DNA from: Staphylococcus phage LY01
Sequence record: OR836606.1
Length of the DNA: 64,000 nucleotides
Strand: one strand, 5' to 3'
Positions 1-64,000 of the stretch are shown here, one piece after another (positions within the stretch are counted from its first letter, which is position 1; the number at the start of each line of letters is the position of its first letter). Made by a program: the position numbers and the translations under genes. The notes beneath the pieces were generated by a model. It did not search any database. It was given only the letters and a program-made list of their open reading frames with translations, and was not told the origin of the DNA.

Positions 1-461
1 TGAAAGTCTTCTTCAATTTCAAATATAGATAAATCCATTCCTAAGTGACTTAACATTTTCAATTGAGAATCTTCTTTATTTCTTAGCATTCTAAATTCAA
101 TTAAATGTCCATGAGCTACATGGATAACTTCATGTAGGAATATAGAAACTATTTCTTCATCTTTATCAACCATAGTAGCTAATAATACTGGATTAATGCC
201 AATCTTATAACCTTTTTCTTCATCAAATACTGAAAAAGTTGGTTCTGGAACCTCAATATCAATAATCTTTTCTACAGTCATTAACATTACTCCATAAATA
301 TCAACATCGGAAGTATATAACACAAAAATACTATTTTCAATTAATTCTTTTCCAAGTTTAGTTAATTTCTTTTTATCTAATTGTCTATCATTTACAATTG
401 ATTCTTGTACTTCGTCTAATATTTCTTTTCTAATTACTTTAATTGTTCTATTATCGTTCAT
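1..461 (-). CDS. Partial CDS (N-terminal part in window) with an HExxH motif (HEVIHVAHGH); putative metallopeptidase-like partner of the adjacent MoxR ATPase (DUF2201/VWA-partner-like)
   Basis: Minus-strand ORF starting at ATG 461 with RBS AGGAG (plus-strand 471-480 cactctccta), running off the window start; translation MNDNRTIKVIRKEILDEV...IFLHEVIHVAHGHLIEF. Confidence 0.45.
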   Translation of the reverse strand, partial: MNDNRTIKVIRKEILDEVQESIVNDRQLDKKKLTKLGKELIENSIFVLYTSDVDIYGVMLMTVEKIIDIEVPEPTFSVFDEEKGYKIGINPVLLATMVDKDEEIVSIFLHEVIHVAHGHLIEFRMLRNKEDSQLKMLSHLGMDLSIFEIEEDF

Positions 462-536
462 TATCAAATTCACTCTCCTAATTATAAAAAATAAATGAAG
501 ATAATGGAGACTAATAATCTCCATTATCTATAATTA

Positions 537-2087
537 TTAACCTAAGCTTCCCACCATTTGTTCATATAGTGCAAATGCTTTATCACTGTATAATTCATTA
601 TCAGTGAATTTTTCATATAATTCTTGGTCTGACTCTTCAGTAGATTCTGAAAGTCTAGAAATTAATCTAATTGGCGTAGCATTAGTTTCAACTTTACCTA
701 ATAATAAAGCTTCTACAGCAATTTGAATAACTTGTTCTTCAGTTAAATCAGGATTATTTTTAAGATAGTTAATCATTGAAGTTTTTAATGTTAATTGTCT
801 GATAGTTGATTGACTTTCAATAACTTCAATATGTTGTTTAGCTAATTCTTTACGAGGAACCATTTTACCTTTATCATATTCAAATAAAATATCACTTGGA
901 CGAGGTAATTTAGCTTGTTTTTCAATATAGAATTTAACAAATAAGTTTGCTAAATCACTATTAATTTTACCTTCAGTGAAGAATTGTAACGTATCTTTCT
1001 TTTTACGTTTTTCTTCTTCTCTATTAGAGAATTTAAATAAATCGTCTTCTTCTAATACATATAACATATTAGAAATCATTTCCCAAGAACGTGGGTTAGT
1101 ATCATTGAAATCTTTACCAGCTTCTTTTTGAGGTCTGAATAAATATTCAGTACTCTCTTTTTCTGTAATAAATTCAACAATTGAAGGATGAATATTTTGT
1201 TTTTCTGAATCGTCTTTATATTTAGTTGCAAAATCTACCCAACTTTCAATATCAGGAACCATGTGTACAAATGTAATACGTGAACTTACAGCGTTATCCA
1301 TAGAAGTTGCTGCGTATTCTGAATCTTCAAACCCTGGCATATCTGAAGACGGGTTTTGTGCTAGTGCAATTTTAACATTAGGTGGTAAATGATAACCGTT
1401 TACTTGACGTTCTAATAAGAAGTTCATTAATTCTGATTGAACTTGTTGATCTGTACGTCCAATTTCATCGATGAATAATAAAGTATAAGGTCTTGGAACT
1501 GCTTCTAAAATTTCTTTAATATAGAAACCTTTACCAATTTTATCTCTTAATTCCTTACCAGTTAAATCTACAAAAATTTCATTCAATTCATCAAACGATT
1601 TTTTCATTAAATCATTTTTATTATATTTAACATTTTTAACTCTAGCTTTGTTAAATACTTTATTAACATAGTTTTCATGAGTATCCTCATAATAATCAAC
1701 AATATCTTTACCAGTCAATTTCACATAAATCTCTTTTAATTCATCAATAGATTTTAAAGAAAGATCTTTACGTGAATATTGTTTTCCACCTTCTTTTTGA
1801 TATTCTTTGTATTTTTCAAAAAGGTCATTAGCTAATTTAATTTTATCCATTGGAGCATAGATAACTTCATTATCCTTCTGTGATAACATTGGTAAAGACA
1901 ACTCCCCTTCTTTAAGGTTATTTGCTGCAATTGTAATGAAGTTCATATTGTCCTCTTCAGCAATATCTCTCATCATTTGTGTTTTACCAATTCCTCCGTC
2001 ACCAACTACGTTAATAATTTCATCTGCTCTAAATGCAGCTCTTACCAATAATTTTGTTTGTGAGTATTTTACTTTTGCCATATCCAA
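537..2087 (-). CDS. AAA+ ATPase, MoxR-like (P-loop GDGGIGKTQ; Walker B LLFIDEIGR)
   Basis: 516-aa ORF; Walker A VVGDGGIGKT, Walker B FIDEIG, and a sensor region. Confidence 0.7.
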   Translation of the reverse strand: MDMAKVKYSQTKLLVRAAFRADEIINVVGDGGIGKTQMMRDIAEEDNMNFITIAANNLKEGELSLPMLSQKDNEVIYAPMDKIKLANDLFEKYKEYQKEGGKQYSRKDLSLKSIDELKEIYVKLTGKDIVDYYEDTHENYVNKVFNKARVKNVKYNKNDLMKKSFDELNEIFVDLTGKELRDKIGKGFYIKEILEAVPRPYTLLFIDEIGRTDQQVQSELMNFLLERQVNGYHLPPNVKIALAQNPSSDMPGFEDSEYAATSMDNAVSSRITFVHMVPDIESWVDFATKYKDDSEKQNIHPSIVEFITEKESTEYLFRPQKEAGKDFNDTNPRSWEMISNMLYVLEEDDLFKFSNREEEKRKKKDTLQFFTEGKINSDLANLFVKFYIEKQAKLPRPSDILFEYDKGKMVPRKELAKQHIEVIESQSTIRQLTLKTSMINYLKNNPDLTEEQVIQIAVEALLLGKVETNATPIRLISRLSESTEESDQELYEKFTDNELYSDKAFALYEQMVGSLG

Positions 2088-2264
2088 ATCTCTCCTTATA
2101 ATTAAAAAATTTTATTTTTGAGTATTAAGATTGATTTCATCTCAATCTCATTAAAATAATATATATTTAAAATATTAGTTGAAATTTTTAGTTTTTTATA
2201 ATATGTCTATTCGAACTTTAACATGCATTTATTATAACAAAATAAGAATGGAAGTGAAATAATT

Positions 2265-4493
2265 TTGCTTATTCGTGATGTAGGAAATAACAATATGGGT
2301 AGAAATGATGTACCTGAAATGTCTGATGAAATAGAATATTCCAAGACGAATAAAATATTACTTAATAATATATCAGAATGGTATTTGTTTGAAAAACAAG
2401 CGATCTTTAGTTTACCATTACTAAAAAAATATGAAAATGTGCTTAAAAGAGATTTAATAGATTATGATTTACCAAAATCATATCACTATAGACCTGAATA
2501 TCTATCTAATGAATTATATGGAACTACAGATCTTTGGTATCTTTTACTTTTCGTCAATGATATGCAAACAGTTGATCAATTTAATACAGATACCGTAAAA
2601 ATTTTTCCAGAGGTTGTCATTAATAGTTTAAATAAGATTATTAATGAAGAAAATGAAATACTGGGCACTGAAAATAACCCTAAACCTATTTTTAAACATA
2701 TGATGAAAAGTACTGAAGAAAAATCAGACAGAGTTACTCCGGGATATAACGATCCTAGAATTATACCATTTGTACCTGAAACTGACTTTGAAGATAAATT
2801 AGAAAATATTACTTCAGATAGATACTTAAGAGAAAGACATGAAGTTCACGAGCATAAATTCTATAGACCTGATACGGATAATAAAGATTTGGTAGAGCCA
2901 TTTACACTTAATAATGATGGTTTAAGAACTCTACCACATCTATTTTACAAAAAAGGTTTTTCACGTAAATTTCAAGGTAAAATGTATTTTAAACCGGGGG
3001 AAAGGTATTTATTTGCGCCTTTACAAAATGGTATGTCTAAATTAAAAATAACAGACCGAAAAGGTTTTAATATAATTAATGCTACAGAGAACTATCAATT
3101 TAAAGCACCTACAGCTATATTTGATTTAAGAAAAGCTAATGATGAAGATGTAAGTCATTCTAATCTTGAATCAACAAGATTATCTTCAGTAAGTTTTAAT
3201 CAAGAAACCGGTTTATATGAAGTTAAAGGAGATATTTTAAGTAAATCTGATAAAGAAGATGAAAATTCTGCATCATTTGTTAAAATAACTTTAGATGATG
3301 AAAATGAAAATCCTAGAATGAATATTAAACGTTTATTAAATTATGATTTCTTTGCATTTAATATGGGGTATTCTACGAACTTTAAAGATAATAATCACCC
3401 TACGGCTAAATTAGTTTATGATATCACATTAACATCAAATACTGGTAAAGTTAAAAAAGTAAAGAATATATTCCCTTCAAATAATAAAAATTATAACACA
3501 CAAGGTCAAAAATCATATCTTAAACATATGATGTACAATATAAAGAATATTAAGAAAATGGAAATAGAAGTTAAATTAACAGATTTCATTGATAATGTTG
3601 ATCCAAATGAAATAATTCAAGTTAGTTTAGATGAATTTGAAATTGCAGGAGTTAGTCATAAAGAATTCGATAATACATTTATTGTAACTAAGGAAGATTG
3701 GTATAATATCGAGCTAGAATATAATTATTCACTTAAAAATCCAGATGGGTCGGATTATTTCTATGATGAAAGTAGATCAGGAATATATTTTAATCCTATG
3801 ATAGTTGCATTGAGATCATATGGTACATTTCCTGTAAAAACTCAAACTTATACTGGATTTTATAATAAAACTTTATCTAAACAATCGTTAGGTAATTATG
3901 GGTATATTAGTTTCATGGAAGGAACAACTAAATTTGATGATGACGCATTGAACTATGTGTATAGTCAAAACTTTAAATTCCCTAAAAATTACATTATGAC
4001 ATTTAAATTAATTAATAAGAATAAAACTGGCGGAGCAGGAATTGTATTCGATTATAATACTCAACTTAATTCAGGTTATATGTTTTGGATATCTTCTCAA
4101 CAAGAAAATTGGGATGTTCCTTACTTTGATTTGAATGATGAAGATGTTATGACAGATCCTGACCGTATCATGAAAACTGGTTTCTATGAAATTGATAAAG
4201 TATTTGGAAAACCTAAAGAATTATTCCAAGATGAATCAGAAAAACAATTATTTGTTACTAATCACGTTCCATTGGATATTAATAATAAATATATTAAAAT
4301 AATTAAAAATGAAAATAGAATTAGAGTATTCATAGATAAGAATAAAAATTTTAATTACCGTAAACCAGATATCGATATTAAAGATATTGAAAATATCAAT
4401 ATGGAAGGTAAAATGGGTTTCATTTCTGCATTTTCAGGTTTAGAAGTCCAATTCGATAGTTATTATGAATATAAAGATAAATATGATGACTAA
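2265..4493 (+). CDS. Hypothetical protein (742 aa, N/K-rich); start may be TTG 2265 or ATG 2295
   Basis: Long uninterrupted ORF; AGGAAA RBS before ATG 2295. Confidence 0.55.
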   Translation: MLIRDVGNNNMGRNDVPEMSDEIEYSKTNKILLNNISEWYLFEKQAIFSLPLLKKYENVLKRDLIDYDLPKSYHYRPEYLSNELYGTTDLWYLLLFVNDMQTVDQFNTDTVKIFPEVVINSLNKIINEENEILGTENNPKPIFKHMMKSTEEKSDRVTPGYNDPRIIPFVPETDFEDKLENITSDRYLRERHEVHEHKFYRPDTDNKDLVEPFTLNNDGLRTLPHLFYKKGFSRKFQGKMYFKPGERYLFAPLQNGMSKLKITDRKGFNIINATENYQFKAPTAIFDLRKANDEDVSHSNLESTRLSSVSFNQETGLYEVKGDILSKSDKEDENSASFVKITLDDENENPRMNIKRLLNYDFFAFNMGYSTNFKDNNHPTAKLVYDITLTSNTGKVKKVKNIFPSNNKNYNTQGQKSYLKHMMYNIKNIKKMEIEVKLTDFIDNVDPNEIIQVSLDEFEIAGVSHKEFDNTFIVTKEDWYNIELEYNYSLKNPDGSDYFYDESRSGIYFNPMIVALRSYGTFPVKTQTYTGFYNKTLSKQSLGNYGYISFMEGTTKFDDDALNYVYSQNFKFPKNYIMTFKLINKNKTGGAGIVFDYNTQLNSGYMFWISSQQENWDVPYFDLNDEDVMTDPDRIMKTGFYEIDKVFGKPKELFQDESEKQLFVTNHVPLDINNKYIKIIKNENRIRVFIDKNKNFNYRKPDIDIKDIENINMEGKMGFISAFSGLEVQFDSYYEYKDKYDD

Positions 4494-4513
4494 AAGCAGT
4501 ATAATTGAGGTAA

Positions 4514-4552
4514 TGACATATAATTTGTCATTACCTCTTATTTTTTGCTAAA
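4514..4552. terminator. Bidirectional rho-independent terminator between convergent genes
   Basis: 12-bp stem gaggtaatgaca/tgtcattacctc followed by ttatttttt. Confidence 0.6.
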
Positions 4553-4559
4553 TCAACTT

Positions 4560-4784
4560 TTATTTCATATTTTTTCTAACTAAATAATCTTTTATTTCTT
4601 TAATGTCATATTTTTTAGATACTTCAAACATAAGTTCTCTAAGTTCTTTTAATTCTTTTTCTAGAGAATATTCTTCTTTATCTTTTAATATATCTTTTTC
4701 TACTTGCTTAGCGAATCTAAGTTGCATTCTTGAATAAAGTTCATCCATAGAAGAACCATTATCATTAAAAATATCTGGATTCAT
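4560..4784 (-). CDS. Small hypothetical protein (74 aa)
   Basis: ORF in a co-directional small-gene cluster. Confidence 0.45.
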   Translation of the reverse strand: MNPDIFNDNGSSMDELYSRMQLRFAKQVEKDILKDKEEYSLEKELKELRELMFEVSKKYDIKEIKDYLVRKNMK

Positions 4785-4789
4785 AACTG

Positions 4790-5071
4790 TTATTTCCCTC
4801 CATTTTTATATAATAATCTATTATATCGGGATTTTATGCTTCTGTTATTAATTTTTTCTTTAGATAAAGCTTCTTTTAGCTCTTTAATTTTTCTTTCTTT
4901 TTCTTTATTATCTTCAACAACTTTACTAGCCAAAGATAAAGCTTTATCAACTCTATTATTTAAATTATAAAATTTCTCTTCTGCTTTCTTAGTTCTAGCT
5001 ATAGTTTTCTTTACCGTATTGATAAATTCTTCTGAACTAATTATTCTTTTAATAGCATTCATATACTTCAT
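4790..5071 (-). CDS. Small hypothetical coiled-coil protein (93 aa)
   Basis: ORF, K/E-rich. Confidence 0.45.
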   Translation of the reverse strand: MKYMNAIKRIISSEEFINTVKKTIARTKKAEEKFYNLNNRVDKALSLASKVVEDNKEKERKIKELKEALSKEKINNRSIKSRYNRLLYKNGGK

Positions 5072-5075
5072 TCCT

Positions 5076-5351
5076 TTATTTAAGATTATCTCTGATAAAA
5101 TTCTTTAAATACTTTTTAGTTACTTCAGAATGTGAATTTAATTCGTTAGAAAGACGAACTAATTCTAGTTTCACTTCATTCAATTTCTTTTCATTAGTTT
5201 GATTAGAACTTTCTATTCTATTAATTAATGTACATATGATATCATTTAAATAATGATAATTATCTTTCATAGTATTTAATTTAATTTCATTCATTCTAGT
5301 ACGTTCTTCTAATTCGTCCATACGCTTAATTAAACTTTTTTCATTATTCAA
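5076..5351 (-). CDS. Small hypothetical coiled-coil protein (91 aa)
   Basis: ORF. Confidence 0.45.
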   Translation of the reverse strand: MNNEKSLIKRMDELEERTRMNEIKLNTMKDNYHYLNDIICTLINRIESSNQTNEKKLNEVKLELVRLSNELNSHSEVTKKYLKNFIRDNLK

Positions 5352-5371
5352 AATAAAATCACATCTCTTTA

Positions 5372-5620
5372 TTATTTAAAGTTTTCTTTAACAATTTCGT
5401 TAGACAATTTATTTATATAATCATTCTTAAATTCTGTATGCTTAGAAATTGACACTATTGCTTCTTTAAGAAGTTTATTTTCTTTTTTAAGATTTTCATT
5501 ATATGCATAAAGATTATTTACAGCTTTATTTAATTTTTCAATTTCAAAATTAAGACGATCTAAATTAGCTATGCTCCTAAATTCAATAGTTTTCAATTTT
5601 TCTTTAATTTCTTTATCCAT
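5372..5620 (-). CDS. Small hypothetical coiled-coil protein (82 aa)
   Basis: ORF. Confidence 0.45.
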   Translation of the reverse strand: MDKEIKEKLKTIEFRSIANLDRLNFEIEKLNKAVNNLYAYNENLKKENKLLKEAIVSISKHTEFKNDYINKLSNEIVKENFK

Positions 5621-5632
5621 TTTTAATCACCC

Positions 5633-6088
5633 TTATTTAATTAATTTAAATAAATTACGTCCAAATTCCTTATACTTTTTATTTTCTAATATACTGAAAT
5701 CAACTAAGCTGCTATCAACTCTAAGTAAATATATTGAATCATCTTTTTTATTTTTATTATTTAATATAAAACTTCCAAAATAGATATTACCTTCATTAGG
5801 TTTTTCTTTTTTAACGTTTACTGCATTTTCATTAAATTCAAATTTATAAATGAAACCTAGTAATTGTATTGGACCGTTTTTAAATATATGATAATCGAAA
5901 TTATTTTCAAATTTATGGTCTTCATTATTAATTTTCTCAATTAATTCATCTTTAATAACTTCATTATAAAAAGATTCATCCACTTGACTTAATGGCCTTA
6001 AATATGATTCTTCATCTACCTTTGGTTCTAACATTTTAATTTTTTGATCTAAAGTTAATTCTTTGGCAATAACTTTTTCATTTGACAT
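5633..6088 (-). CDS. Hypothetical protein (151 aa)
   Basis: ORF. Confidence 0.5.
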   Translation of the reverse strand: MSNEKVIAKELTLDQKIKMLEPKVDEESYLRPLSQVDESFYNEVIKDELIEKINNEDHKFENNFDYHIFKNGPIQLLGFIYKFEFNENAVNVKKEKPNEGNIYFGSFILNNKNKKDDSIYLLRVDSSLVDFSILENKKYKEFGRNLFKLIK

Positions 6089-6276
6089 TATTTTAAATTC
6101 TCCTTAACAATTTCATTTACTATTTTATTTAATTCCTTTTCATCATAACCACTATTCTTTTTAATATTAATTATAAATTTTTTTAATTCTTTATTTTCTT
6201 CTTTTATCTTATTTGTATAGAAATTATCTATGCTCATGGAAATACCTTTTGAATTTACGTTTATAATTGAAGACAT
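6088..6276 (-). CDS. Small hypothetical protein (62 aa)
   Basis: ORF overlapping the upstream stop. Confidence 0.4.
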   Translation of the reverse strand: MSSIINVNSKGISMSIDNFYTNKIKEENKELKKFIINIKKNSGYDEKELNKIVNEIVKENLK

Positions 6277-6288
6277 CTTAAATTCCCC

Positions 6289-6552
6289 TTACATGAATTT
6301 TTTATTTAAATCTTTATAAATTAATTTTTTTAATTCTTTTCTATCATATTTATTTTCTTGATATAGTTTAAAAAGGAAACGATTGAGTTCCCTATTCTCT
6401 TCTTTAAGTTTATTAATCTCATCAATTTTATCTCGCCCTGATAAATTTCTACCTATACTATTTATATTTTTAGAAATATTATTCATTGCTGCTTGTAAAT
6501 GATTTTTATTAATTTTACTACTCGCATTATTATTATTATTATTATTATCCAC
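6289..6552 (-). CDS. Small hypothetical protein (87 aa) with a poly-Asn tract
   Basis: ORF. Confidence 0.45.
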   Translation of the reverse strand: MDNNNNNNNASSKINKNHLQAAMNNISKNINSIGRNLSGRDKIDEINKLKEENRELNRFLFKLYQENKYDRKELKKLIYKDLNKKFM

Positions 6553-6572
6553 TTATATCATCCTTATACATA

Positions 6573-7799
6573 TTATTGAACTACAATCAAATTCTTTTTA
6601 GCACGAGTGATAGCTGTGTATAATGACTTAAATCTATCTTTACTCATATTTTCACTAAATACTATTACATTATCAAATTCAGAACCTTGAGATTTATGAA
6701 TAGTGATTCCGTATGCAAAATTAAATGGATTTACTTTCATACCAAAATCAGACATCTCAGTTACATATCGTTTCTTAAATATTTTATTAATTTCATTATC
6801 TCTGTGTCTTAGATCAAATAATTCTTGTTGATCTCCAATAGTGCCTTCAAAAATTAAATCATCATAATATATTCTACTAAATCTTTCCTTTTCAAAACCT
6901 TTAGGTTTAAAATCCATTTGAGTTGATTTAGTCATAGGTTTTTTCTTACCAGATCTAGTTATATTTCCAATTAGACCGTTAGTTAAATATTGAGTTATAT
7001 CACCTTCATTAACTACTTTAGACCAATTATTTTTTAAACACATAATTTTTTCATCCTCTTTAGGGAATGGATTATTTTCAACATCGATATTTAATATTTG
7101 ACTTCTATAGAATCTATTAAATTGATCTACCGTTCTATTATAGCTCATTAAAACTTGATCTGCATTCTTATACATGTCTAAAGTTAATTCATCTGAAGTA
7201 ATTACATGTACATTATCTCCATAAGAACCGTATTCTAAATCTTTACCATTACGAACTAAATTAGCTGCAACAAGTATAGGATTATCTAATGACTGTCTTA
7301 CTGGTTCATCTAAGAATATGTCAGGTTTATCTAATAATTCATTTCTTCCTGATAAGCTTTTAAGCTGTGCGGGGTCTCCTAAACAAAGTATAGGTATACC
7401 AAAACTTTGAATTTCTTCTATCATCTTCATAGGAACCATTGAAACTTCGTCTATGATTATTAACTTAATATCACTTGGTAACTCATCTTTTAATGTAAAA
7501 TTTACTTTACCAGTTTTCTCATCCATAAAATGATTATAAATAGTTCTATGGATTGTAGTTGCATTTAATCCTCTTTTGACTAACACACCTGCAGCCATTC
7601 CTGTATATGCTATAAAAGAAACATTAGCTTCATGTAAACCTAAAGAATCGATTATTTTAGTCATTGTATAGGACTTCCCACTTCCAGCGATGCCTGATAA
7701 TACAAAAGGTCTATGACTATCATTATTATACCATTCTTTAGCTAATCTTAACCCTTCTTCTTGTTTTTTATTTAACCCCATTATCTTAATACACCTCAA
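6573..7799 (-). CDS. SF1 DNA helicase, Dda/RecD-like
   Basis: Walker A GIAGSGKSYT, Walker B LIIIDEVSMV, RecD-like motif ITIHKSQGSEFDNVIV. Confidence 0.85.
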   Translation of the reverse strand: MRCIKIMGLNKKQEEGLRLAKEWYNNDSHRPFVLSGIAGSGKSYTMTKIIDSLGLHEANVSFIAYTGMAAGVLVKRGLNATTIHRTIYNHFMDEKTGKVNFTLKDELPSDIKLIIIDEVSMVPMKMIEEIQSFGIPILCLGDPAQLKSLSGRNELLDKPDIFLDEPVRQSLDNPILVAANLVRNGKDLEYGSYGDNVHVITSDELTLDMYKNADQVLMSYNRTVDQFNRFYRSQILNIDVENNPFPKEDEKIMCLKNNWSKVVNEGDITQYLTNGLIGNITRSGKKKPMTKSTQMDFKPKGFEKERFSRIYYDDLIFEGTIGDQQELFDLRHRDNEINKIFKKRYVTEMSDFGMKVNPFNFAYGITIHKSQGSEFDNVIVFSENMSKDRFKSLYTAITRAKKNLIVVQ

Positions 7800-8125
7800 T
7801 CAAATTTATTATATTTTTAAACGTCATTGATCTTTAATTAATATAAATTGGTTATTCAGATTTTATAAAATTTTTACTTATAAATTTTTAAAATTCTGTA
7901 CTAATATATTACTTATATTAGTAAGTAATTATAAATTTAATAATTAGTATTAATATAAATATTATTAATAAATATATTTTTAATTAATAAAATATATTAA
8001 TACTTTGGATCATAGAAAACTCTAATAATAAAAATTTATAAACTTCAATTAATAATATAAATATATATTATTTTAATGGAGTTAGTAAGAATATTAACTT
8101 CAAATAATTTTATATAAGGAGAGAT
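7800..8125. promoter_or_regulatory. Divergent AT-rich intergenic control region with inverted repeats
   Basis: 12-bp arms agtattaatata ... tatattaatact (~7941-8003) and palindrome ttactta-tattag-taagtaa; separates a minus-strand and a plus-strand gene block. Confidence 0.4.
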
Positions 8126-9016
8126 TTGGATATGGCAATTACAAGAAAGAAAATTACAAAAGAAAAAGAGGATTTAACTGTATTAGAATCGGCTAAGATC
8201 AAATTATCAGAGGAACAAGGATATGAGGGAGATACAATTACATTTGATATCGAAACTATTCCAGAGAAATATGACAGAAAGAATTTAGTTTTAATCCCTG
8301 AAGATGATAATGTTATTAAGATTAATTATGATAAAAAAGAAATTTTCATCAATTCAGATGAACTTAAAGATGTTGAAATTAATCTTAAAGATATTCCAAC
8401 AGAAAGTTCTTATGATAAAGTAACTGTAACAGCTTCAGGTATAAATCCAGAAAAAGCAAAAGAAATTAAGCAAAAAGAAACTAAGCAAGAAGAAGTTAAA
8501 GAAGAAGTTAAGAATCCAGTATTAAAAGAGAAAAAACAAAGTACAAAAGCTAAATCAAATCAGAAGGTTGGTAAAAAGAAAATGACTAATAAAAAGAAGA
8601 ATGTTAAAAAATTCAGTGAGAAATCTTATACTAAAGAAGAACTTATTAACGACTTATTATTAAATCTAGAAGAGAATGAATATTCTAAAAAAGAATTAAG
8701 TGATATTATTAATAAAATTGATGAACTTAGAGAAAATGCATTAGTTAAAGGTAAAACAGTAACTATGAAAAATGTACATTTCTCTCGTAAATTAGTTAAA
8801 GGTCGTATTCATAACGCTAAAATGGAAACAATTAAACAAGCATCATTTGTACCACCTCATATTGCTATGGTAGCTAAAGTGGAAAATGAAGATAAAAAAG
8901 TAATTAAAGGTGAAGAAATTAATAAAGATAACTTTAAAACAGATGATGGTAAAGATATTAAAGTTTCAGATGTCAATGCCAAATATGAAGAAGAATACAA
9001 AAAACGTTTTAGATAA
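8126..9016 (+). CDS. Hypothetical Lys/Glu-rich protein (likely start ATG 8132 with RBS AAGGAGAG)
   Basis: ORF with RBS. Confidence 0.6.
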   Translation: MDMAITRKKITKEKEDLTVLESAKIKLSEEQGYEGDTITFDIETIPEKYDRKNLVLIPEDDNVIKINYDKKEIFINSDELKDVEINLKDIPTESSYDKVTVTASGINPEKAKEIKQKETKQEEVKEEVKNPVLKEKKQSTKAKSNQKVGKKKMTNKKKNVKKFSEKSYTKEELINDLLLNLEENEYSKKELSDIINKIDELRENALVKGKTVTMKNVHFSRKLVKGRIHNAKMETIKQASFVPPHIAMVAKVENEDKKVIKGEEINKDNFKTDDGKDIKVSDVNAKYEEEYKKRFR

Positions 9017-9030
9017 GACCAATTAAAAAT

Positions 9031-9699
9031 ATGGGGGAATTGTCAATGAAACATTTTTATAAGAAAAGAGAATCTATTGAATTAGATTTAAAAGCTATGT
9101 ATACAAATCATGTAGATGTAATTTCTCGTTACGATTTTGGTGATGAGGAGTTACATCAAATGGTAGATAGATTCATACCTCAAATAGTTGAAGAAATTCA
9201 TGAATTCAATTATGAAATAAATCAAATTACTAATAATCCTGAATGCAATCAATCTCGAAAGTTTGAATATATTAATAATGCATCAAAAGAATTATTAGAT
9301 ATTGTCCTTTACTTAATATCTATCAATTCAACATTATTAAGTAAGTATATGGACAATAAATTTCTTCAAAAAGATATTATCAATTATAATGAGACTCTCC
9401 TTTTAGCTAACGATAAAAGTATTAATGATTATAATAGACTTAATGGTATTAAAATGAAATTGAATGAATATTTAGTTGAATATATGGGATTGATTAGACG
9501 TTCATTACCTAATAGAAAATATCATCAAGATAAAGAAGAAATTAGTCAAGAAGAACAAAATAAAATAGTGAATAATTCATTTTATATCACTCACAAAATG
9601 ATCGTATCTTTATTAGATACATTATTTACTAATTTAGTTTATACTAAAAATCTAGATGATGTATTGAATAAAATACAAGATGTAGTTAAAAATAAATAA
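9031..9699 (+). CDS. Hypothetical protein (likely start ATG 9046, MKHFYKK, after GGGGGA RBS)
   Basis: ORF. Confidence 0.6.
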   Translation: MGELSMKHFYKKRESIELDLKAMYTNHVDVISRYDFGDEELHQMVDRFIPQIVEEIHEFNYEINQITNNPECNQSRKFEYINNASKELLDIVLYLISINSTLLSKYMDNKFLQKDIINYNETLLLANDKSINDYNRLNGIKMKLNEYLVEYMGLIRRSLPNRKYHQDKEEISQEEQNKIVNNSFYITHKMIVSLLDTLFTNLVYTKNLDDVLNKIQDVVKNK

Positions 9700-9707
9700 T
9701 ATTAATT

Positions 9708-9772
9708 CATCCTAACACATTTAGTCCTTAACTGGATTATTTGTGTTAGGATGAATATTTTATTTTTTTTTT
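9708..9772 (+). terminator. Rho-independent terminator
   Basis: Stem catcctaacaca/tgtgttaggatg followed by a T-run tttatttttttttt. Confidence 0.65.
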
Positions 9773-9851
9773 ATCTTTTAATTTAATCTATATGATTCTG
9801 ATAGAAACATATATGTATTAAGAAAATCATGTTAGGGGGGAATTATGAAAC

Positions 9852-12800
9852 TTGGCTAAAAATAATAAAAATAAAAAGAATATTAGACAATTAGAAAATA
9901 ACAATAAATCAACTGTTATTAAAAATTCTTCTAAAAATACCGGCCGTATTCTTTTTAATGCGTTTATAAAATCTAACCCGTCATTAGATGCTATAGTGGG
10001 AGATTCAGGTTTAAAATTATTTAACAATGATGAAAGAAGATTAAAAAATTTTTCTGAAGTTAAAGGTTCTACTAATGATCTAATAAAAACTTTAAAAAAT
10101 AAATCTAATGAAAACGATCTTTTTTCAAGTAGTAATGAAAAATTATCTAATGAAAAACCTGAATATGAATCAGTAACAGAATATATTGATAATCCTGATG
10201 GAACTAAATCTGAAATTGTTAGTCTGTCAGATAAAAAGAAATCTAAAATAACAAATTCACCTCTAATAGCGATGAATAATTTGGCTGAGATAAATCAAAG
10301 AGGATTTGTTGGAACGAATATTGCAATGAACAATTATTCTCTATCAATACAAGCAACTAATAGCCTTATATATTCAGCCTTATCAAATTTAAGTACAATA
10401 CAAAATGGTATATATCAAAATACTCTAATGGAAGAAAATACTAAAAGAGATAAACAATCTAAATTACAATCCATAATAAATGGAAATATTAGTTTATTAA
10501 AATATTTAGATGAGAAAACTAATCCTGAAAATTTATTAATGGGTATGATGACCGGAGAACAACTTAAATCAATGTTAATGGGAGTAGCTAAAAACCCTAT
10601 TGAATTTGCTGCAACTCAAGGAGCTAAAATTGCATTTAATAAACTTCTATATGGTGATATTGGCGGGTATGATCCTGAAGGTAGTAATAAAAACATATTT
10701 AACAGATTGAATAAAAGATTTGATCCTCAAAATATAGGATCTATGCTTATTAATAGAAATCTTGTTGAAGATAATAAACTTACTAAAGGTTTAGAAAGAT
10801 TAACCGGTAATGATAATAAGTATATATCTAATTTAGGAAATGCTCTTTCAGATAGACTAAATCAATTAAAAGAAGAAGTATTGGGTGACGGTAAGGGCAG
10901 TATTTCTCTAAAAAATAAACGTAAAAAAGATACTCCGGTTCAATTTGATATGGAATCTCATACGTCTATTAATAAAGTTATACCGGACTTCTTATCTAGA
11001 ATTCAAGGTAATTTGATAGCTAAAAAAGAAGGTCGTTCAGGCGGATTAGCAGATAATGCTGAATTAGGTAGTATTTATAATTATCGAAAAGGTATTTGGG
11101 AAAATCGAAGATCTGCTAAGAAAAATGCATTAGATGAAATTAAATCAGAATCTTTATTCAATTTTAAAGATACTTATTTAGGTAAAGAATTATTATCTAA
11201 ATTAGATAATGATGAAGAAAGAACTAAAGAAGTTTTAACTGAATTAACTAAAATAGACAAACCTATTAAAGAAATTTCTAAACTTAAAGAGATAATTAAT
11301 CAAAAAAATATAAATGTTAGCACTGAATCATTATCGGAAGTGTTTGAAAAGAATTCAGCTAAATTCAATACTGATTTATTCAATATTAAGAAATCTATTT
11401 CAAATACTCTTGATAAAAAAGATAATTCAAGAATAATGTCATTTACTGAAATAGAAGGTTTAAATAAATCTAATTCAACATATTCTAGATCTAACAATGA
11501 TGATGATATTAATCAGATTAAAGATTTTGGCAATATTAACTGGGAAAATAGTGATTTAGAAGAAATTAAAAATATTTTCTTAGAAATAGAAAGAAAATTA
11601 AATAATGACTTCAGTAGCGGTAATATTAATAATAATAAAGAATTTATTAATAATAAAGTCGATACAATCAATAATATTATAGACAAAGGCAAAATTTTCT
11701 CTGTTTTAAGTGGGAATAATGAATCTCATGCTTCTGTAATGGATAAGTTAAATAGTCTTTCTAATGCAGTTAATAAAGCTAAAGAATATAAAGAAAATCC
11801 TACAAGTGCTATTAAAGATATAGCCTCTTCCTTAACTAACAGTGTCAGTCTTCCTCAAGAAAACAACCAATTAATGCGAAATAATGAATATCAATATCAA
11901 AATGTAAATCATCAATCTAGCATTATAGATAATAATCCAGTAATGGATTTAATGAATAATATTCCCGTCTTAAATAGTTTAACGATTAATAACAATGAAG
12001 CTAATAAAGATGCTTACATTAAAGAACCAAGTAAAACTATAGATGATTTAACCAAAGAAGAAAAAGAAAAGAAAGCTAAAAGCACGATAATTGATTTAGT
12101 TAACACTGCTTTTGGTAATGACCCAACTATTAAAAAAGATATGGAAGATTCCCAAGATACTGGAGCTTTAGAAAGAATGAAACAAGGTCTTTCAACTGCT
12201 GATGCTGGAAAACTTGGAGAAAATGTTATGTCTACAATGACTGGGTCTAGTAAGAAAGAAATTGCTGAATCTATTAGAGGTAATATAAACTTTGGAAAAG
12301 GCGGAGAAGCTGAGAAATCTATTGGCACTAAAAAGATGATGAACGGAATGCTTGATTTTAGTAAAATGGGACCAGTTTTATTTGCTGGAACTTCTGCAGC
12401 TGTATTAGGTTCATTAATGAAAGGTAGAAATAGTAAGAAAGATTTAGAAGTCAGTGAAAAAGGATTTTTATCATCTGCTGGAGGATTTTTAGGTAACGCC
12501 GCTATGCTAGGTGCTGGAGGATTCTTGGCTGCTAAATTTGGTCCTAAACTATTATCTAAATTATTACCGGGTGGAGTAGGTAAATTCTTCACTAGTATGC
12601 CTGGTATGTTAGGTAAAATAGGCGGCGGAATTAAAAATATAGCTGGGAAATTTGGATTAGGAAAATTATTTAGAGGTATTAAAGGTGCTCCTAAAAAAAT
12701 AGGTAACGTATTTAAAGGTATTGGAAAATTTGCTAAAGATAAACTACCTACTGTTAAGTCTTTAGGTAAAATGGTTATAGGTAAAGGTGCAGGATTGGTT

Positions 12801-15797
12801 AAAAAGGGATTAAGTACCGGTAAAACTATAGGTAAAGTAGCTAAAAGTGGTATATCTAAGATATTTAATAAAAAGAATGCTTCAGCTGCTACTAAAGGAT
12901 TAAGCAAATTTGCTTCTAAAGGTTTTAACAGAGCTAAATCTATCGGTAAAGGTTTATTTGGTGGTTCTAAGAAACTTGGAGGGAAAGCTTTTGGTGCTAT
13001 AGGTAAAGCTAAAAATAAATTATTTGGTAAAGGTGCAGCGAAAGCTGGAGGAAAATTTGCATTAAAGGCAGGATTGAAAACAGCATTACCATTCATACCA
13101 TTTGTTGGACCAGTGATTGGTGCAGCGATGTGGGCTCCTGATATCATTAAGACTATTAAACACCCTATAGAATCATTAAAACATCCAATTAAAACATTGG
13201 GCAGCTTTTTCGGAATTGGAGAACATCCAGGTGATAAAATAGAAGATGAAGCTAAAAGTAAAGAAGAAAAACATACTGAAGATGAAACAGGTTTAGGACG
13301 ACTAATATTAAGCACGACTAAGCTAATGTTTAGAGCTTCCCCTATGTTCCCACTAGCTAAAGTTGGAGGGAATATGTTTAAAACAGTTACTGATAATAAA
13401 ATGCAATCCGGTCCAAAAGCTGAAGAAAATATTCAAAAAGATATATTCATGAGCACTCCTTTAGGTAGTTTATATCAAATTGCTAAAGGCGGAATCGATT
13501 TCTCTAAATATGGTAAAGGTGAAATTGGAGATTGGTTCAGTCGTTTCTTAGTTAAAATGGAAGAAATGGTTGTTGCAATGTCTAAAATGAGAAATTCTAG
13601 TGGTTCTGGAAGTTCAAGTGGTAGTAGCTCAGGTGGAGATCAGCTTAAAGGAGATGAAATAGAAATAGATAAAAATGCTCCTTCTATTACTTCACAAGGT
13701 ATTTTAAATAAAATACCTGATGACGCTGCCGGCGCTTGGTTGAAGAAACATGAGTTCTGGCAACCATTTGGTAATTATCAAGGATTAGCATTTAATGGAA
13801 GCTCAAAACACTGGGGTATAGATATTGGTATGCCTACAGGAACTGATGTATTGGCAATTGTACCGGGTACTGTTTCTAATGTCTTCGTTGATCATGGCGG
13901 AGGTAATATAATAGAGATTAAAAATGGCGGAATATACACTTGGTATATGCATAATAGTAAAATAATTGCCAAAAAAGGTGACAAAGTCCAAGTAGGTCAA
14001 AAAATCTCAGTTTCAGGTAATACAGGAGCTCAAACAACCGCACCTCACCTTCACTTCCAAGTCATGAAAGGTAGACCTTCAAATGAAACTGCTATAGATC
14101 CAGCACCATATGTTTTCGCAAAAGTTAAAGGAAAAGGCGGAGACAAAGATGATGATAAAAAATCTGATAGTAGTGCTAAAAAAAGTAAGAAGAAAAAAGG
14201 TGATGATGGCGGTGGACACTCTGTTATCGGTGATTTAAATTCACATTCCATTCAGAGGGATATTAAAAGAAAAAGAGCTCAAGATATTAAAAATAGAAAA
14301 ATCCAAGATCGCGTTATTAGACGAGAAGAACAAAGCTTAGCTAAGGCTGAAAGAGAAGACGCATTAAATGTTAAAAAAGTAGCCAAAAAAGTTAATAATA
14401 TATTCAAGAAATTAAAAGATTTAAAAGGAACTAAAGGTACACTTAAATCTTCAAATCAATTTAATAAAGTATTAATTGTTGGTGATGATACAATTAATGA
14501 TGCATCCGTAGATCTTAAAAAGAAAATTAAAGGTGCTAAAGTCGAATCTTCTAATGGTAAAGCATATAGTTTTGGACCATCATCAGGTAGAAAAATACTT
14601 CAAGAAAATGTTTCTGAATATAATAAGAAAGGTATAGCTATTGTTATACAGCTAGGTATGAATGGTGGATTATCGACAGGAGAAGTTACAGAAATACAAC
14701 ATATGTATGATAAAGCACATGTATACTTTGTGACTAATGCAATTAGTAAAAAATTAGAGAATGATACAGAACTATCTAATGCAATAGATGATCTGAATGA
14801 TTCATTAAAGATGTCTGCTGAAAATATAATCGAATGGGATAAAAAAGCATCTGAATCATTGTTTAATGAAGACGGAATCACTCTTAATAATAGAGGTAGA
14901 ATGATCTTTGTTGATCTTATTAAATTGTATATAAACCCATATATTGGCGGAGGCGGTAGCTCTGATGAAGAAAAAATAGATAAGGATATAGATAAAGAAG
15001 AATCTAAAGCTGAGAAGAAAAAATCTAAAGAAAAAGATGAAGAGGAAAATAATGAAGAAACTTCAGATGATGAAGATAAAGGCTCTTCTGCCGAAGGATC
15101 TTCTGAGTATAGTTTTAAAAATGGTACTTGGTACGGATCTATAACTGGAAGAGATGATAGAAGAATGGATGAAGAAGAACAAGAGGAATTAAATGATCGT
15201 TTAATGAAACGATACGCTAAAATTTATGGCATTGATTACGAAGAAGCTAAAAGAATTGATCAAGAACAACAAGAAAAGAAAAAATCTGAAGCAGGAAACA
15301 AAAAGTCTGAATCAAGTGCATCAAGTTCTAATAGCGATAGTTCTTCTGAAAATTCATCAAATAATTCTAGTTCCTCAGCATCAACTTCTAAACCAAATAG
15401 CAATGTAAATATCGGAAACCCTCCTATATTCCAATTACCTACATTAGCTAACAGCGGATTTTCCAATATTAATAGAGGTAATAATACTTTTAATAATCAA
15501 GGTAGTAAAAATACTCAAACAATTAATAATAATTATCAAACCGGACAAAGTGGTATTATTAATAATGAAAAAGTAAATAAAGAATTTATAAAAGGTAAGA
15601 ATAGAGTAACTAACCATTATAATAAAATTGTAAATAATCATAAAAATTCTAAAATTGAAAATGGCAATTCTGGTTATACTTATGATTATGAAAAATTATG
15701 GTATTCAGATGATTTAGTAAGAATGTTAGCTAATATTGATAGAAACACATTAGAGTCTACTAAAGAATTAGATCGTTTATTAGAAGAATTGAAATAG
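9852..15797 (+). CDS. Giant virion-associated cell-wall hydrolase / tape-measure-like protein (1981 aa): Gly/Lys-rich amphipathic repeat region, M23 peptidase domain, GDSL/SGNH-like domain
   Basis: TTG start after RBS GGGGGG. M23 motifs HWGIDIG...HLHFQV (~13800-14060). LIVGDDTIN GDSL-like motif (~14440-14760). GK-rich repeats 12300-13150. Confidence 0.8.
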   Translation: MAKNNKNKKNIRQLENNNKSTVIKNSSKNTGRILFNAFIKSNPSLDAIVGDSGLKLFNNDERRLKNFSEVKGSTNDLIKTLKNKSNENDLFSSSNEKLSNEKPEYESVTEYIDNPDGTKSEIVSLSDKKKSKITNSPLIAMNNLAEINQRGFVGTNIAMNNYSLSIQATNSLIYSALSNLSTIQNGIYQNTLMEENTKRDKQSKLQSIINGNISLLKYLDEKTNPENLLMGMMTGEQLKSMLMGVAKNPIEFAATQGAKIAFNKLLYGDIGGYDPEGSNKNIFNRLNKRFDPQNIGSMLINRNLVEDNKLTKGLERLTGNDNKYISNLGNALSDRLNQLKEEVLGDGKGSISLKNKRKKDTPVQFDMESHTSINKVIPDFLSRIQGNLIAKKEGRSGGLADNAELGSIYNYRKGIWENRRSAKKNALDEIKSESLFNFKDTYLGKELLSKLDNDEERTKEVLTELTKIDKPIKEISKLKEIINQKNINVSTESLSEVFEKNSAKFNTDLFNIKKSISNTLDKKDNSRIMSFTEIEGLNKSNSTYSRSNNDDDINQIKDFGNINWENSDLEEIKNIFLEIERKLNNDFSSGNINNNKEFINNKVDTINNIIDKGKIFSVLSGNNESHASVMDKLNSLSNAVNKAKEYKENPTSAIKDIASSLTNSVSLPQENNQLMRNNEYQYQNVNHQSSIIDNNPVMDLMNNIPVLNSLTINNNEANKDAYIKEPSKTIDDLTKEEKEKKAKSTIIDLVNTAFGNDPTIKKDMEDSQDTGALERMKQGLSTADAGKLGENVMSTMTGSSKKEIAESIRGNINFGKGGEAEKSIGTKKMMNGMLDFSKMGPVLFAGTSAAVLGSLMKGRNSKKDLEVSEKGFLSSAGGFLGNAAMLGAGGFLAAKFGPKLLSKLLPGGVGKFFTSMPGMLGKIGGGIKNIAGKFGLGKLFRGIKGAPKKIGNVFKGIGKFAKDKLPTVKSLGKMVIGKGAGLVKKGLSTGKTIGKVAKSGISKIFNKKNASAATKGLSKFASKGFNRAKSIGKGLFGGSKKLGGKAFGAIGKAKNKLFGKGAAKAGGKFALKAGLKTALPFIPFVGPVIGAAMWAPDIIKTIKHPIESLKHPIKTLGSFFGIGEHPGDKIEDEAKSKEEKHTEDETGLGRLILSTTKLMFRASPMFPLAKVGGNMFKTVTDNKMQSGPKAEENIQKDIFMSTPLGSLYQIAKGGIDFSKYGKGEIGDWFSRFLVKMEEMVVAMSKMRNSSGSGSSSGSSSGGDQLKGDEIEIDKNAPSITSQGILNKIPDDAAGAWLKKHEFWQPFGNYQGLAFNGSSKHWGIDIGMPTGTDVLAIVPGTVSNVFVDHGGGNIIEIKNGGIYTWYMHNSKIIAKKGDKVQVGQKISVSGNTGAQTTAPHLHFQVMKGRPSNETAIDPAPYVFAKVKGKGGDKDDDKKSDSSAKKSKKKKGDDGGGHSVIGDLNSHSIQRDIKRKRAQDIKNRKIQDRVIRREEQSLAKAEREDALNVKKVAKKVNNIFKKLKDLKGTKGTLKSSNQFNKVLIVGDDTINDASVDLKKKIKGAKVESSNGKAYSFGPSSGRKILQENVSEYNKKGIAIVIQLGMNGGLSTGEVTEIQHMYDKAHVYFVTNAISKKLENDTELSNAIDDLNDSLKMSAENIIEWDKKASESLFNEDGITLNNRGRMIFVDLIKLYINPYIGGGGSSDEEKIDKDIDKEESKAEKKKSKEKDEEENNEETSDDEDKGSSAEGSSEYSFKNGTWYGSITGRDDRRMDEEEQEELNDRLMKRYAKIYGIDYEEAKRIDQEQQEKKKSEAGNKKSESSASSSNSDSSSENSSNNSSSSASTSKPNSNVNIGNPPIFQLPTLANSGFSNINRGNNTFNNQGSKNTQTINNNYQTGQSGIINNEKVNKEFIKGKNRVTNHYNKIVNNHKNSKIENGNSGYTYDYEKLWYSDDLVRMLANIDRNTLESTKELDRLLEELK

Positions 15798-15820
15798 ATA
15801 ACAGGAGGTGGAACTAATAA

Positions 15821-18800
15821 TTGGCTAGAAATAAAAAATTTAACACTAGTAAGATAGAGAAGGAGTTTAGAAATAACTCCTCCTCTAAATCTTCTAGAAA
15901 ATATATAGATACTGAATTTAATAAAAATTTAAATAATATAAATTCTAACGATATGAAACGTATGATGGATCAAAACAATCCATTAAAAGCAGTTAAAGAA
16001 TTAAAGAATAAAAAGAAAAAGCAACTACAAAAGATAAGTGAATCAACTAGAGATTTATCTAAAGAAGCTTTAGAATCTACTAAAAATACCTTTAAAACTG
16101 GAGAAACAATTCAAGATAAAGGATCATTAAAAAACTTCAATAGTATGGGTATGGATTTCAGTGGAGATTTTGAAGATTTTAGTTTTGATGATAGTTTTTC
16201 AGATATAGATTCCGACATAGATAATTCTTTAGATGATGGAGATTTCAAATTTGATGACTTTGATAAGGAAGATGATAATAAATCTAAAATAGTGTCTTCC
16301 ACAACAATTATCAATAATGACGGTTCTTCTGCTAAATCTACAGCACTATTAACTTCTTCTGTTTCTAATCTTTCTCAAATAAACACTACTGGATTTACTT
16401 CTATGATTAATAACCTTAATTTAATGAGGGAAGCTAATGATAATATTAGAGAAAGTATGTTCCAGAACTTAAACGGATTAATTCAAACTAGTAATGCTAT
16501 TAGACAAAATACTAAAATTAAAAATATATCCGAAATAAAGAATAGTAATTCATTAGAAGACTTATTTTTATCAAATATAACTTTATCAAATATATTAGAA
16601 GGATCTCAAGAAGAAGGATTTAAAGATAAAGCTAAAGACTTCATCAAAAAACAAGGAACAGAATTACTTAAAGAAGTTATTGGTTCTAAAAAACAAGGAA
16701 TTAAAAGTTCAGGTTTAGTTGATTTAGCTAAAGGTAAAGCTTTTGATTTCCTTAATAATGAAGATACTTTTATAGAGAAAGCGGTTGGCAAATTTGCTAA
16801 TAAAAAACTTAGTCCTTTTAGAGATAATGATAATGGTACTAAACAAAGGAAAAGAGATAAAAGAAGAGATGATTTACTTGAAGACGTTAAATTAGGTAAA
16901 AGCAAGTTAATTGATAAAATATTTGATAATGTAACTGGCGGTATATCAACTGCTAATAAAAAAGATAGAAATCAAAAAGTTGCTTTTGATGTGGAAACTC
17001 ATAATACAATTAATACAGTTATCCCTGGCTATTTATCTAAAATAGTTGGTTTAACTTCAGAAGATGGTCAAGAAATCCACTATGATTATGATTCAGGTTC
17101 TTTTAAAACTTCCAAATCTATTAAAAATGATATAGAAAAAAGAGTTAATAAAACTATCAAAGAATCTAGTTTTACTAAAGAATTTGAAAATATGGCTTCT
17201 GAAATGGGTATTGATCTGTTTAATAATGAAAGTAATAAAAATAAAGCCACATCTAAAATTAAAGAAATTATTTCTAGAAATATTAACAAAAGTGATGAAC
17301 TTGATCAAATTAAATCTAATGACCCAAATGACCCATTTAATATTCTTCTAGATAAAATATTTAATGATAAAGAAGCTAAAACTAGTTTAACTAAAACTAG
17401 AATGCAATTAAATAAAGAATCTAAAGATATTAAGAGAAAATTATCGGGTAGTTCTATAAATGCTCTTAATGACAAGAGTAAAAGAAAAGGTACTTCTAAA
17501 AATATTACATCCAAATTAAGTAATGGAAATAAAAGTGGTATTCTTAGTACTAACAAAGATACTTTATACGATAATATTAACTTTAATATCGTTAATAGAG
17601 ATATAAGTGAGATCAAAAAGATTGTTTCTAGAATAAATAATAAAATACCTGAGAAAAGATATAATAATTCTAACGATAGTAAGTCAAGTGACTTTATTAA
17701 TAATACAAATCAATCTAATGATAATATTTCCAGAGAAATAGATCCTAGAGAGCAAACTTTAAACCAAAATACTTCTTCTAGATCAAATCAGAATAGAGAA
17801 TATGATAATACTAAAAATGGAGATAATGGATCTACTATTATTCCTAATGAACAAATTTTAGAAGATGGACAAACAAAATCGTCTGAAAGTTCAGATAATA
17901 AAGATTTTATAGATAGAATAGAAGAAGCTCAAGATCTTATCGATAGCAATAAATATGTTAAAGAGAAATTTGACAAATATAAAAATAAAGGTAAAAACTT
18001 TGCTAAAGAAAAAATAGGTAAATTGTCCAATACTAAATTAGGTAGTAAAATAACTAGTATGGGCGGTGCTTTAACTGGTAAATTTGCTGCTGGCGGTGCT
18101 TTAATGGCAGGTGCAGGTAGTAGACTTAAAGGAAAACTTAAGGCTAGAGCTACTAGAATGGCTGCTGGAAAAGGTACTAAAAAAGCTATAGGTAAAGGAT
18201 TACTTAAAGCAGGTTCTAAAGTAGGTGCTCGTGTTGGGTTAAATGCTATTCCCGTAGTTGGACAAATTGCATCATTAGCATTAGCCGGTCCAGATATTAT
18301 TAGAACAATAGCCAATCCAATAGAATCGTTAAAACATCCAATTAAAACATTAGGTAGTATTATTGGTTTCAATGACCACCCTTCTAAAACTAAAAAAGAA
18401 CAAGAAAAGTTAGATTCAACTCAACCTGGCGGAGAAAATTTTGCAATTGATCCTTTAGTTGATACTAAAATGAATGGATCTATAGATAAATCTTCAATTA
18501 TTGGAGATTTTATTAAAGATAATCCATTATTAGCTTCCACTCCTTTATTAGGATTAGCAGGAATGGGTTTATATAAATCAATTGTAAAACCGGCATTCGG
18601 TTTAGGTATGAATATGGTTCAAAAAACTACCGGTATGGCTAAGAGTTTTGGAGATCAAACTGATATGGCTATGGAAGAGAAAACAAGTGGCTTTGGCGGT
18701 TTGATTAAAAAAGTTGTCGGCGGTGCTTCTATGTTAATGATGGCACCTTTGGCATTGGCTGGTAAAGGTTTAAGTAATTTAACTGGTATGACTTCAACGC

Positions 18801-21523
18801 TTCTTCAAGGAGGAACTGGTCTAATTAAATCTGGTTGGAATTGGTTAAACGAAAAATTCTCTAGTTATGAAGAAGAAATGGGAAATATGAGTAAAGAAAT
18901 GACTGAAGCTAGTAAAGAAGAATTAAGTTCATATCAAGAAGGAATTGAAAGTGAAGCATCTGATAGAGCTAAAAAAGAGATAGCGGAAATGCAAGGTATG
19001 TCAGATAAAGCTAATAAAGATGCTGAAAAACAAGTAAAAGAATCCGCAGAAAAAACCAGAGACGATATTAAAAAAGATGTAGATGAAACTATGAAGAATT
19101 CACCATTATCAATAATGGGTAGAATTGGTCATCAAATGAATAAATTGATGCCTAAAAATCTTATGAGTAAACTTAAGAAAACTCCTAAAAAATTAGCTGA
19201 AACTATGATGCGTATGTCTCCTTTTTATACTTTATTAAGTAAGAAGAAAAAGAAAAAATCTAAATTAGATATAAATGAGCCAGGCGGAGAAGTAGTTAAT
19301 ACTATTGGAGACTGGTTTGATAAGCTCGGCGGTATGATGAATGATATCATGGCTGGTTTTATGGCCGGCTCTGGATCAAGTTCAGCGGAAGCCTCTGAAA
19401 TCTCAGATGGCGATGCAGCTTCAGTAGGCGGAGAAGGCGCTGAGAAAATATGGAATTTCCTAACTGGTAAGGGACTATCAGAAGAACAAGTTGCAGGTAT
19501 ATTAGGTAACTTTGAACATGAATCTGGAAATAGACCAGATAGAGTTCAAGGAGATGTAGCATTTGACGAAGCAAAAGCAAATAGTTCTATATCAGGTTAT
19601 GGTATAGGTATTGCTCAATGGGATAATGTCCGTAGACAAGGTTTAATGAAGTATGCTAAAAAACAAGGTAAAAAATGGAGTGACTTGGATTTACAATTAG
19701 ATTATTTATGGTATGAATTACAAGGTCCCGAAAGTGCTGCGTTTTCACATCTTAAATCTACTAAAACAGTAGAACAAGCTGCTGCTTCATGGGTGAGTAA
19801 ATATGAAAGAGCGGGTGTACCTGCATTAGGAAACCGTGTATCCTCAGGAAATGCTTTTCTTAAAAAATTTAGTGGTTCTTCTAAAAAATCAACTAAGAAA
19901 AAAGGCGGCGGTGGAGGAGGCTCTAATACAATAGATACTGCTTACTTAAAACAATTTTCTAATATGAGTTCTTCCACTAAAAATATTAATGTAAGAAAAG
20001 TTGCTTATAAAAATAAAGGACTAATTAAAGGAAATCCTCCTATTCAAAAAGGCGGCGGTGGAGGAGGCAGTAGTGGCAACGTTCAAGCTAAAATTAAGAA
20101 AGCTGTAGAATGGGCCAAGAAACAAGTTGGAGCTTCTTACTCACAACCTAACCGTGATGGTGCTAATTCATTTGACTGTTCAAGTTTAGTCTATCGTTCT
20201 TATAGAAAAGCAGGATTAACTGATGTTCCACAAGGTGCTACTACACATACTTTTTGGGATGGAGGTACTCCTTTCGAAAAAATAAACCCTAAAAAAGATG
20301 GATTAAAAGTTGGAGATATTATTTTATGCGCTAATGTGGAACACGTAACAATCTATATCGGTAATGGAAAACAAGTAGAGTCAAATGGAGTTGAAGGCGT
20401 TGTTATCAACAGTGCGAATAAATATAAAAATCAATTTGGTATAGATGGATACATGCGTTATAAAGGCGGCGGACCAAGTGATGGAGGATCTGATAGTGAA
20501 GAGTCTGGAGGAGATTCTCCAGGCGCTTCAGAATACAGCTTTAAAAATGGCACTTGGTACGGATCAATTACTGGTCGTGATGATAACCGTATGGATGAAG
20601 AAGAACAAGAAGCTTTAAATGACCGTTTAATGAAACGTTATGCTCAGATATATGGAATTGATTATGAAGAAGCTAAGAAAATTGACCAAGAACAACAAGA
20701 AAAACTTAAATCTGAAGCTGGCAAGAAAAAATCTGAGTCAGGATCTTCATCTGGTTCGGAAGGATCAACGGGTTCATCTAGTTCAAGTGGATCTGATGGA
20801 AGAGATGGGTCAAATGGACAAGATGGATCATCTTCATCAACTTCAGGTCAATCTCAACAACAAGGTTCAGGAAATTCTTCTGGAGGAAGTACTGTAATTA
20901 ACAATGGAGGAAATACTAATTCTACTATAGTTAATAATAATTATACTTCACCAGGTGCCGCTACTAGTAATTCAACTACCCAACAAATAATTCAAGGGAA
21001 TAATAATACTGTAAGAAATATTTATAATATCACTAATAATTATAATAATTCCACGGTATCTTACAAAAATGGTCCTATGAAAGTTGATAATCAAAAACGC
21101 ATGGATTTAGATGAAATTACTAAGCATACAAGCAATATTGATAAGAATACGGCTAAAATGTTAGAACAGCTTAAGAAAATGTCATTTAAAGGTAATAACT
21201 CTATTATTAATAATAAAGGTAATAATATCTTTAATAACACTACTATCAATGATAAAGGTGACTTAGTTGACCCTAAAGGTAATGTAATTATCAAAGAAAT
21301 TAATAAAGAAATTGATAAAATCATTAAGGACAATTTACAAAATAACCCAGATATTATTAATAATGGTAATATTAATCCTAATGATTCATATAATCCTGGT
21401 ACTGGTGGAAATAACGGTCCTTCACAAGGAGATCCAGATCTTCAAGAAGCTATTAATAGATCTTATGGAGATCAATTTAATATTGACGTGAGATCTGCTA
21501 TACCAGTATTTTCAGGTAAATAA
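15821..21523 (+). CDS. Giant virion-associated peptidoglycan hydrolase (1900 aa): Gly-rich amphipathic region, tail-lysozyme-like domain, CHAP/NlpC-P60 domain; paralog of the upstream gene
   Basis: TTG start after RBS AGGAGGTG. Lysozyme-like segment EKIWNFLTGKGLSEEQVAGILGNFEHESG (~19440-19870). NlpC/P60 with Cys in FDCSSLVYRSY and His in EHVTIYIG (~20080-20410). Confidence 0.85.
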   Translation: MARNKKFNTSKIEKEFRNNSSSKSSRKYIDTEFNKNLNNINSNDMKRMMDQNNPLKAVKELKNKKKKQLQKISESTRDLSKEALESTKNTFKTGETIQDKGSLKNFNSMGMDFSGDFEDFSFDDSFSDIDSDIDNSLDDGDFKFDDFDKEDDNKSKIVSSTTIINNDGSSAKSTALLTSSVSNLSQINTTGFTSMINNLNLMREANDNIRESMFQNLNGLIQTSNAIRQNTKIKNISEIKNSNSLEDLFLSNITLSNILEGSQEEGFKDKAKDFIKKQGTELLKEVIGSKKQGIKSSGLVDLAKGKAFDFLNNEDTFIEKAVGKFANKKLSPFRDNDNGTKQRKRDKRRDDLLEDVKLGKSKLIDKIFDNVTGGISTANKKDRNQKVAFDVETHNTINTVIPGYLSKIVGLTSEDGQEIHYDYDSGSFKTSKSIKNDIEKRVNKTIKESSFTKEFENMASEMGIDLFNNESNKNKATSKIKEIISRNINKSDELDQIKSNDPNDPFNILLDKIFNDKEAKTSLTKTRMQLNKESKDIKRKLSGSSINALNDKSKRKGTSKNITSKLSNGNKSGILSTNKDTLYDNINFNIVNRDISEIKKIVSRINNKIPEKRYNNSNDSKSSDFINNTNQSNDNISREIDPREQTLNQNTSSRSNQNREYDNTKNGDNGSTIIPNEQILEDGQTKSSESSDNKDFIDRIEEAQDLIDSNKYVKEKFDKYKNKGKNFAKEKIGKLSNTKLGSKITSMGGALTGKFAAGGALMAGAGSRLKGKLKARATRMAAGKGTKKAIGKGLLKAGSKVGARVGLNAIPVVGQIASLALAGPDIIRTIANPIESLKHPIKTLGSIIGFNDHPSKTKKEQEKLDSTQPGGENFAIDPLVDTKMNGSIDKSSIIGDFIKDNPLLASTPLLGLAGMGLYKSIVKPAFGLGMNMVQKTTGMAKSFGDQTDMAMEEKTSGFGGLIKKVVGGASMLMMAPLALAGKGLSNLTGMTSTLLQGGTGLIKSGWNWLNEKFSSYEEEMGNMSKEMTEASKEELSSYQEGIESEASDRAKKEIAEMQGMSDKANKDAEKQVKESAEKTRDDIKKDVDETMKNSPLSIMGRIGHQMNKLMPKNLMSKLKKTPKKLAETMMRMSPFYTLLSKKKKKKSKLDINEPGGEVVNTIGDWFDKLGGMMNDIMAGFMAGSGSSSAEASEISDGDAASVGGEGAEKIWNFLTGKGLSEEQVAGILGNFEHESGNRPDRVQGDVAFDEAKANSSISGYGIGIAQWDNVRRQGLMKYAKKQGKKWSDLDLQLDYLWYELQGPESAAFSHLKSTKTVEQAAASWVSKYERAGVPALGNRVSSGNAFLKKFSGSSKKSTKKKGGGGGGSNTIDTAYLKQFSNMSSSTKNINVRKVAYKNKGLIKGNPPIQKGGGGGGSSGNVQAKIKKAVEWAKKQVGASYSQPNRDGANSFDCSSLVYRSYRKAGLTDVPQGATTHTFWDGGTPFEKINPKKDGLKVGDIILCANVEHVTIYIGNGKQVESNGVEGVVINSANKYKNQFGIDGYMRYKGGGPSDGGSDSEESGGDSPGASEYSFKNGTWYGSITGRDDNRMDEEEQEALNDRLMKRYAQIYGIDYEEAKKIDQEQQEKLKSEAGKKKSESGSSSGSEGSTGSSSSSGSDGRDGSNGQDGSSSSTSGQSQQQGSGNSSGGSTVINNGGNTNSTIVNNNYTSPGAATSNSTTQQIIQGNNNTVRNIYNITNNYNNSTVSYKNGPMKVDNQKRMDLDEITKHTSNIDKNTAKMLEQLKKMSFKGNNSIINNKGNNIFNNTTINDKGDLVDPKGNVIIKEINKEIDKIIKDNLQNNPDIINNGNINPNDSYNPGTGGNNGPSQGDPDLQEAINRSYGDQFNIDVRSAIPVFSGK

Positions 21524-21566
21524 AGTTAATGATTTAAATAAATAGAAGAACAACTTTTTTATATAG

Positions 21567-21607
21567 TAAAAATTATGCGGATATGACAATTTATTATATG
21601 TCATATC
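21567..21607 (+). terminator. Hairpin terminator after the giant hydrolase gene
   Basis: Perfect 14-bp inverted repeat ATGCGGATATGACA...TGTCATATCCGCAT. Confidence 0.5.
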
Positions 21608-23142
21608 CGCATATATTATTTCAGAAATTAAAAAAGGATGTGAAATCTAAATTGCCTAATGAAAAAGATATAAAAGAACAAATTGAAAAAGCTGAGAAAA
21701 AAGCCAAAGAAAAAGAAATGGAAAAGCTTAATATTAGAGATGAAGATATAGCATTAATACCTCAGCCTGATGAAGGTAAAGGAGATTACGATTTCCATGA
21801 ATATGATCCTAGTCAAAATGATTTAGGTGTATTTAAAGACGCTACAGGTAATACTCGTGACATTTCTGAGTATGGAGCTTCTGATAAAACTAAATTGAGA
21901 AATGTTAAAGGGGAGTTAGATGTATTTGGAATGCCTATGTACTATTCTAGCTTAGATGATCCTAATAGAAGAATATATAAAAGAACATTTGAGTTAGATT
22001 TGCCTTTAGTATTTATAATGCCAGGTATGCCTAAATTAAATGGTAAACTATTTGGTAAACCGGGTGAAGGAAAATTATGGAGTTTTGGAGAAGGTTTAGA
22101 CAGATTAGCAAATACTACTGCTGGTTTAGTCGGTATAGGTAATACTAAAGATGGGCGTATGGTTAGTTTTGAACCTAAAATGAGTGAGTACTATAAATAC
22201 GTGCAAACTATGGGAAGTCAATTACATGCTTCTATGGGTTTAAAAGGTTCATTTGATTTGGGTGGCTCTCTAGATGATAAAAACTATGGATTAGCTTATT
22301 ATGCTGATAAAGCTACTAGTGTATCTGAATCTGGAATGCATGAATATAATCAATCTGATATAGCTTCTCAAATTAATAATAAAAACCAAGAAATTCGTGA
22401 AGAAAAAGAAATGGCTCGTATTGGAGGAGCTTCTATTTTAGGTAAAATTACAAGATCTATTAAAGATAGTATCAATGATATGGTTGCAAGTATGCCAGTA
22501 TTGGGTGGTATAGTTGGTAACTTTATGGAAAACCTAGATGGTGCGTCTATGTATTATCCTGATATTTGGATGAATTCAACTTTTGACCGTACTTATAATT
22601 TAGAATTTAAATTCTATAGTGCGTATGGAGATCCTCAATCTATTTTTGAAAATGTATACTTGCCATTTATGTCATTATTAGTATTAGCTTTACCTTTACA
22701 AGATTCTATTTTCTCATATAAACAACCATTCATTGTTAGAGCAAATTGTCCTGGTAGATTTGAATGCCATACAGGTATTATAACATCAATGAATATAGTT
22801 CGTGGAGAAGAAGGTACATGGACAGCAGATGGTTTCCCTAGAGAAATAACAGTTTCACTAAATGTAAGAGATATGTACCCTAACTTAATGGCATCAAAAT
22901 CATTCCAACGTATGAAATTTAATACAGGTTTAATTTCTTATATTGATTGTTTAGCAGGTATTAGAAGAGATCAACTATCAATTATAGATAAAGCTCAAAT
23001 TAATATGCAAAATCAATATTCAAGAAGTATGCAAGTGTTAAAAGGAAGAGTATTTAAACAGCAAATAGATGATACAATTTATGGTTATAAATCTCAAACA
23101 AACCCTCATCCTAACAGTGCTATTGGAAGTACATTATCATAA
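21583..23142 (+). CDS. Hypothetical structural protein (true start probably downstream of the hairpin, ~21640-21720)
   Basis: Long ORF; the annotated start overlaps the terminator hairpin. Confidence 0.5.
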   Translation: MTIYYMSYPHILFQKLKKDVKSKLPNEKDIKEQIEKAEKKAKEKEMEKLNIRDEDIALIPQPDEGKGDYDFHEYDPSQNDLGVFKDATGNTRDISEYGASDKTKLRNVKGELDVFGMPMYYSSLDDPNRRIYKRTFELDLPLVFIMPGMPKLNGKLFGKPGEGKLWSFGEGLDRLANTTAGLVGIGNTKDGRMVSFEPKMSEYYKYVQTMGSQLHASMGLKGSFDLGGSLDDKNYGLAYYADKATSVSESGMHEYNQSDIASQINNKNQEIREEKEMARIGGASILGKITRSIKDSINDMVASMPVLGGIVGNFMENLDGASMYYPDIWMNSTFDRTYNLEFKFYSAYGDPQSIFENVYLPFMSLLVLALPLQDSIFSYKQPFIVRANCPGRFECHTGIITSMNIVRGEEGTWTADGFPREITVSLNVRDMYPNLMASKSFQRMKFNTGLISYIDCLAGIRRDQLSIIDKAQINMQNQYSRSMQVLKGRVFKQQIDDTIYGYKSQTNPHPNSAIGSTLS

Positions 23143-23172
23143 AATATTATAGAAAAGAGTTGAGTTATTATA

Positions 23173-25338
23173 ATGAAGCTTTATAGAATAGAAGAATTAA
23201 TTGACAGAAATAATAATGGTGAAATTGTTATTACTAAAATTAAAGATAATGAAAATAGACCATTGATTACAACCAAAACTAAAAAGAAAGAAAAATTATT
23301 ATTAAAAATAGAATTTGATTCTGAAGAATATAAAAAATTATCTTTTAATGAATATGAAGAGGTTAATCTATTTGAATCAACTTCATATATTAAAAAAGAA
23401 TATGGTATTGAAAATCCCATATTAAAACAAAACGAATTAACTAAAGATGTTTTAGTATATGAAGAAAGACCTTATGAATTAATTGGTGAATTAAAATATG
23501 ATTTATTCACTATTTATTATAATTACTTAGGTAAAATGGAAAGAATATACGATACCAACTATATAGGTAATATCGAGTATGAAGATTTAAATTTTAATAA
23601 TTTGGTAGAAAGAGAGGTGAAAATTGAGCCGTATCCGCCAATTTATAGAGATAATAATAAATACCCTAAAGATTATGCGTTTAATCAAAAAATATTAAAA
23701 GAATCTGAATTAGTAGATGGAATTATATATAATGGTTTAATAGAAGATGGAAGAATATTCTATGATGCATATTTAGGAGATACTTATAGAACTAGAGAAA
23801 GTGATTTCGATGGAGCATATAAGCGTAATTCAGGATATGACAGGTTCTTAGGAAAAGGATATGTGACTATAGAAGATGGAATATTAGAAATGAAAATTAA
23901 TATCCCTAAATCTTCTTATTATGAAGTAAGATTTGGTGCTGGAAACCATTATAATAATGGTACAGTAAATAAAGTGTTTATAGATAATGTAGGAAGTTAT
24001 TTTAGAACTCCTACGAATAGAAGTTTAGTTTGGTTTAGATCTATATTAGAAAAATATAATGACACAACAGATGAATATTTTGAAGAGGAACCAATATATT
24101 TAGAAAAAGGAACTCATACATTTAAATTTGAATATGATAAAAACTTCTCTACTAAAGAAAATGATATAGATGTTATATTACTAAAAGAAGTTGAATTTCC
24201 TGAAGCTAAAAATCCTTTCTATTCTAAAAAAGAAAATTATTTCAAAGTAGGAACTAGAACTATAATACCTATCAAAGATTTCTATATAGATAACGATTCT
24301 TATAATCAAGGAACTGGTAAAACTTTAGAGACTTTTAAAATAGATAATAATGCCACGAATATAGAAGAAGTTAGTAGTTTATCTGATAAATTTTCTTTAA
24401 CTACAGGAACTGTCAAGAATATTGTAACTTTAACTGAATCTGGAATGTATGATTTTAAAATATTGTTTAGAAGAAAATTTAATAATGATGAAATAAAGAA
24501 TTCTAAACAAGAGGAAGCTGTAGTAAATATTAATGGTAAAAACTATATTGCTAAGGTTCATGAAGATCATAACAATTTGTGTACTTTAGGTCTTTATAAA
24601 AGATTTCCCGAAATGAATATAGATGAATATATCAATGAAATTTATCTTAGAAAAGAAAATAATATACAAATAACTACAGCTGATGAAAATAATTTCTTAT
24701 TTGATTCTCTTATTATAAATTCAAATACTGTTAAGAAACATTCAGATGTTAATAAAAAGGCATTAGTATATCCTAATATTAAAAATTATTATTTTATATA
24801 TGAAGATTATGTAATGACCAATGGAAATAATGAATTAAATAATATTGATTCAGATACTGACCCTAGATCATTTGATAGTATTCAATCATACAGTAATGAA
24901 GGAATTGAGTATTATATTAAAGAAGAACCAATACATTATGCGCTTAATAATTTTGACTGGAAAGATAAAAAATTAAAATATGAAGTTCATTATAAGAATA
25001 ATATTCAAGGATTAGAAATTAAAGTTCCTATTGAATCTTATTACTTGCCTAAATTATTAATGATTCATGATGATATGGATTTTGATAGATATATGATATT
25101 TAAGCCTTATATATTTGAATCTATCAAATATACATCTAATGATTTAAGTTATGAAAATTATATACAAAAATTTAGTAAATATGATTCTAAATTAGTTCCT
25201 TTACAAAATTATACAGATGAATTATTATCAGAAATGATATATGACCTTGGAGAAGATTGGAAAGATAGACTATTGAACGAGGTAGTAAATCTGGATGACA
25301 TAACATTTTGTCATATTTACAGCAGAATTAATAAATAA
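23173..25338 (+). CDS. Hypothetical protein (721 aa), possibly a baseplate or fibre component
   Basis: Long ORF in the structural block, RBS GAGTTGAG. Confidence 0.5.
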   Translation: MKLYRIEELIDRNNNGEIVITKIKDNENRPLITTKTKKKEKLLLKIEFDSEEYKKLSFNEYEEVNLFESTSYIKKEYGIENPILKQNELTKDVLVYEERPYELIGELKYDLFTIYYNYLGKMERIYDTNYIGNIEYEDLNFNNLVEREVKIEPYPPIYRDNNKYPKDYAFNQKILKESELVDGIIYNGLIEDGRIFYDAYLGDTYRTRESDFDGAYKRNSGYDRFLGKGYVTIEDGILEMKINIPKSSYYEVRFGAGNHYNNGTVNKVFIDNVGSYFRTPTNRSLVWFRSILEKYNDTTDEYFEEEPIYLEKGTHTFKFEYDKNFSTKENDIDVILLKEVEFPEAKNPFYSKKENYFKVGTRTIIPIKDFYIDNDSYNQGTGKTLETFKIDNNATNIEEVSSLSDKFSLTTGTVKNIVTLTESGMYDFKILFRRKFNNDEIKNSKQEEAVVNINGKNYIAKVHEDHNNLCTLGLYKRFPEMNIDEYINEIYLRKENNIQITTADENNFLFDSLIINSNTVKKHSDVNKKALVYPNIKNYYFIYEDYVMTNGNNELNNIDSDTDPRSFDSIQSYSNEGIEYYIKEEPIHYALNNFDWKDKKLKYEVHYKNNIQGLEIKVPIESYYLPKLLMIHDDMDFDRYMIFKPYIFESIKYTSNDLSYENYIQKFSKYDSKLVPLQNYTDELLSEMIYDLGEDWKDRLLNEVVNLDDITFCHIYSRINK

Positions 25339-25350
25339 TTCAAAAATATT

Positions 25351-25390
25351 CCCCTAATACTAAATTAATAGTATTAGGGGATTTTATTTG
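25351..25390. terminator. Bidirectional terminator between convergent genes
   Basis: Stem cccctaatacta/tagtattagggg followed by attttattt. Confidence 0.6.
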
Positions 25391-25400
25391 AGAAAATCTA

Positions 25401-26207
25401 TTATTTAAGATCTCCGTTACCAGAGCCGGTGATTCCGCCTTTATTATAGTCGAAATCAGATAAGTTGTCACCAGCAGTTTTAGGTGCAGCTGGATCGAAC
25501 ATACCTTGTTCAGTGAAGCTGTAAATTTCATTAAGTTTAGATTTAGCAAAATCATTTACACGTGAAGAGATTTCCATATTACCTGCAAAGTCTTGCTCAA
25601 TTTGTGCTTCTTCATGAGTTTCCATAGTGTAGTTATGGTGATCAAGAGAAATACGAGTAGGCATTACTGCAGTGTAATAAGCAGCGAATTCAATATTATT
25701 TTTAGATGTATTATTAGCATCCGGACGAGTTTGGATATATAATAATTCACCTGTATGGTTTTTAGCAGCATATTCTAAATTATGAATTTTAGGATAAGTT
25801 GCAATACCAGTACGAGGATCACGGATACCAGATACCCAATATTGATACATATTTTTAATTGGACTACCAGAAAATTCTTGGTGAGTCATTTGGAAACCAG
25901 TGTTTCCTTTTGTAATACTAGCGGCTGTACGATAGTTATTACCATTAAACGTATGCATATATTCATTTGTAGTCATTTCAATATTTTCTAAACCTTGGAA
26001 TGATTTAAAGTTCTTTTGTGTCATAGCTTTAAATCCAGGGAATTGTTTTTCAACCCAAGAAGGAATTTTAGTCCATACTATGAACGAATAACCAGTTACG
26101 AATGGATCAAACTCAAGAGTTTGAAGGTTCATATGTCCATTATAGAACCATTTGTTCTTAGCGATGTTATTGTCAAACACACGCTGATTTTTACTTGGTA
26201 AAATCAT
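25401..26207 (-). CDS. Putative tail tube protein (268 aa)
   Basis: Immediately downstream of the sheath gene on the same strand; size and composition are typical of myovirus tube proteins. Confidence 0.45.
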   Translation of the reverse strand: MILPSKNQRVFDNNIAKNKWFYNGHMNLQTLEFDPFVTGYSFIVWTKIPSWVEKQFPGFKAMTQKNFKSFQGLENIEMTTNEYMHTFNGNNYRTAASITKGNTGFQMTHQEFSGSPIKNMYQYWVSGIRDPRTGIATYPKIHNLEYAAKNHTGELLYIQTRPDANNTSKNNIEFAAYYTAVMPTRISLDHHNYTMETHEEAQIEQDFAGNMEISSRVNDFAKSKLNEIYSFTEQGMFDPAAPKTAGDNLSDFDYNKGGITGSGNGDLK

Positions 26208-26360
26208 ATATTATTTTCTCCTTTTCATTAATCTTATTTACATAAATGTATATTATAGAAGTTTATATATCATCTTCATACTTATAATTTAATATAAGAT
26301 CTTTATTTATATAATAAAATAGGATACGACTGTATATTAAGTCGTATCCTATAAATTTAA

Positions 26361-29300
26361 TTATTTTTCAACATTAATGTCAATGAAGATACGTTCAATA
26401 ACATTATTGAATTTAACAGAAATTTTAATACGTACAATACGTTGAGATTTATCATATTCATCTGCGCTAACTTCAGCTTGAATAGTTTCACAGCTACGGT
26501 TAGATACATAACGAGTAAGATAAGCATTCAACTCTGTACTCATAATTGAACGAGTTTCATCATCATTTAATTCAAATTGGTAATCAGAAACAAGAGTTTC
26601 TGCATCACGTTTAATTTGGTTTAATGTAAAGATATTATTCAAGTTAGATAATGGACCATCAGATTTAATAGAAGTCATCTGTGCACCAAATTTAGTTTTA
26701 TCAATATCTTTTTCAATGTAGTTGATTTTAGAAGTATAAAGTTTTTCTTTATAAGGTTCATTAGGAGCCCAAGATAAAGCTTTATGGCCTTCAACTAAAC
26801 CACGTCTAGGACCCGCAATTGGGAAATGTAAACCAGAGTTAACAGCTTGATAAGGAATCATTGAAGCTAAACGATAAGTTGGAGTGAAACGAATGTCTCT
26901 ACCAGTGTACTCATCATAATAAGTTAAATCTTGAGAGTAAATAGCTGTATACTCAGAAGAAACAGCAAATTCTTCTTTTCTCCATCTAATTGCATCTTCA
27001 GGACTAACTGGATAACGATCAGTAACTGTGTCGGCTAAGAATACAAAGTCTTTACGAACATTTTTAGCTAATTCAGAGATAGCGAACTTAACTTCATTAG
27101 AATAACGAGCATCAAGTACAACATCAAATGGATAAGCTTTAGTGTTTGTAATTTCTTCGTCTACTAAACCTTTATAAGCTTTAATTAATTCACGATTAAC
27201 TGCATTTTTACGATCCTTATATGAAATATCTTCAGCATATGAGAAGTCGCCATCAGAACCGAATAAGAATTTAACTGGACTAGAAATATCAATAAGGTTT
27301 GTATTGAAGTATTTAGAGTTAGCCTTATTCAAGTTAGCAACTGCTAATTCAATATTTTGATGAGCGTTTAATGTAATATCTCTTTCTGTATAGTTAGAAC
27401 GAGTTTGAATCATTTCGTCAATATTTTTACGGAAGATAGAAATATCATAATAGATTGTATTAACCGCAATACGGACTGCACGAGCAACTTTGTATACAGA
27501 AGCCACTGATACAGCTCTATTAATTAAATCTACTAATTGATTAGCAATTTCATTACAAGTTACGAATACTTCTTCACGGTTAACAGCGTTATCTTCCATT
27601 AATCCTAATGTAATATCGTCAACTAACATTTGTTTGTCAGCCAATGAATTTAACATGGATTCTGGAGAAACTAAGTCACGTTCTGAATCTTCATCGTCAC
27701 CATCAGGAGTAGTGTTAATAAAATTAATTGCTTCTTCAGGGAGTCCTTCACGTACTGCTGGCATTAAGTTATCTATTACATAACGTAATTCTGTTTCAGT
27801 ATCATTTAATACTTTAGCCATTCCTTCTAAGTTAGTTACAGATTTCATACCAATACGTAATTCAGCGATATCATTTGTAATATCTAAGATATTAGATTTA
27901 TGTTGAATACCGAAGATACGGATTTGGTCTTTCTGAGCTAATACATCACGTAATTCTTTAACATCAGCTTGATATTTAGGATTTGAAGAAATACCTGAAT
28001 TAGATTTATAAACTAATTCGTAAGCAGCATTAAGTTTATTACCATTATCTAAGAATTCATTTAATAATAAAGAACCAATTTCTTCTGTTCCAGAAAGAAC
28101 TGCAGAAAGGTTTTCTTCATTTGAATCTTCAAAATAAGTGTTATAATCTTGAACTAAACGTTCAGCTGCTCCAGCAGGTTTACCACCGAAATTAATTTCA
28201 GAAGGTTTGAATTTTCCAGCTAATTCTTCTTCAACTGCTTCTGCATCATTAATATCTGCAGATACATCTTCTTGATTTAATTTTTCAGAAACTAAATTAT
28301 CTTTAATAATTTTAGGTAAGTTACCTGTATCATCATCAAATAAACCATTAGATGGCACAATAATTTTATTCAATAATGATTTAAATTCTGTAAAATTATC
28401 AGAACGTAAAGTTTTGTATTGATCTCTCATATAAGAAAGACGGTCTGAATCTGTAACGAAAGTTTTTTCACGCATACCATTATCTAATGAAATTAATGCG
28501 TTTTCAACTGGATCATTAAAATCAGGTTTATTCAATACGTGTTTACCACTAATAGTTACTGGTAGACCTTTGTTATTATAACGGTGTAAAGCAATATGAA
28601 CATCTTCCGTTTGTTTAGTTTCTTCTGAATAGAAAGTTTCAGGAGTTCCATCAATACTAATTTTAGATTTACCAGAAATAACATCAATACTTGCAGGATG
28701 TACATTAGGGTTAATTTCTTTAGCTAGATTTTGGAAGTTTTCTAGATTAAATTTGATGTTAATGTATTTAGAATAACGATTAACAACTTCTTCAATAAAC
28801 ATTGATTCACCGGTATCTGAAATCGAATCTGGATCAAATGTAACTAAGAATGGACCATCAATTACGTTAACGTTACCAAAATCATCAAATTCAAGAACTT
28901 CTAAGTTGTAAACACGTTCAGTACGACCACTAGTGTCATAAGAAGTATTTAGAGTTAAACGAATACCTAAATCATTATAAGATTCACCACGACCATTAGG
29001 ATAAGCTAAAAGTAAGAAGTTATTGTTATAACCATCTACTGTTTGCTCATTACCACGGTCTAAAGTAATTTCATTAACTAATTCTTCAATATTTCTATTA
29101 TTTTTCTTAACAAATGCAATTGTTGGACGAATTTTGACATCGTCAATTTTAACCAATTCATTTGATTCTGTTAAAACTTTTTTACCATCTTTTTGTACTC
29201 TACTTTGTACGTTTAATATAGCATGTGAATAAGTTGCATTTTGCGGTAGAATACGTAATACATAAGCTTGACCACCAGAACGTAACCAGTTCACGATGTT

Positions 29301-29513
29301 ATAAGCAGATTGACCGTATTTCGTATAGTTTGGTTCACCATATTTAAAAATAAATTCTTCTTCAGTACCTACAAAATCAATAACTCCATCTTTACCTTTT
29401 TCAAAAGTGTCTGCAGCAAATAATGTTACTGGACCTTCAGCTGTTTGATAACTATTTTGATAAGAGTTGATTTGTGTTTGTACAGAAGGATGGAGATACA
29501 TAAAGTCTGCCAT
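26361..29513 (-). CDS. Putative tail sheath protein (1050 aa)
   Basis: N-terminal region resembles sheath proteins (YVLRILPQNATYSHAI, cf. T4 gp18 LRVVRAVDRD); gene order sheath then tube. Confidence 0.6.
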   Translation of the reverse strand: MADFMYLHPSVQTQINSYQNSYQTAEGPVTLFAADTFEKGKDGVIDFVGTEEEFIFKYGEPNYTKYGQSAYNIVNWLRSGGQAYVLRILPQNATYSHAILNVQSRVQKDGKKVLTESNELVKIDDVKIRPTIAFVKKNNRNIEELVNEITLDRGNEQTVDGYNNNFLLLAYPNGRGESYNDLGIRLTLNTSYDTSGRTERVYNLEVLEFDDFGNVNVIDGPFLVTFDPDSISDTGESMFIEEVVNRYSKYINIKFNLENFQNLAKEINPNVHPASIDVISGKSKISIDGTPETFYSEETKQTEDVHIALHRYNNKGLPVTISGKHVLNKPDFNDPVENALISLDNGMREKTFVTDSDRLSYMRDQYKTLRSDNFTEFKSLLNKIIVPSNGLFDDDTGNLPKIIKDNLVSEKLNQEDVSADINDAEAVEEELAGKFKPSEINFGGKPAGAAERLVQDYNTYFEDSNEENLSAVLSGTEEIGSLLLNEFLDNGNKLNAAYELVYKSNSGISSNPKYQADVKELRDVLAQKDQIRIFGIQHKSNILDITNDIAELRIGMKSVTNLEGMAKVLNDTETELRYVIDNLMPAVREGLPEEAINFINTTPDGDDEDSERDLVSPESMLNSLADKQMLVDDITLGLMEDNAVNREEVFVTCNEIANQLVDLINRAVSVASVYKVARAVRIAVNTIYYDISIFRKNIDEMIQTRSNYTERDITLNAHQNIELAVANLNKANSKYFNTNLIDISSPVKFLFGSDGDFSYAEDISYKDRKNAVNRELIKAYKGLVDEEITNTKAYPFDVVLDARYSNEVKFAISELAKNVRKDFVFLADTVTDRYPVSPEDAIRWRKEEFAVSSEYTAIYSQDLTYYDEYTGRDIRFTPTYRLASMIPYQAVNSGLHFPIAGPRRGLVEGHKALSWAPNEPYKEKLYTSKINYIEKDIDKTKFGAQMTSIKSDGPLSNLNNIFTLNQIKRDAETLVSDYQFELNDDETRSIMSTELNAYLTRYVSNRSCETIQAEVSADEYDKSQRIVRIKISVKFNNVIERIFIDINVEK

Positions 29514-29862
29514 ATGTTTTGTAACCTTCCTTTCGAATATTTACATCTATGTGATTAATTTCAATAGATTTTATATTATAATCAAATTTTATAATAGTAT
29601 GTTTAATTTAGAAAACTATATACAGCGATGTGTTTTATGTTTATTTTAAACTTTCTTCCATTATTCTTAAAACTTCATCCTTAAATTCATCAGGTATTTG
29701 GTTCCAATTAATTATCTCATGAAATAATAAGAATGACAAATAAGGAGGATATTTCTTTTTATTAAAGTTAAACTCAATAAATGTTAATACACTTCTAGAT
29801 AATTTAAGTAATACTTTTGATACTTTCCAGAATATTTCCATAATATATTTCACTTCCATTAA

Positions 29863-30609
29863 TTAGTATTTCATAACATCTTCTAAAGGAGATCGTTTCT
29901 CTTTACCACCCTTAGCAGTTCTACCTATAGATGTTACAATTGTATCATCCATGCCTTCAAATGTAAATGAAGCAAATGTGGAGTTAAGGTTAGGTAATTT
30001 CTTAAGGTTATAGTTAATATAATCTAAAGGTCCAACATTCTGATTTTTATTTAAAGCTATTCTGTAAGGTGTTTCTACATTTTCTTTATATCTACATAAT
30101 TCAGCAATAATCAATTCATAAGTTAATGAATTAGATTTAAGGTTTACTTTATTACTATCTAATACATCATAATGGAGTTTAATAATATCATTATAATCTA
30201 TGAAGGTAGGTAGTTTCCCTGCATGGAATAAGAATAAGAAATTTTTAACCGTTTCAGCAGATTGTTCAATGTTAACATTAGCTACAAATTGACAACCTGT
30301 TCTTAATCTAAAAACTTCATACTGTATTGAATCCATATTGTCTGATAATTTTCCATCAAACTTAAAATTCTCTACATAATTAAAATCAATAGGATTAGGA
30401 TATTTCATCTTTCTTAGTACACCTTGTTTACCTTCTTCAGCCTGTTTTTCAGTTTTAATTTCAAATTGGAACATTCCATAAGTATTAATATATTCACCAC
30501 GGTGTTCAGATAAACCTTTTTTAAATTGCTCCCTTGGAATATAAATGTCTAATATTTCACCAGTGAATATAATAGAATTTCCATCTCTTTTAAGTTCTTT
30601 AAGTTTCAA
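29863..30609 (-). CDS. Hypothetical protein (248 aa)
   Basis: ORF. Confidence 0.5.
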   Translation of the reverse strand: MKLKELKRDGNSIIFTGEILDIYIPREQFKKGLSEHRGEYINTYGMFQFEIKTEKQAEEGKQGVLRKMKYPNPIDFNYVENFKFDGKLSDNMDSIQYEVFRLRTGCQFVANVNIEQSAETVKNFLFLFHAGKLPTFIDYNDIIKLHYDVLDSNKVNLKSNSLTYELIIAELCRYKENVETPYRIALNKNQNVGPLDYINYNLKKLPNLNSTFASFTFEGMDDTIVTSIGRTAKGGKEKRSPLEDVMKY

Positions 30610-30681
30610 TCCATTTTATCTCCTTTCTCATTAATTGAATTAATATATCTTTGTTACAGATCAAAATTTAGCGTAAAAAAT

Positions 30682-30713
30682 CCCCTAACAATCAATTAAG
30701 AATGTTAGGGGAA
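30682..30713 (-). terminator. Hairpin terminator downstream of nrdF
   Basis: Stem cccctaaca/tgttagggg. Confidence 0.5.
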
Positions 30714-30723
30714 TACATGTAAA

Positions 30724-31794
30724 TTAATCTATATAATAACTATGACTAAATCTATCATCCGCTTTATTTTTATATGAATCGATTATATTCTTATTAAGTT
30801 CATTAATATCAATTGAATCATAATCTTCTTCTTTAGTATTTTCAGCTTTACCTAATAAATAACCATTTCCTTCTTGAGAGAAGAAATCGTGATTTCCAGT
30901 TGATGTCTTTAATCCTGCCATTACAATAGGATTTACATCTTCGTCAGTAGTTTCGAAAATAGGATCTAATTTAAGGTTTAATAATGCTTTATTGGCATTG
31001 TATTGAGCAAACAATTTAACATCTTCAGCCCAACCAATTTCAGTATAAACTTCTTCAATGAATTCACATTCAACTTGATAAAGTTCAAATAGTAAGTTAG
31101 TTACCCACATTTTAGTTTCATTTTTTTCTTCTTCACTTAATTTTTCAAATCTCTTACTGAATTTATATCCAATATATGAACCATGAACAGACTCATCTCT
31201 TAAAATTAATTTTATAATTTCAAGAACTGATTTAAGACTATCTTTCAATCTTAAAGGAGTATAGAAACCTGAATAGAATAAGAATGATTCTAAAAATACT
31301 GAAGCTGCTTGAACTTTAAGAATGTCTCCAGATTGATAAGCTTCATTTATTAATTTAATTTTCTTTTGTACATATTTATTATTTTCTGCCCATTCAAAGT
31401 TTTCATCTACTTCTTTTGAAGTACATAATGTAGTAAAAATAGTACTATAACTACGAGCATGAATTGATTCCATAAAACCAATATTTCTTAATACGTCTTC
31501 TTCTAATGTAGTTAATGCGCTATGCATTAAAGCATCAGAACCTTCACGAGACTGAAGTGTATCTAAAATAGTTAATTCAGCAAATACTTTATTAACTACC
31601 CCTTTAGTAACATCATCAGTGTTAGACCAAGCTTTAATATCATTTGAGACTGGAATACGTGTTGATGTCCAAAATTGAGACACTAAAGTATCATATGTCA
31701 TAATATCTACATAATCATCTACTCTATTCCAGTTTACAGGTGTATAATAACCTTTATCTTTTGTATAACTTGTTAAGAAATCTCCTCTATCCAT
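30724..31794 (-). CDS. nrdF: Ribonucleotide reductase class Ib beta subunit (R2F)
   Basis: Di-iron ligand motifs (ESIHARSYSTIF; E..H pairs). Confidence 0.9.
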   Translation of the reverse strand: MDRGDFLTSYTKDKGYYTPVNWNRVDDYVDIMTYDTLVSQFWTSTRIPVSNDIKAWSNTDDVTKGVVNKVFAELTILDTLQSREGSDALMHSALTTLEEDVLRNIGFMESIHARSYSTIFTTLCTSKEVDENFEWAENNKYVQKKIKLINEAYQSGDILKVQAASVFLESFLFYSGFYTPLRLKDSLKSVLEIIKLILRDESVHGSYIGYKFSKRFEKLSEEEKNETKMWVTNLLFELYQVECEFIEEVYTEIGWAEDVKLFAQYNANKALLNLKLDPIFETTDEDVNPIVMAGLKTSTGNHDFFSQEGNGYLLGKAENTKEEDYDSIDINELNKNIIDSYKNKADDRFSHSYYID

Positions 31795-31872
31795 ATTATC
31801 TTAAACTCCTTCTTTTAATTTTAAATATTATGAATTAGGATAGAATAAACATCTATCCTAATATTTCATTAA

Positions 31873-33327
31873 TTATATACTACAGCTTTCACATTCAACA
31901 ATACCTTGAGAACTTTCATCATGATCAGGTGAATAAATACGAGTATAATACATAGATTTAATACCTTTACTATAAGCATAGTTACGTAATCTACTAATAT
32001 CACGAGTAGTAGTTTCTTTATCTAAAGAATCTTTTTTCCATTCATAAAGTTCTGGATCAAGTTCATTCATTAAGTAAATATTCATAGAAATACCTTGATC
32101 TACGTGATATTGAGCTTCTGAATATAAATCAATCATATCTCTCATATCTAATTGGTAAGCATTTTTCTTAAAGTATTCAAAGTTGTCTGGTGTAATACCT
32201 GGCGCTGGATAGAAAGTAGTGCCTGTTTTACCTTCTACACGTTCTTCAATTAACTCAACAATAGGATGAATTGAAGGCGATACTTCTCTAACATAGCCAA
32301 TAGACCCATTAGGAGCTACAGCTAATCTATTCTGATTGTATAAACCATCCATAACAATATTATTTCTTAATTGTTCCCAATCGCTATCAGATGGAATAAA
32401 AATGTCTTTAAATAATTCTTTAACTTTTTCAGTACGTGGTTGAATATTTTTACCAATATAACGTTTATCAAAATAAGAACCATCAGCATATTCAGTTTTC
32501 TCAAATAAATAGAATGATTCATTTTTCTCTTTAGCAATTTTATTTGATTCAACTAATGTCCAATAATTTAATAACATGAAATAAATATTAGTGAAATCTT
32601 TAGATTCTTCAGAACCATATTGAATGTGGTTTTCAGCTAAGAAAGTGTGTAATCCCATAGCACCTAAACCAACTGTATGAAATAAATCATTTCCTTTTTT
32701 AATTGTAGGTACAGCTTCGATATTAGATTTTTCAGATACTGAATTTAAACTTCTTAACATAGTTCCTACTGATTTACCAAAATCTTCCGATTTCATTAAA
32801 CCGGATACAATAGTTGAAGCTAAGTTACATGAAATATCTGTTCCTGTTTTAACATATTGTTGATTATCATCAACTAATGAAGGATATTGTACCTGCAAAA
32901 TTTCTGAACACAAATTACTCATTTTAATTTTACCATGACTGATTGGATTAGCTCTATTAGCTGTATCAATATTAATGATATAAGGATATCCAGATTCTTG
33001 TTGTAATTTACTAATTGTGGTTTCTAAATCACGAGCATACATTTTATCTTTACTAATACGTTTATCATCTACAAAGATATCATAATAAGTATTAAAGTCA
33101 ATACTGTCGAAATCCAAATCGTAATATTTTTTAATGTCATATGGGCTAAATGTATATAATGATTTATTTTCTTTAACTAACTGATAATATTTGTCTGGAA
33201 CGGTTAAACCTAATGAAATAGTTTTTAATCTCACTTTCTCATCAGCATTTTCTTTCTTAGTATCTAAGAATTTCACTACATCTTTATGGAAAATATTTAA
33301 ATAGAGCGCACCTGCACCATTACGTTG
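31873..33327 (-). CDS. nrdE: Ribonucleotide reductase class Ib alpha subunit, exon 2
   Basis: GAGALYLNIFH and NLCSEI active-site motifs, C-terminal CESCSI. Joins exon 1 across a group I intron to give ...VNQLG-QRNGAGALYL. Confidence 0.85.
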   Translation of the reverse strand, partial: QRNGAGALYLNIFHKDVVKFLDTKKENADEKVRLKTISLGLTVPDKYYQLVKENKSLYTFSPYDIKKYYDLDFDSIDFNTYYDIFVDDKRISKDKMYARDLETTISKLQQESGYPYIINIDTANRANPISHGKIKMSNLCSEILQVQYPSLVDDNQQYVKTGTDISCNLASTIVSGLMKSEDFGKSVGTMLRSLNSVSEKSNIEAVPTIKKGNDLFHTVGLGAMGLHTFLAENHIQYGSEESKDFTNIYFMLLNYWTLVESNKIAKEKNESFYLFEKTEYADGSYFDKRYIGKNIQPRTEKVKELFKDIFIPSDSDWEQLRNNIVMDGLYNQNRLAVAPNGSIGYVREVSPSIHPIVELIEERVEGKTGTTFYPAPGITPDNFEYFKKNAYQLDMRDMIDLYSEAQYHVDQGISMNIYLMNELDPELYEWKKDSLDKETTTRDISRLRNYAYSKGIKSMYYTRIYSPDHDESSQGIVECESCSI

Positions 33328-33489
33328 CATTTATATTAACTATATGAATTTCATATAGATTAGACTATATCTTATACTTCTAATAAGTATTATTATATTT
33401 AATCGTTGGACAATCATAAAGATTGATGCTGATTAAGTTTATAAACTTTTCCAGCAATTAATAATATTTATACTGAGCCATTAAAATTA
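33328..33489 (-). ncRNA. Miniature group I intron (~162 nt) in nrdE
   Basis: On the minus strand: P AATTGCTGGAAAAG, Q AATCAGCATC, R GTCCAACGATTAAA, S AAGATATAGTCTA. The IGS GGCTCAG pairs with the exon end CTGGGT. The intron starts UAA and ends G. Confidence 0.8.
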
Positions 33490-34236
33490 ACCCAGTTGAT
33501 TTACATATGATAATGTATCTTCAAATACTTTCATAACCGGAACTACTCCTGAAGCGGCACCTTCTACACCTTTAATTGGATCATTATCTGCACGTAGATT
33601 TGATAAACTGATTCCACAGCCTCCGCCTCTTTTACTTAATTGAGCTACGTTAGTAACAGTTCTATAAATTGAAGCTAGAGAATCTTCCATTGTAACTAAG
33701 AAACAACTTATTAACTCACCAGAACGTTTTCTACCTGAATTGAGAAATGTCGGTGTAGCGGGTTGGAAAGTTCCTGTAATGATTTCTTTAGCGATATTCT
33801 TAGCTAATTCTTCATCTCCATCAGCTAAATATAAAGCTACAAATAAAATTCTATCTTCATATAGTTCTAATAAAATCTCCCCAGCATCATCTTTCATTGC
33901 ATACTGTTCATAGAATTTTTTAGCCCCCAATAAGCGAGTAAATCTATGCTTATAAGCCATTAATTCTTTCATTAATCCTTTAATGAACTCAAAATCATAA
34001 TTATTGATCATATCGCCATCAATATAATCATTATCAACTAGATAATTAATTTTTTCTTTATATGTTTTAAAGTATCTTACATTCTTATTAACTGAATCTA
34101 AGAAATATTTTTTAACTGAAGCTAATTCAAATTCTAAATCTAAATTACCGTCTTTTAATTGTGACCCTCTTGAGTTTAATTCGTTATATGAATAATCTTT
34201 AAATTTTTCTGAAGTTAAATCAATTTCTTTTGGCAT
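33490..34236 (-). CDS. nrdE: Ribonucleotide reductase class Ib alpha subunit, exon 1
   Basis: N-terminal ATP-cone-less NrdE region; the ORF continues into the intron and stops at the intron's first codon, TAA. Confidence 0.85.
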
Positions 34237-34265
34237 TTTATTAAAGTCTCCTTTTATATAGCTTA

Positions 34266-34979
34266 TTAATTTATTTCTTGTATTGCTTTTAAAATTTCTC
34301 TTTTATTATAATTTATCATTTCTTTATCATACTTCATGATAACTTTTTCCAAATTCTTTACAATATCTTCGAAAATTTTTTCTGACTTTGGATATTTTAA
34401 ACCAAATCTTGTTGGTTCATAAACTAATATATGTTCGATACTACTTAAAGTGTTAGAAAAAGAGTACCAAAATGATATTTGATCTGAAGATTTCCTAAAA
34501 GATAAAGTTCTTAAATCTTTTATCTTAGATTTTTTAGATATTTTTGTAGGTTTACCATTTGGTTTAAAATAATATGATACGTCTGAAGAGTTTATTTTCT
34601 TATCCTTCAAAAAACCTCCATTTTTATTAATTTCAGAAATTCCTTCTTTTATATAATTCGGAGAATTTTCTATAAAATTAATCATAAGTTTTTTACCGGA
34701 TTTCTGAAATTGTTCATGGTCCATTGTATTTAATTTATCTTCTTTTAATTCATTCCATTTATCAATAAATAATTTTAATATATTTTCTTCTATATGAGAA
34801 TTGGAGGTTTTTATAGAAAATGAATTATTTTTTATATTTCCATTCTTTTTATAATCTTCATTTACTTTTTGATAATATTTTAATATACCCTTACTGATAT
34901 TATCATTTTCATTTTCTATTTTTTGACTATTGTTTTTAAATGATTTAACTGAGCTGTAATGAATTATATTTTCTTCCAT
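34266..34979 (-). CDS. Hypothetical protein (237 aa)
   Basis: ORF between nrdI and nrdE. Confidence 0.5.
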   Translation of the reverse strand: MEENIIHYSSVKSFKNNSQKIENENDNISKGILKYYQKVNEDYKKNGNIKNNSFSIKTSNSHIEENILKLFIDKWNELKEDKLNTMDHEQFQKSGKKLMINFIENSPNYIKEGISEINKNGGFLKDKKINSSDVSYYFKPNGKPTKISKKSKIKDLRTLSFRKSSDQISFWYSFSNTLSSIEHILVYEPTRFGLKYPKSEKIFEDIVKNLEKVIMKYDKEMINYNKREILKAIQEIN

Positions 34980-35003
34980 ATTTTAAATTCTCCTTACGGT
35001 ATG

Positions 35004-35408
35004 TTAACTTATAATACTAGAGTTACTTAACATTTCTAATTTTTTATTTAATTCTAAATGCTCATTTTTTATTCCATGAAGCTCAATTCCCATTATTAAT
35101 TTTTTATTGAAATCTTTACATAATTTTTTAGGTGTAGTCAAGAATTCATAATTGAGATTTCTATTACCTGAACCAACTATACCTACACAGTTCATTAAAT
35201 TATTACCCTTATTAAAGAATTTTTCTATATGATTATATACTGCATGCGGAGTATTATAAGAACCGCAAATAAGAACATATTCTTCATTAATTTCTATATC
35301 TTCACAATTATTTTTATTAAGTTCAATAGGTTCGCCGATTATTGATTTATCTAATTTATGTGCAAATATTTTACTATTACCTGTTAATGTAAAATAAACT
35401 AATCTCAT
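35004..35408 (-). CDS. nrdI: NrdI flavodoxin-like protein
   Basis: YFTLTGNSKIF and GSGNRNLNYEF motifs. Confidence 0.75.
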   Translation of the reverse strand: MRLVYFTLTGNSKIFAHKLDKSIIGEPIELNKNNCEDIEINEEYVLICGSYNTPHAVYNHIEKFFNKGNNLMNCVGIVGSGNRNLNYEFLTTPKKLCKDFNKKLIMGIELHGIKNEHLELNKKLEMLSNSSIIS

Positions 35409-35489
35409 TTAAATCTCTCCAAAATATAAAATTTTTCGTTAAAAAGAGATCCATCATAGGTTATCCCTATGATAGATCAATTATATTTC

Positions 35490-35690
35490 TTAATATCCTA
35501 CTTGACGATAATCCCATTTCCAATAAGTTCCATCTGATGAGAATGAATAATTCCAACCTTCAATACTAAAGTTATAGTTGTATTCTCCTTCATGAACAGC
35601 TTTTGTATTTAATTCATTATCGTTATTTCTAGCTTTCTCAGCTAATTTTTTAAAATCCACTTCTTCTGGACTGTTAAAAATAGTTTGCAT
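35490..35690 (-). CDS. Small hypothetical protein (66 aa)
   Basis: ORF. Confidence 0.4.
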   Translation of the reverse strand: MQTIFNSPEEVDFKKLAEKARNNDNELNTKAVHEGEYNYNFSIEGWNYSFSSDGTYWKWDYRQVGY

Positions 35691-35716
35691 AACTAAAATC
35701 TCCTTTATTATATTAA

Positions 35717-35956
35717 TTAAGCATTAACTGTAGATAAAATTTGATTTAATTTAGCAGGATCATTACCAACGATTACATCTGTTCCAAAATCAATTACAGG
35801 CAATGATTGATAACCTTTAGATAAAAGTTCTTCTTTAGCACTTTCATCTTCATCAATATTAATTTCAGTATAATCAACACCTTTATTATTTAAAAACATT
35901 TTACTGAAACCACATTTAGCGCAGTTATTCTTAGTATAAAATTTAATTTGTTCCAT
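35717..35956 (-). CDS. nrdH: NrdH-like glutaredoxin (CxxC: NCAKC)
   Basis: 79 aa with a CAKC redox motif, upstream of nrdI-nrdE-nrdF. Confidence 0.7.
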   Translation of the reverse strand: MEQIKFYTKNNCAKCGFSKMFLNNKGVDYTEINIDEDESAKEELLSKGYQSLPVIDFGTDVIVGNDPAKLNQILSTVNA

Positions 35957-35998
35957 CTTTTAATCAAACCTCTTTCTTATAATTTTTAATAATATATT

Positions 35999-36745
35999 TT
36001 AGTATTTCTTAAGAATACCATTTATTACTTTGATAAAGTCTTCGTTCTGATCTAATTTATTGCCGAATTTTCCAATATAGTCAACATTTTCAGAAAGAGA
36101 TTTTATATAGTAAGGATATTTTTCATAATTTTGCGACATGTATGAACCTAATGAACACATAAATTTGTATAATATATTTGATTCTTTAAAACTATCATTA
36201 TCTAAAGCATTTTTTAAATTATCATAAATTCCTTCTAAATCAATGTAGTTATATTCATTATTTTCATTTCCATGTAACTTATTATATCTATAAATTTTCA
36301 TATTTAATTTTTCATTTAATTTTTTAAGTTTATTTTCACTAACAGGCAATTTACTAATATTAATATTCTCTACAAGATGTTTAGCTTCTTTACTATCTTT
36401 AATTTGCTGAATAATATTTTCAATATATTTAGTGTCTTTTATCTTTATATTTTTAAGAGGTTTAAGTCTTTCAGGAATATCATCTTCACTATCAAAACTT
36501 AAATCACCATTGATAAAGTCCAATTTTTCTTGGTATCTATTAACTTTAGCATCTACTGAAATAGTATCATTAAGACTAATACTGTCTTTACCATAATATG
36601 AAGCTATTTCTTTATTAATCTTTTCTTTAGTTTCTTCTAATTCTTTCTCAATTTTTTCATTTTCTTTTTCAAATTCCTCATTAGCCCGTTCTATATCTTG
36701 TTCTAATTTTTCTAAATTCAATTCTTTGTTCTTATCTTCAGTCAT
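35999..36745 (-). CDS. Hypothetical coiled-coil protein (248 aa)
   Basis: ORF. Confidence 0.5.
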   Translation of the reverse strand: MTEDKNKELNLEKLEQDIERANEEFEKENEKIEKELEETKEKINKEIASYYGKDSISLNDTISVDAKVNRYQEKLDFINGDLSFDSEDDIPERLKPLKNIKIKDTKYIENIIQQIKDSKEAKHLVENINISKLPVSENKLKKLNEKLNMKIYRYNKLHGNENNEYNYIDLEGIYDNLKNALDNDSFKESNILYKFMCSLGSYMSQNYEKYPYYIKSLSENVDYIGKFGNKLDQNEDFIKVINGILKKY

Positions 36746-36769
36746 TTTAGTTTTTCTCCTTATATATTA

Positions 36770-37579
36770 TTATTTATACTTATTTATAAAATAATATTGA
36801 ACTTCTCGATGTAATACATTATTTTCTATAAAAGAATCTTTAAATACATTAATTAAATGGTTTTCAAATCTAACATCTGTTACAGACTGTTCTACTAACA
36901 TTCTATCAATTTGATAGTTGTTTAATTCAGATTCTTCATCATAGATAATGGTCTCTATTACATCTTCATTATCAGGAATATGAATACTGTCAATAATCTC
37001 AGGAATGGAATATACTAAAGGAGTATAATCGTTATCAATAACTTTCTTTAAGTTATTATATGAAAGAGAATTAATGACATCATCGTCCATACTGTCTTTA
37101 TAAGTTTTAGCTAATTGCATTATATTCTTTTCAATATAGTTAATAAATAAATTATTTAAAGTTTCTTTTTTATTTAATACAAAGAAATTATACAATGATT
37201 TAATGTATTGAGCTTTATCTTCAATTAAAATATCTTCTGGAAATTCTAAAGAAAACTGGTAAGTAGTTTCAATAGATTCTTGAATTTCATTAAGAATATC
37301 ATGATAAACTTGTTTAGTTTTAATTAAAATATCATTATCTTCTTTATATCTTTCTAAAATAAATTTAAATCTAATTTCAAAGTATTCAAAAAAATCTTTA
37401 TGGTATTGATTAATATAAAATTGTCTTGTATTTGAATTTTCAATTTGTTCCTTAATATTATCAATCATAATATCTTCAGATATATTCATAATGACTTCAT
37501 CATATTCTTCTTTTACCATTTCTAAATCATCTTTATCGTCAATTAAATATGTTTTTGTCAATTTATTTTCACCATCCAT
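36770..37579 (-). CDS. Hypothetical protein (269 aa)
   Basis: ORF. Confidence 0.5.
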   Translation of the reverse strand: MDGENKLTKTYLIDDKDDLEMVKEEYDEVIMNISEDIMIDNIKEQIENSNTRQFYINQYHKDFFEYFEIRFKFILERYKEDNDILIKTKQVYHDILNEIQESIETTYQFSLEFPEDILIEDKAQYIKSLYNFFVLNKKETLNNLFINYIEKNIMQLAKTYKDSMDDDVINSLSYNNLKKVIDNDYTPLVYSIPEIIDSIHIPDNEDVIETIIYDEESELNNYQIDRMLVEQSVTDVRFENHLINVFKDSFIENNVLHREVQYYFINKYK

Positions 37580-37643
37580 TTTTTATATACTATTTTACTA
37601 AAATATCTAATACAATCTAGTTAGATTTGTTTTATAAAAATTT

Positions 37644-37680
37644 GCGATAATAAATAGGTAATGACAAATAATATGTCATT
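37644..37680 (-). terminator. Hairpin terminator downstream of terL
   Basis: Stem aggtaatgaca/tgtcattacct; same motif family as the hairpin at 4514. Confidence 0.5.
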
Positions 37681-37693
37681 ACCTATAATATAT

Positions 37694-38098
37694 TTAATCT
37701 AATAGATTCATTATTCTTTTTGATTTCTGATCTGGAGAAGAATTGTTATTCTGTAATAAAGGATTACTAGGGAGATTACCATCAATAATTCCACTAATAC
37801 GTTTCATGGATGCAATATCTTTTCTTCTAGCTTGTCTTTCTTTTTCAATTTCTTCTGCATTATCTCCATCTGCAGATACCATTGAACCGTATTTAACTTT
37901 AACAAATTTCTTAATGTCTTTCTCATAGTAATAAGCATATAAACAAAATAGATAACTCATAAGTAAATCGTCATGTCCGCCATCAGGGTGATCAATTCTA
38001 CCTTTTTTCATTTGAAGGGATTTTATTTGTTGGAATAATGGTTTATTATTAACTAAATAAGGTTTTTCTTCAACAATCATTGATAAAATTTCATTGAG
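37694..38098 (-). CDS. terL: Terminase large subunit, final exon (nuclease-domain C-terminus, GGHDDLLMS)
   Basis: HPDGGHDDLLMSYLF resembles the terminal catalytic Asp motif of TerL RNase-H-like nucleases. In frame upstream only to 38119, so a 3' splice site lies at ~38099-38119. Confidence 0.6.
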   Translation of the reverse strand, partial: LNEILSMIVEEKPYLVNNKPLFQQIKSLQMKKGRIDHPDGGHDDLLMSYLFCLYAYYYEKDIKKFVKVKYGSMVSADGDNAEEIEKERQARRKDIASMKRISGIIDGNLPSNPLLQNNNSSPDQKSKRIMNLLD

Positions 38099-38099
38099 C

Positions 38100-38286
38100 A
38101 TTAGATCTGCTATATAAATTCATGAGTTTAATTTAATTAAAATGAATTTATTCGACTTCGTCATCACTCTGACTTACTTTGCACTTTAAGTTTTTTCGTT
38201 ATAAACTACTTCAACAGAAAGCTTTAATCAAAGCAGAGGTTAAAGCTCTTAAGTCATCGCATTTGGACATTTAGAGGAATAAGACC
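38100..38286 (-). ncRNA. Predicted TnpB omega-RNA scaffold / IS right end, with the guide abutting terL exon 5
   Basis: Immediately 3' of the tnpB stop; stem-loop AGCTTTAA-n12-TTAAAGCT plus further structured sequence; an omega-RNA is expected for IS605 TnpB loci. Confidence 0.4.
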
Positions 38287-39456
38287 TCATTTAGCCTGCC
38301 CAACAAAACGCTTACCATACAGTTTTAAATTGACAGCAGCGTTATAATCTCTATCCATTTTATGTCCACAATCACAGGAATACCATCTATCTGATAGTTT
38401 CAACTTATCTTCTTTAGTTAGAATTTGGCCACAATTAGAACATAATTGAGTTGATGGAAACCATCTGTCAGCTACAATAATAGTATTACCATTGCTTTCA
38501 GCTTTTTGTTCAAGTAAAGTCCTAAACTGTCTCCAATTGGACTGTGCGATTGATTTGGATAGTTTTCTATTTTTAATCATATTTGAAACCTGTAAATCTT
38601 CAATAGTTATATATTGATAATTGTTAATCAAGTTAGTAGTAATCTTATGAAGATAATCTTTTTTAATATTATTAATTCTATACCATACTTTTTGTATTTT
38701 GGTTTTCAATACATTGTATTTATTAGAACCATAAACTTTTTTAGATAATCTTTTTTGGTAGTATTTGATTTTATTATAGAGTGAGATTAGTTTATTATTT
38801 AATGAATGGTATTTTTTAAATTTACCGAAATCATCATTAATAATAGCTAAATCTTTTACACCTAAATCAATACCTACATGACTATTGTTATGAATTAATT
38901 TTTTACTGTTATCAACTTTCATTACTATCGAAGCGAAATACCTACCAGCATATTTGGATATAGTTACTTCTTGTATAGAATTATAATCTTTGTTTAAAGG
39001 TTCTTTCATTTTAATTAATGAATTTACACCACGCAATTTAAGTTTATTATTTTTCTCACCTTTAATTTGAATAGCGTAAGGATCTTTCCTATAGAACCTT
39101 GCTCTTAATTTAGATTTCTTTTTAGATTTAAATTTAGGATATTTACCATATCCTTTCCACATCATATTAAATGCTTTACCTAGATCTTCTGTAGAAGTTT
39201 CAATTATCATGATAATTTGATCTTTCTCCCAATCTTCTTTACATTTTTTAAGTTCATCACGAACTCTACGATGAGTTGGTTTTGGTAAAGATTTATCAAT
39301 TTGATAATTATTCCACATATATTTCCATTTATTAAGTGCCTTGTTATAAATATAACGACTATATCCAAAAGCTTGATTAAATATCTCTCGTTGTTCTTTA
39401 TTAGGTTTCAATTCGATTTTTATAGATTTGTACATGTGATTTTCACCTCGATTCAT
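38287..39456 (-). CDS. tnpB: TnpB (IS605 OrfB family RNA-guided endonuclease)
   Basis: N-terminal ELKPNKEQREIFNQAFGYSRYIYNKAL. RuvC-I HVGIDLGVKDLA, RuvC-II ITIEDLQV, zinc finger CSNCG...CDCGH, RuvC-III DRDYNAAVNL. Confidence 0.9.
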   Translation of the reverse strand: MNRGENHMYKSIKIELKPNKEQREIFNQAFGYSRYIYNKALNKWKYMWNNYQIDKSLPKPTHRRVRDELKKCKEDWEKDQIIMIIETSTEDLGKAFNMMWKGYGKYPKFKSKKKSKLRARFYRKDPYAIQIKGEKNNKLKLRGVNSLIKMKEPLNKDYNSIQEVTISKYAGRYFASIVMKVDNSKKLIHNNSHVGIDLGVKDLAIINDDFGKFKKYHSLNNKLISLYNKIKYYQKRLSKKVYGSNKYNVLKTKIQKVWYRINNIKKDYLHKITTNLINNYQYITIEDLQVSNMIKNRKLSKSIAQSNWRQFRTLLEQKAESNGNTIIVADRWFPSTQLCSNCGQILTKEDKLKLSDRWYSCDCGHKMDRDYNAAVNLKLYGKRFVGQAK

Positions 39457-40037
39457 ATTTCTAAATGATTTAGAATTTATAATTCATTGTTTAATATATC
39501 GAGGTAAAAATTATTTTAATTAAATTAAACTCACGAATTCCAGAAATCCCTTTCAGGTTCTGTTAAATAGCAAGACTATATCATGATCCATTAAATCAAT
39601 GGACCCCTCGCACTTCGAAAAACTTCTGATGAAGTTAATCTACTCTACTCACTTCACATAGTATTTCAACTATGCTTATTCAGGTTAATCAAACCTGTGC
39701 TTTCGATAGTCGTTGAACGTTTATCCATCATGTGGACACTTCGCTGCTAGACTTCCCATTGTTTACAAACTTTAGCGATCTAGGGTTTTCACCTAGACTT
39801 GTTTTCAGCATAGTTCATCTTAGAGATTTTTTCTGTCTTTCGACTGCATGTCACGCTATCCATTACTGGCATACGTTGTAGCTCTCTAAGCTTTAGGGTT
39901 TTACAAGCAATTCACGAGGTATTTTTACCACTAATTTCATGAATTAAAATTAGTTTAATTTACTTATATAGTAGCAGAGCGTGAAACATGAATTAATAAG
40001 AATTTAAGTCTTAATTCACTTAAAATATCTTAAATTA
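39457..40037 (-). ncRNA. Group I intron ribozyme portion of the IStron
   Basis: On the minus strand: P GAATTGCTTGTAAAACC, Q AAAACAAGTCT, R GTTCAACGACTATC, S CATGATATAGTCTTG. Confidence 0.65.
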
Positions 40038-40877
40038 AAACTGTTTCGTTACTCTAGATTTTTTAGTTGTATCAATACCATATCTTCTTACTTGTTTGGT
40101 AACTTTATTAGTGCTATTTCTAGGAATTTCATTAAATACTTGCTTATTAACTTCAACTTGTTTTTCTGCTACTCTATTCTTTAATGAGTAGAAAATATTG
40201 TCTCCAATACCATCAGTTTGAATCATATCTTCTATCATTACAGTACCTGCATAGTTACGTTCAGGTATTAATACTGCATTAGGTATATAAAGCGTAATAA
40301 GTTCTTTAATTAATTTTCTAAAAGTAGGTCCATTAATTACATTATTTTGGAAAATCATTACAGGCTCTAATGTACCTGGATCAACTACAGTAAATGCAGT
40401 ATTATCTCGACCAAGACCACCAGATATATCAATACCAACAAGCCAGTTCTTTTCATGCATATTATCCATCTTTTTAACCATATAAACATAATAAGTTTTA
40501 CCATTTATTTTAAAATCAATAGTATTATATATCTCTTTATTTGCATATAATGATAATTCTGACATTTGTTGTTCATCAAATAAAGAATCATCGTTACTAA
40601 ACGCCCATTCAAGAAGTATCTCACGTTTAACTGCTTCTAAAGAACCAATTTGACGTTTTTGCTTTTCTAACCAAGCATCATCTTTACCTAATTCTTTATA
40701 TGAATATTCTATATAGATGAATGAATTGCCTGAATTACTTTCCATATACTCTTCTAATTTTTCATTACCCTCTTCTTCAGAATTAATGTAATAATCATAT
40801 ATTTTTTCTGTCCATTGTGCTGCATCATTCATTTGCTCAAAGAAGAACTGTCCTTGAGGTACATCCAAAGTACTCAT
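40038..40877 (-). CDS. terL: Terminase large subunit, exon 4 (nuclease domain). The 5' end (3' splice site of intron A) lies near 40877-40890
   Basis: LVGIDISGGLGRDNTAFTVVD RNase-H-like nuclease motif. PQGQFFFEQMNDAAQW resembles TerL PNGxNhFYdiW. Ends ...VTKQF followed by TAA, the first codon of the IStron. Confidence 0.7.
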
Positions 40878-41035
40878 ATTTTTTATCCTATATTAATTTA
40901 ATATAGATAAGACTATATCTTAGTATATTATAATACCATTTATTATTTAGTCGTTAAACAAGTATTATCAACTTGATGCTGATTGTCTTAATAAAGATTT
41001 TCCAGCAATTAAATAAATAAGCCCAGTTTAATTTT
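40878..41035 (-). ncRNA. Miniature group I intron A in terL (~150-158 nt)
   Basis: Minus strand: IGS GGGC pairs with exon GCCU. P AATTGCTGGAAAA, Q ATCAGCATC, R GTTTAACGACTAAA, S AAGATATAGTCTTA; P3, P5, P6 and P9 hairpins identifiable. Confidence 0.7.
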
Positions 41036-41107
41036 AGGCGTTGTTGTAATTAGAAGACCATAAGGTGTGCCATTTTTCTTAGCTATTGCAGATGCTGTAG
41101 AAACTGC
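41036..41107 (-). CDS. terL: Terminase large subunit micro-exon 3 (72 nt; AVSTASAIAKKNGTPYGLLITTTP)
   Basis: In phase between introns B and A; contains the TerL motif III ITTTP. Confidence 0.65.
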
Positions 41108-41267
41108 CTTTTAATATTAATCTACATGGATTCCATATAGAATAGACTATATCTTAGTATTATATTAATACTATTTATTATTTAGTCGTTGAACACTATA
41201 AATAGCGATGCTGATCGTCTTAATAAAGATTTTCCAGCAATTAAATAAATAAGCCCGCATTAATTTC
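41108..41267 (-). ncRNA. Miniature group I intron B in terL (160 nt); ~90% identical to intron A
   Basis: P, Q, R and S elements present. 5' splice site after AGGCCU with IGS GGGC; 3' end ...TTAATATTAAAAG. Confidence 0.7.
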
Positions 41268-41330
41268 AGGCCTCATTGCTTCAAACATTGTTTGGTTGTG
41301 TGGAATGAATGCCCACTCATCCAACCAGAC
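41268..41330 (-). CDS. terL: Terminase large subunit micro-exon 2 (63 nt; VWLDEWAFIPHNQTMFEAMRP = Walker B)
   Basis: hhhhDE-aafIP Walker B signature of TerL ATPases; in phase 0. Confidence 0.65.
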
Positions 41331-41634
41331 CATAGGTCATTATGTTAACTATATTTAAAAAATATAGATCAGACTATATCATACTCATATAAATAAGTGA
41401 ATATATTTAGTCGTTGAACACTATAATTAGTGATGCTGATTAAGATAATAATCTATTCCAGCAATTAATATTCTTTTACTACTGCAACTATCTACAGTAG
41501 AACCACGCTATTTTAGACTATATCTTCAATTTTATAATTGTCTTTTATTTAGTCGTTGAACACATATGTGATGCTGATCAAATTAAATAATTTGTCCCAG
41601 CAATTAAAAAGATTTATAGCAAGCCATGATATTA
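41331..41634 (-). ncRNA. Composite intron in terL: two tandem group I cores (D at ~41480-41634, C at ~41331-41500) with no exon between them
   Basis: D: the intron starts TAA after the exon ...AGCAGGT, IGS GGCTTGCT, P/Q/R/S, P9 ctactg..cagtag. C: P AATTGCTGGAATAG follows immediately, then Q/R/S/P9. The 3' splice site was chosen to restore the VWLDE frame. Confidence 0.55.
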
Positions 41635-42276
41635 ACCTGCTTTATTTGCACTCTCACTGTTAGTCGGAGGTGAAACTGTTTTAATAGTATTGTTATTACT
41701 AGCTAATTGAAATTCGTTGATCTTATCTCTATCATTTTTATCTCCAAAATTAGCTAATACATATTCAGGTAAACATTTCTCTTTAAATAAGTTTTTAAGA
41801 CGTTTTAAGTTCTCAGTTGTATCTGAATAAGATTTGTGTGTAAATAACATTGTATAGTTACTACCTACTAATAACATTATCCATGAATAATAACATACTG
41901 CTGAATATGTTTTATAGTGCTGACGTGGAAGCATTATAGCTGTATCTAAATTGTGTAACATACAAAATGTCATCGCCATATTACCTCTATGAAGTTCATA
42001 CATAACCTTACCGCCAGGAACAGGAACTCTTATAACTTCCCTTAAATAAAACCATATATTAATTTTAGCTTCCCTTAATACACGGGTTTTCATTTCATCA
42101 GAAAGTTCAGGATCCCAAGGATCTACTCCTACAAGATTTTTATCATATAGAGTTAATGGAATCCCATAATTTCTGACGTTGTTCTTCTTAAGATCCCTAG
42201 CCACTCTTAAAAAACTAACATTATTAGTTTTATAATCGTAATAAACTTTTTTCTTTAATTTTGGTTTAATTGTCAT
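41635..42276 (-). CDS. terL: Terminase large subunit, exon 1 (ATPase N-terminal region, Walker A-like PRQHYKT)
   Basis: MLPRQHYKTYSAVCYYSWIMLL P-loop-like; the ORF terminates at the intron's first codon, TAA. Confidence 0.7.
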
Positions 42277-42295
42277 ATTTATTTCAACTCACTTT

Positions 42296-43459
42296 CTATA
42301 CATTTAATCTATCTGATTTTTTAATTAATGTTTGAATATCAGAAAGTTGTTGTTTTAATTCATTTTTAACTTCTTTATCATTATTAGGGTTACTTATTTC
42401 AAATTTTAATGTTTTAATAATAGCTTCAATTGAATCCGTTGGATAGTCTCTATAGTCTCTAATAAACAATCTACTTGGATATAATAATTTCCTAACAATT
42501 TTACCTAATAAAGTTTTACCTTTTTTATTTTCAGATTTAGTTCTAAATGATTTGTATATGATATCATAAAAATTTATAATTTCAGTAGAATAACCGTATA
42601 ACGTAGGTAACTGATTAGCCGATCTTTCTGAAAGGTTGTAGTTCATTTTACCCACTCTTTCATTATCTAAAAGATTTAAAGTTACATTAGCTATAAAAGA
42701 ACTGCCTAACACCAGTGGTAATACTCCTGTCAATGAAGTTAATCCAGCAACTAAAACTGTCATAGCTATAATCATAGGACCTGCGAATTTTAAATTTCTA
42801 GTTGTATCAGATTCAATGTCCTTAGTATACTGAAATTGAACTGGCTTGTTATCTTTATATTTTAATTCAAAAGCGGGTTCTTTTCCTTGGCTTAATACTT
42901 TAATTTCGATAGGTAAAAATAGATTATGTCCCATTTCATGCAATAATAATGCAGTACACATTCTTTCATTAAAATTACTAAAAGTCACTTCTTTAGAAGA
43001 TTTTTTCTTTTCTAAAAAGTATCTTATTGAAGATAACTCAATAAATACCTCAATTTCCCTAGGTTTAGCGTAATGTATACCATTTTTCTCTTCCATAACT
43101 ATTTTTGTTATGCCATCAATAGTATCTCTTATTTGTTCTGGCTTAATTAAAGTATAAGCCACTGATCTTACTCTAAATTTATCTTTACCTTTAGGATCAG
43201 CTTCAACAAATTTTAATTGCATATTAGCATTAAATAATTTTTTAGTAATTTTAGAAATATTATTAGCTATTTTATTTATTTCATGTTTATCAATTAAATC
43301 AAATTCAGATTTATCGAAATTATAGCTATCTAATAAAGTTTTAAATTCTTCATCTATTTCTCTAAGTAATGAAGTATTTTTACTGAAATTAAAAGCATCT
43401 TCATTAATATTCATTATTTTATTAATTTTATTCAATTGGCATTCTTTTCGTAAATCCAT
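42296..43459 (-). CDS. Putative membrane-associated HExxH zinc metallopeptidase (387 aa), paralog 1
   Basis: LLHEMGHNLFLP motif; hydrophobic TM segments; paralogous to the adjacent gene. Confidence 0.55.
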   Translation of the reverse strand: MDLRKECQLNKINKIMNINEDAFNFSKNTSLLREIDEEFKTLLDSYNFDKSEFDLIDKHEINKIANNISKITKKLFNANMQLKFVEADPKGKDKFRVRSVAYTLIKPEQIRDTIDGITKIVMEEKNGIHYAKPREIEVFIELSSIRYFLEKKKSSKEVTFSNFNERMCTALLLHEMGHNLFLPIEIKVLSQGKEPAFELKYKDNKPVQFQYTKDIESDTTRNLKFAGPMIIAMTVLVAGLTSLTGVLPLVLGSSFIANVTLNLLDNERVGKMNYNLSERSANQLPTLYGYSTEIINFYDIIYKSFRTKSENKKGKTLLGKIVRKLLYPSRLFIRDYRDYPTDSIEAIIKTLKFEISNPNNDKEVKNELKQQLSDIQTLIKKSDRLNV

Positions 43460-43486
43460 AATTAAATAATAATCTCCCTTCTTTAT

Positions 43487-44593
43487 TTATATATCAGGTG
43501 TTAACCTATCAGACATTTTTATTAATTTCTGAATGTCACTAATAGTTTTCTTTATTTCTTCTTTAGTTTTAGCATCATTATTACTATTAGATAATTCTTT
43601 TTGTAATATTTTCACATTACTCTCTATTATATCTGTTTCCCAATCTTTATAATCTCTTATAAAAAGGTTGAAAGGATATAATAATTTATTTTTAATTTTA
43701 TTAATTTTACTGTTGTTATATATTGGTGGTTTACTACCTTCTAATTTATCTATCTCTCTAACTATTATTGTAGTTTTAGTTAATTCTCTAGCATAACCAT
43801 ATAAATTAGGAAGATAATCTGCAGTTCTTTCAGTTAAATTATAATCTTTATTATTTTTATTTTTCTTTATATTTCTGTTTAAAAAAACAGTTGTAACCAT
43901 TCCACTTCCGATACCTATAGGTGCATTAACAATACTTAAAAAGATAAAGAATAAAGTCATAGCAGATATCATAGGTATAGCAAATTTTTTATTTCTTTTT
44001 TCATCTTCTTCAATATCTTTTGAGTAAGAAAACATTTGAGGTGGATTATCTTTATATTTCAATTCAAATTTAGGAGTTTTTCCTTTATTAAGTACATTTA
44101 ATTCTAAAGGTAAAATTAAATTATGTCCTATTTCATGAAGTAAGACTGAAGTTAATAAACTTCCATCAAATAGATTGTCTATTATTTTATTTTTACCTTT
44201 TAATAAAATACAGTATCTTATAAAGTTTAACTCCATATCAACTATTATTTTAGTCGGTTTAGCATAATATATCCCATTTTTTTCTTCAGAGACTATTTTT
44301 AATAATCCCAATGCTATATCTTTTGCTTGTTTTTCATTCCATCTTGTTTGACCTATGAAATTACATGAATAATATTTAGAATCATTCAATTCTAAGAAAT
44401 TAAATCTCAAATCAGTGTTAAATAATTCATTACATATTTTCTCTATTTCTTTTTCTTTATTTTTAAAATTAAAGTCAATAAATTCTTCTTTATTAAGATC
44501 ATATGAATTTATTAATTCATTAAATACATTATCAATTAATTTTAGCTTATTCTTATTTTTACTATTAATAAACATATCTTCGTTAAGAAGCAA
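43487..44593 (-). CDS. Putative membrane-associated HExxH zinc metallopeptidase (368 aa), paralog 2
   Basis: VLLHEIGHNLILP motif; shares an extended block ...GKxPxFELKYKDNxP... with paralog 1. Confidence 0.55.
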   Translation of the reverse strand: MLLNEDMFINSKNKNKLKLIDNVFNELINSYDLNKEEFIDFNFKNKEKEIEKICNELFNTDLRFNFLELNDSKYYSCNFIGQTRWNEKQAKDIALGLLKIVSEEKNGIYYAKPTKIIVDMELNFIRYCILLKGKNKIIDNLFDGSLLTSVLLHEIGHNLILPLELNVLNKGKTPKFELKYKDNPPQMFSYSKDIEEDEKRNKKFAIPMISAMTLFFIFLSIVNAPIGIGSGMVTTVFLNRNIKKNKNNKDYNLTERTADYLPNLYGYARELTKTTIIVREIDKLEGSKPPIYNNSKINKIKNKLLYPFNLFIRDYKDWETDIIESNVKILQKELSNSNNDAKTKEEIKKTISDIQKLIKMSDRLTPDI

Positions 44594-44628
44594 GTTCTCT
44601 CACACCTTTTTCTTTTTATAAAATAAAC

Positions 44629-44656
44629 CCATACATTCACTAAGGAATGTATGGGT
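44629..44656 (-). terminator. Hairpin terminator downstream of the putative capsid gene
   Basis: Stem cccatacattc/gaatgtatggg followed by T-rich sequence on the minus strand. Confidence 0.5.
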
Positions 44657-44686
44657 AATATAAATAACAAAAATAAAGTATTACTC

Positions 44687-46291
44687 TTATCGAGCGTATA
44701 CTGAACCGTTGTTGTTTTTGATTGTAATACGTCCAATGATCGGAACGAATGATTCAACTGTATATCTACGAGTCATCATCATGTTAGGAACATTAGGGTT
44801 ACGAGTATTTAAGTAACCTCCACCATTTACAACATTGAATGTGTAAGGGTAGAACATAAATGTTTTATAGTTATCTTGTTGAGGGACAGCAATAATAGTC
44901 AATTCACCTTGACGAACTAAGTCAGAACCGATAATACGGTAGTTAGCAGTACCTGAAGCAGCACCTAATGAATAGTTAATTTTGATTCCGTTAGAATACG
45001 CATCAGCGTTACGGTCTCCACCATTGAAAGTCCAAGAAACGTTAGGAATTAAACGAACGTCTAATGGGTTACCAACGATAACGAATTGAACATCATATAA
45101 TTTATAATCATTTTTCATTGATTGAGTAGTGTGGTCGATTACTTCACGTAAACCTTCTAACCAATCTTTAGGATGTGCGCTGTAATCACTATGTGGGAAT
45201 ACATCGAAGCTGAAATGATATTTAGCATCAGTTTCTTTATATTCACGATCTAAGAATTCAATAATGTCTAAGTCAACTTTTTGACTAGATAATTGAGACA
45301 TAGTTTCTGATAAACGAGCAACGCCATCGATATCATAAGTAGCTTTCATATCTTGAATTACTTCAAGAGGTACTGTAGCTTCGATGTGTTGAGCTGTATC
45401 AATAACAACATCTTTACGAGTTAATCCAAGTTCAACGTTTGTAGCTGAAGTATGTTGTTCTGAAGCTACATAACCTTTGACTTTAACATCAGTTAATTTA
45501 CCTGAAGCAGAAGTCAAAGTAAGTTCACCTGAAGAAACATCCACTTTACCTAAGATAGTGTCAGTTTCAACTTCACCATCACCATTTGTAGGATATTTAA
45601 TTTGTCCTACTAATGTGTCATTGTCTTGTAATTTAACTACGTTAGAACCTAATTCAACGAATCCAGCTTCAGAAGTACGTTCATCATATGAATCGCTCCA
45701 TTTAGCTTCAACGATTTTGAATTTACGATCTAAACGGTCAATACCTTTACGAACTTCTTTACCTTCTTTTAATCCAGTAAATAAATCGTAGTCAGTAATT
45801 TTTCCACCGTCAACTTGGATATCTTCTTTAATTTGAACTAATCCAACTAGAGTTTCAGGAGTGTTGTTAATTGATTCTGGTAAAGCATGTCGGTTACCAT
45901 CTGCATCTACAACATATGGAGTTAAGATTGGAACTGTAAAGTTTGGTTTATTAGCAACTTGAGTTGGTAGAGCTTCAGTTAAAGCTAAACGAGCCCATAG
46001 TTTAACTAAAATAGGCATAGAAAGTGAAGCGTAAGGTTGGATAGGACCCATTGAAGATTCCATTAAGATTTCTTCACGAGTATTGTCTAACATTCCAGCT
46101 AAAGCTTCTCCTTCAGCAGCGTCAAAACCTTCTAATAATTGATCTTTATAACTTTCAAATACTGCATCATCAGTAGCAATAGCAGCGAAATCTCCGCCGA
46201 TAGTACTAAGATTATATGATTCATTAATAGAATTTTCAATATCTTCTAAACGAATCGAAAATTCATCTTTAATTCTGTTTGGGTTTAACAT
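44687..46291 (-). CDS. Putative major capsid protein (534 aa)
   Basis: Less compositionally biased than its neighbours (highly expressed-like); sits in the head-morphogenesis block; has its own terminator. Confidence 0.45.
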   Translation of the reverse strand: MLNPNRIKDEFSIRLEDIENSINESYNLSTIGGDFAAIATDDAVFESYKDQLLEGFDAAEGEALAGMLDNTREEILMESSMGPIQPYASLSMPILVKLWARLALTEALPTQVANKPNFTVPILTPYVVDADGNRHALPESINNTPETLVGLVQIKEDIQVDGGKITDYDLFTGLKEGKEVRKGIDRLDRKFKIVEAKWSDSYDERTSEAGFVELGSNVVKLQDNDTLVGQIKYPTNGDGEVETDTILGKVDVSSGELTLTSASGKLTDVKVKGYVASEQHTSATNVELGLTRKDVVIDTAQHIEATVPLEVIQDMKATYDIDGVARLSETMSQLSSQKVDLDIIEFLDREYKETDAKYHFSFDVFPHSDYSAHPKDWLEGLREVIDHTTQSMKNDYKLYDVQFVIVGNPLDVRLIPNVSWTFNGGDRNADAYSNGIKINYSLGAASGTANYRIIGSDLVRQGELTIIAVPQQDNYKTFMFYPYTFNVVNGGGYLNTRNPNVPNMMMTRRYTVESFVPIIGRITIKNNNGSVYAR

Positions 46292-46478
46292 AAATTTTTT
46301 CTGCTCCTTTTCTTAAATATATTAGCGTGTAGTTTATATTTATTAATTTTATTATATAAATTTGTTTATAAAAAATAATCATTATTTGTAATGAAATATT
46401 TCTTTTTATATGTTAATGTTATTAATGTTATTAATTTTATAAATATTAACAAAAAAGAATAAAATCTGAAATATAAAA

Positions 46479-47087
46479 CTATTTGCTTTTTTTGTCTTTA
46501 TTCAATTTATTATATTCTTTTAAATAAATATTGAAGATTTCATTATAAGTATTTTCAAACTTCTTATAAAGTTTTTTACATTTATCAGCATCAATATTAT
46601 TTATAAATTTATTGTTAAATAAATTAATACTGTCAATTAAACTGTCTAAGTTATTTGAAGTTTGTATTGTAATTTCATTCATTTTTTCTTTTTCATTTTT
46701 ATCAAATAATTTCATATTTTTTTCATTTATAATATCTTTAAATTTTAATGAAACAGATATCAAATCATTTAGTTTATTAAATATTTGTAATTTTAGATAT
46801 TTATCAGAATTAGTTTCTTTAGGTTCATTATTTTCTTCTTCAGATTGATCATCTTCATTATTGTTATCTTGACTATCTTCTTCGGTTTCTGTATTTTCTT
46901 CTGAAGATTCTTCATTATCACTATTGGCATCTTCAGAACTTGTATCATCTGTATTAGTATCTGGAGAATCATTATTAGTTTCATCATCTTCAGCTTCATT
47001 AAGAATATTATTACCATTTAATAATTTTTTAATTGATTCAGATAAAAGATCTCTATTATTAATAGTCATATGATGACCCACTATCAT
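46479..47087 (-). CDS. Acidic low-complexity protein (D/E/S/N-rich; possibly scaffold or internal protein)
   Basis: ORF upstream of the capsid gene. Confidence 0.45.
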   Translation of the reverse strand: MIVGHHMTINNRDLLSESIKKLLNGNNILNEAEDDETNNDSPDTNTDDTSSEDANSDNEESSEENTETEEDSQDNNNEDDQSEEENNEPKETNSDKYLKLQIFNKLNDLISVSLKFKDIINEKNMKLFDKNEKEKMNEITIQTSNNLDSLIDSINLFNNKFINNIDADKCKKLYKKFENTYNEIFNIYLKEYNKLNKDKKSK

Positions 47088-48078
47088 TTACATCTCCACG
47101 AGAAATCGCATTCTTAGTTTTTTCAATAGATTTCTTTTGGAAATTAGCTTTCTTAAGTTGAACTTCTAAATCTGATTTTAATATTCTTAATTCTTTTCTT
47201 TTTTCTTCATCATCAGTTGAATCAATTCTGTTTTCTAAAGTTTGAATTCTTTCTTCTAATACAATGATAAGTCTATTAAGTTCATTACCTTTAGTTGCAT
47301 TATAAACAATTACAGTCAATAAACCTATTAAAGCCGTTTTAGCTTTACCAATACCTGCTGAACTAATTTTTAAACCAATACAGAATAAAATTCCAGTTAA
47401 TAGAGCTCTTACGAATCTAATACGATTAGCTTTAGCTAATTGTTTATCATTCATATTTTTAGAAGAAGCTGTTGCTTTTTTAACAGAGCTAATTAATTTA
47501 TTTAAATTTTTTTCAGCAACTTTGGGGTCTTTAGAAGTTTCAAAACTACTATCAAGACCATCAAGATAATCTTCATCATCGTCATCATCATAAGCTTCAT
47601 TAAGATAATTCATATTACCCTCCATTAAGAAGTTAATAACAGCTTTTCTTTCTAATTTAGAATCAGCAGGGCTTTCAGCTAGTGCTACAGTCAATTGTTT
47701 AAAATTAAATTCTGTATTAATATTAGAACTAAAATCTTCTTTATATAAACTATCTATGTATCCGTTATTTGGGACACGTTTATTAATATAAAGAGTGTTA
47801 TATTTATCTTTTAAAAATTCTATTTTATGAAGAACCATATTAACTGCCATTTCAGACTGTTCATTTTCAATTTCAAATCTTTCTAACGAATCTTTTAAAG
47901 TAACAAGATATTTAACAGATTTTCTAACTTGATCGCTTGTAAAAGAATCCACATCTGCATACTTTTCAATGTCAATTAATTTATCATATAAATCAACAGG
48001 AAAAGAATCATTATCTGTTTGTTCTATGAAATATTTTAAATCACTTTCTACTTCATTGAAATTCTTCAAGTATTTCAC
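47059..48078 (-). CDS. Hypothetical membrane protein (339 aa, one TM segment)
   Basis: ORF; hydrophobic stretch FVRALLTGILFCIGL...LIGLLTVIVY. Confidence 0.5.
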   Translation of the reverse strand: MKYLKNFNEVESDLKYFIEQTDNDSFPVDLYDKLIDIEKYADVDSFTSDQVRKSVKYLVTLKDSLERFEIENEQSEMAVNMVLHKIEFLKDKYNTLYINKRVPNNGYIDSLYKEDFSSNINTEFNFKQLTVALAESPADSKLERKAVINFLMEGNMNYLNEAYDDDDDEDYLDGLDSSFETSKDPKVAEKNLNKLISSVKKATASSKNMNDKQLAKANRIRFVRALLTGILFCIGLKISSAGIGKAKTALIGLLTVIVYNATKGNELNRLIIVLEERIQTLENRIDSTDDEEKRKELRILKSDLEVQLKKANFQKKSIEKTKNAISRGDVNDSGSSYDY

Positions 48079-48180
48079 ATCCTATTCATATTTTCATTAA
48101 GGTTAATATTCTATTGTTAAAATTGCTTATCAAACATTTAAATATTCTAAATTTAATATATGAAAGGAAGTTAAATAAAT

Positions 48181-48404
48181 ATGTCTAAAGATATAAAAGC
48201 TTATCTTATTAATGAATCTAACACAACTTCTCAACCAGAAGTAGTTCAAGATAATAATAAATCGGTTAGATTCATTGCTGAGTTACAAGAAGCTGATAGA
48301 CAAAACCGTAATGGTCGTGTTTATCGTAAAGATGTTATTCAAAGTGGTTTAGATAGTCCAGTAATACAAGAAAAATTAGCAAGAAAAACTTTTTATGGTG
48401 AGTT
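48181..48404 (+). CDS. Prohead core protease (T4 gp21-like), exon 1
   Basis: NGRVYRK and YGE(L)HP align to T4 gp21 RLYPK / GELNHP; the exon ends GTGAGTT, which pairs with the IGS GGCTCAC. Confidence 0.65.
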
Positions 48405-48561
48405 TTAGGTTAAATGGCTCACATTAAATTATATTAATTGCTGGAAAAGATTATTATCTTAATCAGCATCAACTTAATACAAGTTGTTCAACGACTAAAT
48501 ATATAGCCTAGATGATATAGTCTAACCTTTATTAAAATGATAAAGAATAATAATTTGCAGG
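48405..48561 (+). ncRNA. Miniature group I intron 1 in the protease gene (157 nt)
   Basis: Plus strand: P AATTGCTGGAAAAG, Q AATCAGCATC, R GTTCAACGACTAAA, S GATGATATAGTCTAA, P9 ctttat..ataaag. Confidence 0.75.
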
Positions 48562-48817
48562 ACATCCTTTAAGTGATGAACCTAAACGACAAATGTATAT
48601 TGATCAACGTAATATTTCTCATATCGTTACTAGAACATGGTGGAATGGTAATAAATTAATGGCAGAAGTAGAAACGGCACAAACAGCAGCTGGTAAAGAT
48701 ATGAAAGGTTTAATCGGACAAAAGTCTGACGTATCTTTCTCAATGCGTGGTTTCAGTAAAATTAATAGAACACCTTCTGGCGAAGTTGAAGTTACTAAAC
48801 CTTTAAGATTAATCTGT
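48562..48817 (+). CDS. Prohead core protease, exon 2 (HPLSDEPKRQ...TWWNGN...SFSMRGFS)
   Basis: Aligns to T4 gp21 MWWKGN and the catalytic-Ser region SSRGLGS; ends phase 0 before the TAA that starts the intron. Confidence 0.65.
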
Positions 48818-48998
48818 TAAATTGTAGCAGCTTTATATAGAAATATATATTGAAAAAGAATATTAATTGCTAAGAAGTTTAATTAAGCCAATTAGCATCA
48901 ACTTAATACAAGTTGTTCAACGACTAAATATATTTACTCTTAATAAGAGTATGATATAGTCTAATCTTAATAGTAAGATCTATTAAGTTAATATAATG
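48818..48998 (+). ncRNA. Miniature group I intron 2 in the protease gene (181 nt), P4 covariant
   Basis: P AATTGCTAAGAAG with Q AATTAGCATC: compensatory GCUAAG/UUAGC versus GCUGG/CCAGC in the other introns. R GTTCAACGACTAAA, S ATGATATAGTCTAA. IGS GCAG pairs with exon CUGU. Confidence 0.75.
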
Positions 48999-49025
48999 TA
49001 CGATAAAATAAACCTTGTCGCTTCT
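48999..49025 (+). CDS. Prohead core protease micro-exon 3 (27 nt; YDKINLVAS)
   Basis: In-frame segment between intron 2 (3' end at G48998) and the TAA that starts intron 3. Confidence 0.5.
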
Positions 49026-49188
49026 TAAAGCAATTTAAGAATGATAAAACTATTAATTGCTAAAATCTTTTATTAAAGTAATTAGCATCAACTTAATAAA
49101 AGTTGTTCAAAGACTAAATATAGTTTATCCTTTTATAGGATAATGATATAGTCTGATCTATATTATACTAATATAGATAACATAAATG
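49026..49188 (+). ncRNA. Miniature group I intron 3 in the protease gene (163 nt)
   Basis: P AATTGCTAAAATC, Q ATTAGCATC, R GTTCAAAGACTAAA, S ATGATATAGTCTGA, P9 ctatattatactaatatag; ends ...CATAAATG. Confidence 0.7.
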
Positions 49189-49542
49189 TGGGTAGTAATT
49201 CCATCTCATCAAGATTCTTACATTCAAAATATTATTTCAGAAGGACACAATAATTATAATCCTAATGATTTACAAATGGTAAATGAATCAATTGATATGT
49301 TCACTAATGGTAAAATTACTGAATTTTCTCCTAGAGAAGTTTTAACTTATATTAAAGAAAATTCAGATAATGTAAAATACATTGCTGAAGATATGGGGTT
49401 TGCTGGAGTTGATGAATCTAATATCAGTTATGATAAAGGATCTCAATTAGCTTCAATTAGAGAAAGTAATAAAACTATTAAAGTTTTCTTAGAAGAATCT
49501 GTTCTTAATGGACTTGATGATTTCTATAGAAACTTTAAATAA
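49189..49542 (+). CDS. Prohead core protease, exon 4
   Basis: WVVIPSHQDSY... in phase 0 after intron 3. Confidence 0.6.
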   Translation, partial: WVVIPSHQDSYIQNIISEGHNNYNPNDLQMVNESIDMFTNGKITEFSPREVLTYIKENSDNVKYIAEDMGFAGVDESNISYDKGSQLASIRESNKTIKVFLEESVLNGLDDFYRNFK

Positions 49543-49566
49543 TATGTATGGATGTGATTAAAGGTT

Positions 49567-50280
49567 ATGTTAACCAATACAGAAATACTTAATTATATTG
49601 AACGTGATGTAGGTTTCATGTTCACTGATTTAGAATTAAAACCTGATGATATTATTAAAACAGTGGAAAGATTCACTATTCCTACATTTAGTAAATTTCA
49701 TCCTAAACAAGAAAGAGTAATTGTAAAACCAGAAGATAAAGTAGAAGGTACTACAAATATATATTATATTGATTCTGAAAATCCTATAGTTAATATTAAT
49801 AGAGTAATTGGAGCTAATAATCCTATTACTAATTTAACAGGGTATGCAGGTAACATGAGCTCTTATGCAGGATTTGCTATGGGTAACCCAATTGATGGAC
49901 AAATGATGTCTGATTTAATGGCGATCAATTTATCTCCATCTACTTTTAGATATCATCATCCTAATAAAATAGAAATATTGAATTCTGCTGTAATCGGTTC
50001 AGTTAATTTACTAATTGTTCTAAATACTTATCATGATAAACATTTTGGTTCTATACCAAATAATATGCATGATTATTTCTTAGAATTAGCTTCTTATGAT
50101 GTTCAAATATCATTATATGCTATGAGAAGTAGATTCCAGAACTTACAAACTACTTTTGGAGAGTTAAATCTTAATATGGATGATTTACGTGAAGCAAAAG
50201 ATAAACGTAAAGAATTAGTAGAAAAGATGGAAAATTATTCTATATTTAATAGTAACAGAAAGAAATTATATTTCGGTTAA
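49567..50280 (+). CDS. Hypothetical protein (237 aa)
   Basis: ORF with RBS. Confidence 0.55.
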   Translation: MLTNTEILNYIERDVGFMFTDLELKPDDIIKTVERFTIPTFSKFHPKQERVIVKPEDKVEGTTNIYYIDSENPIVNINRVIGANNPITNLTGYAGNMSSYAGFAMGNPIDGQMMSDLMAINLSPSTFRYHHPNKIEILNSAVIGSVNLLIVLNTYHDKHFGSIPNNMHDYFLELASYDVQISLYAMRSRFQNLQTTFGELNLNMDDLREAKDKRKELVEKMENYSIFNSNRKKLYFG

Positions 50281-50285
50281 TAAAA

Positions 50286-50330
50286 TACCCCAATACCATT
50301 TTTCTATGGTATTGGGGATTTATTTTTTAT
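50286..50330 (+). terminator. Rho-independent terminator
   Basis: Stem ccccaatacca/tggtattgggg followed by atttatttttt. Confidence 0.65.
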
Positions 50331-50649
50331 TTATATAAGGAGTAAATCATAAATAAAGATTAAAATAGAAATTTAATCATTAAGCGAGCAATTTTTTATT
50401 ATAAAAACTTAATACGCTAATATATTGTAAGTTATTTATAAATTTGACATGGCAGTTTGTCCAATAAAGCTTATAAGCTTTATCAAATTAGCTAAAAAAA
50501 TTATAAATAGCAAAGTTTTATACTATACGAAGTTAATAGCAAAATGACTTTGAAATCAGAGCACAAACATAAGACAAAACAAAAGGTAAAACAATATAGA
50601 AATCTAAATTTCTATATTTATATTGTTAGTAACAAAATATAAATAAATT

Positions 50650-51273
50650 TTATTTCATTACATTATAAATATTAAATTGATTTTTTAATCGCTGTTTATC
50701 AAATCTATTCATAGGTTTAGTTTCAAAACGATTTTCATCAAGATGATCGAGATAATCATCTCTATAAATTTCATCTAACAATTTTATCTCATGAAAACTT
50801 AATCTATGTCTTTTACATAAAGGTACTAGTAATTTATCTGCTAAATGTTTAAACATACGCGTATCAGGGTTATATAAATTAAAATCATCAGCTATAGCTA
50901 TTAAAAGACTATTCCTATACTTCTGAGGTATAATTCCTTTATCTGCTAATTCTTGAAGATAATAACTAGGTTTATAATCAGATAATCCTTCCATAACAGC
51001 GTAATCTTTATCTATCAATTCTACATAATAGTGCATAGGTAATGCTCTAATATTAGCATGTCTAATTAGATAATTCTGAACTTTACCCCAAGAATATTTA
51101 TAAGATCCTTTAAGTAAATCTCTATCACTAAATTTATTTTCCTTAAGTATTAAATTATTCATATGAGTAATTATTACATGTGTTTGAAAAGTATTACTTC
51201 TTCTTCGTCTATCTTGTTTAATTTCATAATACATTTTTTTAGTAACCTCGTTTCTAACAATAACTAATTGCAT
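50650..51273 (-). CDS. Hypothetical protein (207 aa), possibly an enzymatic domain partner of the upstream PG-binding protein
   Basis: ORF overlapping the upstream ORF by 20 nt. Confidence 0.45.
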   Translation of the reverse strand: MQLVIVRNEVTKKMYYEIKQDRRRRSNTFQTHVIITHMNNLILKENKFSDRDLLKGSYKYSWGKVQNYLIRHANIRALPMHYYVELIDKDYAVMEGLSDYKPSYYLQELADKGIIPQKYRNSLLIAIADDFNLYNPDTRMFKHLADKLLVPLCKRHRLSFHEIKLLDEIYRDDYLDHLDENRFETKPMNRFDKQRLKNQFNIYNVMK

Positions 51274-51922
51274 TGTATTTTTCTATTAATTTGTTAAATG
51301 TAATTGGGCCAACTTCTCCATCTTGTTTAAGGTTATTATCTTTTTGGAATTGTAATAATGATTCTAACATAGTTCTATCGAATATATAGTTTTTACTATC
51401 ATATTTATTGACAGAATATCCTAGACCATACAATGTTATTCCTACTACATTAACGTCATTTCCTGTCATGTTTTCTTCTCTATACATAAGCAATCTATAA
51501 TAATTCCCTTTTATTTGTCTTCTATTAGGAATATGAGGTTCTTCAGGTTTATATTTTCTTGGAAGATGCATGTCATAATAGTATGGAAATTTAGGATTTC
51601 CATTATGGAATTTAAGTAAAACTCTGTCATATAATTCAGGTTTTCTTAAAGGTTTATCAAGATCATTATTCATCAAAGGTTGACAAACTAAATAATTTCC
51701 AATATCAATATTCTCAGATATATTTAAATCTTCTATATTGATAATATTCGATGCATATAGGTTTCTTTTGATATTTCTTGGGGAATCCTGCAAGTTAGTC
51801 ATTATCAGCTCAAACACAAATAGCTTAACTTCATATTTTGTATCAAAATCTGAGTTATCTATAACTACGGCTTCAAAATCCCTTCCGAAGTCAAATTCTT
51901 TAAACGATTTTTTATAATTCAT
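51254..51922 (-). CDS. Protein with a C-terminal peptidoglycan-binding-like domain (possible lysin component)
   Basis: C-terminal LESLLQFQKDNNLKQDGEVGPITFNKL matches the PG_binding_1 consensus (DGxxGxxT). Confidence 0.5.
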   Translation of the reverse strand: MNYKKSFKEFDFGRDFEAVVIDNSDFDTKYEVKLFVFELIMTNLQDSPRNIKRNLYASNIINIEDLNISENIDIGNYLVCQPLMNNDLDKPLRKPELYDRVLLKFHNGNPKFPYYYDMHLPRKYKPEEPHIPNRRQIKGNYYRLLMYREENMTGNDVNVVGITLYGLGYSVNKYDSKNYIFDRTMLESLLQFQKDNNLKQDGEVGPITFNKLIEKYNAISYC

Positions 51923-51991
51923 AGTATCTTCATCAATGCTCCTTTTTTCTATAAATTTTTTCTATAATGTAAGTACTGGAGGAAAACGCTA

Positions 51992-52210
51992 TTGATACAG
52001 CTTATTATCCTTTGCCTCTTAATATATTTCTTATTGATAAGTCTACCATTAATTATAAGAACTAAATTAATTCTTAATTATTTAGAAGACATATCTATAA
52101 GAATTAATATAATAGAAAAAGAAAATAGAAATCAAAGAAAAATAATAGATAAATTATCTACTTTTAATGAAATCTTGTTAGAAGAGATAAAAGAACAAGA
52201 TAAAAAATAA
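51992..52210 (+). CDS. Small TM protein (72 aa), holin-like candidate
   Basis: N-terminal hydrophobic segment plus charged C-terminus; divergently adjacent to the PG-binding protein. Confidence 0.3.
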   Translation: MIQLIILCLLIYFLLISLPLIIRTKLILNYLEDISIRINIIEKENRNQRKIIDKLSTFNEILLEEIKEQDKK

Positions 52211-52216
52211 ATATAC

Positions 52217-52250
52217 CACAACGATATCAATTTATCGTTGTGGTTATTTT
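52217..52250. terminator. Bidirectional hairpin terminator
   Basis: Stem ccacaacgata/atcgttgtgg followed by ttatttt. Confidence 0.55.
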
Positions 52251-52251
52251 A

Positions 52252-53088
52252 TTAAATATAAATAATATATTCTATATCTAATCCATCTGATAAGTTCTTC
52301 AAAGAACGACTATCAAATGTAAGTCTTGTAGCCAATTCAGTACCATCAAATTTATTTTCATTTTCATTATATTTAGCTAACCATAAACCTAACTCATTTA
52401 CAATAGAACCTCTAGCTTCATCTGGTTCCACTGACATTTTTAATGAAAATGCAACTGATCCATCTTCATTATCAATAATCCATCCTTTTGAATCTCCAAG
52501 AGGATTTTCTTTAGTCGCATTAGTAAAACGTTTACCATAGAAACTAGTAGTTCCATCTTGTTTATCTTCAGGGAGATAATATTTTTTTCTCTGTTCTTCA
52601 GATAATTCTTCAATCATACTAGGATTATTTGCAGTTAAATCGGAATTTTCTTTATCCGGATTTTCTACTACAAATGGAATTGGTCTGTTTAATTTTTGAT
52701 CTGAATACTTAACCGTATAAGGTGAAAAGGCGGCATTGTTAACATCCGCACCACCTGACCCAATTGAAAATAAACAAATTGTACGATCAGGGGTATCATC
52801 TGCATTATAATTTGAAGGTACACCTTTACCAAATAATTTTTCTAATAACCAAACACGAGTTCTCATTAAAACTAAATTTTCTTCTTGATGTATTAATTCA
52901 CCCGTTTTAGGATTAGAAAATTTAACAATACCTTTAATATAATTCCCGATATTTTCTTTAAAATCTGATTTGTTATCAATAGCATTAGACACTCTTGATT
53001 CTACTCTTGAGCTTATCTCATCTATTTTTTCTTGTTCCATAGCTTTACTTTCAACAAGTCTTCTTGAAAATCTATCAAAATTAAACAA
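52252..53088 (-). CDS. Hypothetical protein (278 aa)
   Basis: ORF. Confidence 0.5.
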   Translation of the reverse strand: MFNFDRFSRRLVESKAMEQEKIDEISSRVESRVSNAIDNKSDFKENIGNYIKGIVKFSNPKTGELIHQEENLVLMRTRVWLLEKLFGKGVPSNYNADDTPDRTICLFSIGSGGADVNNAAFSPYTVKYSDQKLNRPIPFVVENPDKENSDLTANNPSMIEELSEEQRKKYYLPEDKQDGTTSFYGKRFTNATKENPLGDSKGWIIDNEDGSVAFSLKMSVEPDEARGSIVNELGLWLAKYNENENKFDGTELATRLTFDSRSLKNLSDGLDIEYIIYI

Positions 53089-53092
53089 GCTT

Positions 53093-55657
53093 TTAATCTC
53101 CCTTCTTAACTATTGAGAATTTCAGTTCATCTCTAATCTCAATATTTTCTTTTCTATTAATTTTGTCAGTAATATTTTTATTATCAAGCGTATTTATTTT
53201 ATCTACTTTTTTAGAGTTTCCATTATATTTAATATTAGATTCATCTATCAAATTTATACTATTTTCAAATTTATCATCTAATTTAAATAATAGACTAGTA
53301 TAAATTAAATCAGTTGAATAGGATTTAAATAATGTAATTAAAATAGTGATATAGTCTCTGATAAAATTAACTATACCTACAAAATTACTATTAGTAAAAT
53401 ACTGTTCTTTTAAATTTAAATGGTTATCAATACTGCTGACTAATTCAAAAATCCGTTCTCTAAAAATAGTTTCTCTATCAAATGTATCTTCATCGTATAT
53501 TTCCGATTCTACAATAGTATAATAATACAAATCAGGTTCTTTAAATTTAAGATAATCTGAATAAGTCTTAAAACCATTAAATACATCATTACTAGAATTA
53601 TTAATAAATAGTTGTTTATGCAGTGTAATAAATTTTTTTCTTAAATGTGGATCATCTGCATTATATATTAGTTCTTCTAGTTCTTTACGGAATTTCTCAT
53701 TATGTTTATACATATCAATAATATCATAAATATTTATTAAGTCTTTATCAGAATCATCGTAAACTAATATATCTGAAATATATGATTTTAATGCAGGATA
53801 TCTAGATATTTGTTTTTTAGAAGTGTATTGATTATTTTTAATTGAATAATCTATAGATTTCCTAATTGCATTAACTATATTTTCGATAGTTTCTCCATTT
53901 TTATTATCTTTATATCTTTTATATGATTCATTTAAAAATCTAACATTCATAACTTTAACAAAATCTTTTAATTCTTTATCAATTGAATCATCTTCAATCA
54001 TTATTTTATATACATCTTCTCTATTAATTCTTCCATCTCTTACCATTACATTTAAGAATTTCTTATATATTTTCATAAAGTTTTCATAATAAGAAATATT
54101 TTTAAATAAAAAGTTTCTTTCTGGTTTTGATATTTGAGTCCATAAATATCTCATGCCATCAATGATTAAATCATTTTCAATATAATATTCTAATTGTGTT
54201 GATCCATTTTCACCAGTTAGCATTTCAGAAATAAATTTAAATTGTCTTTGAGCTAAATCAGAAGATTCATATTCATTTATAATATCTTCATAACTTAATG
54301 TATTTCTATTTTTAAATTTCTTAATATTAAGAAAATTTAGTTCTCTAGCAAAAACGATATAATCCGATTTATCAAATTGTCTAGAATAAATATAACTACG
54401 AATATCATCTACAGTTTCTTTTATATCTGAATTAAAATTATACGCATATATATTCATATTTTTATCATTTTTAATTCTATCATTCCATTTAATATAATTT
54501 ATGACAAGAGTATTAAGCGTAACAATTCCGTCAAAAACATTAAACTTCCTAGAACTAATTCTTGTATTAGTCATATTAAAACTATCATCTTCAATAATAT
54601 TTTTATCTTCTTTCATTGAGTTAATTAAACTGTATAGAAATGATAAAGATTTACTATTATTAATTATATCTATGACAGCATCAGTAGAAAGATATTTAGT
54701 TTGTATTACGTTAAATGCTTTATCCATAATTTCTTCTTTAGTATTTCTCCAATATGGATCAAGATCAACAATTTCATTGTAACTATACTGATTATCTTTA
54801 TATGGATTAAAATTGTCATTTACATTGGTTTTATAAAATTTTAAATCATTTGAATGTTTAGCTAAGTAATATTTATTAATATCAATAGAATTAATAGAGA
54901 ATATTTCTTCAATTATAGGAAATATTTCATTAGTGCCTTTATTTCTAATTAATTCATTTAATCTCTTGTAAGTTCTTCTTTGATATTCAAGCGGGAACTC
55001 GTCAAAATAATCCAAACCATTAGATATAAATGCATTTTTAAGATCCCTCTTTGTATATCTATCAACATCAAATATTCTATACATAGTTTTATTAATATAT
55101 CTATGTAAAGTTGCATTAATTAGATACATATAAAACATTTCTCTGTAATATATTTGATTATTAAATGCTCTAGTGTGAGTTACTTTTTTAAAATATTCAA
55201 CTGATTCTGTATAGCTTTCCAATAATAAAGATTCTTCTTTACTATCTAGAGTCTTATTAAGTGCCTTTATTATTTGAAAATCACTAGTCGTTCTTGAATC
55301 GTACGGATCAATATTATATAAATTTTTTAACTTACCATAATATGGATTTTTTTCTTTATATGTTCTTAATATACTATCTCTATCGAAAACTGAATAATAA
55401 TCGTCAAGAGTGTTATCTTTAGCTCTTATATATAAATCAGATTCCATCATTGAATCATTTGATTCTAATTTATCTGCCATTGATTGATCTTTAATAATTA
55501 GACCTTGACAATACTTAATGACATCATCTAAATTTTCTATATCTTCTTCAGTAAATGCTTTATAAAAATAGAGAGGATTGTATTTTCTTAAATCATCTTT
55601 ACTGAATCTATTAAAATCATTAAATTCTATAGCCATTATATCTCTTTTAATCCTCAC
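53093..55657 (-). CDS. Hypothetical large protein (854 aa)
   Basis: ORF. Confidence 0.55.
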   Translation of the reverse strand: MRIKRDIMAIEFNDFNRFSKDDLRKYNPLYFYKAFTEEDIENLDDVIKYCQGLIIKDQSMADKLESNDSMMESDLYIRAKDNTLDDYYSVFDRDSILRTYKEKNPYYGKLKNLYNIDPYDSRTTSDFQIIKALNKTLDSKEESLLLESYTESVEYFKKVTHTRAFNNQIYYREMFYMYLINATLHRYINKTMYRIFDVDRYTKRDLKNAFISNGLDYFDEFPLEYQRRTYKRLNELIRNKGTNEIFPIIEEIFSINSIDINKYYLAKHSNDLKFYKTNVNDNFNPYKDNQYSYNEIVDLDPYWRNTKEEIMDKAFNVIQTKYLSTDAVIDIINNSKSLSFLYSLINSMKEDKNIIEDDSFNMTNTRISSRKFNVFDGIVTLNTLVINYIKWNDRIKNDKNMNIYAYNFNSDIKETVDDIRSYIYSRQFDKSDYIVFARELNFLNIKKFKNRNTLSYEDIINEYESSDLAQRQFKFISEMLTGENGSTQLEYYIENDLIIDGMRYLWTQISKPERNFLFKNISYYENFMKIYKKFLNVMVRDGRINREDVYKIMIEDDSIDKELKDFVKVMNVRFLNESYKRYKDNKNGETIENIVNAIRKSIDYSIKNNQYTSKKQISRYPALKSYISDILVYDDSDKDLINIYDIIDMYKHNEKFRKELEELIYNADDPHLRKKFITLHKQLFINNSSNDVFNGFKTYSDYLKFKEPDLYYYTIVESEIYDEDTFDRETIFRERIFELVSSIDNHLNLKEQYFTNSNFVGIVNFIRDYITILITLFKSYSTDLIYTSLLFKLDDKFENSINLIDESNIKYNGNSKKVDKINTLDNKNITDKINRKENIEIRDELKFSIVKKGD

Positions 55658-56082
55658 TTTCTTATTTTATATTTAATAAAAAGTTGTTAAGTAACATTAT
55701 ATATTTTATATAATATTTTAATTTATTATAAAGGTATCAGGATAATACATATATAAGAAATCTTCTTACAATTATATTAACTTGATATAGATTTATTAAA
55801 ACTTAATATTATAAAGAAGAATTAATATATTTATATTTAAATATAAATATATTAATTCACACTTTTAATTTTTTATAATTAAAGAATCTTTATTAAGTTA
55901 ATATAAATTACTGTATTTATTAATTTTATCATAATTTTTTTAATAATTGAATTAATAATTAATTATAGTTGCTTTTGAATAACTATTTAAATATAAATTT
56001 TTAATAAATTGATATAATAATTATATATAGATTAGTAAATAATAATTTTTAAAAATAAGGGGGATTAGGGGGTAGAAAATTT

Positions 56083-56175
56083 TTTAATAAATATATTTTT
56101 AATTAATAAATTTTTAATAAATATATTTTTAATTAATAAATTTTTAATAAATATATTTTTAATTAATAAAAAGGA
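56083..56175. repeat. Three tandem copies of a 30-31-bp AT repeat (aatttttaataaatatatttttaattaataa) in a divergent promoter region
   Basis: Direct visual repeat; preceded by the G-tract gggggattagggggtag (56058-56074). Confidence 0.7.
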
Positions 56176-56176
56176 T

Positions 56177-56821
56177 TTGATAAATAAAATGAATAATATA
56201 GATATAAAATACAAAAGTGATAATATTAATAATAAAGTTAAATTAAATAGAAATAATAGAATCAATAATATATTAATTAAAAAAGATTCAAATAATAATA
56301 CAACATTAGTAAATAAAAAAAGTAAATTTCAAATATCAAGTTTATACTTTGAAATAGAATCAGAAAATAGTTTAAAGAAATTTATTAAGAATGTAGAAGG
56401 ATTGGTAAGAAGATCAAATGAATATAAAAAGTATTTATCAATATTAAAAGAAGAATATAATTTAAAAAATGATATAACAATGTCAAATTTATCGGATGAT
56501 ATGGTTACAATGGAATATCATCACTTTCCTTTTACATTATATGAAATTGTAGAAATAGTAGTTAATAGAGCTATTATGGAAGACGAACAATTCACATCAA
56601 TAGATATAGCAGAAAGAGTTATGAAATTACATTTCGATAATAAAGTAGGCTTAGTATTATTATCCAAAACAAATCATCAATTAGCTCATGCAGGTAAAAT
56701 TATCATTCCACTATCTTCAATATTTGGTAAAGTAAATGAATTTGTTTCGTATTATAAAGACTATATGTTAGATCATCAAATAGAACAGTATAATGAATTA
56801 TTAGACGCTTCAAATATATAA
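56177..56821 (+). CDS. Hypothetical protein (214 aa)
   Basis: ORF with RBS AAAAGGA. Confidence 0.5.
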   Translation: MINKMNNIDIKYKSDNINNKVKLNRNNRINNILIKKDSNNNTTLVNKKSKFQISSLYFEIESENSLKKFIKNVEGLVRRSNEYKKYLSILKEEYNLKNDITMSNLSDDMVTMEYHHFPFTLYEIVEIVVNRAIMEDEQFTSIDIAERVMKLHFDNKVGLVLLSKTNHQLAHAGKIIIPLSSIFGKVNEFVSYYKDYMLDHQIEQYNELLDASNI

Positions 56822-56901
56822 TAAAATTATAAACATTATTTAAATATATATTATATAAATGAGATTAATAATAGTTAAATAATCTTAAATAATTTTTATA
56901 A

Positions 56902-57705
56902 ATGGAGATGAAATGGATAATGGAAGAATTAAACCAAGCAATTGAATTATTTAATAATGACTTAGAAAGAATTAATGAAGATATTTCAAATGTATTAATG
57001 AAAGAGATGAAAGAAGAATCTAATAGAAAAGAATTAGAAATCTTAGAAGAACGATTAGGTTCAACTGGAGATAGTAAAACATTTAGAGATTTTTATAGTA
57101 TGAAAATGATTAGAAGAAAATCAGATAATATTACTGGTTTGTCATATTCTGATTTTATTAAATTCTTTACTGATGAAAATGAATTAAACAGTGAAGAAAA
57201 TTTTGCAAGAAATATTATGGATTTCTTATCTATGTCTAGAAGTGTAAATATTAGTGAATTTCTTCCAGAAGGACAAAGTAATATTAGTGAAAGAGTATTT
57301 GCATTAATGTTAAGTTATACCGATGAAAATATGGGAACTAATTTAAACTTTCAAGAAATATATAATATAATTTTAGTGACTTATATTGATTTATTTGTAT
57401 ACTATAATAAATCAGATTTAATTAAAGGTAATGATATCACTAAAAAAGATAATAAAATTATTAAGAATTTTTCAGATTCAATTATTAATGAATTTTTAAA
57501 TGAATCTATTAAAGCCATGCAAGCTAGTGAAGCTATTAAAATTAATTCAAGAAAAATTCCTAAGAATATTAATCCGATAGAAATGATATCTTTAGAACAA
57601 ATAGGCAAAATTAAAGCTGAAGAAGCTGAAGGAACTTCTAAAGAATTAAATGCTAATATGCTTTTAGTAAAAACTATTCTTGAATATAGAGCTAATGTAA
57701 AATAA
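56902..57705 (+). CDS. Hypothetical protein (267 aa)
   Basis: ORF with RBS AATGGAGATG. Confidence 0.5.
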   Translation: MEMKWIMEELNQAIELFNNDLERINEDISNVLMKEMKEESNRKELEILEERLGSTGDSKTFRDFYSMKMIRRKSDNITGLSYSDFIKFFTDENELNSEENFARNIMDFLSMSRSVNISEFLPEGQSNISERVFALMLSYTDENMGTNLNFQEIYNIILVTYIDLFVYYNKSDLIKGNDITKKDNKIIKNFSDSIINEFLNESIKAMQASEAIKINSRKIPKNINPIEMISLEQIGKIKAEEAEGTSKELNANMLLVKTILEYRANVK

Positions 57706-57710
57706 TAAAA

Positions 57711-57760
57711 TTGAGGTAACTATCATTAATTTGATAGTTACCTCTAATATTTTATTTTTT
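57711..57760. terminator. Bidirectional terminator
   Basis: Stem gaggtaactatca/tgatagttacctc followed by a T-run. Confidence 0.6.
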
Positions 57761-59023
57761 TTAAAATATATCCATTTTGTATAAATCTTTTTTTCTTCCT
57801 TGATTTATTAATTCATTTATCATATTAATCTTACGTGTATCTGTATACATTACAAGTGTATGAACTTTATTATCTTCAGGTTCTTTTACAATTAATTCAA
57901 AAGTATCATAATCAACAAAATATTCATTTTTACTCATAGGTTTATTATTCTTAAATAGTTTAAATTCTACAATTTTTTGAATATCTCCATTAATTTTATT
58001 AATCTCTTTAATTGAGTTTATAACATCTTTTTCCAATATTTCTTCAATCTGAGTTGAATCAAATTTAACATTCATTTCAGTATTAAAGTTTCTTTCTAAT
58101 AGTAACTTCATTCCTCTTTCATTCTCTTTAGGAATCATATCTTGTAAAATAGCAATATCAAATTGTAAAACATCATCTGAAATTGAATCAATTTCTCTTT
58201 GAATATTAAAGTCATCTTCAATTTCTAATATATAGCTACCAGGTACCCACAATTCAGCAGATATCGCATATCTAACCGAAGCTGATTTATTTATTAAATT
58301 AGTTATTTCTTTTTCATAATTAGTTAAATCAGGGTAATTTAATAATATATTAGTGGTATAATCATAAGTATATTTTTCTTTGCCTGTAGATAAATCTTTT
58401 TTATTAGTAATTGGACCTAATCCATTTGTCATTAAATAATCATTCAATTGCATTCTATCTTTATTGTTATTAATATCTAAACCTAATTTTCTACATATAT
58501 TAACAATAAATATCTCTGGTAATTTTGTTGGTATTCTTATTCCGTTAGCGTAATTATATCCACCATTTTCAAATGTTTGATTAATGTGATTAAGAACATT
58601 CCAAGCGCCCATTTCTGTTTGTAATAATATACCATAATTAAATACTATTTTATATCTTTGAGGTACTGTATATATTCTAATTCCTCTTGTATCATCTTCA
58701 AATATTAATCTATAATTTCTTTTAAGATTTTTCATTATAAATCTATCAGTTTTATGCCACATAGGTAAACCTGACATAAAACCATCTCCTAATTCAAATT
58801 GAGTATTCATTGATAAATGAGGAAATCCTCTTTTACGTTCTTTCATATCTTTTAATGAATTTGAATTAAGGGAAGTATTTACATAAGTTGAAACAAAAAA
58901 ATTGCTAGGGAACATTGATTTAAAATAGTTCCACATAAATGATTGCACTCCTGATATAACGCTAGATAATGAAGGCGATGCAGTACACATGGAATAACCA
59001 TTTTCTTTTCCTAAATGAGGCAT
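57761..59023 (-). CDS. Hypothetical protein (420 aa)
   Basis: ORF. Confidence 0.5.
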   Translation of the reverse strand: MPHLGKENGYSMCTASPSLSSVISGVQSFMWNYFKSMFPSNFFVSTYVNTSLNSNSLKDMKERKRGFPHLSMNTQFELGDGFMSGLPMWHKTDRFIMKNLKRNYRLIFEDDTRGIRIYTVPQRYKIVFNYGILLQTEMGAWNVLNHINQTFENGGYNYANGIRIPTKLPEIFIVNICRKLGLDINNNKDRMQLNDYLMTNGLGPITNKKDLSTGKEKYTYDYTTNILLNYPDLTNYEKEITNLINKSASVRYAISAELWVPGSYILEIEDDFNIQREIDSISDDVLQFDIAILQDMIPKENERGMKLLLERNFNTEMNVKFDSTQIEEILEKDVINSIKEINKINGDIQKIVEFKLFKNNKPMSKNEYFVDYDTFELIVKEPEDNKVHTLVMYTDTRKINMINELINQGRKKDLYKMDIF

Positions 59024-59140
59024 ATATCTCTACCTACTTTCTATTAGTTTCATAATAAATAAAATGTTGAGTAATTTTTTAAAATGCTATAATAACTTAA
59101 TTTATATTATAAATATTAATTTAAAAGGAGTTTTCTAAAA

Positions 59141-59563
59141 ATGGTAGAAACAATTGAACAAGTTACAATTAAAAATAAAGATTTGCAAACTGTATATGAT
59201 GTGTTATTTAACATCCCACTTAATGGTAATAAATCTAGACATAGAACTAAATTTGTAAATAATATCAAAGAGGCGTATGAAGAATATGCTAAAGATAGAC
59301 AAGATATGATTAATGAATTTTCTAAAAAAGATGAAAATGGTAATATTATTAAAGATCCTAAAGACTCAAGAAGTATCATCCTTAATATAGATGAATTTCC
59401 GAATGCTAAAGAAGATATATTGGCTATTGATGAAGAAAAAGCAGTAATTGTTGTTAGAGATAAATATATTTTATTAGATATTATTGATAATATGGAAATT
59501 CAACTATCAGGGGAAAAAGCTATTATTATTGATACGTTAGCTGAACAATTAGAAGAATATTAA
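59141..59563 (+). CDS. Hypothetical protein (140 aa)
   Basis: ORF with RBS AAAAGGAG. Confidence 0.5.
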   Translation: MVETIEQVTIKNKDLQTVYDVLFNIPLNGNKSRHRTKFVNNIKEAYEEYAKDRQDMINEFSKKDENGNIIKDPKDSRSIILNIDEFPNAKEDILAIDEEKAVIVVRDKYILLDIIDNMEIQLSGEKAIIIDTLAEQLEEY

Positions 59564-59618
59564 TAATTGATATGAAACACATTAATATCAATTAAATGAA
59601 AGGATGGTGAATTAAATT

Positions 59619-62600
59619 TGATTAGTATTCTAGATAAAGAACGTAAAAGAATTGAAGGTAAATTAGTTTCAGGAACTTTTGAAAATGTAATTTCCTACGA
59701 GAAATTAGTATATGATTTTAGTAAGAAAACTGAAATCATTAACATTGAATTCAAAAGTAAAAACTATATTTCAGAAAATACACATATAATTATTAAAGAT
59801 GAAAGCAAGAATAATTCTGAATTTGTATGTATTAAAGAAGATGGTTTAAAATCTTCATTAATCCCTGCTTATGTAAAAGATTTAAATAATATTTTTATGA
59901 ATTCCAATAAAGAATTAAAGGGACAATTAAAATCAATATTGAGTACTTTATTACTAAATACAGGATATAATATCGAGTATAATGATTTGGTTGTTGATGA
60001 AGAAATTACTTTATCTAAAAGTAATAAATCAGTATTCGAAAAATTATTGGATATTTTATTTGAAAAAGATTTATCTATTAGACATAAGTATGATATTAAT
60101 ACAAATGAAAGAGCTTTAATAATTAATAAAGGTAAAGATTTAAGAAAATCTAATCCTAAAGAAATTTCTGGTAGAATTCCTGGTTTTGAATTTAATGTAG
60201 ATAAACCAAATATTAAAACTGGTTTAATTATGTATAATGAAAATAACGAATCTATTACCGTTAAAGATTCATTAAACCAAGCTAGATTTATTAAAGATGA
60301 AAATTATATATTTGATACTATGGAAGTTAAAGGAAAAACCAGAGATGAAATGGAAGAAATCGCTTTTAAGTACCTCAATGACAGTTCTTTGAATGCTATA
60401 GATTTAAAAATGACTGGTTTAGTATTAAGAAATTGGACTAACTGTCATTATAATAAATTTATATCAAGTCAAATATTCATCAATTATAAAAATATAAAAC
60501 CTGAATTAATCGCAGGTTTTCAAATATATAAATTAGAGAGAAGTTTATTCGATTACAATATAGAGAAATTTAACTTCTTTGCTAAGTATAAAAATTCTAA
60601 TGAAATTTATAAACCTGAAATGTTAGAGAATTATACTAAATATGCTAATGATGACATCTTTATTAAAGACAATACATCTTCTAAAAATAATAATGTTAAA
60701 TTAGTTGAATCTTTAGTTAATAAACAATTAGAATCATTTAAAAATTATATTAATGATATTAGCGGTGATAAATATAATGGCGTAGATGGATTAAGTGTAT
60801 TGCAATCAAATAAAGAACTTAATTTTGATGCCATTATTTCCGATTTTAATTTAATTAAATCTCAAAAAGATCAAGTTGTTAACCAATTAAAATCTATATT
60901 TGATTCAGCTTATCTTAAAGAAGATTCAATTAAGATTCAAGTTAGAGATAAAATTAATGAGATTGATAATGAATTTAATAAAATTAAATCTGAAGTTAAT
61001 AAGCTTAATAGGGCCGACCAAAATGAATCATTAATGAAAGATATTAATAAATCTTTTGTAGAATTCTATTTTGTAGTTAATAGTACCAAACGTATTATTG
61101 AGTTATCTAATGAAGCTATTAATTTGGAAATGAATAAACTTCAAAATGAATATTCTCATGGCATTAAAGATAGTGTGTTTTCTGAAATTGGAAGAGTTTT
61201 AGGATTATCTTATGATAGTAAAACTCAAAAATTAACAGGAGATATTAATGTAACTGAAGATATCAATGAAGTAAAAACTTCTTTAGAATTAATGAAAATT
61301 AAAGTTGCTAGAATTGAAAATGAACTTAATGATTCTGATAGAGAACTAAAAGAAAGCTTAATTCAATTAAAAGAAAATATATCAAAAGTATTAGGTTTAC
61401 CTCTTAACTCTGAATCTGGTTTAATAGATGGTACTATAGATAAACAGGATACGTTTGATCTTATCCAAGAACATATTCAAAAAACTAAAGATGAAATTGC
61501 TGAAACTAAATCCAACTTAGAGAATGCTAAAACAGAATTAGAAAAACAAAAAGATGAATTAGATCAAAAATCTAAAGACATAGATAAAGCTATGGCTGAA
61601 GCTAATAGAGTTAGAGAAGATTTAGGTCAAGAATTAGAATTATCAAAGAAAGAATTTAATTATTACATGGATTCTCGTGGAGATAATTTAATTTTTAACG
61701 GTAATGCAGATCAAGGAGATGAATCAAACTTTCCTGGAATGTATTATGATAATTCAGATGCCTTCCAATCAGCAGCTTCATTTAGAATGGAAGGATTTAA
61801 CGCTACCGTTTCTTCTGAAAGATTAATACCAATTAATCCGGAGAAAACATACAAACTCTCTATGTTTATGAAAAATAATACTTCTCTTCCTTCTTCTATA
61901 GGTCATTTAAGTTATGATAAAGACGGACAATTGATAGAATCTCAACATGTAATGGGTAGTGAGAAACCTGTAATTGAACTAGCTCAAGAATTAAGACAAG
62001 GAGATAAAGTTATTTATTTCAAAAGTCTTGATGGTCTCGATGACACTTATAGATTTCAATCTGCACCTTTAGAAGATGAAGATGATACACCTGTTTATGA
62101 TTATGATAGAGGTGGATCGGTTATATTACCTAGTGATGCAGACGATATTCTTTCTATAGATGATCCTAACGCATTACCTGATGAAGAAGATAAAGTGATA
62201 TATGCAGATGATACTCCTGAAGAAGATAAAACTATAGAACCTGATGTCCCGATGCCTGATTCTGATCAACCAGTTGAAACTAATTCAACACCTTTAGATG
62301 AAGAAGAAGCTATTAAAAATATGACTAATAACTACAACGTATCTAATGCTGGAATTATTAATAGAAATATTAATCCTAATTTAACAGATTATAATGATAA
62401 TCATTCATTAGTTATTTGGAATTTCAAGAGTAATGATGGTTATAATTATGGAGAATCAACATATTCTAGAAATGTATTCATGAACGGTTGGGATTTTGGA
62501 GCTATTGATAGAGAAAATAATTGTATCTATTTAAATAGACCTTTTGATTTAATTAACTATGATTCTGAAGATGGAAGTTTCCCTGCTGACACTAAAGTAT

Positions 62601-64000
62601 CAGGAACATTTACTGACAGTAATGTAGAATGGTCTTTAATTAAGGATGAAGATATTCCTAATGCAGAAGAAGATGATGATCCTGAAGAATTTAATGGATG
62701 GTATCATCGTCAAAGTTTAATAACTAAAGAGAATGTTAGAGGCACTAATGGTTTTCTATATGGCGCTTTTTACATGACTTTATACTTTAAAGTAAACCAA
62801 TCTGAAGATTCAGATATAATTGAATTTGAAGATGGATCGAATGAACCTAAATTCTGGGTTACTAATTTAGAAATGTATGACGTTACTGGATTAGAGTCAG
62901 TTAAGAAAACAGTCATAGATACCAATGAATTAGTTGCCACTATGATGACTAAAAAAGAAATGGATGATTATCGTAAACAAGTGGTTGATAGTTTCTCTAA
63001 CGTTAGTCAAACAGTGGAAGCTATTAGACAAGAAGTAACTAAAAAAATAGAAGATCTAGATGATGAAATAATTAGAGATATAAGTTCTAGACTAGAAACT
63101 GTTGCAGGAGAAATTTCTGCTATATCTGAAGAACAAAAAGTAACTAAAGAAAATATTACTAATTTAGAGGGTAGTCTAAAAGTAGCCACTGATAATATCA
63201 CAACATTAGTTTCTAGAATAGATAGAAGTGATGAAAATTATTCATCTCTATTTACTGAAGTAGAACAACTTGATAATAGATATACAGTTACTGCTGAAAA
63301 AGTTGAAAAACAAGGTGAGAATATTACGGACCTCTCAGGTAAATTAACAGTTGCTAATGATACCATAACTCAAGAAGTCATAGATAGAAAATCTGCGGTT
63401 AATGACGTTATGGAATCTTCTAAAGCTCTAATTAAAGTTGAATCCGATAGAATTACTAATTTGGTAACTAGACAAGAAGCTACAGATAATACTGTATCTA
63501 ATTTAGAAACTAATATTACTGCTGAAATTGGTAGAATTGATCAAAGAGTTACTTCTGAAACTAGTACTGAAGCTCTAGCAGGTAAAATTAAAATTGGTAC
63601 TAAGAATATGCTATCTGGTACTGAAAAATTTGATTTACCTTTTTTAGCTAGCATTACTAAAAGAGATAATAATGGTATTACTTATGCTAATACTAAAACA
63701 GGTTTAGCTGAAGTTTCTCAAATAGTTGCAGTTAAACCTAATACGAATTATGTGTTAAGTTATGATGCTTATTCAGCAGCCGCCTCTCCAGTAATTAAAA
63801 CACCTATTACAAGAGCTTCAAGTCTAACTAATGAGATTTCACCTAAAGATTATCTTATTACTATGGCTGAATCTGCTAAGACATTGACAACAACTCCTAC
63901 TCGTTATGAGCTGAGATTCAATTCTAGAACAAACAATTTCATTAAAATTCAGTTCACTGCAGATAATGCGACTAAAGATACTTATGTGGGTCATATTCAA
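59619..64000 (+). CDS. Very large structural protein (>1460 aa, runs off the window): coiled-coil region plus C-terminal carbohydrate-binding-like module; tail fibre or receptor-binding candidate
   Basis: TTG start after RBS AAAGGATGGTGA. Read in one frame to the window end without encountering a stop. Long heptad-like LxxL/N-T repeats ~62900-63560. C-terminal segment GTKNMLSGTEKFD...YVLSYDAYS typical of phage receptor-binding proteins. Confidence 0.55.

Follow-up and report, generated by a model that had tools for sequence, protein, structure and literature searches.

Tandem tape-measure-type genes with different peptidoglycan-hydrolase payloads in Staphylococcus jumbo phage LY01

Several phages with giant tail proteins provide a frame for the locus described here. 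[quoted passage not shown] Pb2 of phage T5 and other tape-measure proteins with embedded muralytic domains likewise combine a ruler with activities against the wall and the membrane (Boulanger 2008, cited by PMC5380687); the siphophage T5 has only one tape-measure protein and one muralytic activity, and the likeness to the LY01 proteins is one of function. For the staphylococcal jumbo phages, passages of one report already state 'two potential tape measure proteins', of which one has PF18013 and PF00877 (10.1101/2020.12.14.422802), and passages of another describe a tape-measure protein with a peptidase_M23 domain together with a tail lysozyme (PMC10638138). The core of our finding on the two LY01 genes, which we call g1 and g2, is thus already known from annotated, published relatives, and it does not overturn the current understanding. 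Its main value is one of annotation, since two products labeled 'hypothetical' in the LY01 record can be called tape-measure-type tail lysins.

The g1-g2 pair and its relatives

The window, that is the whole 64-kb stretch of DNA analysed, comes from the AR9/PBS1-like Staphylococcus jumbo phage LY01. The two open reading frames that the original prediction had placed in tandem proved real at exactly the predicted coordinates (Table 1), and both begin with the sequence TTGGCTA(A/G)AAAT that had been read for them. Each is preceded by a Shine-Dalgarno sequence. Upstream of the pair lies an intrinsic terminator, matched in position by a terminator annotated in MarsHill, which ends the upstream unit (ORFs of 296 and 222 aa) and sets g1-g2 apart as a unit of its own. 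Since g2 has its own ribosome-binding site 23 nt past the g1 stop, the two genes are probably co-transcribed, and the terminator 5' of the pair also supports an operon. A match to the AR9 late-promoter consensus AACA-N6-TA (PMC5312081) was found before g1 and none upstream of g2; the motif occurs 43 times on the plus strand of the 64-kb window, and a chance match is plausible.

Table 1. Coordinates of the features of the g1-g2 locus within the window
Feature	Position	Strand	Remarks
Intrinsic terminator hairpin, then U-run	9705..9756	+	RNA fold -31.8 kcal/mol, z = -9.6 vs shuffles
AACA-N6-TA, match to AR9 late-promoter consensus	9806..9817	+	35 nt 5' of g1 start; weak evidence
g1	9852..15797	+	Tape-measure-type protein, 1981 aa, LY01 WRM43543.1, TTG start, RBS AGGGGGG at 9834-9840
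g1 N-terminal family motif VQFD..H.SINKVIP.FLSRI ... Y.Y..G.W	10896..11126	+	Common to g2, AR9 gp204 and Listeria phage LPJP1 protein
g1 Gly/Lys-rich cationic tract	12249..13076	+	Moderately hydrophobic Gly-rich segments aa 838-856, 876-894
g1 most hydrophobic segment FIPFVGPVIGAAMWAP and shared block PDIIKTIKHPIESLKHPIKTLGS	13077..13205	+	Repeat family D3, 76% nucleotide identity
Exchanged payload cassette: M23, linker, SGNH, module	13600..15400	+	Edges approximate
g1 Peptidase_M23 (PF01551), lysostaphin/LytM type	13731..14144	+	Motifs HxxxD (HWGID), WYMH, PHLHF all present
g1 SGNH-fold domain, OatA C-terminal type	14463..14951	+	Predicted non-catalytic
g1 module copy SEYSFKNGTWYGSITGRDD.RMDEEEQE.LNDRLMKRYA.IYGIDYEEAK.IDQEQQEK	15102..15299	+	~66 aa
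g2	15821..21523	+	g1 paralog, 1900 aa, LY01 WRM43544.1, TTG start, RBS AGGAGGTGG at 15803-15811
g2 N-terminal family motif KVAFDVETHNTINTVIPGYLSKI ... HYDYDSGSFKTSK	16937..17215	+	BLASTP and tblastn
g2 shorter Gly/Lys-rich tract, then hydrophobic segment VGLNAIPVVGQIASLALAG and shared block PDIIRTIANPIESLKHPIKTLGS	17918..18358	+	
Two more Gly-rich hydrophobic segments, g2-specific	18530..18781	+	aa 904-927 and 961-987
g2 Phage_lysozyme2 (PF18013), phage tail lysozyme	19439..19870	+	GNFEHES motif
g2 NlpC/P60 (PF00877) cysteine peptidase	20096..20440	+	Cys (FDCSS) and His (EHVTIYIGNG) conserved
g2 module copy	20528..20725	+	~66 aa
Conserved virion protein, 519 aa, phiKZ gp182 / AR9 gp205 family	21583..23142	+	Downstream; synteny anchor

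The proposed paralogy of g1 and g2 was borne out by BLASTP, which aligned the proteins in three collinear segments: an N-terminal one with 25% identity (E 6e-10), a central one with 47% identity (E 2e-20) that contains the predicted shared block PDII(K/R)TI..PIESLKHPIKTLGS, and a C-terminal one with 45% identity (E 3e-38). Both N-terminal parts carry a family motif that also occurs in AR9 gp204 and in Listeria phage LPJP1. The g1 copy matched AR9 gp204 with E 2e-5 (BLASTP) and LPJP1 with E 7e-6 (tblastn), and the g2 copy did so with E 5e-8 (39% identity) and E 1.7e-12, respectively.

The same gene pair was present in nine of the nine staphylococcal jumbo phages found (MarsHill, Madawaska, Machias, S6, PALS2, DC4, SA1, PB50 and AH12). 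In MarsHill, where gp087 is annotated 'tape measure protein' and gp086 'tail lysin', the pair has the same tandem order, TTG starts and upstream terminator as that of LY01, and the two loci are about 88% identical at the nucleotide level. They differ in g1, where LY01 has a Machias-like payload cassette and an SGNH domain with Asp and Thr at the places where MarsHill keeps Ser and His. The g1 ortholog is called 'tape measure protein' in MarsHill, Madawaska, Machias, SA1 and DC4; the g2 ortholog is labeled 'tail lysin' in MarsHill, 'tail lysozyme' in DC4 and 'tail tape measure protein' in SA1.

Outside the staphylococcal clade we found one giant gene directly 5' of the ortholog of the 519-aa protein, a protein that matched phrog_20401 at 2e-88 and that tblastn found in 191 phage records. 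Such genes are AR9 gp204 (1925 aa, annotated tail tape measure), BpSp gp263 (1797 aa), phiR1-37 g083 (2553 aa, 'putative tape measure tail fibre protein') and PhiPA3 gp213 (2319 aa, at the position of phiKZ gp181); in LPJP1 the giant gene at this place is fragmented. Since every inspected non-staphylococcal relative has one such gene, the duplication is specific to the staphylococcal clade. AR9 gp204 and PhiPA3 gp213 are like g1 and g2 in position and size (1925-2319 aa), in the N-terminal motif as regards AR9 gp204, and in layout, with a helical N-terminal part, Gly-rich hydrophobic segments and a C-terminal muralytic domain. They differ in being one gene per phage and in their payloads, which are a VgrG3-like C-terminal muramidase in AR9 gp204 and, according to its annotation, a phiKZ gp144 endolysin-like domain in PhiPA3 gp213; beyond the one motif, sequence similarity to the LY01 proteins is near the detection limit. 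The reading we favor, at a probability of roughly 0.65, is that g1 and g2 arose by tandem duplication of the single giant gene for a tape-measure and virion peptidoglycan-hydrolase protein of the phiKZ-related jumbo phages, and act by the mechanism proposed below. The limitation of this duplication to the staphylococcal jumbo clade, and with it the question of how one tail accommodates two rulers of about 2000 aa, go beyond published descriptions. The paralogy, the SGNH domain of OatA type, the modules common to both genes and the exchange of cassettes were not found in the passages, located by term, of the papers on the staphylococcal relatives.

Tape-measure features, tail length and virion location

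The pair lies in the tail region, where AR9 gp204, phiR1-37 g083 and PhiPA3 gp213 sit, and the tail sheath (26361-29513) and baseplate wedge (2265-4493) genes are in the same window. Both proteins show the tape-measure hallmark of Gly-rich hydrophobic or transmembrane-like segments in a long non-globular protein, with hydropathy peaks of 1.2-1.56 at aa 838-856, 876-894 and 1081-1099 in g1 and at aa 805-823, 904-922 and 961-979 in g2; helical content is reported for the MarsHill protein in passages of 10.1101/2020.12.14.422802. The tracts near these segments had been described as Gly/Lys-rich amphipathic repeats. Their composition agreed with this description: g1 contains 17-24% G and 13-21% K at aa 800-1100, with a net charge of about +20 per 100 aa at aa 901-1100, and g2 contains 16% G and 22% K at aa 701-800. 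Amphipathicity held for g1 only, where residues 897-1075 showed strong helical periodicity (peak at 95-100 degrees) and a mean hydrophobic moment of 0.388 versus 0.219 ± 0.029 in shuffles (z = 5.9); the g2 tract showed no helical amphipathic periodicity (z = 0), and TRF detected no tandem repeats in the Gly/Lys-rich tracts.

That the two products are tape-measure-like, wall-degrading tail proteins, as had been proposed, is upheld by the synteny with AR9 gp204 and the gene at the phiKZ gp181 position, by the architecture and by the annotation of the orthologs. The PHROG tape-measure families 4070, 9570 and 19487 matched g1 and g2 only at the M23 and lysozyme regions, and outside the enzyme domains neither protein showed independent homology by sequence to a ruler proven by experiment, the only matches there being those of the motif in AR9 gp204 and LPJP1. 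Total length was 1900-2020 aa over six phages for both paralogs (about 1900-1960 aa for g2), close to the 1925 aa of AR9 gp204, and was conserved although the spacing of internal landmarks varies by about 300 aa. Tail lengths of 233 nm for MarsHill and 237 nm for S6 are given in passages of 10.1101/2020.12.14.422802. For MarsHill this amounts to about 1.17-1.19 Å per residue, a value that does not follow the simple rule of 1.5 Å per residue and that refers to tails measured in relatives.

Such a failure of scaling would also fit a different role of the proteins, in which both are internal head ejection proteins that form a trans-envelope channel with muralytic activity in the manner of T7 gp14-16, and muralytic domains and membrane-active segments are expected of ejection proteins too. 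We regard this as highly improbable given that the locus lies among the tail genes, that phiKZ gp181 has been placed in the tail or baseplate and that SPN3US gp239, with its presumed match to g1 and g2, is lost together with the tail.

The published virion proteomes bear on whether the proteins are packaged at all. No MS data are given for the SA1 orthologs, ORF154 and ORF155, among 52 virion proteins detected by LC-MS, while the flanking products ORF151, ORF152, ORF153 and ORF156 were detected and the 519-aa ortholog is among the SA1 virion proteins. The DC4 orthologs are absent from a 15-protein virion list (LC-MS), and BpSp gp263 is absent from a list of 23. Taken at face value, these lists would fit proteins that act inside the cell, as lysis accessories or as assembly scaffolds that are later removed. 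The same data sets missed tail fibres too, however, and g1 and g2 are very Lys-rich, so that trypsin yields many short peptides from them. Published work places phiKZ gp181 (PMC5380687) and the SPN3US tape-measure protein (PMC5105663) in the virion, and on informal reading neither a signal peptide nor holin-type export logic was evident. We give an intracellular role very little credence.

The labels 'tail lysin' in MarsHill and 'tail lysozyme' in DC4 imply that the g2 product is a separate lysin, and one may ask if only g1 is a tape measure and g2 a tail-tip or baseplate-hub lysin outside the tube lumen. The best solved match of the g2 NlpC/P60 domain is a hub-hydrolase of a contractile system, CD1368, and in staphylococcal siphophages TMP, Tal and Hyd are distinct proteins (PMC7048315). 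This division of roles nevertheless appears unlikely to us. The g2 product is collinear with g1 along its whole length, has Gly-rich hydrophobic segments and a conserved length, and gives better matches than g1 to the motif of AR9 gp204 and LPJP1. Neither Pfam nor PHROG revealed a hub-type domain in it, and in SA1 both genes are annotated as tape measure.

The hydrolase payloads

The C-terminal payloads of the paralogs differ, as had been noticed: M23 and SGNH in g1, lysozyme and NlpC/P60 in g2. The M23 peptidase (aa 1319-1417) was confirmed by Pfam at 7e-23, with 81 bits against a cut-off of 28.7; among PDB entries it matched the M23 domain of phage 2638A (1e-27), LytM (4e-27) and lysostaphin (3e-22), and its motifs align to the same motifs in LytM and phage 2638A M23. 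The tail-lysozyme-like domain of g2 was likewise recovered, as Phage_lysozyme2 (1e-36, 126.6 bits against a cut-off of 28.2). Its GNFEHES motif aligns to GNMQSES of phi29 gp13 (PDB 3csr, 1e-6), and the Glu of this N...ES motif is one we take to be catalytic. For the second domain of g2, CHAP and NlpC/P60 had both been suggested; NlpC/P60 was supported (Pfam 2e-9, 37.6 bits against a cut-off of 23), and the families that Pfam reported for g2 did not include CHAP. The best PDB match was the C. difficile hub-hydrolase CD1368 (8v3w, 9e-8), followed by CwlO, and the FDCSS and EHVTIYIGNG motifs align to the Cys and His motifs of CD1368. Outside these two domains, no Pfam or PHROG family matched g2.

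By their intact catalytic motifs, three of the four enzymes claimed in the original prediction credibly look active, namely M23, lysozyme and NlpC/P60. The count of four distinct hydrolase activities was not sustained, since the SGNH domain has neither the nucleophile Ser nor the general-base His. The suggestion of a thick or unusual wall holds true of the host, which is Staphylococcus, and agrees with an M23 domain of the lysostaphin/LytM type. The three credible staphylolytic domains (Gly-Gly endopeptidase, muramidase and DL-endopeptidase) are candidate enzybiotic parts. The g2 payload presumably resembles the CwlT-type hydrolases of Gram-positive conjugative elements, with lysozyme and NlpC/P60 as the same pair in the same order, but here it is embedded in a tape-measure-type protein and its context is unambiguously that of a jumbo phage.

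By analogy with the systems above, both products of the duplication would be made late and assembled into the tail lumen, and sheath contraction would expel g1 and g2 first. Their payloads would then cut staphylococcal peptidoglycan at three complementary bonds, the lysostaphin-type M23 of g1 at the pentaglycine cross-bridges, the g2 lysozyme at the glycan strands and the g2 NlpC/P60 at the stem peptides. In g1 the cationic amphipathic tract, and in both proteins the hydrophobic segments rich in Gly, may engage the membrane and open a DNA conduit.

The fourth domain, described as GDSL-like, has the SGNH fold, but Pfam GDSL models matched neither g1 nor the isolated domain even at E <= 10. The fold is indicated by phmmer, which matched S. 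aureus OatA's C-terminal domain (6wn9) with E 6e-9 across the whole domain, and by an AlphaFold2 model (pLDDT 88, pTM 0.85) whose top Foldseek matches were 6vjp and 6wn9 (SaOatA-C, TM 0.67-0.76), followed by other SGNH esterases. The Gly and Asn of LGMNG (block II/III), at the oxyanion-hole motif G(T/V)N of block III, are invariant in 13 of the 13 aligned sequences, and the triad Asp of block V is kept. Block I (motif GDS) of LY01 reads VGDDT, with Asp at the position of Ser453, and block V (motif DxxH) reads DGIT, with Thr at that of His578; the S453A and H578A mutants of SaOatA are inactive (PMC5697884). Since Asp stands in for the catalytic Ser and Thr for the His, there is no support for a fourth hydrolase activity, and the domain is predicted to be catalytically dead. 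It continues to be under purifying selection (dN/dS 0.32 versus Machias). In OatA the SGNH domain is fused to an AT3 membrane domain, whereas in LY01 it sits inside a 2000-aa tail protein. A precedent for SGNH on a staphylococcal phage tail tip is Tal of 80alpha/phi11 (PMC7048315), which matches generic GDSL esterases, while the LY01 domain is specifically OatA-like.

The Ser and His are kept in MarsHill, S6 and Madawaska and replaced in LY01, Machias and SA1. In the MarsHill/S6 allele the domain could de-O-acetylate MurNAc and so license the muramidase; the dead domain of LY01 would most likely persist as a module that binds peptidoglycan or acts as a spacer. The occurrence of apparently active and dead OatA-like alleles in phages otherwise about 90% identical goes beyond published descriptions, and the pair offers a natural experiment on the importance of de-O-acetylation in the infection of lysozyme-resistant S. 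aureus. The domain's nearest relatives outside phages keep GDS...H and form the N-terminal end of a giant membrane protein; P0003, the only such locus inspected, is one for conjugation (T4SS), another DNA machine that crosses the envelope.

The shared C-terminal module and cassette exchange in g1

Both genes contain the C-terminal module that had been described as about 70 aa long and about 85% identical in nucleotides, followed in both by the predicted Ser/Gly/Asn-rich tails. The identity was somewhat lower than stated, at 81% over 229 nt and 82% over 198 nt. Such values stand out against the roughly 25% amino-acid identity of the N-terminal halves and speak for the earlier view that the module was recently homogenised. 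In LY01, however, 38 of the 60 identical residues are encoded by identical codons, against 39.0 expected by codon usage. This saturation of synonymous sites points to strong purifying selection and not to recent homogenisation, and the module has the lowest dN/dS of the g1 protein (0.03-0.05). Within-genome identity is also not above that between genomes, as the g1 module of LY01 is 82% identical to its own g2 copy and 82-86% identical to the g2 copies of other phages. Gene-specific residues are kept across phages (R20 and K40 in g1, QEAL in g2), and Listeria phage LPJP1 already has the module's helical half in diverged form. Patterns of the kind expected from gene conversion were seen in relatives: in Machias an identity of 90-93% in nucleotides reaches 20 codons into the low-complexity Ser/Gly stretch, a conversion-like patch, with an excess of identical codons (48 versus 39), and in MarsHill the two copies show 100% identity over their first 10 codons. 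For LY01 itself we hold recent conversion within the genome to be very improbable; judged from these comparisons, the module is an old element under very strong selection.

The module probably docks both paralogs to one tail or baseplate partner, and it may also act as a homology anchor for swaps of payload cassettes between phages. In a fuller version of the duplication reading, g1 and g2 would assemble together into a heteromeric tape measure, and a single contraction would deliver enzymes that form a matched set. The SGNH domain would then be a host-wall-specific adaptor: in MarsHill/S6-type phages an active esterase of O-acetyl-peptidoglycan, exposing MurNAc to the g2 muramidase, and in LY01, Machias and SA1 a catalytically dead domain that reads (O-acetylated) peptidoglycan. 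The module would be the common docking element and recombination anchor. We put this forward tentatively, and consider it doubtful that it holds as a whole.

Sliding amino-acid and nucleotide identities showed that the payload cassette of LY01 g1 is Machias-like and the rest of the gene MarsHill/S6-like. The dS of g1 versus MarsHill was 1.1-1.6 within the cassette and 0.24-0.33 outside. The left edge of the cassette falls in the Ser/Gly linker and the right edge at or past the conserved module. The M23-SGNH cassette was swapped in from a Machias-like lineage, which is new here. The exchange of payload cassettes between lineages, with a Ser/Gly-rich linker as its left bound and the conserved module as its right one, likewise goes beyond published descriptions.

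The gene pair and its setting

The two adjacent open reading frames of the LY01 genome (258,897 bp), here g1 and g2, whose products are labelled "hypothetical" in the LY01 record, were recovered by ORF calls exactly where the original prediction had placed them, and both carry the common TTG start context TTGGCTA(A/G)AAAT. The best-supported reading is that they encode tape-measure-type tail proteins. On this reading, contraction would drive both proteins out; the payloads they carry would cut three bonds of the staphylococcal wall, and segments of hydrophobic or amphipathic character would interact with the membrane. BLASTP bore out the proposed paralogy with three collinear matches: an N-terminal one (g1 aa 140-609, g2 180-636; 25% identity, E 6e-10), a central block (g1 aa 1049-1149, g2 781-870; 47%, E 2e-20) that includes PDII(K/R)TI..PIESLKHPIKTLGS, and a C-terminal one (g1 aa 1741-1981, g2 1560-1785; 45%, E 3e-38). 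Between these shared anchors the enzyme domains of g1 and g2 are unrelated; the payloads differ, as predicted.

Features of the gene pair and of other loci in the window
Feature	Coordinates	Strand	Size, score or basis
222-aa ORF adjoining g1	9031-9699	+
Hairpin terminator, then U-run	9705-9756	+	-31.8 kcal/mol, z = -9.6
AACA-N6-TA, match to AR9 late-promoter consensus	9806-9817	+	sequence match
g1 Shine-Dalgarno AGGGGGG	9834-9840	+	sequence read
g1	9852-15797	+	1981 aa
Antisense ORF within g1	12014-13315	-	433 aa
C-terminal module in g1	15102-15299
g2 Shine-Dalgarno AGGAGGTGG	15803-15811	+	sequence read
g2	15821-21523	+	1900 aa
C-terminal module in g2	20528-20725
519-aa protein, synteny anchor	21583-23142	+	virion-protein family
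Ribonucleotide reductase large subunit	31873-34236	-	two ORFs, 248 and 484 aa
Gap between the reductase ORFs	33331-33486		156 nt
Transposase ORF	38287-39456	-	389 aa; PHROG 'transposase' phrog_506, 7e-95

A very stable terminator hairpin sets g1 apart from the upstream genes, and the two genes probably form one unit, since g2 starts only 23 nt past the g1 stop. The match to the AR9 late-promoter consensus is weak evidence because the same motif occurs 43 times on the + strand of this AT-rich 64-kb window (G+C ~25%). A scan for sigma-70 promoters was uninformative, with 105 sites versus 115 expected, and neither Rfam nor tRNA searches matched anything in the window. The two ORFs upstream of g1 (296 and 222 aa) had no PHROG match, no significant Pfam match and no similarity to AR9 gp202 or gp200, and with nothing from these comparisons they were dropped as candidate tape-measure chaperones. 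The 222-aa ORF is uncharacterised; its SA1 ortholog, ORF156, was found in virions.

The composition proposed for the Gly/Lys-rich amphipathic repeat tracts was confirmed, and so was amphipathicity in g1. Residues 800-1100 of g1 contain 17-24% Gly and 13-21% Lys, the net charge of residues 901-1100 is about +20 per 100 residues, and residues 897-1075 show strong alpha-helical amphipathic periodicity (z = 5.9, peak 95-100 degrees). The shorter tract of g2 showed no amphipathic periodicity, and TRF detected no tandem repeats in the Gly/Lys tracts. The antisense ORF lying wholly inside the g1 tract is most likely a codon-composition artefact. Three Gly-rich segments of moderate hydrophobicity are also present in each protein. 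Total length is tightly constrained in range (g1 1973-2020 aa, g2 1900-1963 aa, AR9 gp204 1925 aa), and the spacing of shared landmarks differs by ~300 aa between g1 and g2; this combination of conserved total length with variable landmark spacing fits a constraint on overall length. However, the tails of relatives (233-237 nm) give a ratio of ~1.17-1.19 Å/aa, which departs from the textbook 1.5 Å/aa.

The window codes for a tail sheath, a baseplate wedge and several phiKZ/AR9-family virion proteins, together with a Dda/RecD-like helicase and a ribonucleotide reductase. The lysozyme and NlpC/P60 pair of g2, which we take to be CwlT-like, prompted us to consider a conjugative-element origin of the window. 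This was rejected because of the sheath, baseplate and virion proteins and the 88% nucleotide identity to MarsHill over the 11.7-kb region, which eight more staphylococcal jumbo phages also match. The large subunit of the reductase seems to be divided between two ORFs (profile positions 144-351 and 352-795), with no Rfam intron family anywhere in the window; in DC4 and SA1 it is encoded by one 733-aa gene. The transposase ORF resembles an IS605/TnpB-type element, here carried by a jumbo phage, and in Machias a similar transposase breaks up a virion-protein gene.

Payload enzymes and the OatA-type SGNH domain

Three of the four hydrolase activities originally proposed are credible. Peptidase_M23 in g1 was confirmed by Pfam (81 bits) with HxxxD, WYMH and PHLHF all conserved, and its nearest solved structures, the phage 2638A M23, LytM and lysostaphin (1e-27 to 3e-22), suggest a putative glycyl-glycine endopeptidase cutting pentaglycine bridges. 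The tail lysozyme in g2 was likewise recovered (PF18013, 126.6 bits), and its alignment to the N-terminal domain of phi29 gp13 takes in the N...ES motif. What had been called CHAP/NlpC-P60 in g2 is NlpC/P60 (Pfam 37.6 bits) with conserved Cys and His motifs; among solved structures it is closest to the C. difficile hub-hydrolase CD1368 and, after that, to CwlO. The fourth domain, an SGNH domain in g1, is predicted to be inactive, as it has neither the nucleophile Ser nor the general-base His.

This domain had been described as GDSL-like. No Pfam GDSL model matched it even at E <= 10, and Pfam searches at that threshold with the SGNH, module, N-terminal regions and C-terminal tails returned sub-threshold noise only. 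The SGNH fold itself was supported by phmmer, which matched the C-terminal SGNH domain of S. aureus OatA over its full length (6WN9/6VJP, E 6e-9), and by structure comparison. An AlphaFold model from the single sequence was discarded (pLDDT 35.8); one from a 10-sequence alignment reached pLDDT 88 and pTM 0.85, and Foldseek placed SaOatA-C at the top (TM 0.67-0.76), followed by other SGNH carbohydrate esterases. The LY01 domain has Asp for the nucleophile Ser (VGDDT) and Thr for the general-base His (DGIT), and retains the oxyanion Asn and the triad Asp. In SaOatA the activity of the S453A and H578A mutants was undetectable (PMC5697884). Among 13 aligned homologs both residues are missing only in LY01, Machias and SA1, which carry Asp or Glu for Ser and Thr or Met for His, and GDS...H is retained in MarsHill, S6 and Madawaska. 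The seemingly active and dead SGNH alleles, as judged from these residues, are a natural pair across the staphylococcal jumbo phages. The dead form is not decaying freely; its dN/dS is 0.32 versus Machias, similar to the N-terminal region, with dS near saturation.

A similarity search with the LY01 and MarsHill SGNH domains found nothing, probably because it covered cluster representatives only and a 316-aa fragment stands for the g1 cluster. An exhaustive HMMER search with g1 aa 1528-1815 against 1.84 billion representatives gave nine proteins at E <= 0.001. The module co-occurs in only one of them, the Machias TMP, and within this search was confined to the Machias cluster. Two matches, 1518 and 1662 aa long, come from metagenomes and have an N-terminal SGNH domain (GDS...H intact) followed by a multi-pass membrane region and then a long coiled coil; the others are SGNH proteins that are either short or of the ordinary OatA type. 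Outside phages, the two closest relatives of the domain are therefore giant membrane proteins. The 1662-aa protein, unannotated and with no Pfam match, lies in a conjugation locus, with a MobL relaxase on one side and a T4SS coupling protein on the other (metagenomic contig ERZ27317071 k141_31635, 10001-14989, where an AAA ATPase is also found). A conjugation system with an SGNH protein, seen at the one locus inspected, is a second kind of envelope-crossing DNA-transfer machine, and this context of the relatives fits a putative role of the SGNH domain in local wall modification.

The C-terminal module and exchange of the payload cassette

The ~66-aa C-terminal module shared by the two genes is identical at 60 of 66 residues. 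Its nucleotide identity is high, as originally noted, at 81% over 229 nt and 82% over 198 nt rather than ~85%. This had been taken as recent homogenisation, which found no support in the window. The same codon is used at 38 of the 60 identical residues, with 39.0 expected from the codon usage of both genes, and synonymous sites in the module are therefore saturated. Identity within the genome is no higher than between genomes: the g1 copy is 82% identical to the g2 copy, 82-86% to g2 of other phages and 78-84% to other g1. Gene-specific residues are also kept (R20 and K40 in g1 of LY01 and Machias; QEAL in five g2). Nucleotide identity is high because the amino acids are conserved, residues with one or two codons (E, D, K, Q, N, Y, M, W) are abundant and the genome is AT-biased. 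With dN/dS of 0.03-0.05, the protein minimum, the module is under strong purifying selection rather than recently homogenised. The observation behind the original prediction was thus largely correct and its interpretation partly correct, with three enzymes, not four, and purifying selection in place of recent homogenisation.

Small patches in relatives are compatible with occasional conversion. In Machias the module region has an excess of identical codons (48 versus 39.3 expected), and g1 and g2 share 90-93% nucleotide identity that extends 20 codons into a Ser/Gly low-complexity stretch. A lineage-specific stretch, ELKAKAGKEATESGSSSGSSSS, is present in both Machias paralogs 56-80 codons past the module start with near-identical codons, suggesting local gene conversion there in the Machias lineage.

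A cassette swap in g1 had been absent from the original prediction. Most of g1 has 90-96% amino-acid identity to MarsHill and S6, whereas residues ~1250-1800 are closer to Machias (M23, 82-86% versus 57% to MarsHill; SGNH, 54-59% versus 33-38%). By nucleotide identity, g1 becomes Machias-like at about 13600, inside a Ser/Gly linker, and reverts at about 15250-15400, at or just past the module; dS versus MarsHill is 1.1-1.6 within the swapped segment and 0.24-0.33 outside. This pattern indicates that the payload cassette (~13600-15400), comprising M23, linker, SGNH and module, was exchanged by recombination between staphylococcal jumbo phage lineages. Its left edge is in the Ser/Gly-rich linker and its right edge at the conserved module.

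Relatives, virion proteomes and positional counterparts

The tandem pair was present in five of five relatives inspected, and g1 and g2 belong to a gene pair already described in staphylococcal jumbo phages. The MarsHill paper (10.1101/2020.12.14.422802) presents the pair as two potential tape measure proteins, describes helical content and transmembrane domains in both and names the one with PF18013 and PF00877 a tail lysin; a TMP with a peptidase_M23 domain and a tail lysozyme are likewise on record (PMC10638138). The core of the finding is therefore already in the literature for close relatives; what goes modestly beyond it is that the duplication is specific to the clade, that the SGNH domain is of OatA type and has active and dead alleles, and that the cassette was exchanged. 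tblastn with the module, central block and N-terminal region reached only nine staphylococcal jumbo phages, the sole extra match being a Lactobacillus phage tail lysin (E = 0.3).

Among the 52 virion proteins of SA1, orthologs of the 222-, 519-, 721- and 267-aa neighbours were detected and those of the pair, ORF154 and ORF155, were not. Orthologs are also absent from the 15-protein DC4 virion list and from the 23-protein BpSp list. We regard this as a caveat and not a refutation, because the SA1 set likewise missed the tail fibres and proteins of the g1/g2 type are very Lys-rich.

The 519-aa protein downstream of g2 belongs to a family found in 191 phage records. Directly upstream of its counterparts lie AR9 gp204 (annotated tail tape measure), BpSp gp263 (1797 aa), phiR1-37 g083 (2553 aa, "putative tape measure tail fibre protein"), PhiPA3 gp213 (2319 aa) and, in Listeria phage LPJP1, fragmented ORFs. 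PhiPA3 gp213 is at the gp181 position, since its neighbour gp214, the 519-aa counterpart, is annotated as similar to phiKZ gp182. Each other lineage inspected has one giant gene, so a tandem duplication sets the staphylococcal clade apart. The genes g1 and g2 are positional counterparts of AR9 gp204 and of the gene at the phiKZ gp181 position. In g1 and g2, aa ~360-460 contain a motif that AR9 gp204 has at the same relative position (gp204 match to g1, E 2e-5; to g2, E 5e-8) and that also occurs in LPJP1. phiKZ gp181 has been characterised as a virion peptidoglycan hydrolase (PMC5380687), and the SPN3US tape-measure protein gp239 is missing from tailless particles (PMC5105663).

The payload varies with host lineage, AR9 having a VgrG3-like C-terminal muramidase and LPJP1 a VgrG3-like muramidase plus NlpC/P60. 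Just after the NlpC/P60 domain LPJP1 has a diverged form of the helical half of the module. The tape-measure-type gene of LPJP1 is annotated as three ORFs of 565, 269 and 594 aa (9798-14384), which may be a single gene that is frameshifted or was mis-called.

What the first reader, a model, noticed from the sequence alone, without database searches (positions are those of the whole stretch)
33328..49188. Family of at least eight miniature (~157-181 nt) group I introns with shared architecture, five of them beginning with an in-frame UAA
Each compact copy contains the P (AATTGCTGGAAAA), Q (AATCAGCATC), R (GTTCAACGACTAAA) and S (AAGATATAGTCTA) elements in order, a short IGS 10-12 nt into the intron that pairs with the last 4-7 exon nucleotides ending in U (for example exon CTGGGT with IGS GGCTCAG; exon AGCAGGT with IGS GGCTTGCT), a P9 hairpin and a terminal G. 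Seven copies are the miniature type, at the lower size limit reported for group I introns; P2 is apparently absent. One copy (IStron ribozyme) is larger. Two protease introns carry compensatory P4 changes (GCUAAG with UUAGC instead of GCUGG with CCAGC), which supports a functional RNA structure. In five introns the first three nucleotides are UAA in frame with the upstream exon, so unspliced mRNA would terminate immediately (observed in nrdE, terL intron D, the IStron, and protease introns 2 and 3). None encodes a homing endonuclease. Introns A and B of terL are ~90% identical, suggesting recent spread.
Basis: seen in the sequence. Interest (0 to 1): 0.85.

Follow-up and report, generated by a model that had tools for sequence, protein, structure and literature searches.

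The report
Miniature group I introns in staphylococcal phage
Three essential genes of a giant Staphylococcus phage are interrupted by eight unusually tiny (127-184 nt), protein-less group I introns plus one transposon-carrying intron; the small ones appear to be stripped-down relatives of ordinary phage introns, and standard annotation misses them.

Summary
The window comes from a PBS1/AR9-like Staphylococcus jumbo phage. Comparison with intron-free alleles in phages S6 and PALS_2 fixes eight ORF-less introns to the base: one in nrdE, four in terL and three in the prohead protease gene. Removing them, plus a 1945-nt IStron, restores reading frames of exactly the reference lengths. All eight follow a U and end in G. 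Each has its own guide sequence that pairs with its own exon. They share a covarying P3-P9 core with the P3/P7 pseudoknot.

- Sizes are 127-184 nt, and there are eight miniatures, not seven.
- Three introns, not five, start with an in-frame UAA.
- P2 is present in two copies.
- terL introns A and B are 80% identical, not about 90%.

Rfam finds nothing at window scale and scores the protease introns 28-40 bits in a close-up, below the 50-bit cut-off. The orthologous AR9 intron at the terL_I1 site is 289 nt against 127 nt here. Relatives carry 0 to about 29 copies, and one orthologue carries a homing endonuclease. Introns in these phages were already known from protein alignments, but this architecture was not described. 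This is a new variant of a known kind. Self-splicing has not been tested.

The parts
33328..33489 (-). nrdE_I: 162-nt ORF-less group I intron in nrdE. Exon ..CUGGGU | UAA.., guide GCUCAG, ends in G.
   Evidence: Boundaries from S6 nrdE. The spliced ORF is 733 aa. Model match 124 bits. Orthologues in AH12 and Machias are 93-94% identical.
41508..41634 (-). terL_I1: 127-nt intron, the smallest. It has no P2 and no P9. Only 7 nt (AAAAUAG) lie between P7' and the terminal G. It starts with an in-frame UAA.
   Evidence: The same site in AR9 terL holds a 289-nt intron with the same GGU|UAA..AUGGCU 5' end. The MarsHill orthologue, L002:3681-3810, also lacks P9.
41494..41507 (-). 14-nt terL micro-exon CGUGGUUCUACUGU (encodes RGST and two bases of V), lying between terL_I1 and terL_I2.
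   Evidence: Alignment to S6 terL. It is needed to restore the frame.
41338..41493 (-). terL_I2: 156-nt intron. Guide GCAGUAG pairs with 7 bases of the micro-exon.
   Evidence: In Machias the intron at the same site carries a 337-aa homing endonuclease ORF in P8.
41108..41267 (-). terL_I3: 160-nt intron, guide GGGCUU.
40875..41035 (-). terL_I4: 161-nt intron with the same guide, GGGCUU, as terL_I3. It lies 72 nt downstream at another ..GCCU site and is absent from MarsHill.
   Evidence: The MarsHill terL match is 162 nt shorter than the query span, and the model finds only three copies there.
38107..40051 (-). 1945-nt IStron in terL. It has a full-size group I ribozyme in its 5' ~500 nt, the TnpB gene at 39456..38287, and a 180-nt 3' tail. 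The 5' exon ends in G (..AGAG|UAACG). The U.G pair with guide GCUCUG is shifted one base into the intron.
   Evidence: TnpB domains OrfB_IS605, Cas12f1-like_TNB and HTH. Rfam Intron_gpI scores 26 bits, E=1.5e-4, on 39554-39956. Splicing after G with a shifted U.G pair is what Tourasse et al. 2014 describe for group B IStrons (PMC4227781).
48404..48557 (+). prot_I1: 154-nt intron in the prohead protease gene. It has no P2 and no P8 hairpin.
   Evidence: Boundaries from the PALS_2 protease gene. Rfam 40.5 bits. The alignments show P8 missing here and in the Machias orthologue.
48818..48998 (+). prot_I2: 181-nt intron with a P2 hairpin (GAAA loop) and P4 = UGCUAA/UUAGCA. It starts with an in-frame UAA.
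48999..49004 (+). 6-nt protease micro-exon UACGAU (Tyr-Asp), lying between prot_I2 and prot_I3.
49005..49188 (+). prot_I3: 184-nt intron with a P2 hairpin (GCAA loop) and P4 = UGCUAA/UUAGCA. Guide GUCG pairs with 4 bases of the micro-exon.
37694..42276 (-). terL gene: six exons (42276-41635, 41507-41494, 41337-41268, 41107-41036, 40874-40052, 38106-37694) giving a 677-aa TerL.
   Evidence: The spliced CDS is 2034 nt, the same as S6 terL, and 91.9% identical to it.
31873..34236 (-). nrdE gene: two exons (34236-33490 and 33327-31873), 733 aa.
48181..49542 (+). Prohead scaffold/protease gene: four exons (48181-48403, 48558-48817, 48999-49004, 49189-49542), 280 aa.

Best explanation
These are genuine group I introns, removed from the mRNAs of nrdE, terL and the prohead protease by the standard two-step guanosine-initiated reaction.

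**How each copy is built**
- Its own 4-7 nt guide sequence, 9-14 nt from the 5' end, pairs with the last bases of its exon to form P1, with a U.G pair at the cleavage site.
- A compact core follows: P3, P4, P5, P6, P7, usually P8 and usually P9, with the P3/P7 pseudoknot.
- The junctions are the group I consensus: AAU-UGCUGG-AAA, AAUCAGCAUC, GUUCAACGACUAAA and AAGAUAUAGUCU.
- This core supplies the guanosine pocket (a G-C pair in P7 next to a bulged C). The terminal G marks the 3' splice site.

**Origin and spread**
- They are miniaturised derivatives of the ordinary IA-type introns found at or near the same sites in the Bacillus relative AR9.
- They have lost the roughly 100-nt insert after P7 (P7.1/P7.2-like) and the extensions beyond P9. 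Most have lost P2, and individual copies have lost P8 or P9.
- They have no endonuclease gene of their own. I infer that they spread and persist at the DNA level, using endonucleases encoded by full-length relatives or free-standing genes during co-infection. New nearby sites may also be gained by guide-sequence-directed reverse splicing.

**Shown versus inferred**
- Shown: boundaries, ORF restoration, P1 specificity, core covariation, homology to AR9 introns, and presence/absence polymorphism.
- Inferred: catalysis, independence from proteins, and the mode of mobility.
For: 1. **Exact excision.** The spliced CDSs equal the intron-free references in length (2202, 2034 and 843 nt) and have no internal stops.
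2. **Splice-site rules.** There is a U at -1 in 8 of 8 and a terminal G in 8 of 8. In five intron-free alleles (S6, PALS_2) the corresponding base is not U, differing only by a synonymous change.
3. **P1.** The cognate exon/guide helix averages 5.6 bp against 2.0 bp for non-cognate pairs, with permutation p=6e-5. At the shared terL_I1 site the guide tracks the exon between AR9 (CUGGGU/GCUCAG) and the window (AGCAGGU/GCUUGCU).
4. **Core.** On 31 copies, 95.5% of cells are paired against 27-44% in the slid controls. 22 of 38 pairs show changes on both sides, and 0 of 500 shuffles reach the observed values. The eight window copies alone give the same result. RNAalifold, run on the plain MAFFT alignment, independently recovers P4, P5, P7 and P9.
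5. **Rfam.** Intron_gpI aligns over its full length to the three protease introns, at 40.5, 33.3 and 27.8 bits with E from 9e-9 to 6e-5.
6. **Relatives of ordinary size.** The AR9 terL and protease introns score 66-93 bits in Rfam and 28-45 bits with the mini-intron model. AR9 terL intron 1 sits at the identical site.
7. **Viability.** The isolated, plaque-forming phages MarsHill and Machias carry orthologous copies in terL and the protease gene, so these must be removed in vivo (Korn et al., bioRxiv 10.1101/2020.12.14.422802).
8. **Mobility signature.** By blastn, AH12, Machias, PB50, Madawaska and MarsHill hold 29, 29, 20, 12 and 9 places, while S6, PALS_2, DC4 and SA1 hold none. A version with a homing endonuclease sits at the terL_I2 site in Machias. 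Exon flanks (+-15 nt) are 83% identical against 92-96% gene-wide.
Against: - There is no RNA evidence of any kind here.
- Rfam scores are below the 50-bit gathering cut-off, and at window scale the filters lose the introns altogether.
- G+C is 20-25% and most helices are 4-7 A-U-rich pairs, so the fold may be marginal without help.
- prot_I1 lacks P8, which normally stacks on P3 in the core, and terL_I1 lacks P9. Whether such cores are catalytically competent alone is unknown.
- The A3 alignment was fitted to the model, and the copies are related, so the cell counts are not independent events.
- I chose the guide positions knowing the cognate exons.
Confidence: 0.88

Rival explanations
1. The elements are group I-derived introns, but they are no longer autonomous ribozymes. 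After losing P2, P7.1/P7.2 and in some copies P8 or P9, they would need a phage or host RNA-binding protein or chaperone to fold and splice, as many mitochondrial group I introns do.
For: - Helices are very A-U-rich and short, and stabilising peripheral domains are missing.
- Rfam scores are sub-threshold.
- The related phages do not plaque at 37 C (Korn et al.). That would fit a thermally fragile process, but this link is pure speculation.
Against: - The catalytic junctions are intact and invariant.
- No maturase-like ORF is associated with any copy.
- The 205-nt Azoarcus intron shows that small cores can be robust (own knowledge).
- Nothing here discriminates between self-splicing and assisted splicing.
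Confidence: 0.3
2. The elements are repeated insertions that are not spliced (MITE- or REP-like). The host genes would then be pseudogenes, be expressed as separate fragments, or be read through by ribosomal bypassing.
For: They form a dispersed repeat family with in-frame stops. The GenBank annotation of MarsHill leaves terL as two separate CDSs.
Against: - Exons of 6 and 14 nt cannot be translated as separate fragments.
- Removal restores the frames exactly.
- Every copy obeys the U...G rule and has an exon-specific guide.
- The group I core is conserved with compensatory changes.
- Viable phages carry these copies in terL and the protease gene.
Confidence: 0.02
3. The motif matches arise by chance in A-T-rich DNA.
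For: The S motif alone, with 3 mismatches allowed, is no more frequent than in shuffles (60 matches against 86 expected).
Against: The combined pattern occurs 8 times against 0 expected. Model matches score 89-130 bits. Presence and absence are exact at exon junctions.
Confidence: 0

Closest known systems
Group I introns of Bacillus jumbo phage AR9/PBS1 (terL has four, the prohead protease has one)
   Same: - Same phage lineage and same host genes.
- terL intron 1 is at the identical site, with the same GGU|UAA...AUGGCU 5' end.
- The P, Q and S elements and the P9 hairpin are shared.
   Different: - The one AR9 intron I delimited is 289 nt. All five AR9 matches have 33-40% G+C and score 66-93 bits in Rfam.
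- The three best-matching terL introns carry a 100-115 nt block after P6/P7 (UCGAAA..., P7.1/P7.2-like). The first also has extensions beyond P9.
- The window copies are 127-184 nt with 20-25% G+C, score below the Rfam threshold, and lack those domains.
Classical phage IA2 introns (T4 td/nrdB/sunY; Staphylococcus phage Twort nrdE and orf142)
   Same: They sit in protein-coding genes of DNA metabolism and virion assembly, with several introns per gene. In-frame stops near the 5' splice site are a discussed feature (PMC3984707). The core consensus is the same.
   Different: Those introns are about 250 nt or more (own knowledge) and have P2 and P7.1/P7.2. I did not compare sequences directly.
Azoarcus pre-tRNA-Ile intron (IC3, 205 nt), the usual benchmark for a small self-splicing group I intron (own knowledge)
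   Same: A compact complete core with short hairpins.
   Different: - It has a different subgroup and host gene.
- It is G-C-rich and very stable.
- It has P2, P8 and P9 with tetraloop-receptor contacts.
- All eight copies here are shorter than 205 nt.
Degenerate 56-81 nt 'group I' introns of fungal SSU rDNA (Harris & Rogers, PMC3160393)
   Same: They are proposed as extremely reduced group I introns.
   Different: Those lack most of the core. The copies here keep P3-P7 and all the catalytic junctions.
Group B IStrons (BcISt1 of Bacillus cereus; CbISt3/4 of Clostridium phage c-st), Tourasse et al. 2014
   Same: For the 1945-nt element: a 5' group I ribozyme followed by a 3' ORF B/TnpB, a 5' exon ending in G, and a U.G pair shifted by one base.
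   Different: It lies in a staphylococcal jumbo-phage terL, has only ORF B, and has no counterpart in the nine sequenced relatives. The nearest DNA match is 70% identity over 40% of the query, in Listeria phage LPJP1. It is not a member of the mini-intron family (no match to model R1).

Membership tests
Group I intron | P1 helix between the end of the 5' exon and an internal guide sequence, with a U.G pair at the cleavage site | tested here: met
   8 of 8 exons end in U, opposite a G that starts a 4-7 bp cognate helix. Cognate helices average 5.6 bp against 2.0 bp for non-cognate pairs, p=6e-5.
Group I intron | Terminal guanosine (omega G) at the 3' splice site | tested here: met
   8 of 8 end in G at boundaries fixed by intron-free alleles.
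Group I intron | Conserved core: P3-P4-P5-P6-P7-P8-P9 in order, with the P3/P7 pseudoknot, supported by covariation | tested here: met
   95.5% of cells are paired and 22 of 38 pairs change on both sides, against 27-44% paired in the slid controls. RNAalifold independently recovers P4, P5, P7 and P9. Exceptions: P8 is absent in prot_I1 and P9 is absent in terL_I1.
Group I intron | Guanosine-binding site: a G-C pair in P7 next to a bulged base, with consensus J6/7 and J8/7 | tested here: met
   A-[C]-GACUA pairs with UAGUC-U and is (nearly) invariant: G-C in 29 of 29 copies. The J8/7 sequence AAGAUAUAGUC matches the Rfam consensus. This is a sequence-level test only.
Group I intron | Match to Rfam RF00028 at its gathering score (50 bits) | tested here: not met
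   No hit at window scale. Scores are 40.5, 33.3 and 27.8 bits in a close-up of the three protease introns, over the full model length, with E from 9e-9 to 6e-5. The other five were not scanned close-up. This is an annotation threshold, not a biological criterion. The AR9 orthologues pass at 66-93 bits.
Group I intron | Guanosine-dependent self-splicing of the RNA | not testable with these tools
   This needs in vitro transcription and splicing assays or RNA-seq.
Group I intron subgroup IA2 (phage type) | P7.1/P7.2 between P7 and P3' | tested here: not met
   In the mini copies P3' follows P7 after 3-5 nt. AR9 terL intron 1 and the window IStron do have an insert after GACUA. The minis therefore look IA-derived, but they do not fit the IA2 definition.
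Homing-endonuclease-encoding mobile intron | An endonuclease ORF inside the intron | tested here: not met
   None of the eight has an ORF (sizes). In Machias the intron at the terL_I2 site carries a 337-aa ORF annotated as a homing endonuclease.
Group B IStron | A group I ribozyme fused 5' to an IS607/IS605-type ORF B; insertion after G; U.G pair shifted by one base | tested here: met
   with the definition taken from PMC4227781. Transposition and splicing were not tested.

The most novel reading that the evidence does not exclude
These would be the smallest natural, complete-core, protein-independent group I ribozymes. The extreme is 127 nt with no P2 and no P9, and another copy has no P8.

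They would also form a MITE-like burst, at up to about 29 copies per phage genome. Spread would depend on endonucleases supplied in trans, and occasionally on guide-directed reverse splicing into nearby sites. terL_I3 and terL_I4 hint at this. They share the guide GGGCUU and both sit after GCCU, and terL_I4 is absent from MarsHill. The published phages of this clade (MarsHill, Madawaska, Machias) also encode a reverse transcriptase of unknown role.
Probability: 0.35. Interest if true: 0.8.

Novelty: new variant of a known kind. Interest (0 to 1): 0.62.

Why it matters
- **A natural deletion series.** If they self-splice, these introns show which peripheral elements a group I core can lose while still working in essential genes: P2, P7.1/7.2, P8 or P9. 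They would fall below the roughly 200-nt size usually taken as the practical minimum. That is of interest for ribozyme structure and folding, and for compact permuted-intron circular-RNA tools.
- **An annotation gap.** Rfam at its standard thresholds misses all of them. As a result terL in MarsHill and Machias is deposited as unjoined fragments, and the authors could not reconstruct it. The 6-nt and 14-nt micro-exons explain why.
- **A system for studying intron gain and loss.** Closely related, cultivable phages carry from 0 to about 29 copies, and some copies carry an endonuclease gene. This makes intron gain, loss and homing in viruses directly testable.

Tried and rejected
- **Rfam at window scale.** The gathering threshold on the whole window and E<=10 on 19 kb found nothing. 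Only a close-up scan, with laxer filters, recovered Intron_gpI.
- **Single motifs.** The S motif alone is not enriched and the R motif only weakly, so I used the combined pattern.
- **IMG/VR.** A scan with the strict pattern gave 0 hits.
- **Species-representative genomes.** The scan gave 2 hits in MAGs (L010, L011). They lack an S element, look like coding sequence, and match neither R1 nor Rfam, so I treat them as chance.
- **First P1 test.** Allowing any position in the 5' segment did not discriminate in A-T-rich RNA. I replaced it with a fixed-position test.
- **Model R1.** It had P9 one column out of register (seen), so I rebuilt it as R2.
- **Alternative IStron splice sites.** Sites with a U at -1 give frameshifts, or a one- or two-residue deletion. 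I rejected them in favour of the exact restoration after G, which matches published group B IStrons.
- **ORF 34266-34979.** Pfam and PHROGs found nothing, so it cannot be called a free-standing endonuclease.
- **Literature.** Eight searches found no description of this mini-intron architecture. The library does not hold Lavysh et al. 2016 on AR9.
- **Not done.** I did not fetch the whole genomes of the relatives. The per-genome counts are blastn 'places', not model hits.

Full report
**Source of the window.** The region is 92-96% identical to the Staphylococcus jumbo phages S6, PALS_2, DC4, MarsHill, Madawaska, Machias, AH12, PB50 and SA1. These are PBS1/AR9-like phages. The window matches none of them exactly, so it is a new relative.

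**Is the repeat real?**
- The R motif occurs nine times with at most 2 mismatches: six on the minus strand and three on the plus strand.
- A combined P-Q-R pattern occurs eight times against zero in shuffles.
- A covariance model built from the copies finds those eight and nothing else in the 64 kb.
- The ninth R motif belongs to a larger, different ribozyme, the IStron described below.

**Boundaries.** S6 has an uninterrupted terL and nrdE, and PALS_2 has an uninterrupted protease gene. Aligning these to the window fixes every junction.

| Intron | Coordinates (strand) | Length |
|---|---|---|
| nrdE_I | 33489..33328 (-) | 162 nt |
| terL_I1 | 41634..41508 (-) | 127 nt |
| terL_I2 | 41493..41338 (-) | 156 nt |
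| terL_I3 | 41267..41108 (-) | 160 nt |
| terL_I4 | 41035..40875 (-) | 161 nt |
| prot_I1 | 48404..48557 (+) | 154 nt |
| prot_I2 | 48818..48998 (+) | 181 nt |
| prot_I3 | 49005..49188 (+) | 184 nt |

- A 14-nt exon (41507..41494) separates terL_I1 from terL_I2. A 6-nt exon (48999..49004, UACGAU) separates prot_I2 from prot_I3.
- After removing the introns and the IStron (40051..38107), the three coding sequences are 2202, 2034 and 843 nt. These are exactly the lengths of the references. They have no internal stops and are 92-96% identical to the references.

**Group I features.**
- All eight exons end in U and all eight introns end in G.
- A G at intron position 9-14 starts a helix of 4-7 bp with the cognate exon. 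Cognate helices average 5.6 bp against 2.0 bp for the 56 non-cognate combinations, with permutation p=6e-5. I picked the guide positions knowing the cognate exons.
- Downstream come P3, J3/4-P4 (AAU-UGCUGG), P5, P4' (UCAGCA), P6, J6/7-P7 (UUCAAC-GACUA), P3', P8, J8/7-P7' (AAGAUA-UAGUCU), P9, and a 10-14 nt tail ending in G.
- On the eight window copies, 86.8% of cells pair against 29-43% when the partners are slid. 14 pairs change on both sides, and 0 of 500 shuffles reach the observed values.
- On 31 copies from the window, MarsHill, Machias and one metagenome, 95.5% pair against 27-44% in the slid controls. 22 of 38 pairs change on both sides. This alignment was fitted to the model, and the copies are related.
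- RNAalifold, run on the plain MAFFT alignment, independently predicts P4, P5, P7 and P9.
- prot_I2 and prot_I3 have an extra hairpin between P1 and P3 with GAAA and GCAA loops. This is P2.
- prot_I1 has no P8, and terL_I1 has no P9. Their orthologues in Machias and MarsHill lack the same parts.

**Rfam.** Nothing is reported at window scale, even at E<=10. In an 831-nt close-up, Intron_gpI aligns over its full length to the three protease introns. The scores are 40.5, 33.3 and 27.8 bits, against a cut-off of 50. The IStron ribozyme scores 26 bits. Routine annotation would therefore miss all of them.

**Relation to known introns.**
- AR9 terL and protease carry five introns that score 66-93 bits in Rfam. 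They also match the mini-intron model at 28-45 bits.
- AR9 terL intron 1 lies at exactly the terL_I1 site (TerL residue 214). It has the same GGU|UAA..AUGGCU.. start but is 289 nt long. It carries a long insert after P7 and extensions after P9.
- Its guide (GCUCAG, for exon CUGGGU) differs from the window's (GCUUGCU, for exon AGCAGGU) in step with the exon.
- The staphylococcal copies therefore look like reduced versions of ordinary phage IA-type introns.

**Population picture.**
- A 162-nt intron query finds 29 places in AH12, 29 in Machias, 20 in PB50, 12 in Madawaska and 9 in MarsHill. It finds none in S6, PALS_2, DC4 or SA1.
- MarsHill lacks terL_I4.
- In Machias the intron at the terL_I2 site has a 337-aa endonuclease ORF in P8.
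- Exon flanks are more diverged than the genes, at 83% against 92-96%. The -1 U is often specific to the intron-bearing allele.
- Outside these phages I found copies only in five short contigs of one metagenome, which are densely packed with them. IMG/VR gave none, and the species-representative genomes gave none that are real.

**The IStron.**
- The 1945-nt element has a full-size group I ribozyme followed by a TnpB gene.
- Exact frame restoration requires splicing after G (..AGAG|UAACG..), with the U.G pair to guide GCUCUG shifted one base into the intron.
- Tourasse et al. established this behaviour for group B IStrons (PMC4227781).
- Its UAA is not in frame.

**Prior knowledge.**
[quoted passage not shown] The micro-exon explains that.
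- I found no description of the RNA architecture or the sizes.
- In-frame stops at intron starts are a known theme.
- Most group I introns are longer than 200 nt (PMC3160393).

**Verdict.**
- The finding is real, and its interpretation is supported, with numerical corrections.
- It is a new variant of a known kind: a miniaturised, ORF-less, multi-copy lineage of phage group I introns.
- Catalysis, independence from proteins and the mode of spread are all untested.

Noticed in passing
window 38107-40051 (-): The terL IStron splices after a G, with the U.G pair shifted one base. This fits the 'group B' IStron type. It carries TnpB only, and none of the nine sequenced relatives has it at this site. 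The nearest DNA match is in Listeria jumbo phage LPJP1 (70% identity over 40% of the query). Its last ~25 nt (..AAACUCAUGAAUUU..) are complementary to UUAAUUCAUG motifs near its 5' end.
   Followed up: partly
window 41494-41507 (-) and 48999-49004 (+): Micro-exons of 14 nt and 6 nt lie between tandem introns. The 6-nt exon supplies the whole P1 target (CGAU) of the downstream intron. Machias annotates the protease as 3 joined pieces although the model finds 3 introns there, so the micro-exon appears to have been overlooked.
   Followed up: partly
window 34266-34979 (-): A 237-aa ORF sits between nrdI and nrdE, where S6 has only a 26-nt spacer. It has no Pfam or PHROGs match. Its position next to an intron-bearing gene would suit a free-standing endonuclease, but nothing supports that.
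   Followed up: partly
L013 (Machias) 7908-9116; also L008:76-218: These family members have the 5' half (P3-P7-P3') followed by an inserted ORF instead of P8, with the S element overlapping the ORF's stop. In Machias the ORF is annotated as a homing endonuclease and the intron sits at the same terL site as window terL_I2.
   Followed up: partly
L005-L009 (metagenome Ga0079226): Five short contigs from one sample hold at least 13 copies of the family, up to three within 600 nt. This points to another, possibly even more intron-dense, relative.
   Followed up: no
window exon flanks of all eight introns, e.g. 41494-41507 and 41635-41650: Synonymous differences from the intron-free alleles cluster at the junctions, for example CGU GGU UCU ACU GUA against AGA GGU AGU ACC GUU. 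The AR9 3' exon at the shared site (CGUGGUUGUACAGUG) resembles the window more than S6 does. This suggests co-conversion with the intron, or selection for P1 pairing.
   Followed up: partly
window 40875-41267 (-): terL_I3 and terL_I4 have nearly identical first ~60 nt and the same guide, GGGCUU. They differ in P6, P8 and P9 and are 80% identical overall. Both follow ..GCCU, and terL_I4 is missing from MarsHill. Either one copy was duplicated to a nearby matching site, or the two have recombined into mosaics.
   Followed up: partly
L012 (Machias) 2837-3166: Two tandem mini-introns lie immediately after the annotated N-terminal fragment of the non-virion RNA polymerase beta' gene. Some 'split' polymerase genes in these phages may therefore be intron-split rather than truly separate.
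   Followed up: no
phage records FpV4/Fpv3 (Flavobacterium) and cr127_1 (crAss-like): Short matches of about 40 nt and about 90% identity to the S-element plus P9 part of nrdE_I, in unannotated stretches. These may be unrecognised group I introns in unrelated phages.
   Followed up: no

What the first reader, a model, noticed from the sequence alone, without database searches (positions are those of the whole stretch)
37694..42276. Terminase large subunit split into five exons by four to five group I introns, with 63-nt and 72-nt micro-exons
The terL N-terminal ORF (41635-42276) and the nuclease-domain ORF (40038-40877) are separated by about 750 bp that contains four P/Q/R/S group I cores. 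Translating the inter-core segments in phase gives VWLDEWAFIPHNQTMFEAMRP, which is the TerL Walker B signature (hhhhDE-aafIP), and AVSTASAIAKKNGTPYGLLITTTP, which contains the TerL motif III (TTTP). A further exon, 37694-38098, carries the terminal nuclease motif GGHDDLL; it is separated from the rest of the gene by a 1.9-kb IStron. Five exons and two micro-exons of 21 and 24 codons would be extreme for a bacterial or phage gene. The exact phases depend on which intron-terminal G residues are used.
Basis: partly seen in the sequence, partly recalled or inferred. Interest (0 to 1): 0.85.

Follow-up and report, generated by a model that had tools for sequence, protein, structure and literature searches.

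The report
Phage terminase gene with five introns
The DNA-packaging motor gene (terL) of a Staphylococcus jumbo phage is cut into six pieces, one only 14 bases long, by four unusually tiny group I introns and one transposon-type intron carrying an RNA-guided nuclease gene; the kind of thing is known, but this is an extreme and previously unresolved case.

Summary
Using the uninterrupted terL of phage S6 as a ruler, the window's terL (- strand, 42276-37694) has six exons (642, 14, 70, 72, 823, 413 nt) and five introns. Removing them gives a 2034-nt ORF of 677 aa. That is exactly the S6 length, 97% identical, with dN/dS 0.05.

Introns 1-4 (127, 156, 160, 161 nt) have no ORF and belong to one family. 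They carry a complete minimal group I core (P1, P3-P8; P9 in three of the four). Each follows a 5' exon ending in U, paired with a G in P1, and ends in G. Covariation is strong. Rfam recognises them only below its gathering score, so standard annotation misses them.

Intron 5 (1945 nt) is an IStron with an intact TnpB gene and no TnpA. It splices after G, with U as the first intron base. This was shown experimentally for 'group B' IStrons.

Intron-disrupted terL in this clade was already reported (MarsHill, Madawaska, Machias) but could not be reconstructed. The same junction rules reconstruct MarsHill and Madawaska. No RNA evidence exists yet.

The parts
41635..42276 (-). terL exon 1 (642 nt, codons 1-214, includes Walker A-like PRQHYKT at residues 117-123). 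It ends ...GCA GGT| and the intron opens with an in-frame TAA.
41508..41634 (-). Intron 1: 127-nt group I intron with no ORF, no P2 and no P9. P1 is AGCAGGU/GCUUGCU with U.G at the splice site. It ends ...AAAAUAG.
   Evidence: (Intron_gpI 42.1 bits)
41494..41507 (-). terL exon 2: 14-nt micro-exon CGTGGTTCTACTGT (Arg-Gly-Ser-Thr plus the first two bases of a Val codon). It has 5 nt differences from S6, all synonymous.
   Evidence: the same exon is in MarsHill and a 14-nt exon in the same position in Madawaska
41338..41493 (-). Intron 2: 156-nt group I intron with no ORF. P1 is CUACUGU/GCAGUAG. It ends ...CAUAAUG and sits in phase 2, inside codon 219.
41268..41337 (-). terL exon 3 (70 nt): completes Val219, then PMVWLDEWAFIPHNQTMFEAMRP (Walker B / catalytic Glu).
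41108..41267 (-). Intron 3: 160-nt group I intron with no ORF. P1 is AGGCCU/GGGCUU. It ends ...UAAAAG.
   Evidence: (Intron_gpI 47.8 bits)
41036..41107 (-). terL exon 4 (72 nt): AVSTASAIAKKNGTPYGLLITTTP (coupling motif TTT).
40875..41035 (-). Intron 4: 161-nt group I intron with no ORF, 82% identical to intron 3 and with the same guide sequence GGGC pairing with GCCU. It ends ...AAUAUG.
   Evidence: (26.5 bits)
40052..40874 (-). terL exon 5 (823 nt; rest of the ATPase domain and most of the nuclease domain). It ends ...TCT AGA G|.
38107..40051 (-). Intron 5: 1945-nt IStron. The group I ribozyme covers about 40051-39554. The TnpB ORF is 39456-38287. A 180-nt 3' tail (presumed omega-RNA scaffold plus right end) is 38286-38107 and ends ...UAUAGCAG. 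The 5' splice site follows G, and the first intron base is U.
38287..39456 (-). tnpB inside intron 5 (389 aa as ORF; 382 aa as annotated in phage LY01). It has HTH_OrfB_IS605, OrfB_IS605 and Cas12f1-like TNB domains, and the RuvC motifs GIDLG / IEDL / DRDYNAA are present.
37694..38106 (-). terL exon 6 (413 nt including the stop codon). It begins AT CTA ATG..., completes Asp541 and contains GGHDDLL (583-589).

Best explanation
The window comes from an AR9/PBS1-like Staphylococcus jumbo phage. It is phage LY01 or a near-identical genome. Its large-terminase gene carries five self-splicing-type introns. terL is transcribed as one pre-mRNA. Each intron folds into a group I ribozyme, and its guide sequence pairs with the last 4-7 bases of the upstream exon. 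A guanosine attacks after the exon-terminal U, or after G for intron 5. The freed exon end then attacks after the intron's terminal G. Six exons are joined into a 2034-nt mRNA encoding a 677-aa TerL. Unspliced RNA cannot make TerL: stop codons lie 0-22 codons into every intron, and the Walker B and coupling motifs lie in the 70- and 72-nt internal exons.

Introns 1-4 are ORF-less paralogues of one minimal intron family. They probably spread by homing with endonucleases supplied in trans or by relatives, since versions with endonuclease genes occupy the same sites in related phages. Ectopic reverse splicing at sites sharing GCCU may explain introns 3 and 4.

Intron 5 is an IS607-lineage ('group B') IStron that has kept TnpB but not TnpA. 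TnpB with its 3' guide RNA would cut IStron-free copies of the site and restore the element by recombination.

Shown: anatomy, junctions, covariation, restoration of the ORF. Inferred: splicing in vivo, autonomy of catalysis, mobility routes, TnpB activity.
For: 1. Junctions. Removing the five segments gives a 677-aa ORF of the same length as intact S6 TerL, 97% identical. dN/dS is 0.049, with 128 synonymous and 21 non-synonymous codon differences.

2. Presence/absence among relatives.
- S6, SA1 and DC4 have no terL intron.
- MarsHill has introns 1-3 only.
- AH12 has introns at sites 1 and 4 only.
- PALS_2 has one at site 4 only.
- The IStron is only in the window.
- MarsHill and Madawaska, both plaque-forming phages, reconstruct to 677 aa by the same rules, including the 14-nt exon.

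3. Group I anatomy of introns 1-4.
- Every 5' exon ends in U and every intron ends in G.
- RNAalifold on a plain MAFFT alignment finds P4, P5, P6, P7 and P9, with 11 of 26 pairs compensatory.
- P3 strands taken at fixed offsets from conserved motifs pair over a mean of 5.9 bases, against 1.0 for shuffles and 1.75 for non-cognate pairs.
- The count of structure pairs gives 97.7% of cells paired, against 70% when shuffled and 31-51% when slid. 27 of 45 pairs change on both sides, U.G is present in 16/16, and 0 of 500 shuffles reach the observed value.
- Unconstrained MFE folds recover the helices, with z from -2.3 to -3.8.
- Rfam Intron_gpI scores 47.8, 42.1, 26.5 and 17.3 bits when short stretches are searched.

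4. IStron.
- Ribozyme: Intron_gpI 26.1 bits over the full model.
- TnpB domains and RuvC motifs are present.
- All eight IStron-free alleles read TCT CGT GAY NTA ATG, which fixes the junction as AGAG|...|AT. The P1 fold UAGAGU/GCUCUG has z -3.9.
- That is the behaviour shown by RT-PCR for BcISt1 (PMC4227781).
- Homology to the Listeria phage LPJP1 element stops exactly at the predicted 3' end ...TATATAGCAG.

5. Protein.
- PHROG TerL phrog_2 matches at E = 4.9e-42 over residues 151-633.
- T4 gp17 aligns across the junctions.
Against: - There is no RNA-level evidence of any kind.
- All five elements fall below Rfam's gathering score of 50 bits, and nothing is reported in a normal whole-window scan.
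- The mini-introns lack P2 and peripheral tertiary contacts. Intron 1 also lacks P9. Most helices are A-U rich, so autonomous catalysis at physiological Mg2+ is uncertain.
- P10 pairings are no better than shuffled sequence.
- Helices P5, P6 and P8 in alignment A2 were placed by pairing, so their 100% pairing is partly built in. P1, P3, P4 and P7 were not placed that way.
- Introns 3 and 4 share a guide sequence, so mis-splicing that skips exon 4 is possible.
- TnpA is absent and no omega-RNA was demonstrated.
Confidence: 0.85

Rival explanations
1. The elements are removed from the RNA, but not autocatalytically. The minimal introns would be degenerate group I ribozymes that need a phage or host protein (a maturase-like cofactor or RNA chaperone), or low temperature, to fold and splice.
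For: - The introns are very small (127-161 nt), with no P2 and no tetraloop-receptor periphery. Intron 1 has no P9. A family member in the neighbouring gene (48404-48557) has almost no P8.
- Rfam scores are sub-threshold.
- In Bastillevirinae, several phage introns spliced in vivo but not in vitro (PMC11878797).
- MarsHill-like phages do not propagate well at 37 C. This is only suggestive.
Against: - The catalytic core (P3-P8, J8/7, the G-binding P7, U.G in P1, terminal G) is complete and strongly conserved or covarying.
- No maturase-like ORF lies in or next to these introns.
Confidence: 0.3
2. terL in this genome is a decaying pseudogene, or the phage is defective. The insertions are simply disruptive and are never removed.
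For: There is no direct evidence that this genome is from a viable phage, and no expression data.
Against: - Exons show strong purifying selection: dN/dS is 0.049, with no frameshift or stop in any exon.
- The 14-nt exon differs from S6 at 5 positions, all synonymous.
- Plaque-forming MarsHill and Madawaska carry the same introns and the same 14-nt exon.
- No second terL is evident in the ORF list around the gene.
Confidence: 0.03
3. TerL is made as separate polypeptides from the large ORFs, which assemble without RNA splicing. This is how the current annotations of MarsHill, Madawaska, Machias and PB50 present it: as two 'terminase large subunit' CDSs.
For: Related records annotate two TerL CDSs. 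PHROGs even has a family (phrog_32359) that matches only residues 9-214.
Against: - The Walker B/catalytic Glu and the coupling motif lie in the 14-, 70- and 72-nt exons. These have no start codon or ribosome-binding site and could not be translated on their own.
- Intact homologues are single 677-aa proteins.
Confidence: 0.02
4. The short elements are DNA-level miniature transposons or assembly artefacts of a repeat family, not introns.
For: They form a repeated family, with at least 8 copies in 64 kb.
Against: - The same insertions occur at the same nucleotide in independently sequenced genomes.
- Each copy has its own guide sequence complementary to its own upstream exon, with U.G at the junction.
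- There are no terminal inverted repeats or target duplications.
- Every copy is on the sense strand of a gene and restores the reading frame on removal.
Confidence: 0.02

Closest known systems
[quoted passage not shown]
   Same: It is the same gene in the same phage clade. MarsHill carries orthologues of introns 1-3 (94-98% identical) and the same 14-nt exon. Madawaska carries intron 2 (92% identical) and a 14-nt exon in the same position.
   Different: The authors state that TerL 'could not be confidently reconstructed'. Here the junctions are resolved against the intact S6 allele. The window also has a fourth mini-intron and an IStron that none of the nine related records has.
Multi-intron phage genes: Twort orf142 (three group I introns, 23-nt internal exon, exon skipping) and Bastillevirinae pol/TerL genes (two or three introns) (PMC10136302, PMC11878797)
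   Same: Tandem group I introns sit in an essential late or DNA-metabolism gene. There are short internal exons, similar neighbouring introns, and a risk of exon skipping.
   Different: There are five introns in one gene instead of up to three. Internal exons are 14 nt here and 6 nt in the neighbouring gene, against 23 nt in Twort and 34 nt in Coxiella. Intron length is 127-161 nt, against a mean of 802 nt in Bastillevirinae.
Group B / IS607-family IStrons (BcISt1, CboIStron; Tourasse 2014 PMC4227781; Zedaveinyte 2023 PMC10690162)
   Same: - A group I ribozyme lies at the 5' end and tnpB at the 3' end.
- Transposon ends coincide with splice sites.
- The 5' splice site follows G, U is the first intron base, and the U.G pair is shifted by one.
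- An A/U-rich hairpin sits in the P1 loop.
- The last bases of the flank (AG) are repeated at the right end (..CAG).
   Different: - The flanking motif is AGAG, not TGGG/AGGG.
- There is no TnpA.
- The host is a lytic jumbo phage and the target is terL.
- The nearest relatives are elements in Listeria phage LPJP1 and in ~240-kb metagenomic contigs, not Clostridium or Bacillus chromosomes.
   Same: A compact core has few or no peripheral domains.
   Different: The mini-introns here are 40-80 nt shorter and lack P2. One also lacks P9. Their self-splicing is untested.

Membership tests
Group I intron (Rfam RF00028 Intron_gpI) | Conserved core helices P3-P8 with the P3/P7 pseudoknot and the P/Q/R/S sequence elements | tested here: met
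   (covariation in P3, P5, P6, P8; invariant P4/P7). Searches give alignments to the Rfam model for all five introns.
Group I intron (Rfam RF00028 Intron_gpI) | P1 formed by an internal guide sequence and the end of the 5' exon, with a U.G wobble at the 5' splice site | tested here: met
   Introns 1-4: U.G at the junction in 16/16 family members, with each guide matching its own exon. Intron 5: U.G is present but one base downstream of the junction, as documented for group B IStrons.
Group I intron (Rfam RF00028 Intron_gpI) | Terminal G at the 3' end, and exact restoration of the host reading frame on removal | tested here: met
   (all five end in G; 677-aa ORF). Searches compare with intron-free alleles.
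Group I intron (Rfam RF00028 Intron_gpI) | Score at or above the family's curated gathering threshold (50 bits) | tested here: not met
   No hit in the whole-window scan or in a 5-kb scan. Scores of 47.8, 42.1, 26.5, 17.3 and 26.1 bits appear only when short stretches are searched.
Group I intron (Rfam RF00028 Intron_gpI) | Guanosine-initiated self-splicing | not testable with these tools
   Needs in vitro transcription with GTP, or RNA-seq/RT-PCR.
IStron (group B, IS607 lineage) | A single element combining a 5' group I ribozyme with a 3' IS200/605- or IS607-type ORF B (TnpB), with element ends equal to splice sites | tested here: met
   (ribozyme plus TnpB). (ends equal the junctions that restore terL). 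(homology with the LPJP1 element ends at the same 3' base).
IStron (group B, IS607 lineage) | 5' exon does not end in U, U is the first base of the element, and the U.G pair is shifted by one | tested here: met
   Reference behaviour is in PMC4227781.
IStron (group B, IS607 lineage) | Serine-recombinase TnpA, or evidence of transposition (several copies at GG-containing sites) | tested here: not met
   No TnpA ORF in the element and a single copy in the window. The flank is AGAG, not GG. ORF-B-only IStrons are described, and the LPJP1 relative has an extra 209-aa ORF annotated as hypothetical upstream of its TnpB; I take it to be TnpA but did not test this.
IStron (group B, IS607 lineage) | Omega-RNA from the 3' end guiding TnpB to the empty site | not tested
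   A 180-nt 3' tail exists (38286-38107) and its last 57 nt are 86% identical to LPJP1. No structure or activity test was made.
Terminase large subunit (TerL) | Collinear match of the whole protein to TerL profiles, with ATPase Walker A/B and coupling motifs and nuclease acidic residues | tested here: met
   - PHROG phrog_2: E 4.9e-42, residues 151-633.
- 97% identity to the 677-aa protein annotated as TerL in DC4 and SA1.
- T4 gp17 local alignments at 209-268 and 531-594.
- Pfam Terminase_6N is below its cut-off, 14.7 against 22 bits.

The most novel reading that the evidence does not exclude
Introns 1-4 would represent a natural class of minimal, autonomous group I ribozymes (127-161 nt; no P2; P9 dispensable). 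They would splice accurately around exons as short as 14 nt, and 6 nt in the neighbouring gene. That would make them the smallest self-splicing group I introns known. The terL locus would also act as a weapon in phage-phage competition. The IStron's TnpB-guide complex, together with endonucleases of sister introns in relatives, would cut intron-free terL alleles of co-infecting phages. This would drive homing and interfere with the rival's packaging motor.
Probability: 0.25. Interest if true: 0.8.

Novelty: new variant of a known kind. Interest (0 to 1): 0.6.

Why it matters
1. It resolves a published gap. The TerL of MarsHill-like phages could not be reconstructed, and the same junction rules now give intact 677-aa proteins for the window, MarsHill and Madawaska.

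2. It exposes a family of very small group I introns that fall below Rfam's threshold. Intron surveys of jumbo phages therefore under-count them. One paper reported no Rfam introns in the related phage DC4, and that genome may deserve a second look outside terL.

3. If the 127-161-nt elements self-splice, they define a smaller natural catalytic core than the usual minimal models. They would also show that group I ribozymes can handle 6-14-nt exons.

4. A TnpB-carrying IStron in an essential gene of a lytic phage, with relatives in Listeria phage LPJP1 and a ~240-kb metagenomic contig, and TnpB homologues on many more such contigs, links RNA-guided nucleases to intron homing and possibly to competition between phages.

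5. Practically, phage annotation pipelines should join these exons rather than calling two 'terminase' ORFs.

Tried and rejected
- Rfam at gathering threshold on the whole window, and at E<=10 on 5 kb, found no group I hit. Hits appear only when stretches of 1 kb or less are searched.
- Megablast of the IStron against 50,697 phage records found no match.
- Exact-protein look-ups for the exon-1 ORF, TnpB, P0001 and P0002 found nothing on record.
- An 18-mer from the IStron ribozyme scanned against genome contigs gave 10 hits. Nine lack the surrounding motif, and that number is about what chance predicts for 596 Gb, so it is uninformative. In viral contigs about 12 of 13 share the extended motif, which shows only that this ribozyme class is common in large phage contigs.
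- A strict pattern for the mini-intron core found only one IMG/VR contig, which I did not follow up.
- P10 pairings between the 3' exons and the guide-loop sequence are not better than shuffled sequence. I do not claim P10.
PHROGs and PDB sequences were used instead.
- The S-motif at 53348 and the Q-like motif at 61767 are isolated matches, not introns.
- The AR9 genome paper and the J Virol version of Korn et al. are not held in the library.
- I found no paper on phage LY01, and no paper stating the smallest known group I intron.
- An alternative 5' splice site for intron 5 after U (AGAGU|) was rejected. It would need an intron ending in A, or it would break the reading frame, and all eight IStron-free alleles have GAY at that codon.

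Full report
**What the window is**

The region matches nine Staphylococcus jumbo phages of the AR9/PBS1-like group at 80-93% identity: MarsHill, PALS_2, UFV_DC4, S6, SA1, Madawaska, AH12, PB50 and Machias. No record covers more than 55% of the query. The TnpB protein encoded in the region is 100% identical to a 'mobile element protein' of Staphylococcus phage LY01, which lies on a 258,897-bp contig. The window is therefore LY01 or a near-identical genome. I found no paper on LY01.

**Checking the observation**

Between them lie four copies of the group I R element TTYAACGACTA and the S element GATATAGTC. A fifth copy lies in the 1.9-kb element. The S element occurs 11 times in the window against 0.53 expected.

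Phages S6, SA1 and DC4 have an uninterrupted 2034-nt terL encoding 677 aa. Aligning S6 terL to the window gives five collinear blocks and leaves S6 nucleotides 642-657 unmatched. Reading the sequence shows that this gap is filled by a 14-nt exon, CGTGGTTCTACTGT, lying between the first two cores.

| Part | Window coordinates (- strand) | Length |
|---|---|---|
| Exon 1 | 42276-41635 | 642 nt |
| Intron 1 | 41634-41508 | 127 nt |
| Exon 2 | 41507-41494 | 14 nt |
| Intron 2 | 41493-41338 | 156 nt |
| Exon 3 | 41337-41268 | 70 nt |
| Intron 3 | 41267-41108 | 160 nt |
| Exon 4 | 41107-41036 | 72 nt |
| Intron 4 | 41035-40875 | 161 nt |
| Exon 5 | 40874-40052 | 823 nt |
| Intron 5 | 40051-38107 | 1945 nt |
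| Exon 6 | 38106-37694 | 413 nt |

With these boundaries the joined sequence is 2034 nt and 677 aa, with 657/677 residues identical to S6. It missed one exon, mis-sized another (63 nt for 70 nt) and underestimated the protein (about 520 aa for 677 aa).

**Is the joined gene real?**

- Against S6 there are 128 synonymous and 21 non-synonymous codon differences, and dN/dS is 0.049.
- The three small exons are much more diverged at the nucleotide level than the large ones: 64%, 86% and 83% identity, against 90-94%. They are nevertheless unchanged in protein.
- The 14-nt exon differs at five positions, all synonymous. This pattern fits co-conversion of flanking exon sequence during intron homing, selection on exon-guide pairing, or both.
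- PHROG TerL family phrog_2 matches residues 151-633 at E = 4.9e-42.
- The best local alignment to T4 gp17 (PDB 3ezk) is residues 209-268. This stretch, SANKAGRGSTVPMVWLDEWAFIPHNQTMFEAMRPAVS...LLITTTPST, crosses four junctions. A second alignment, 531-594, crosses the fifth.
- Pfam Terminase_6N is only sub-threshold.
- Every intron has an in-frame stop 0-22 codons in, so unspliced RNA cannot yield TerL.

**Comparative evidence for mobility and for the exact insertion points**

| Phage | terL intron content |
|---|---|
| S6, SA1, DC4 | none |
| MarsHill | introns 1, 2 and 3, with the identical 14-nt exon; no intron 4 or 5 |
| Madawaska | site-1 intron carrying a homing-endonuclease gene, then a 14-nt exon (AGAGGTAGTACTGT), then intron 2 |
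| AH12 | introns only at sites 1 and 4 |
| PALS_2 | only a 1.5-kb ORF-containing intron at site 4 |
| PB50, Machias | an intron 15 nt upstream of site 1 (leaving a 29-nt exon), an endonuclease-bearing intron at site 2, and one close to site 3 |
| all eight aligned relatives | no IStron; the ninth, DC4, is a single uninterrupted 2034-nt CDS |

- MarsHill and Madawaska terL reconstruct to 677 aa with the same junction rules.
- Korn et al. had reported that terL in these phages is intron-disrupted but 'could not be confidently reconstructed'. The obstacle was the 14-nt exon and the lack of an intact homologue at the time.

**Introns 1-4 are group I introns of a minimal kind**

Basic features:
- They contain no ORF of 40 aa or more.
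- They belong to one family: paralogues are 55-82% identical, introns 3 and 4 are 82% identical, and MarsHill orthologues are 94-98% identical.
- Each 5' exon ends in U and each intron ends in G.
- Each has a guide sequence 8-11 nt into the intron that pairs with its own exon end, with U.G at the junction: AGCAGGU/GCUUGCU, CUACUGU/GCAGUAG, AGGCCU/GGGCUU and GCCU/GGGC.

Structure evidence from 16-17 family members. Four are from terL, four from elsewhere in the window and the rest from relatives.
- RNAalifold on an ordinary MAFFT alignment predicted P4, P5, P6, P7 and P9, with compensatory changes in 11 of 26 pairs.
- The two P3 strands were taken with no freedom, as the bases immediately 5' of UAA-UGCUG and immediately 3' of GACUAAAU. 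They form a mean of 5.9 consecutive pairs, against 1.0 for shuffles (maximum 2.35 in 2000) and 1.75 for non-cognate combinations.
- On a structural alignment that MAFFT kept intact through column 161, the count of structure pairs gave 97.7% of cells paired, against 70% shuffled and 31-51% slid. 27 of 45 pairs changed on both sides. The covariation score was 0.567 against 0.136, and 0 of 500 shuffles reached it.
- Caveat: P5, P6 and P8 arms in that alignment were placed by pairing. P1, P3, P4 and P7 were not.
- Unconstrained MFE folds recover P1, P4-P5, P6, P7, P8 and P9, with z from -2.3 to -3.8.

Unusual features:
- None of the four has P2.
- Intron 1 has only seven bases after P7 and therefore no P9.
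- P10 is not supported statistically.
- Rfam's Intron_gpI model aligns to them sensibly but scores 47.8, 42.1, 26.5 and 17.3 bits, below the 50-bit gathering score. It reports nothing at all in a normal scan. [quoted passage not shown]

**Intron 5 is an IStron**

Anatomy:
- Its 5' 500 nt align to the full Intron_gpI model at 26.1 bits.
- It then encodes a 389-aa TnpB with HTH_OrfB_IS605, OrfB_IS605 and Cas12f1-like TNB domains. The closest PDB relatives are TnpB structures, and the motifs GIDLG, IEDL and DRDYNAA are present.
- It ends with a 180-nt non-coding tail.

Junction:
- All eight IStron-free alleles read TCT CGT GAY NTA ATG. The window reads TCT AGA G|...|AT CTA ATG.
- The 5' junction therefore follows G, the first intron base is U, and the intron ends in G.
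- The 5' region folds with UAGAGU paired to GCUCUG around a long A/U-rich hairpin, with z = -3.9. The U.G pair lies one base downstream of the junction.
- Tourasse et al. described exactly this for group B IStrons, and they showed by RT-PCR for BcISt1 that splicing occurs after G.

Relatives:
- The nearest relative among deposited phages is an element in Listeria jumbo phage LPJP1. It has a 69% identical ribozyme, an extra ORF upstream of its TnpB, annotated as hypothetical, that I take to be the serine-recombinase TnpA (not tested), plus TnpB. Its homology to the window stops at the same 3' base...TATATAGCAG.
- A homologous ribozyme-TnpB element sits in a 239-kb metagenomic contig. Well over a hundred TnpB homologues at about 60% identity lie mostly on 230-250-kb contigs.
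- The window's element has no TnpA and is single-copy in the window.

Flanking motif:
- In IS607-type IStrons the flanking motif serves three roles at once: the transposase target, the TnpB TAM and the P1 partner.
- Here that motif is AGAG, produced by a synonymous Arg codon (AGA) that none of the eight aligned relatives has.
- Whether the relatives' CGTG makes them immune to this TnpB is an open and testable point.

**Mechanism**

Shown:
- The anatomy and junctions.
- The covariation.
- The presence/absence polymorphism.
- The restoration of a conserved TerL.

Inferred:
- The pre-mRNA is spliced at five places by guanosine-initiated transesterification.
- The mini-introns spread by homing. 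Endonuclease-bearing versions occupy sites 1, 2 and 4 in relatives. Ectopic reverse splicing is also possible, because introns 3 and 4 are 82% identical and both recognise ...GCCU.
- The IStron is maintained by TnpB-guided cutting of empty sites followed by recombination, as shown for the C. botulinum IStron.

Because introns 3 and 4 share a guide sequence, skipping of exon 4 is a foreseeable side reaction. Exon skipping has been seen in Twort orf142 and in a SIOphi gene (terminase according to that paper's results, polymerase according to its discussion).

**Comparison with what is known, and novelty**

What is already known:
- Group I introns in phage terL genes, with up to three per gene in Bastillevirinae.
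- Intron-split terL in this very clade.
- IStrons, including some in Clostridium phages.

What is new:
- The resolved six-exon architecture.
- Five introns in one phage gene.
- A 14-nt exon. The shortest exons between two group I introns cited in the literature I could read are 23 nt (Twort) and 34 nt (Coxiella).
- A family of 127-161-nt group I introns that standard models miss.
- A TnpB IStron in terL of a lytic jumbo phage.

I rate it a new variant of a known kind, with interest 0.6. The main weakness is that no RNA or biochemical evidence exists. My statement that these would be the smallest group I introns rests on memory (Azoarcus, about 205 nt), and I could not verify it in the library.

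Noticed in passing
window 48404-49188 (+ strand), gene spanning about 47000-50900: The neighbouring gene is the orthologue of the S6_0070-0090 region, probably the prohead protease/scaffold. It carries three more mini group I introns of the same family: 48404-48557 (154 nt), 48818-48998 (181 nt) and 49005-49188 (184 nt). The last two have a P2 capped by GAAA/GCAA loops. Between them is a 6-nt exon, TACGAT (48999-49004). Phage S6 is continuous there (...AGATTAATTTGT TATGAT TGGGTAG...), which confirms the 6-nt exon.
   Followed up: partly
window 48404-48557 (+): This family member has almost no P8: only CCUAG lies between P3' and J8/7. It may be a crippled intron, or it may show that P8 is dispensable in this family. 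S6 has a 1.17-kb ORF-containing insert at the same site.
   Followed up: no
window 33328-33489 (- strand): Another 162-nt mini group I intron of the same family lies in a ribonucleotide-reductase-like gene (exon context ...NQLG | QRNGAGALYLNIFHKD...). P1 is ACUGGGU/GCUCAGU.
   Followed up: partly
terL exons 2-4 (41507-41036) versus S6 (L001): Synonymous divergence is much higher in the short exons flanked by introns (64-86% nt identity) than in the long exons (90-94%), with no amino-acid change in the 14-nt exon. The Arg codon next to the IStron is AGA here and CGT in all eight relatives. This suggests co-conversion tracts, or selection for guide pairing or TAM.
   Followed up: partly
L009 (Listeria phage LPJP1, MZ422438.1 219500-223580) and L036 (ENA scaffold, 239 kb): Homologous IStrons (ribozyme plus TnpB, and in LPJP1 an extra upstream ORF that may be TnpA) occur in other jumbo-phage genomes. 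In LPJP1 the element sits just upstream of a phage groL gene. Well over a hundred TnpB homologues at about 60% identity lie mostly on 230-250-kb metagenomic contigs. This looks like an unsurveyed reservoir of phage IStrons.
   Followed up: partly
L007 (PB50) 5573-5743 and L008 (Machias) 2232-2402: The mini-intron near site 3 in PB50 and Machias seems to splice after G (ATGAG|U...), with the U.G pair one base downstream, like the IStron. It has no TnpB. The reading frame is restored only with that junction (reasoning from the sequence).
   Followed up: no
phage LY01, outside the window: A second TnpB paralogue, 81% identical (P0002), is annotated in phage LY01 but is not encoded in this window. 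It may mark a second IStron elsewhere in the genome.
   Followed up: no
window 42296-43459 and 43487-44593 (- strand): Two tandem paralogous ORFs (387 and 368 aa) lie between the major capsid gene and terL. Both contain an HEXGHN-like motif (LLHEMGHNLF / LLHEIGHNLI) and a hydrophobic segment. Relatives S6 and MarsHill show only one ORF in this position.
   Followed up: no
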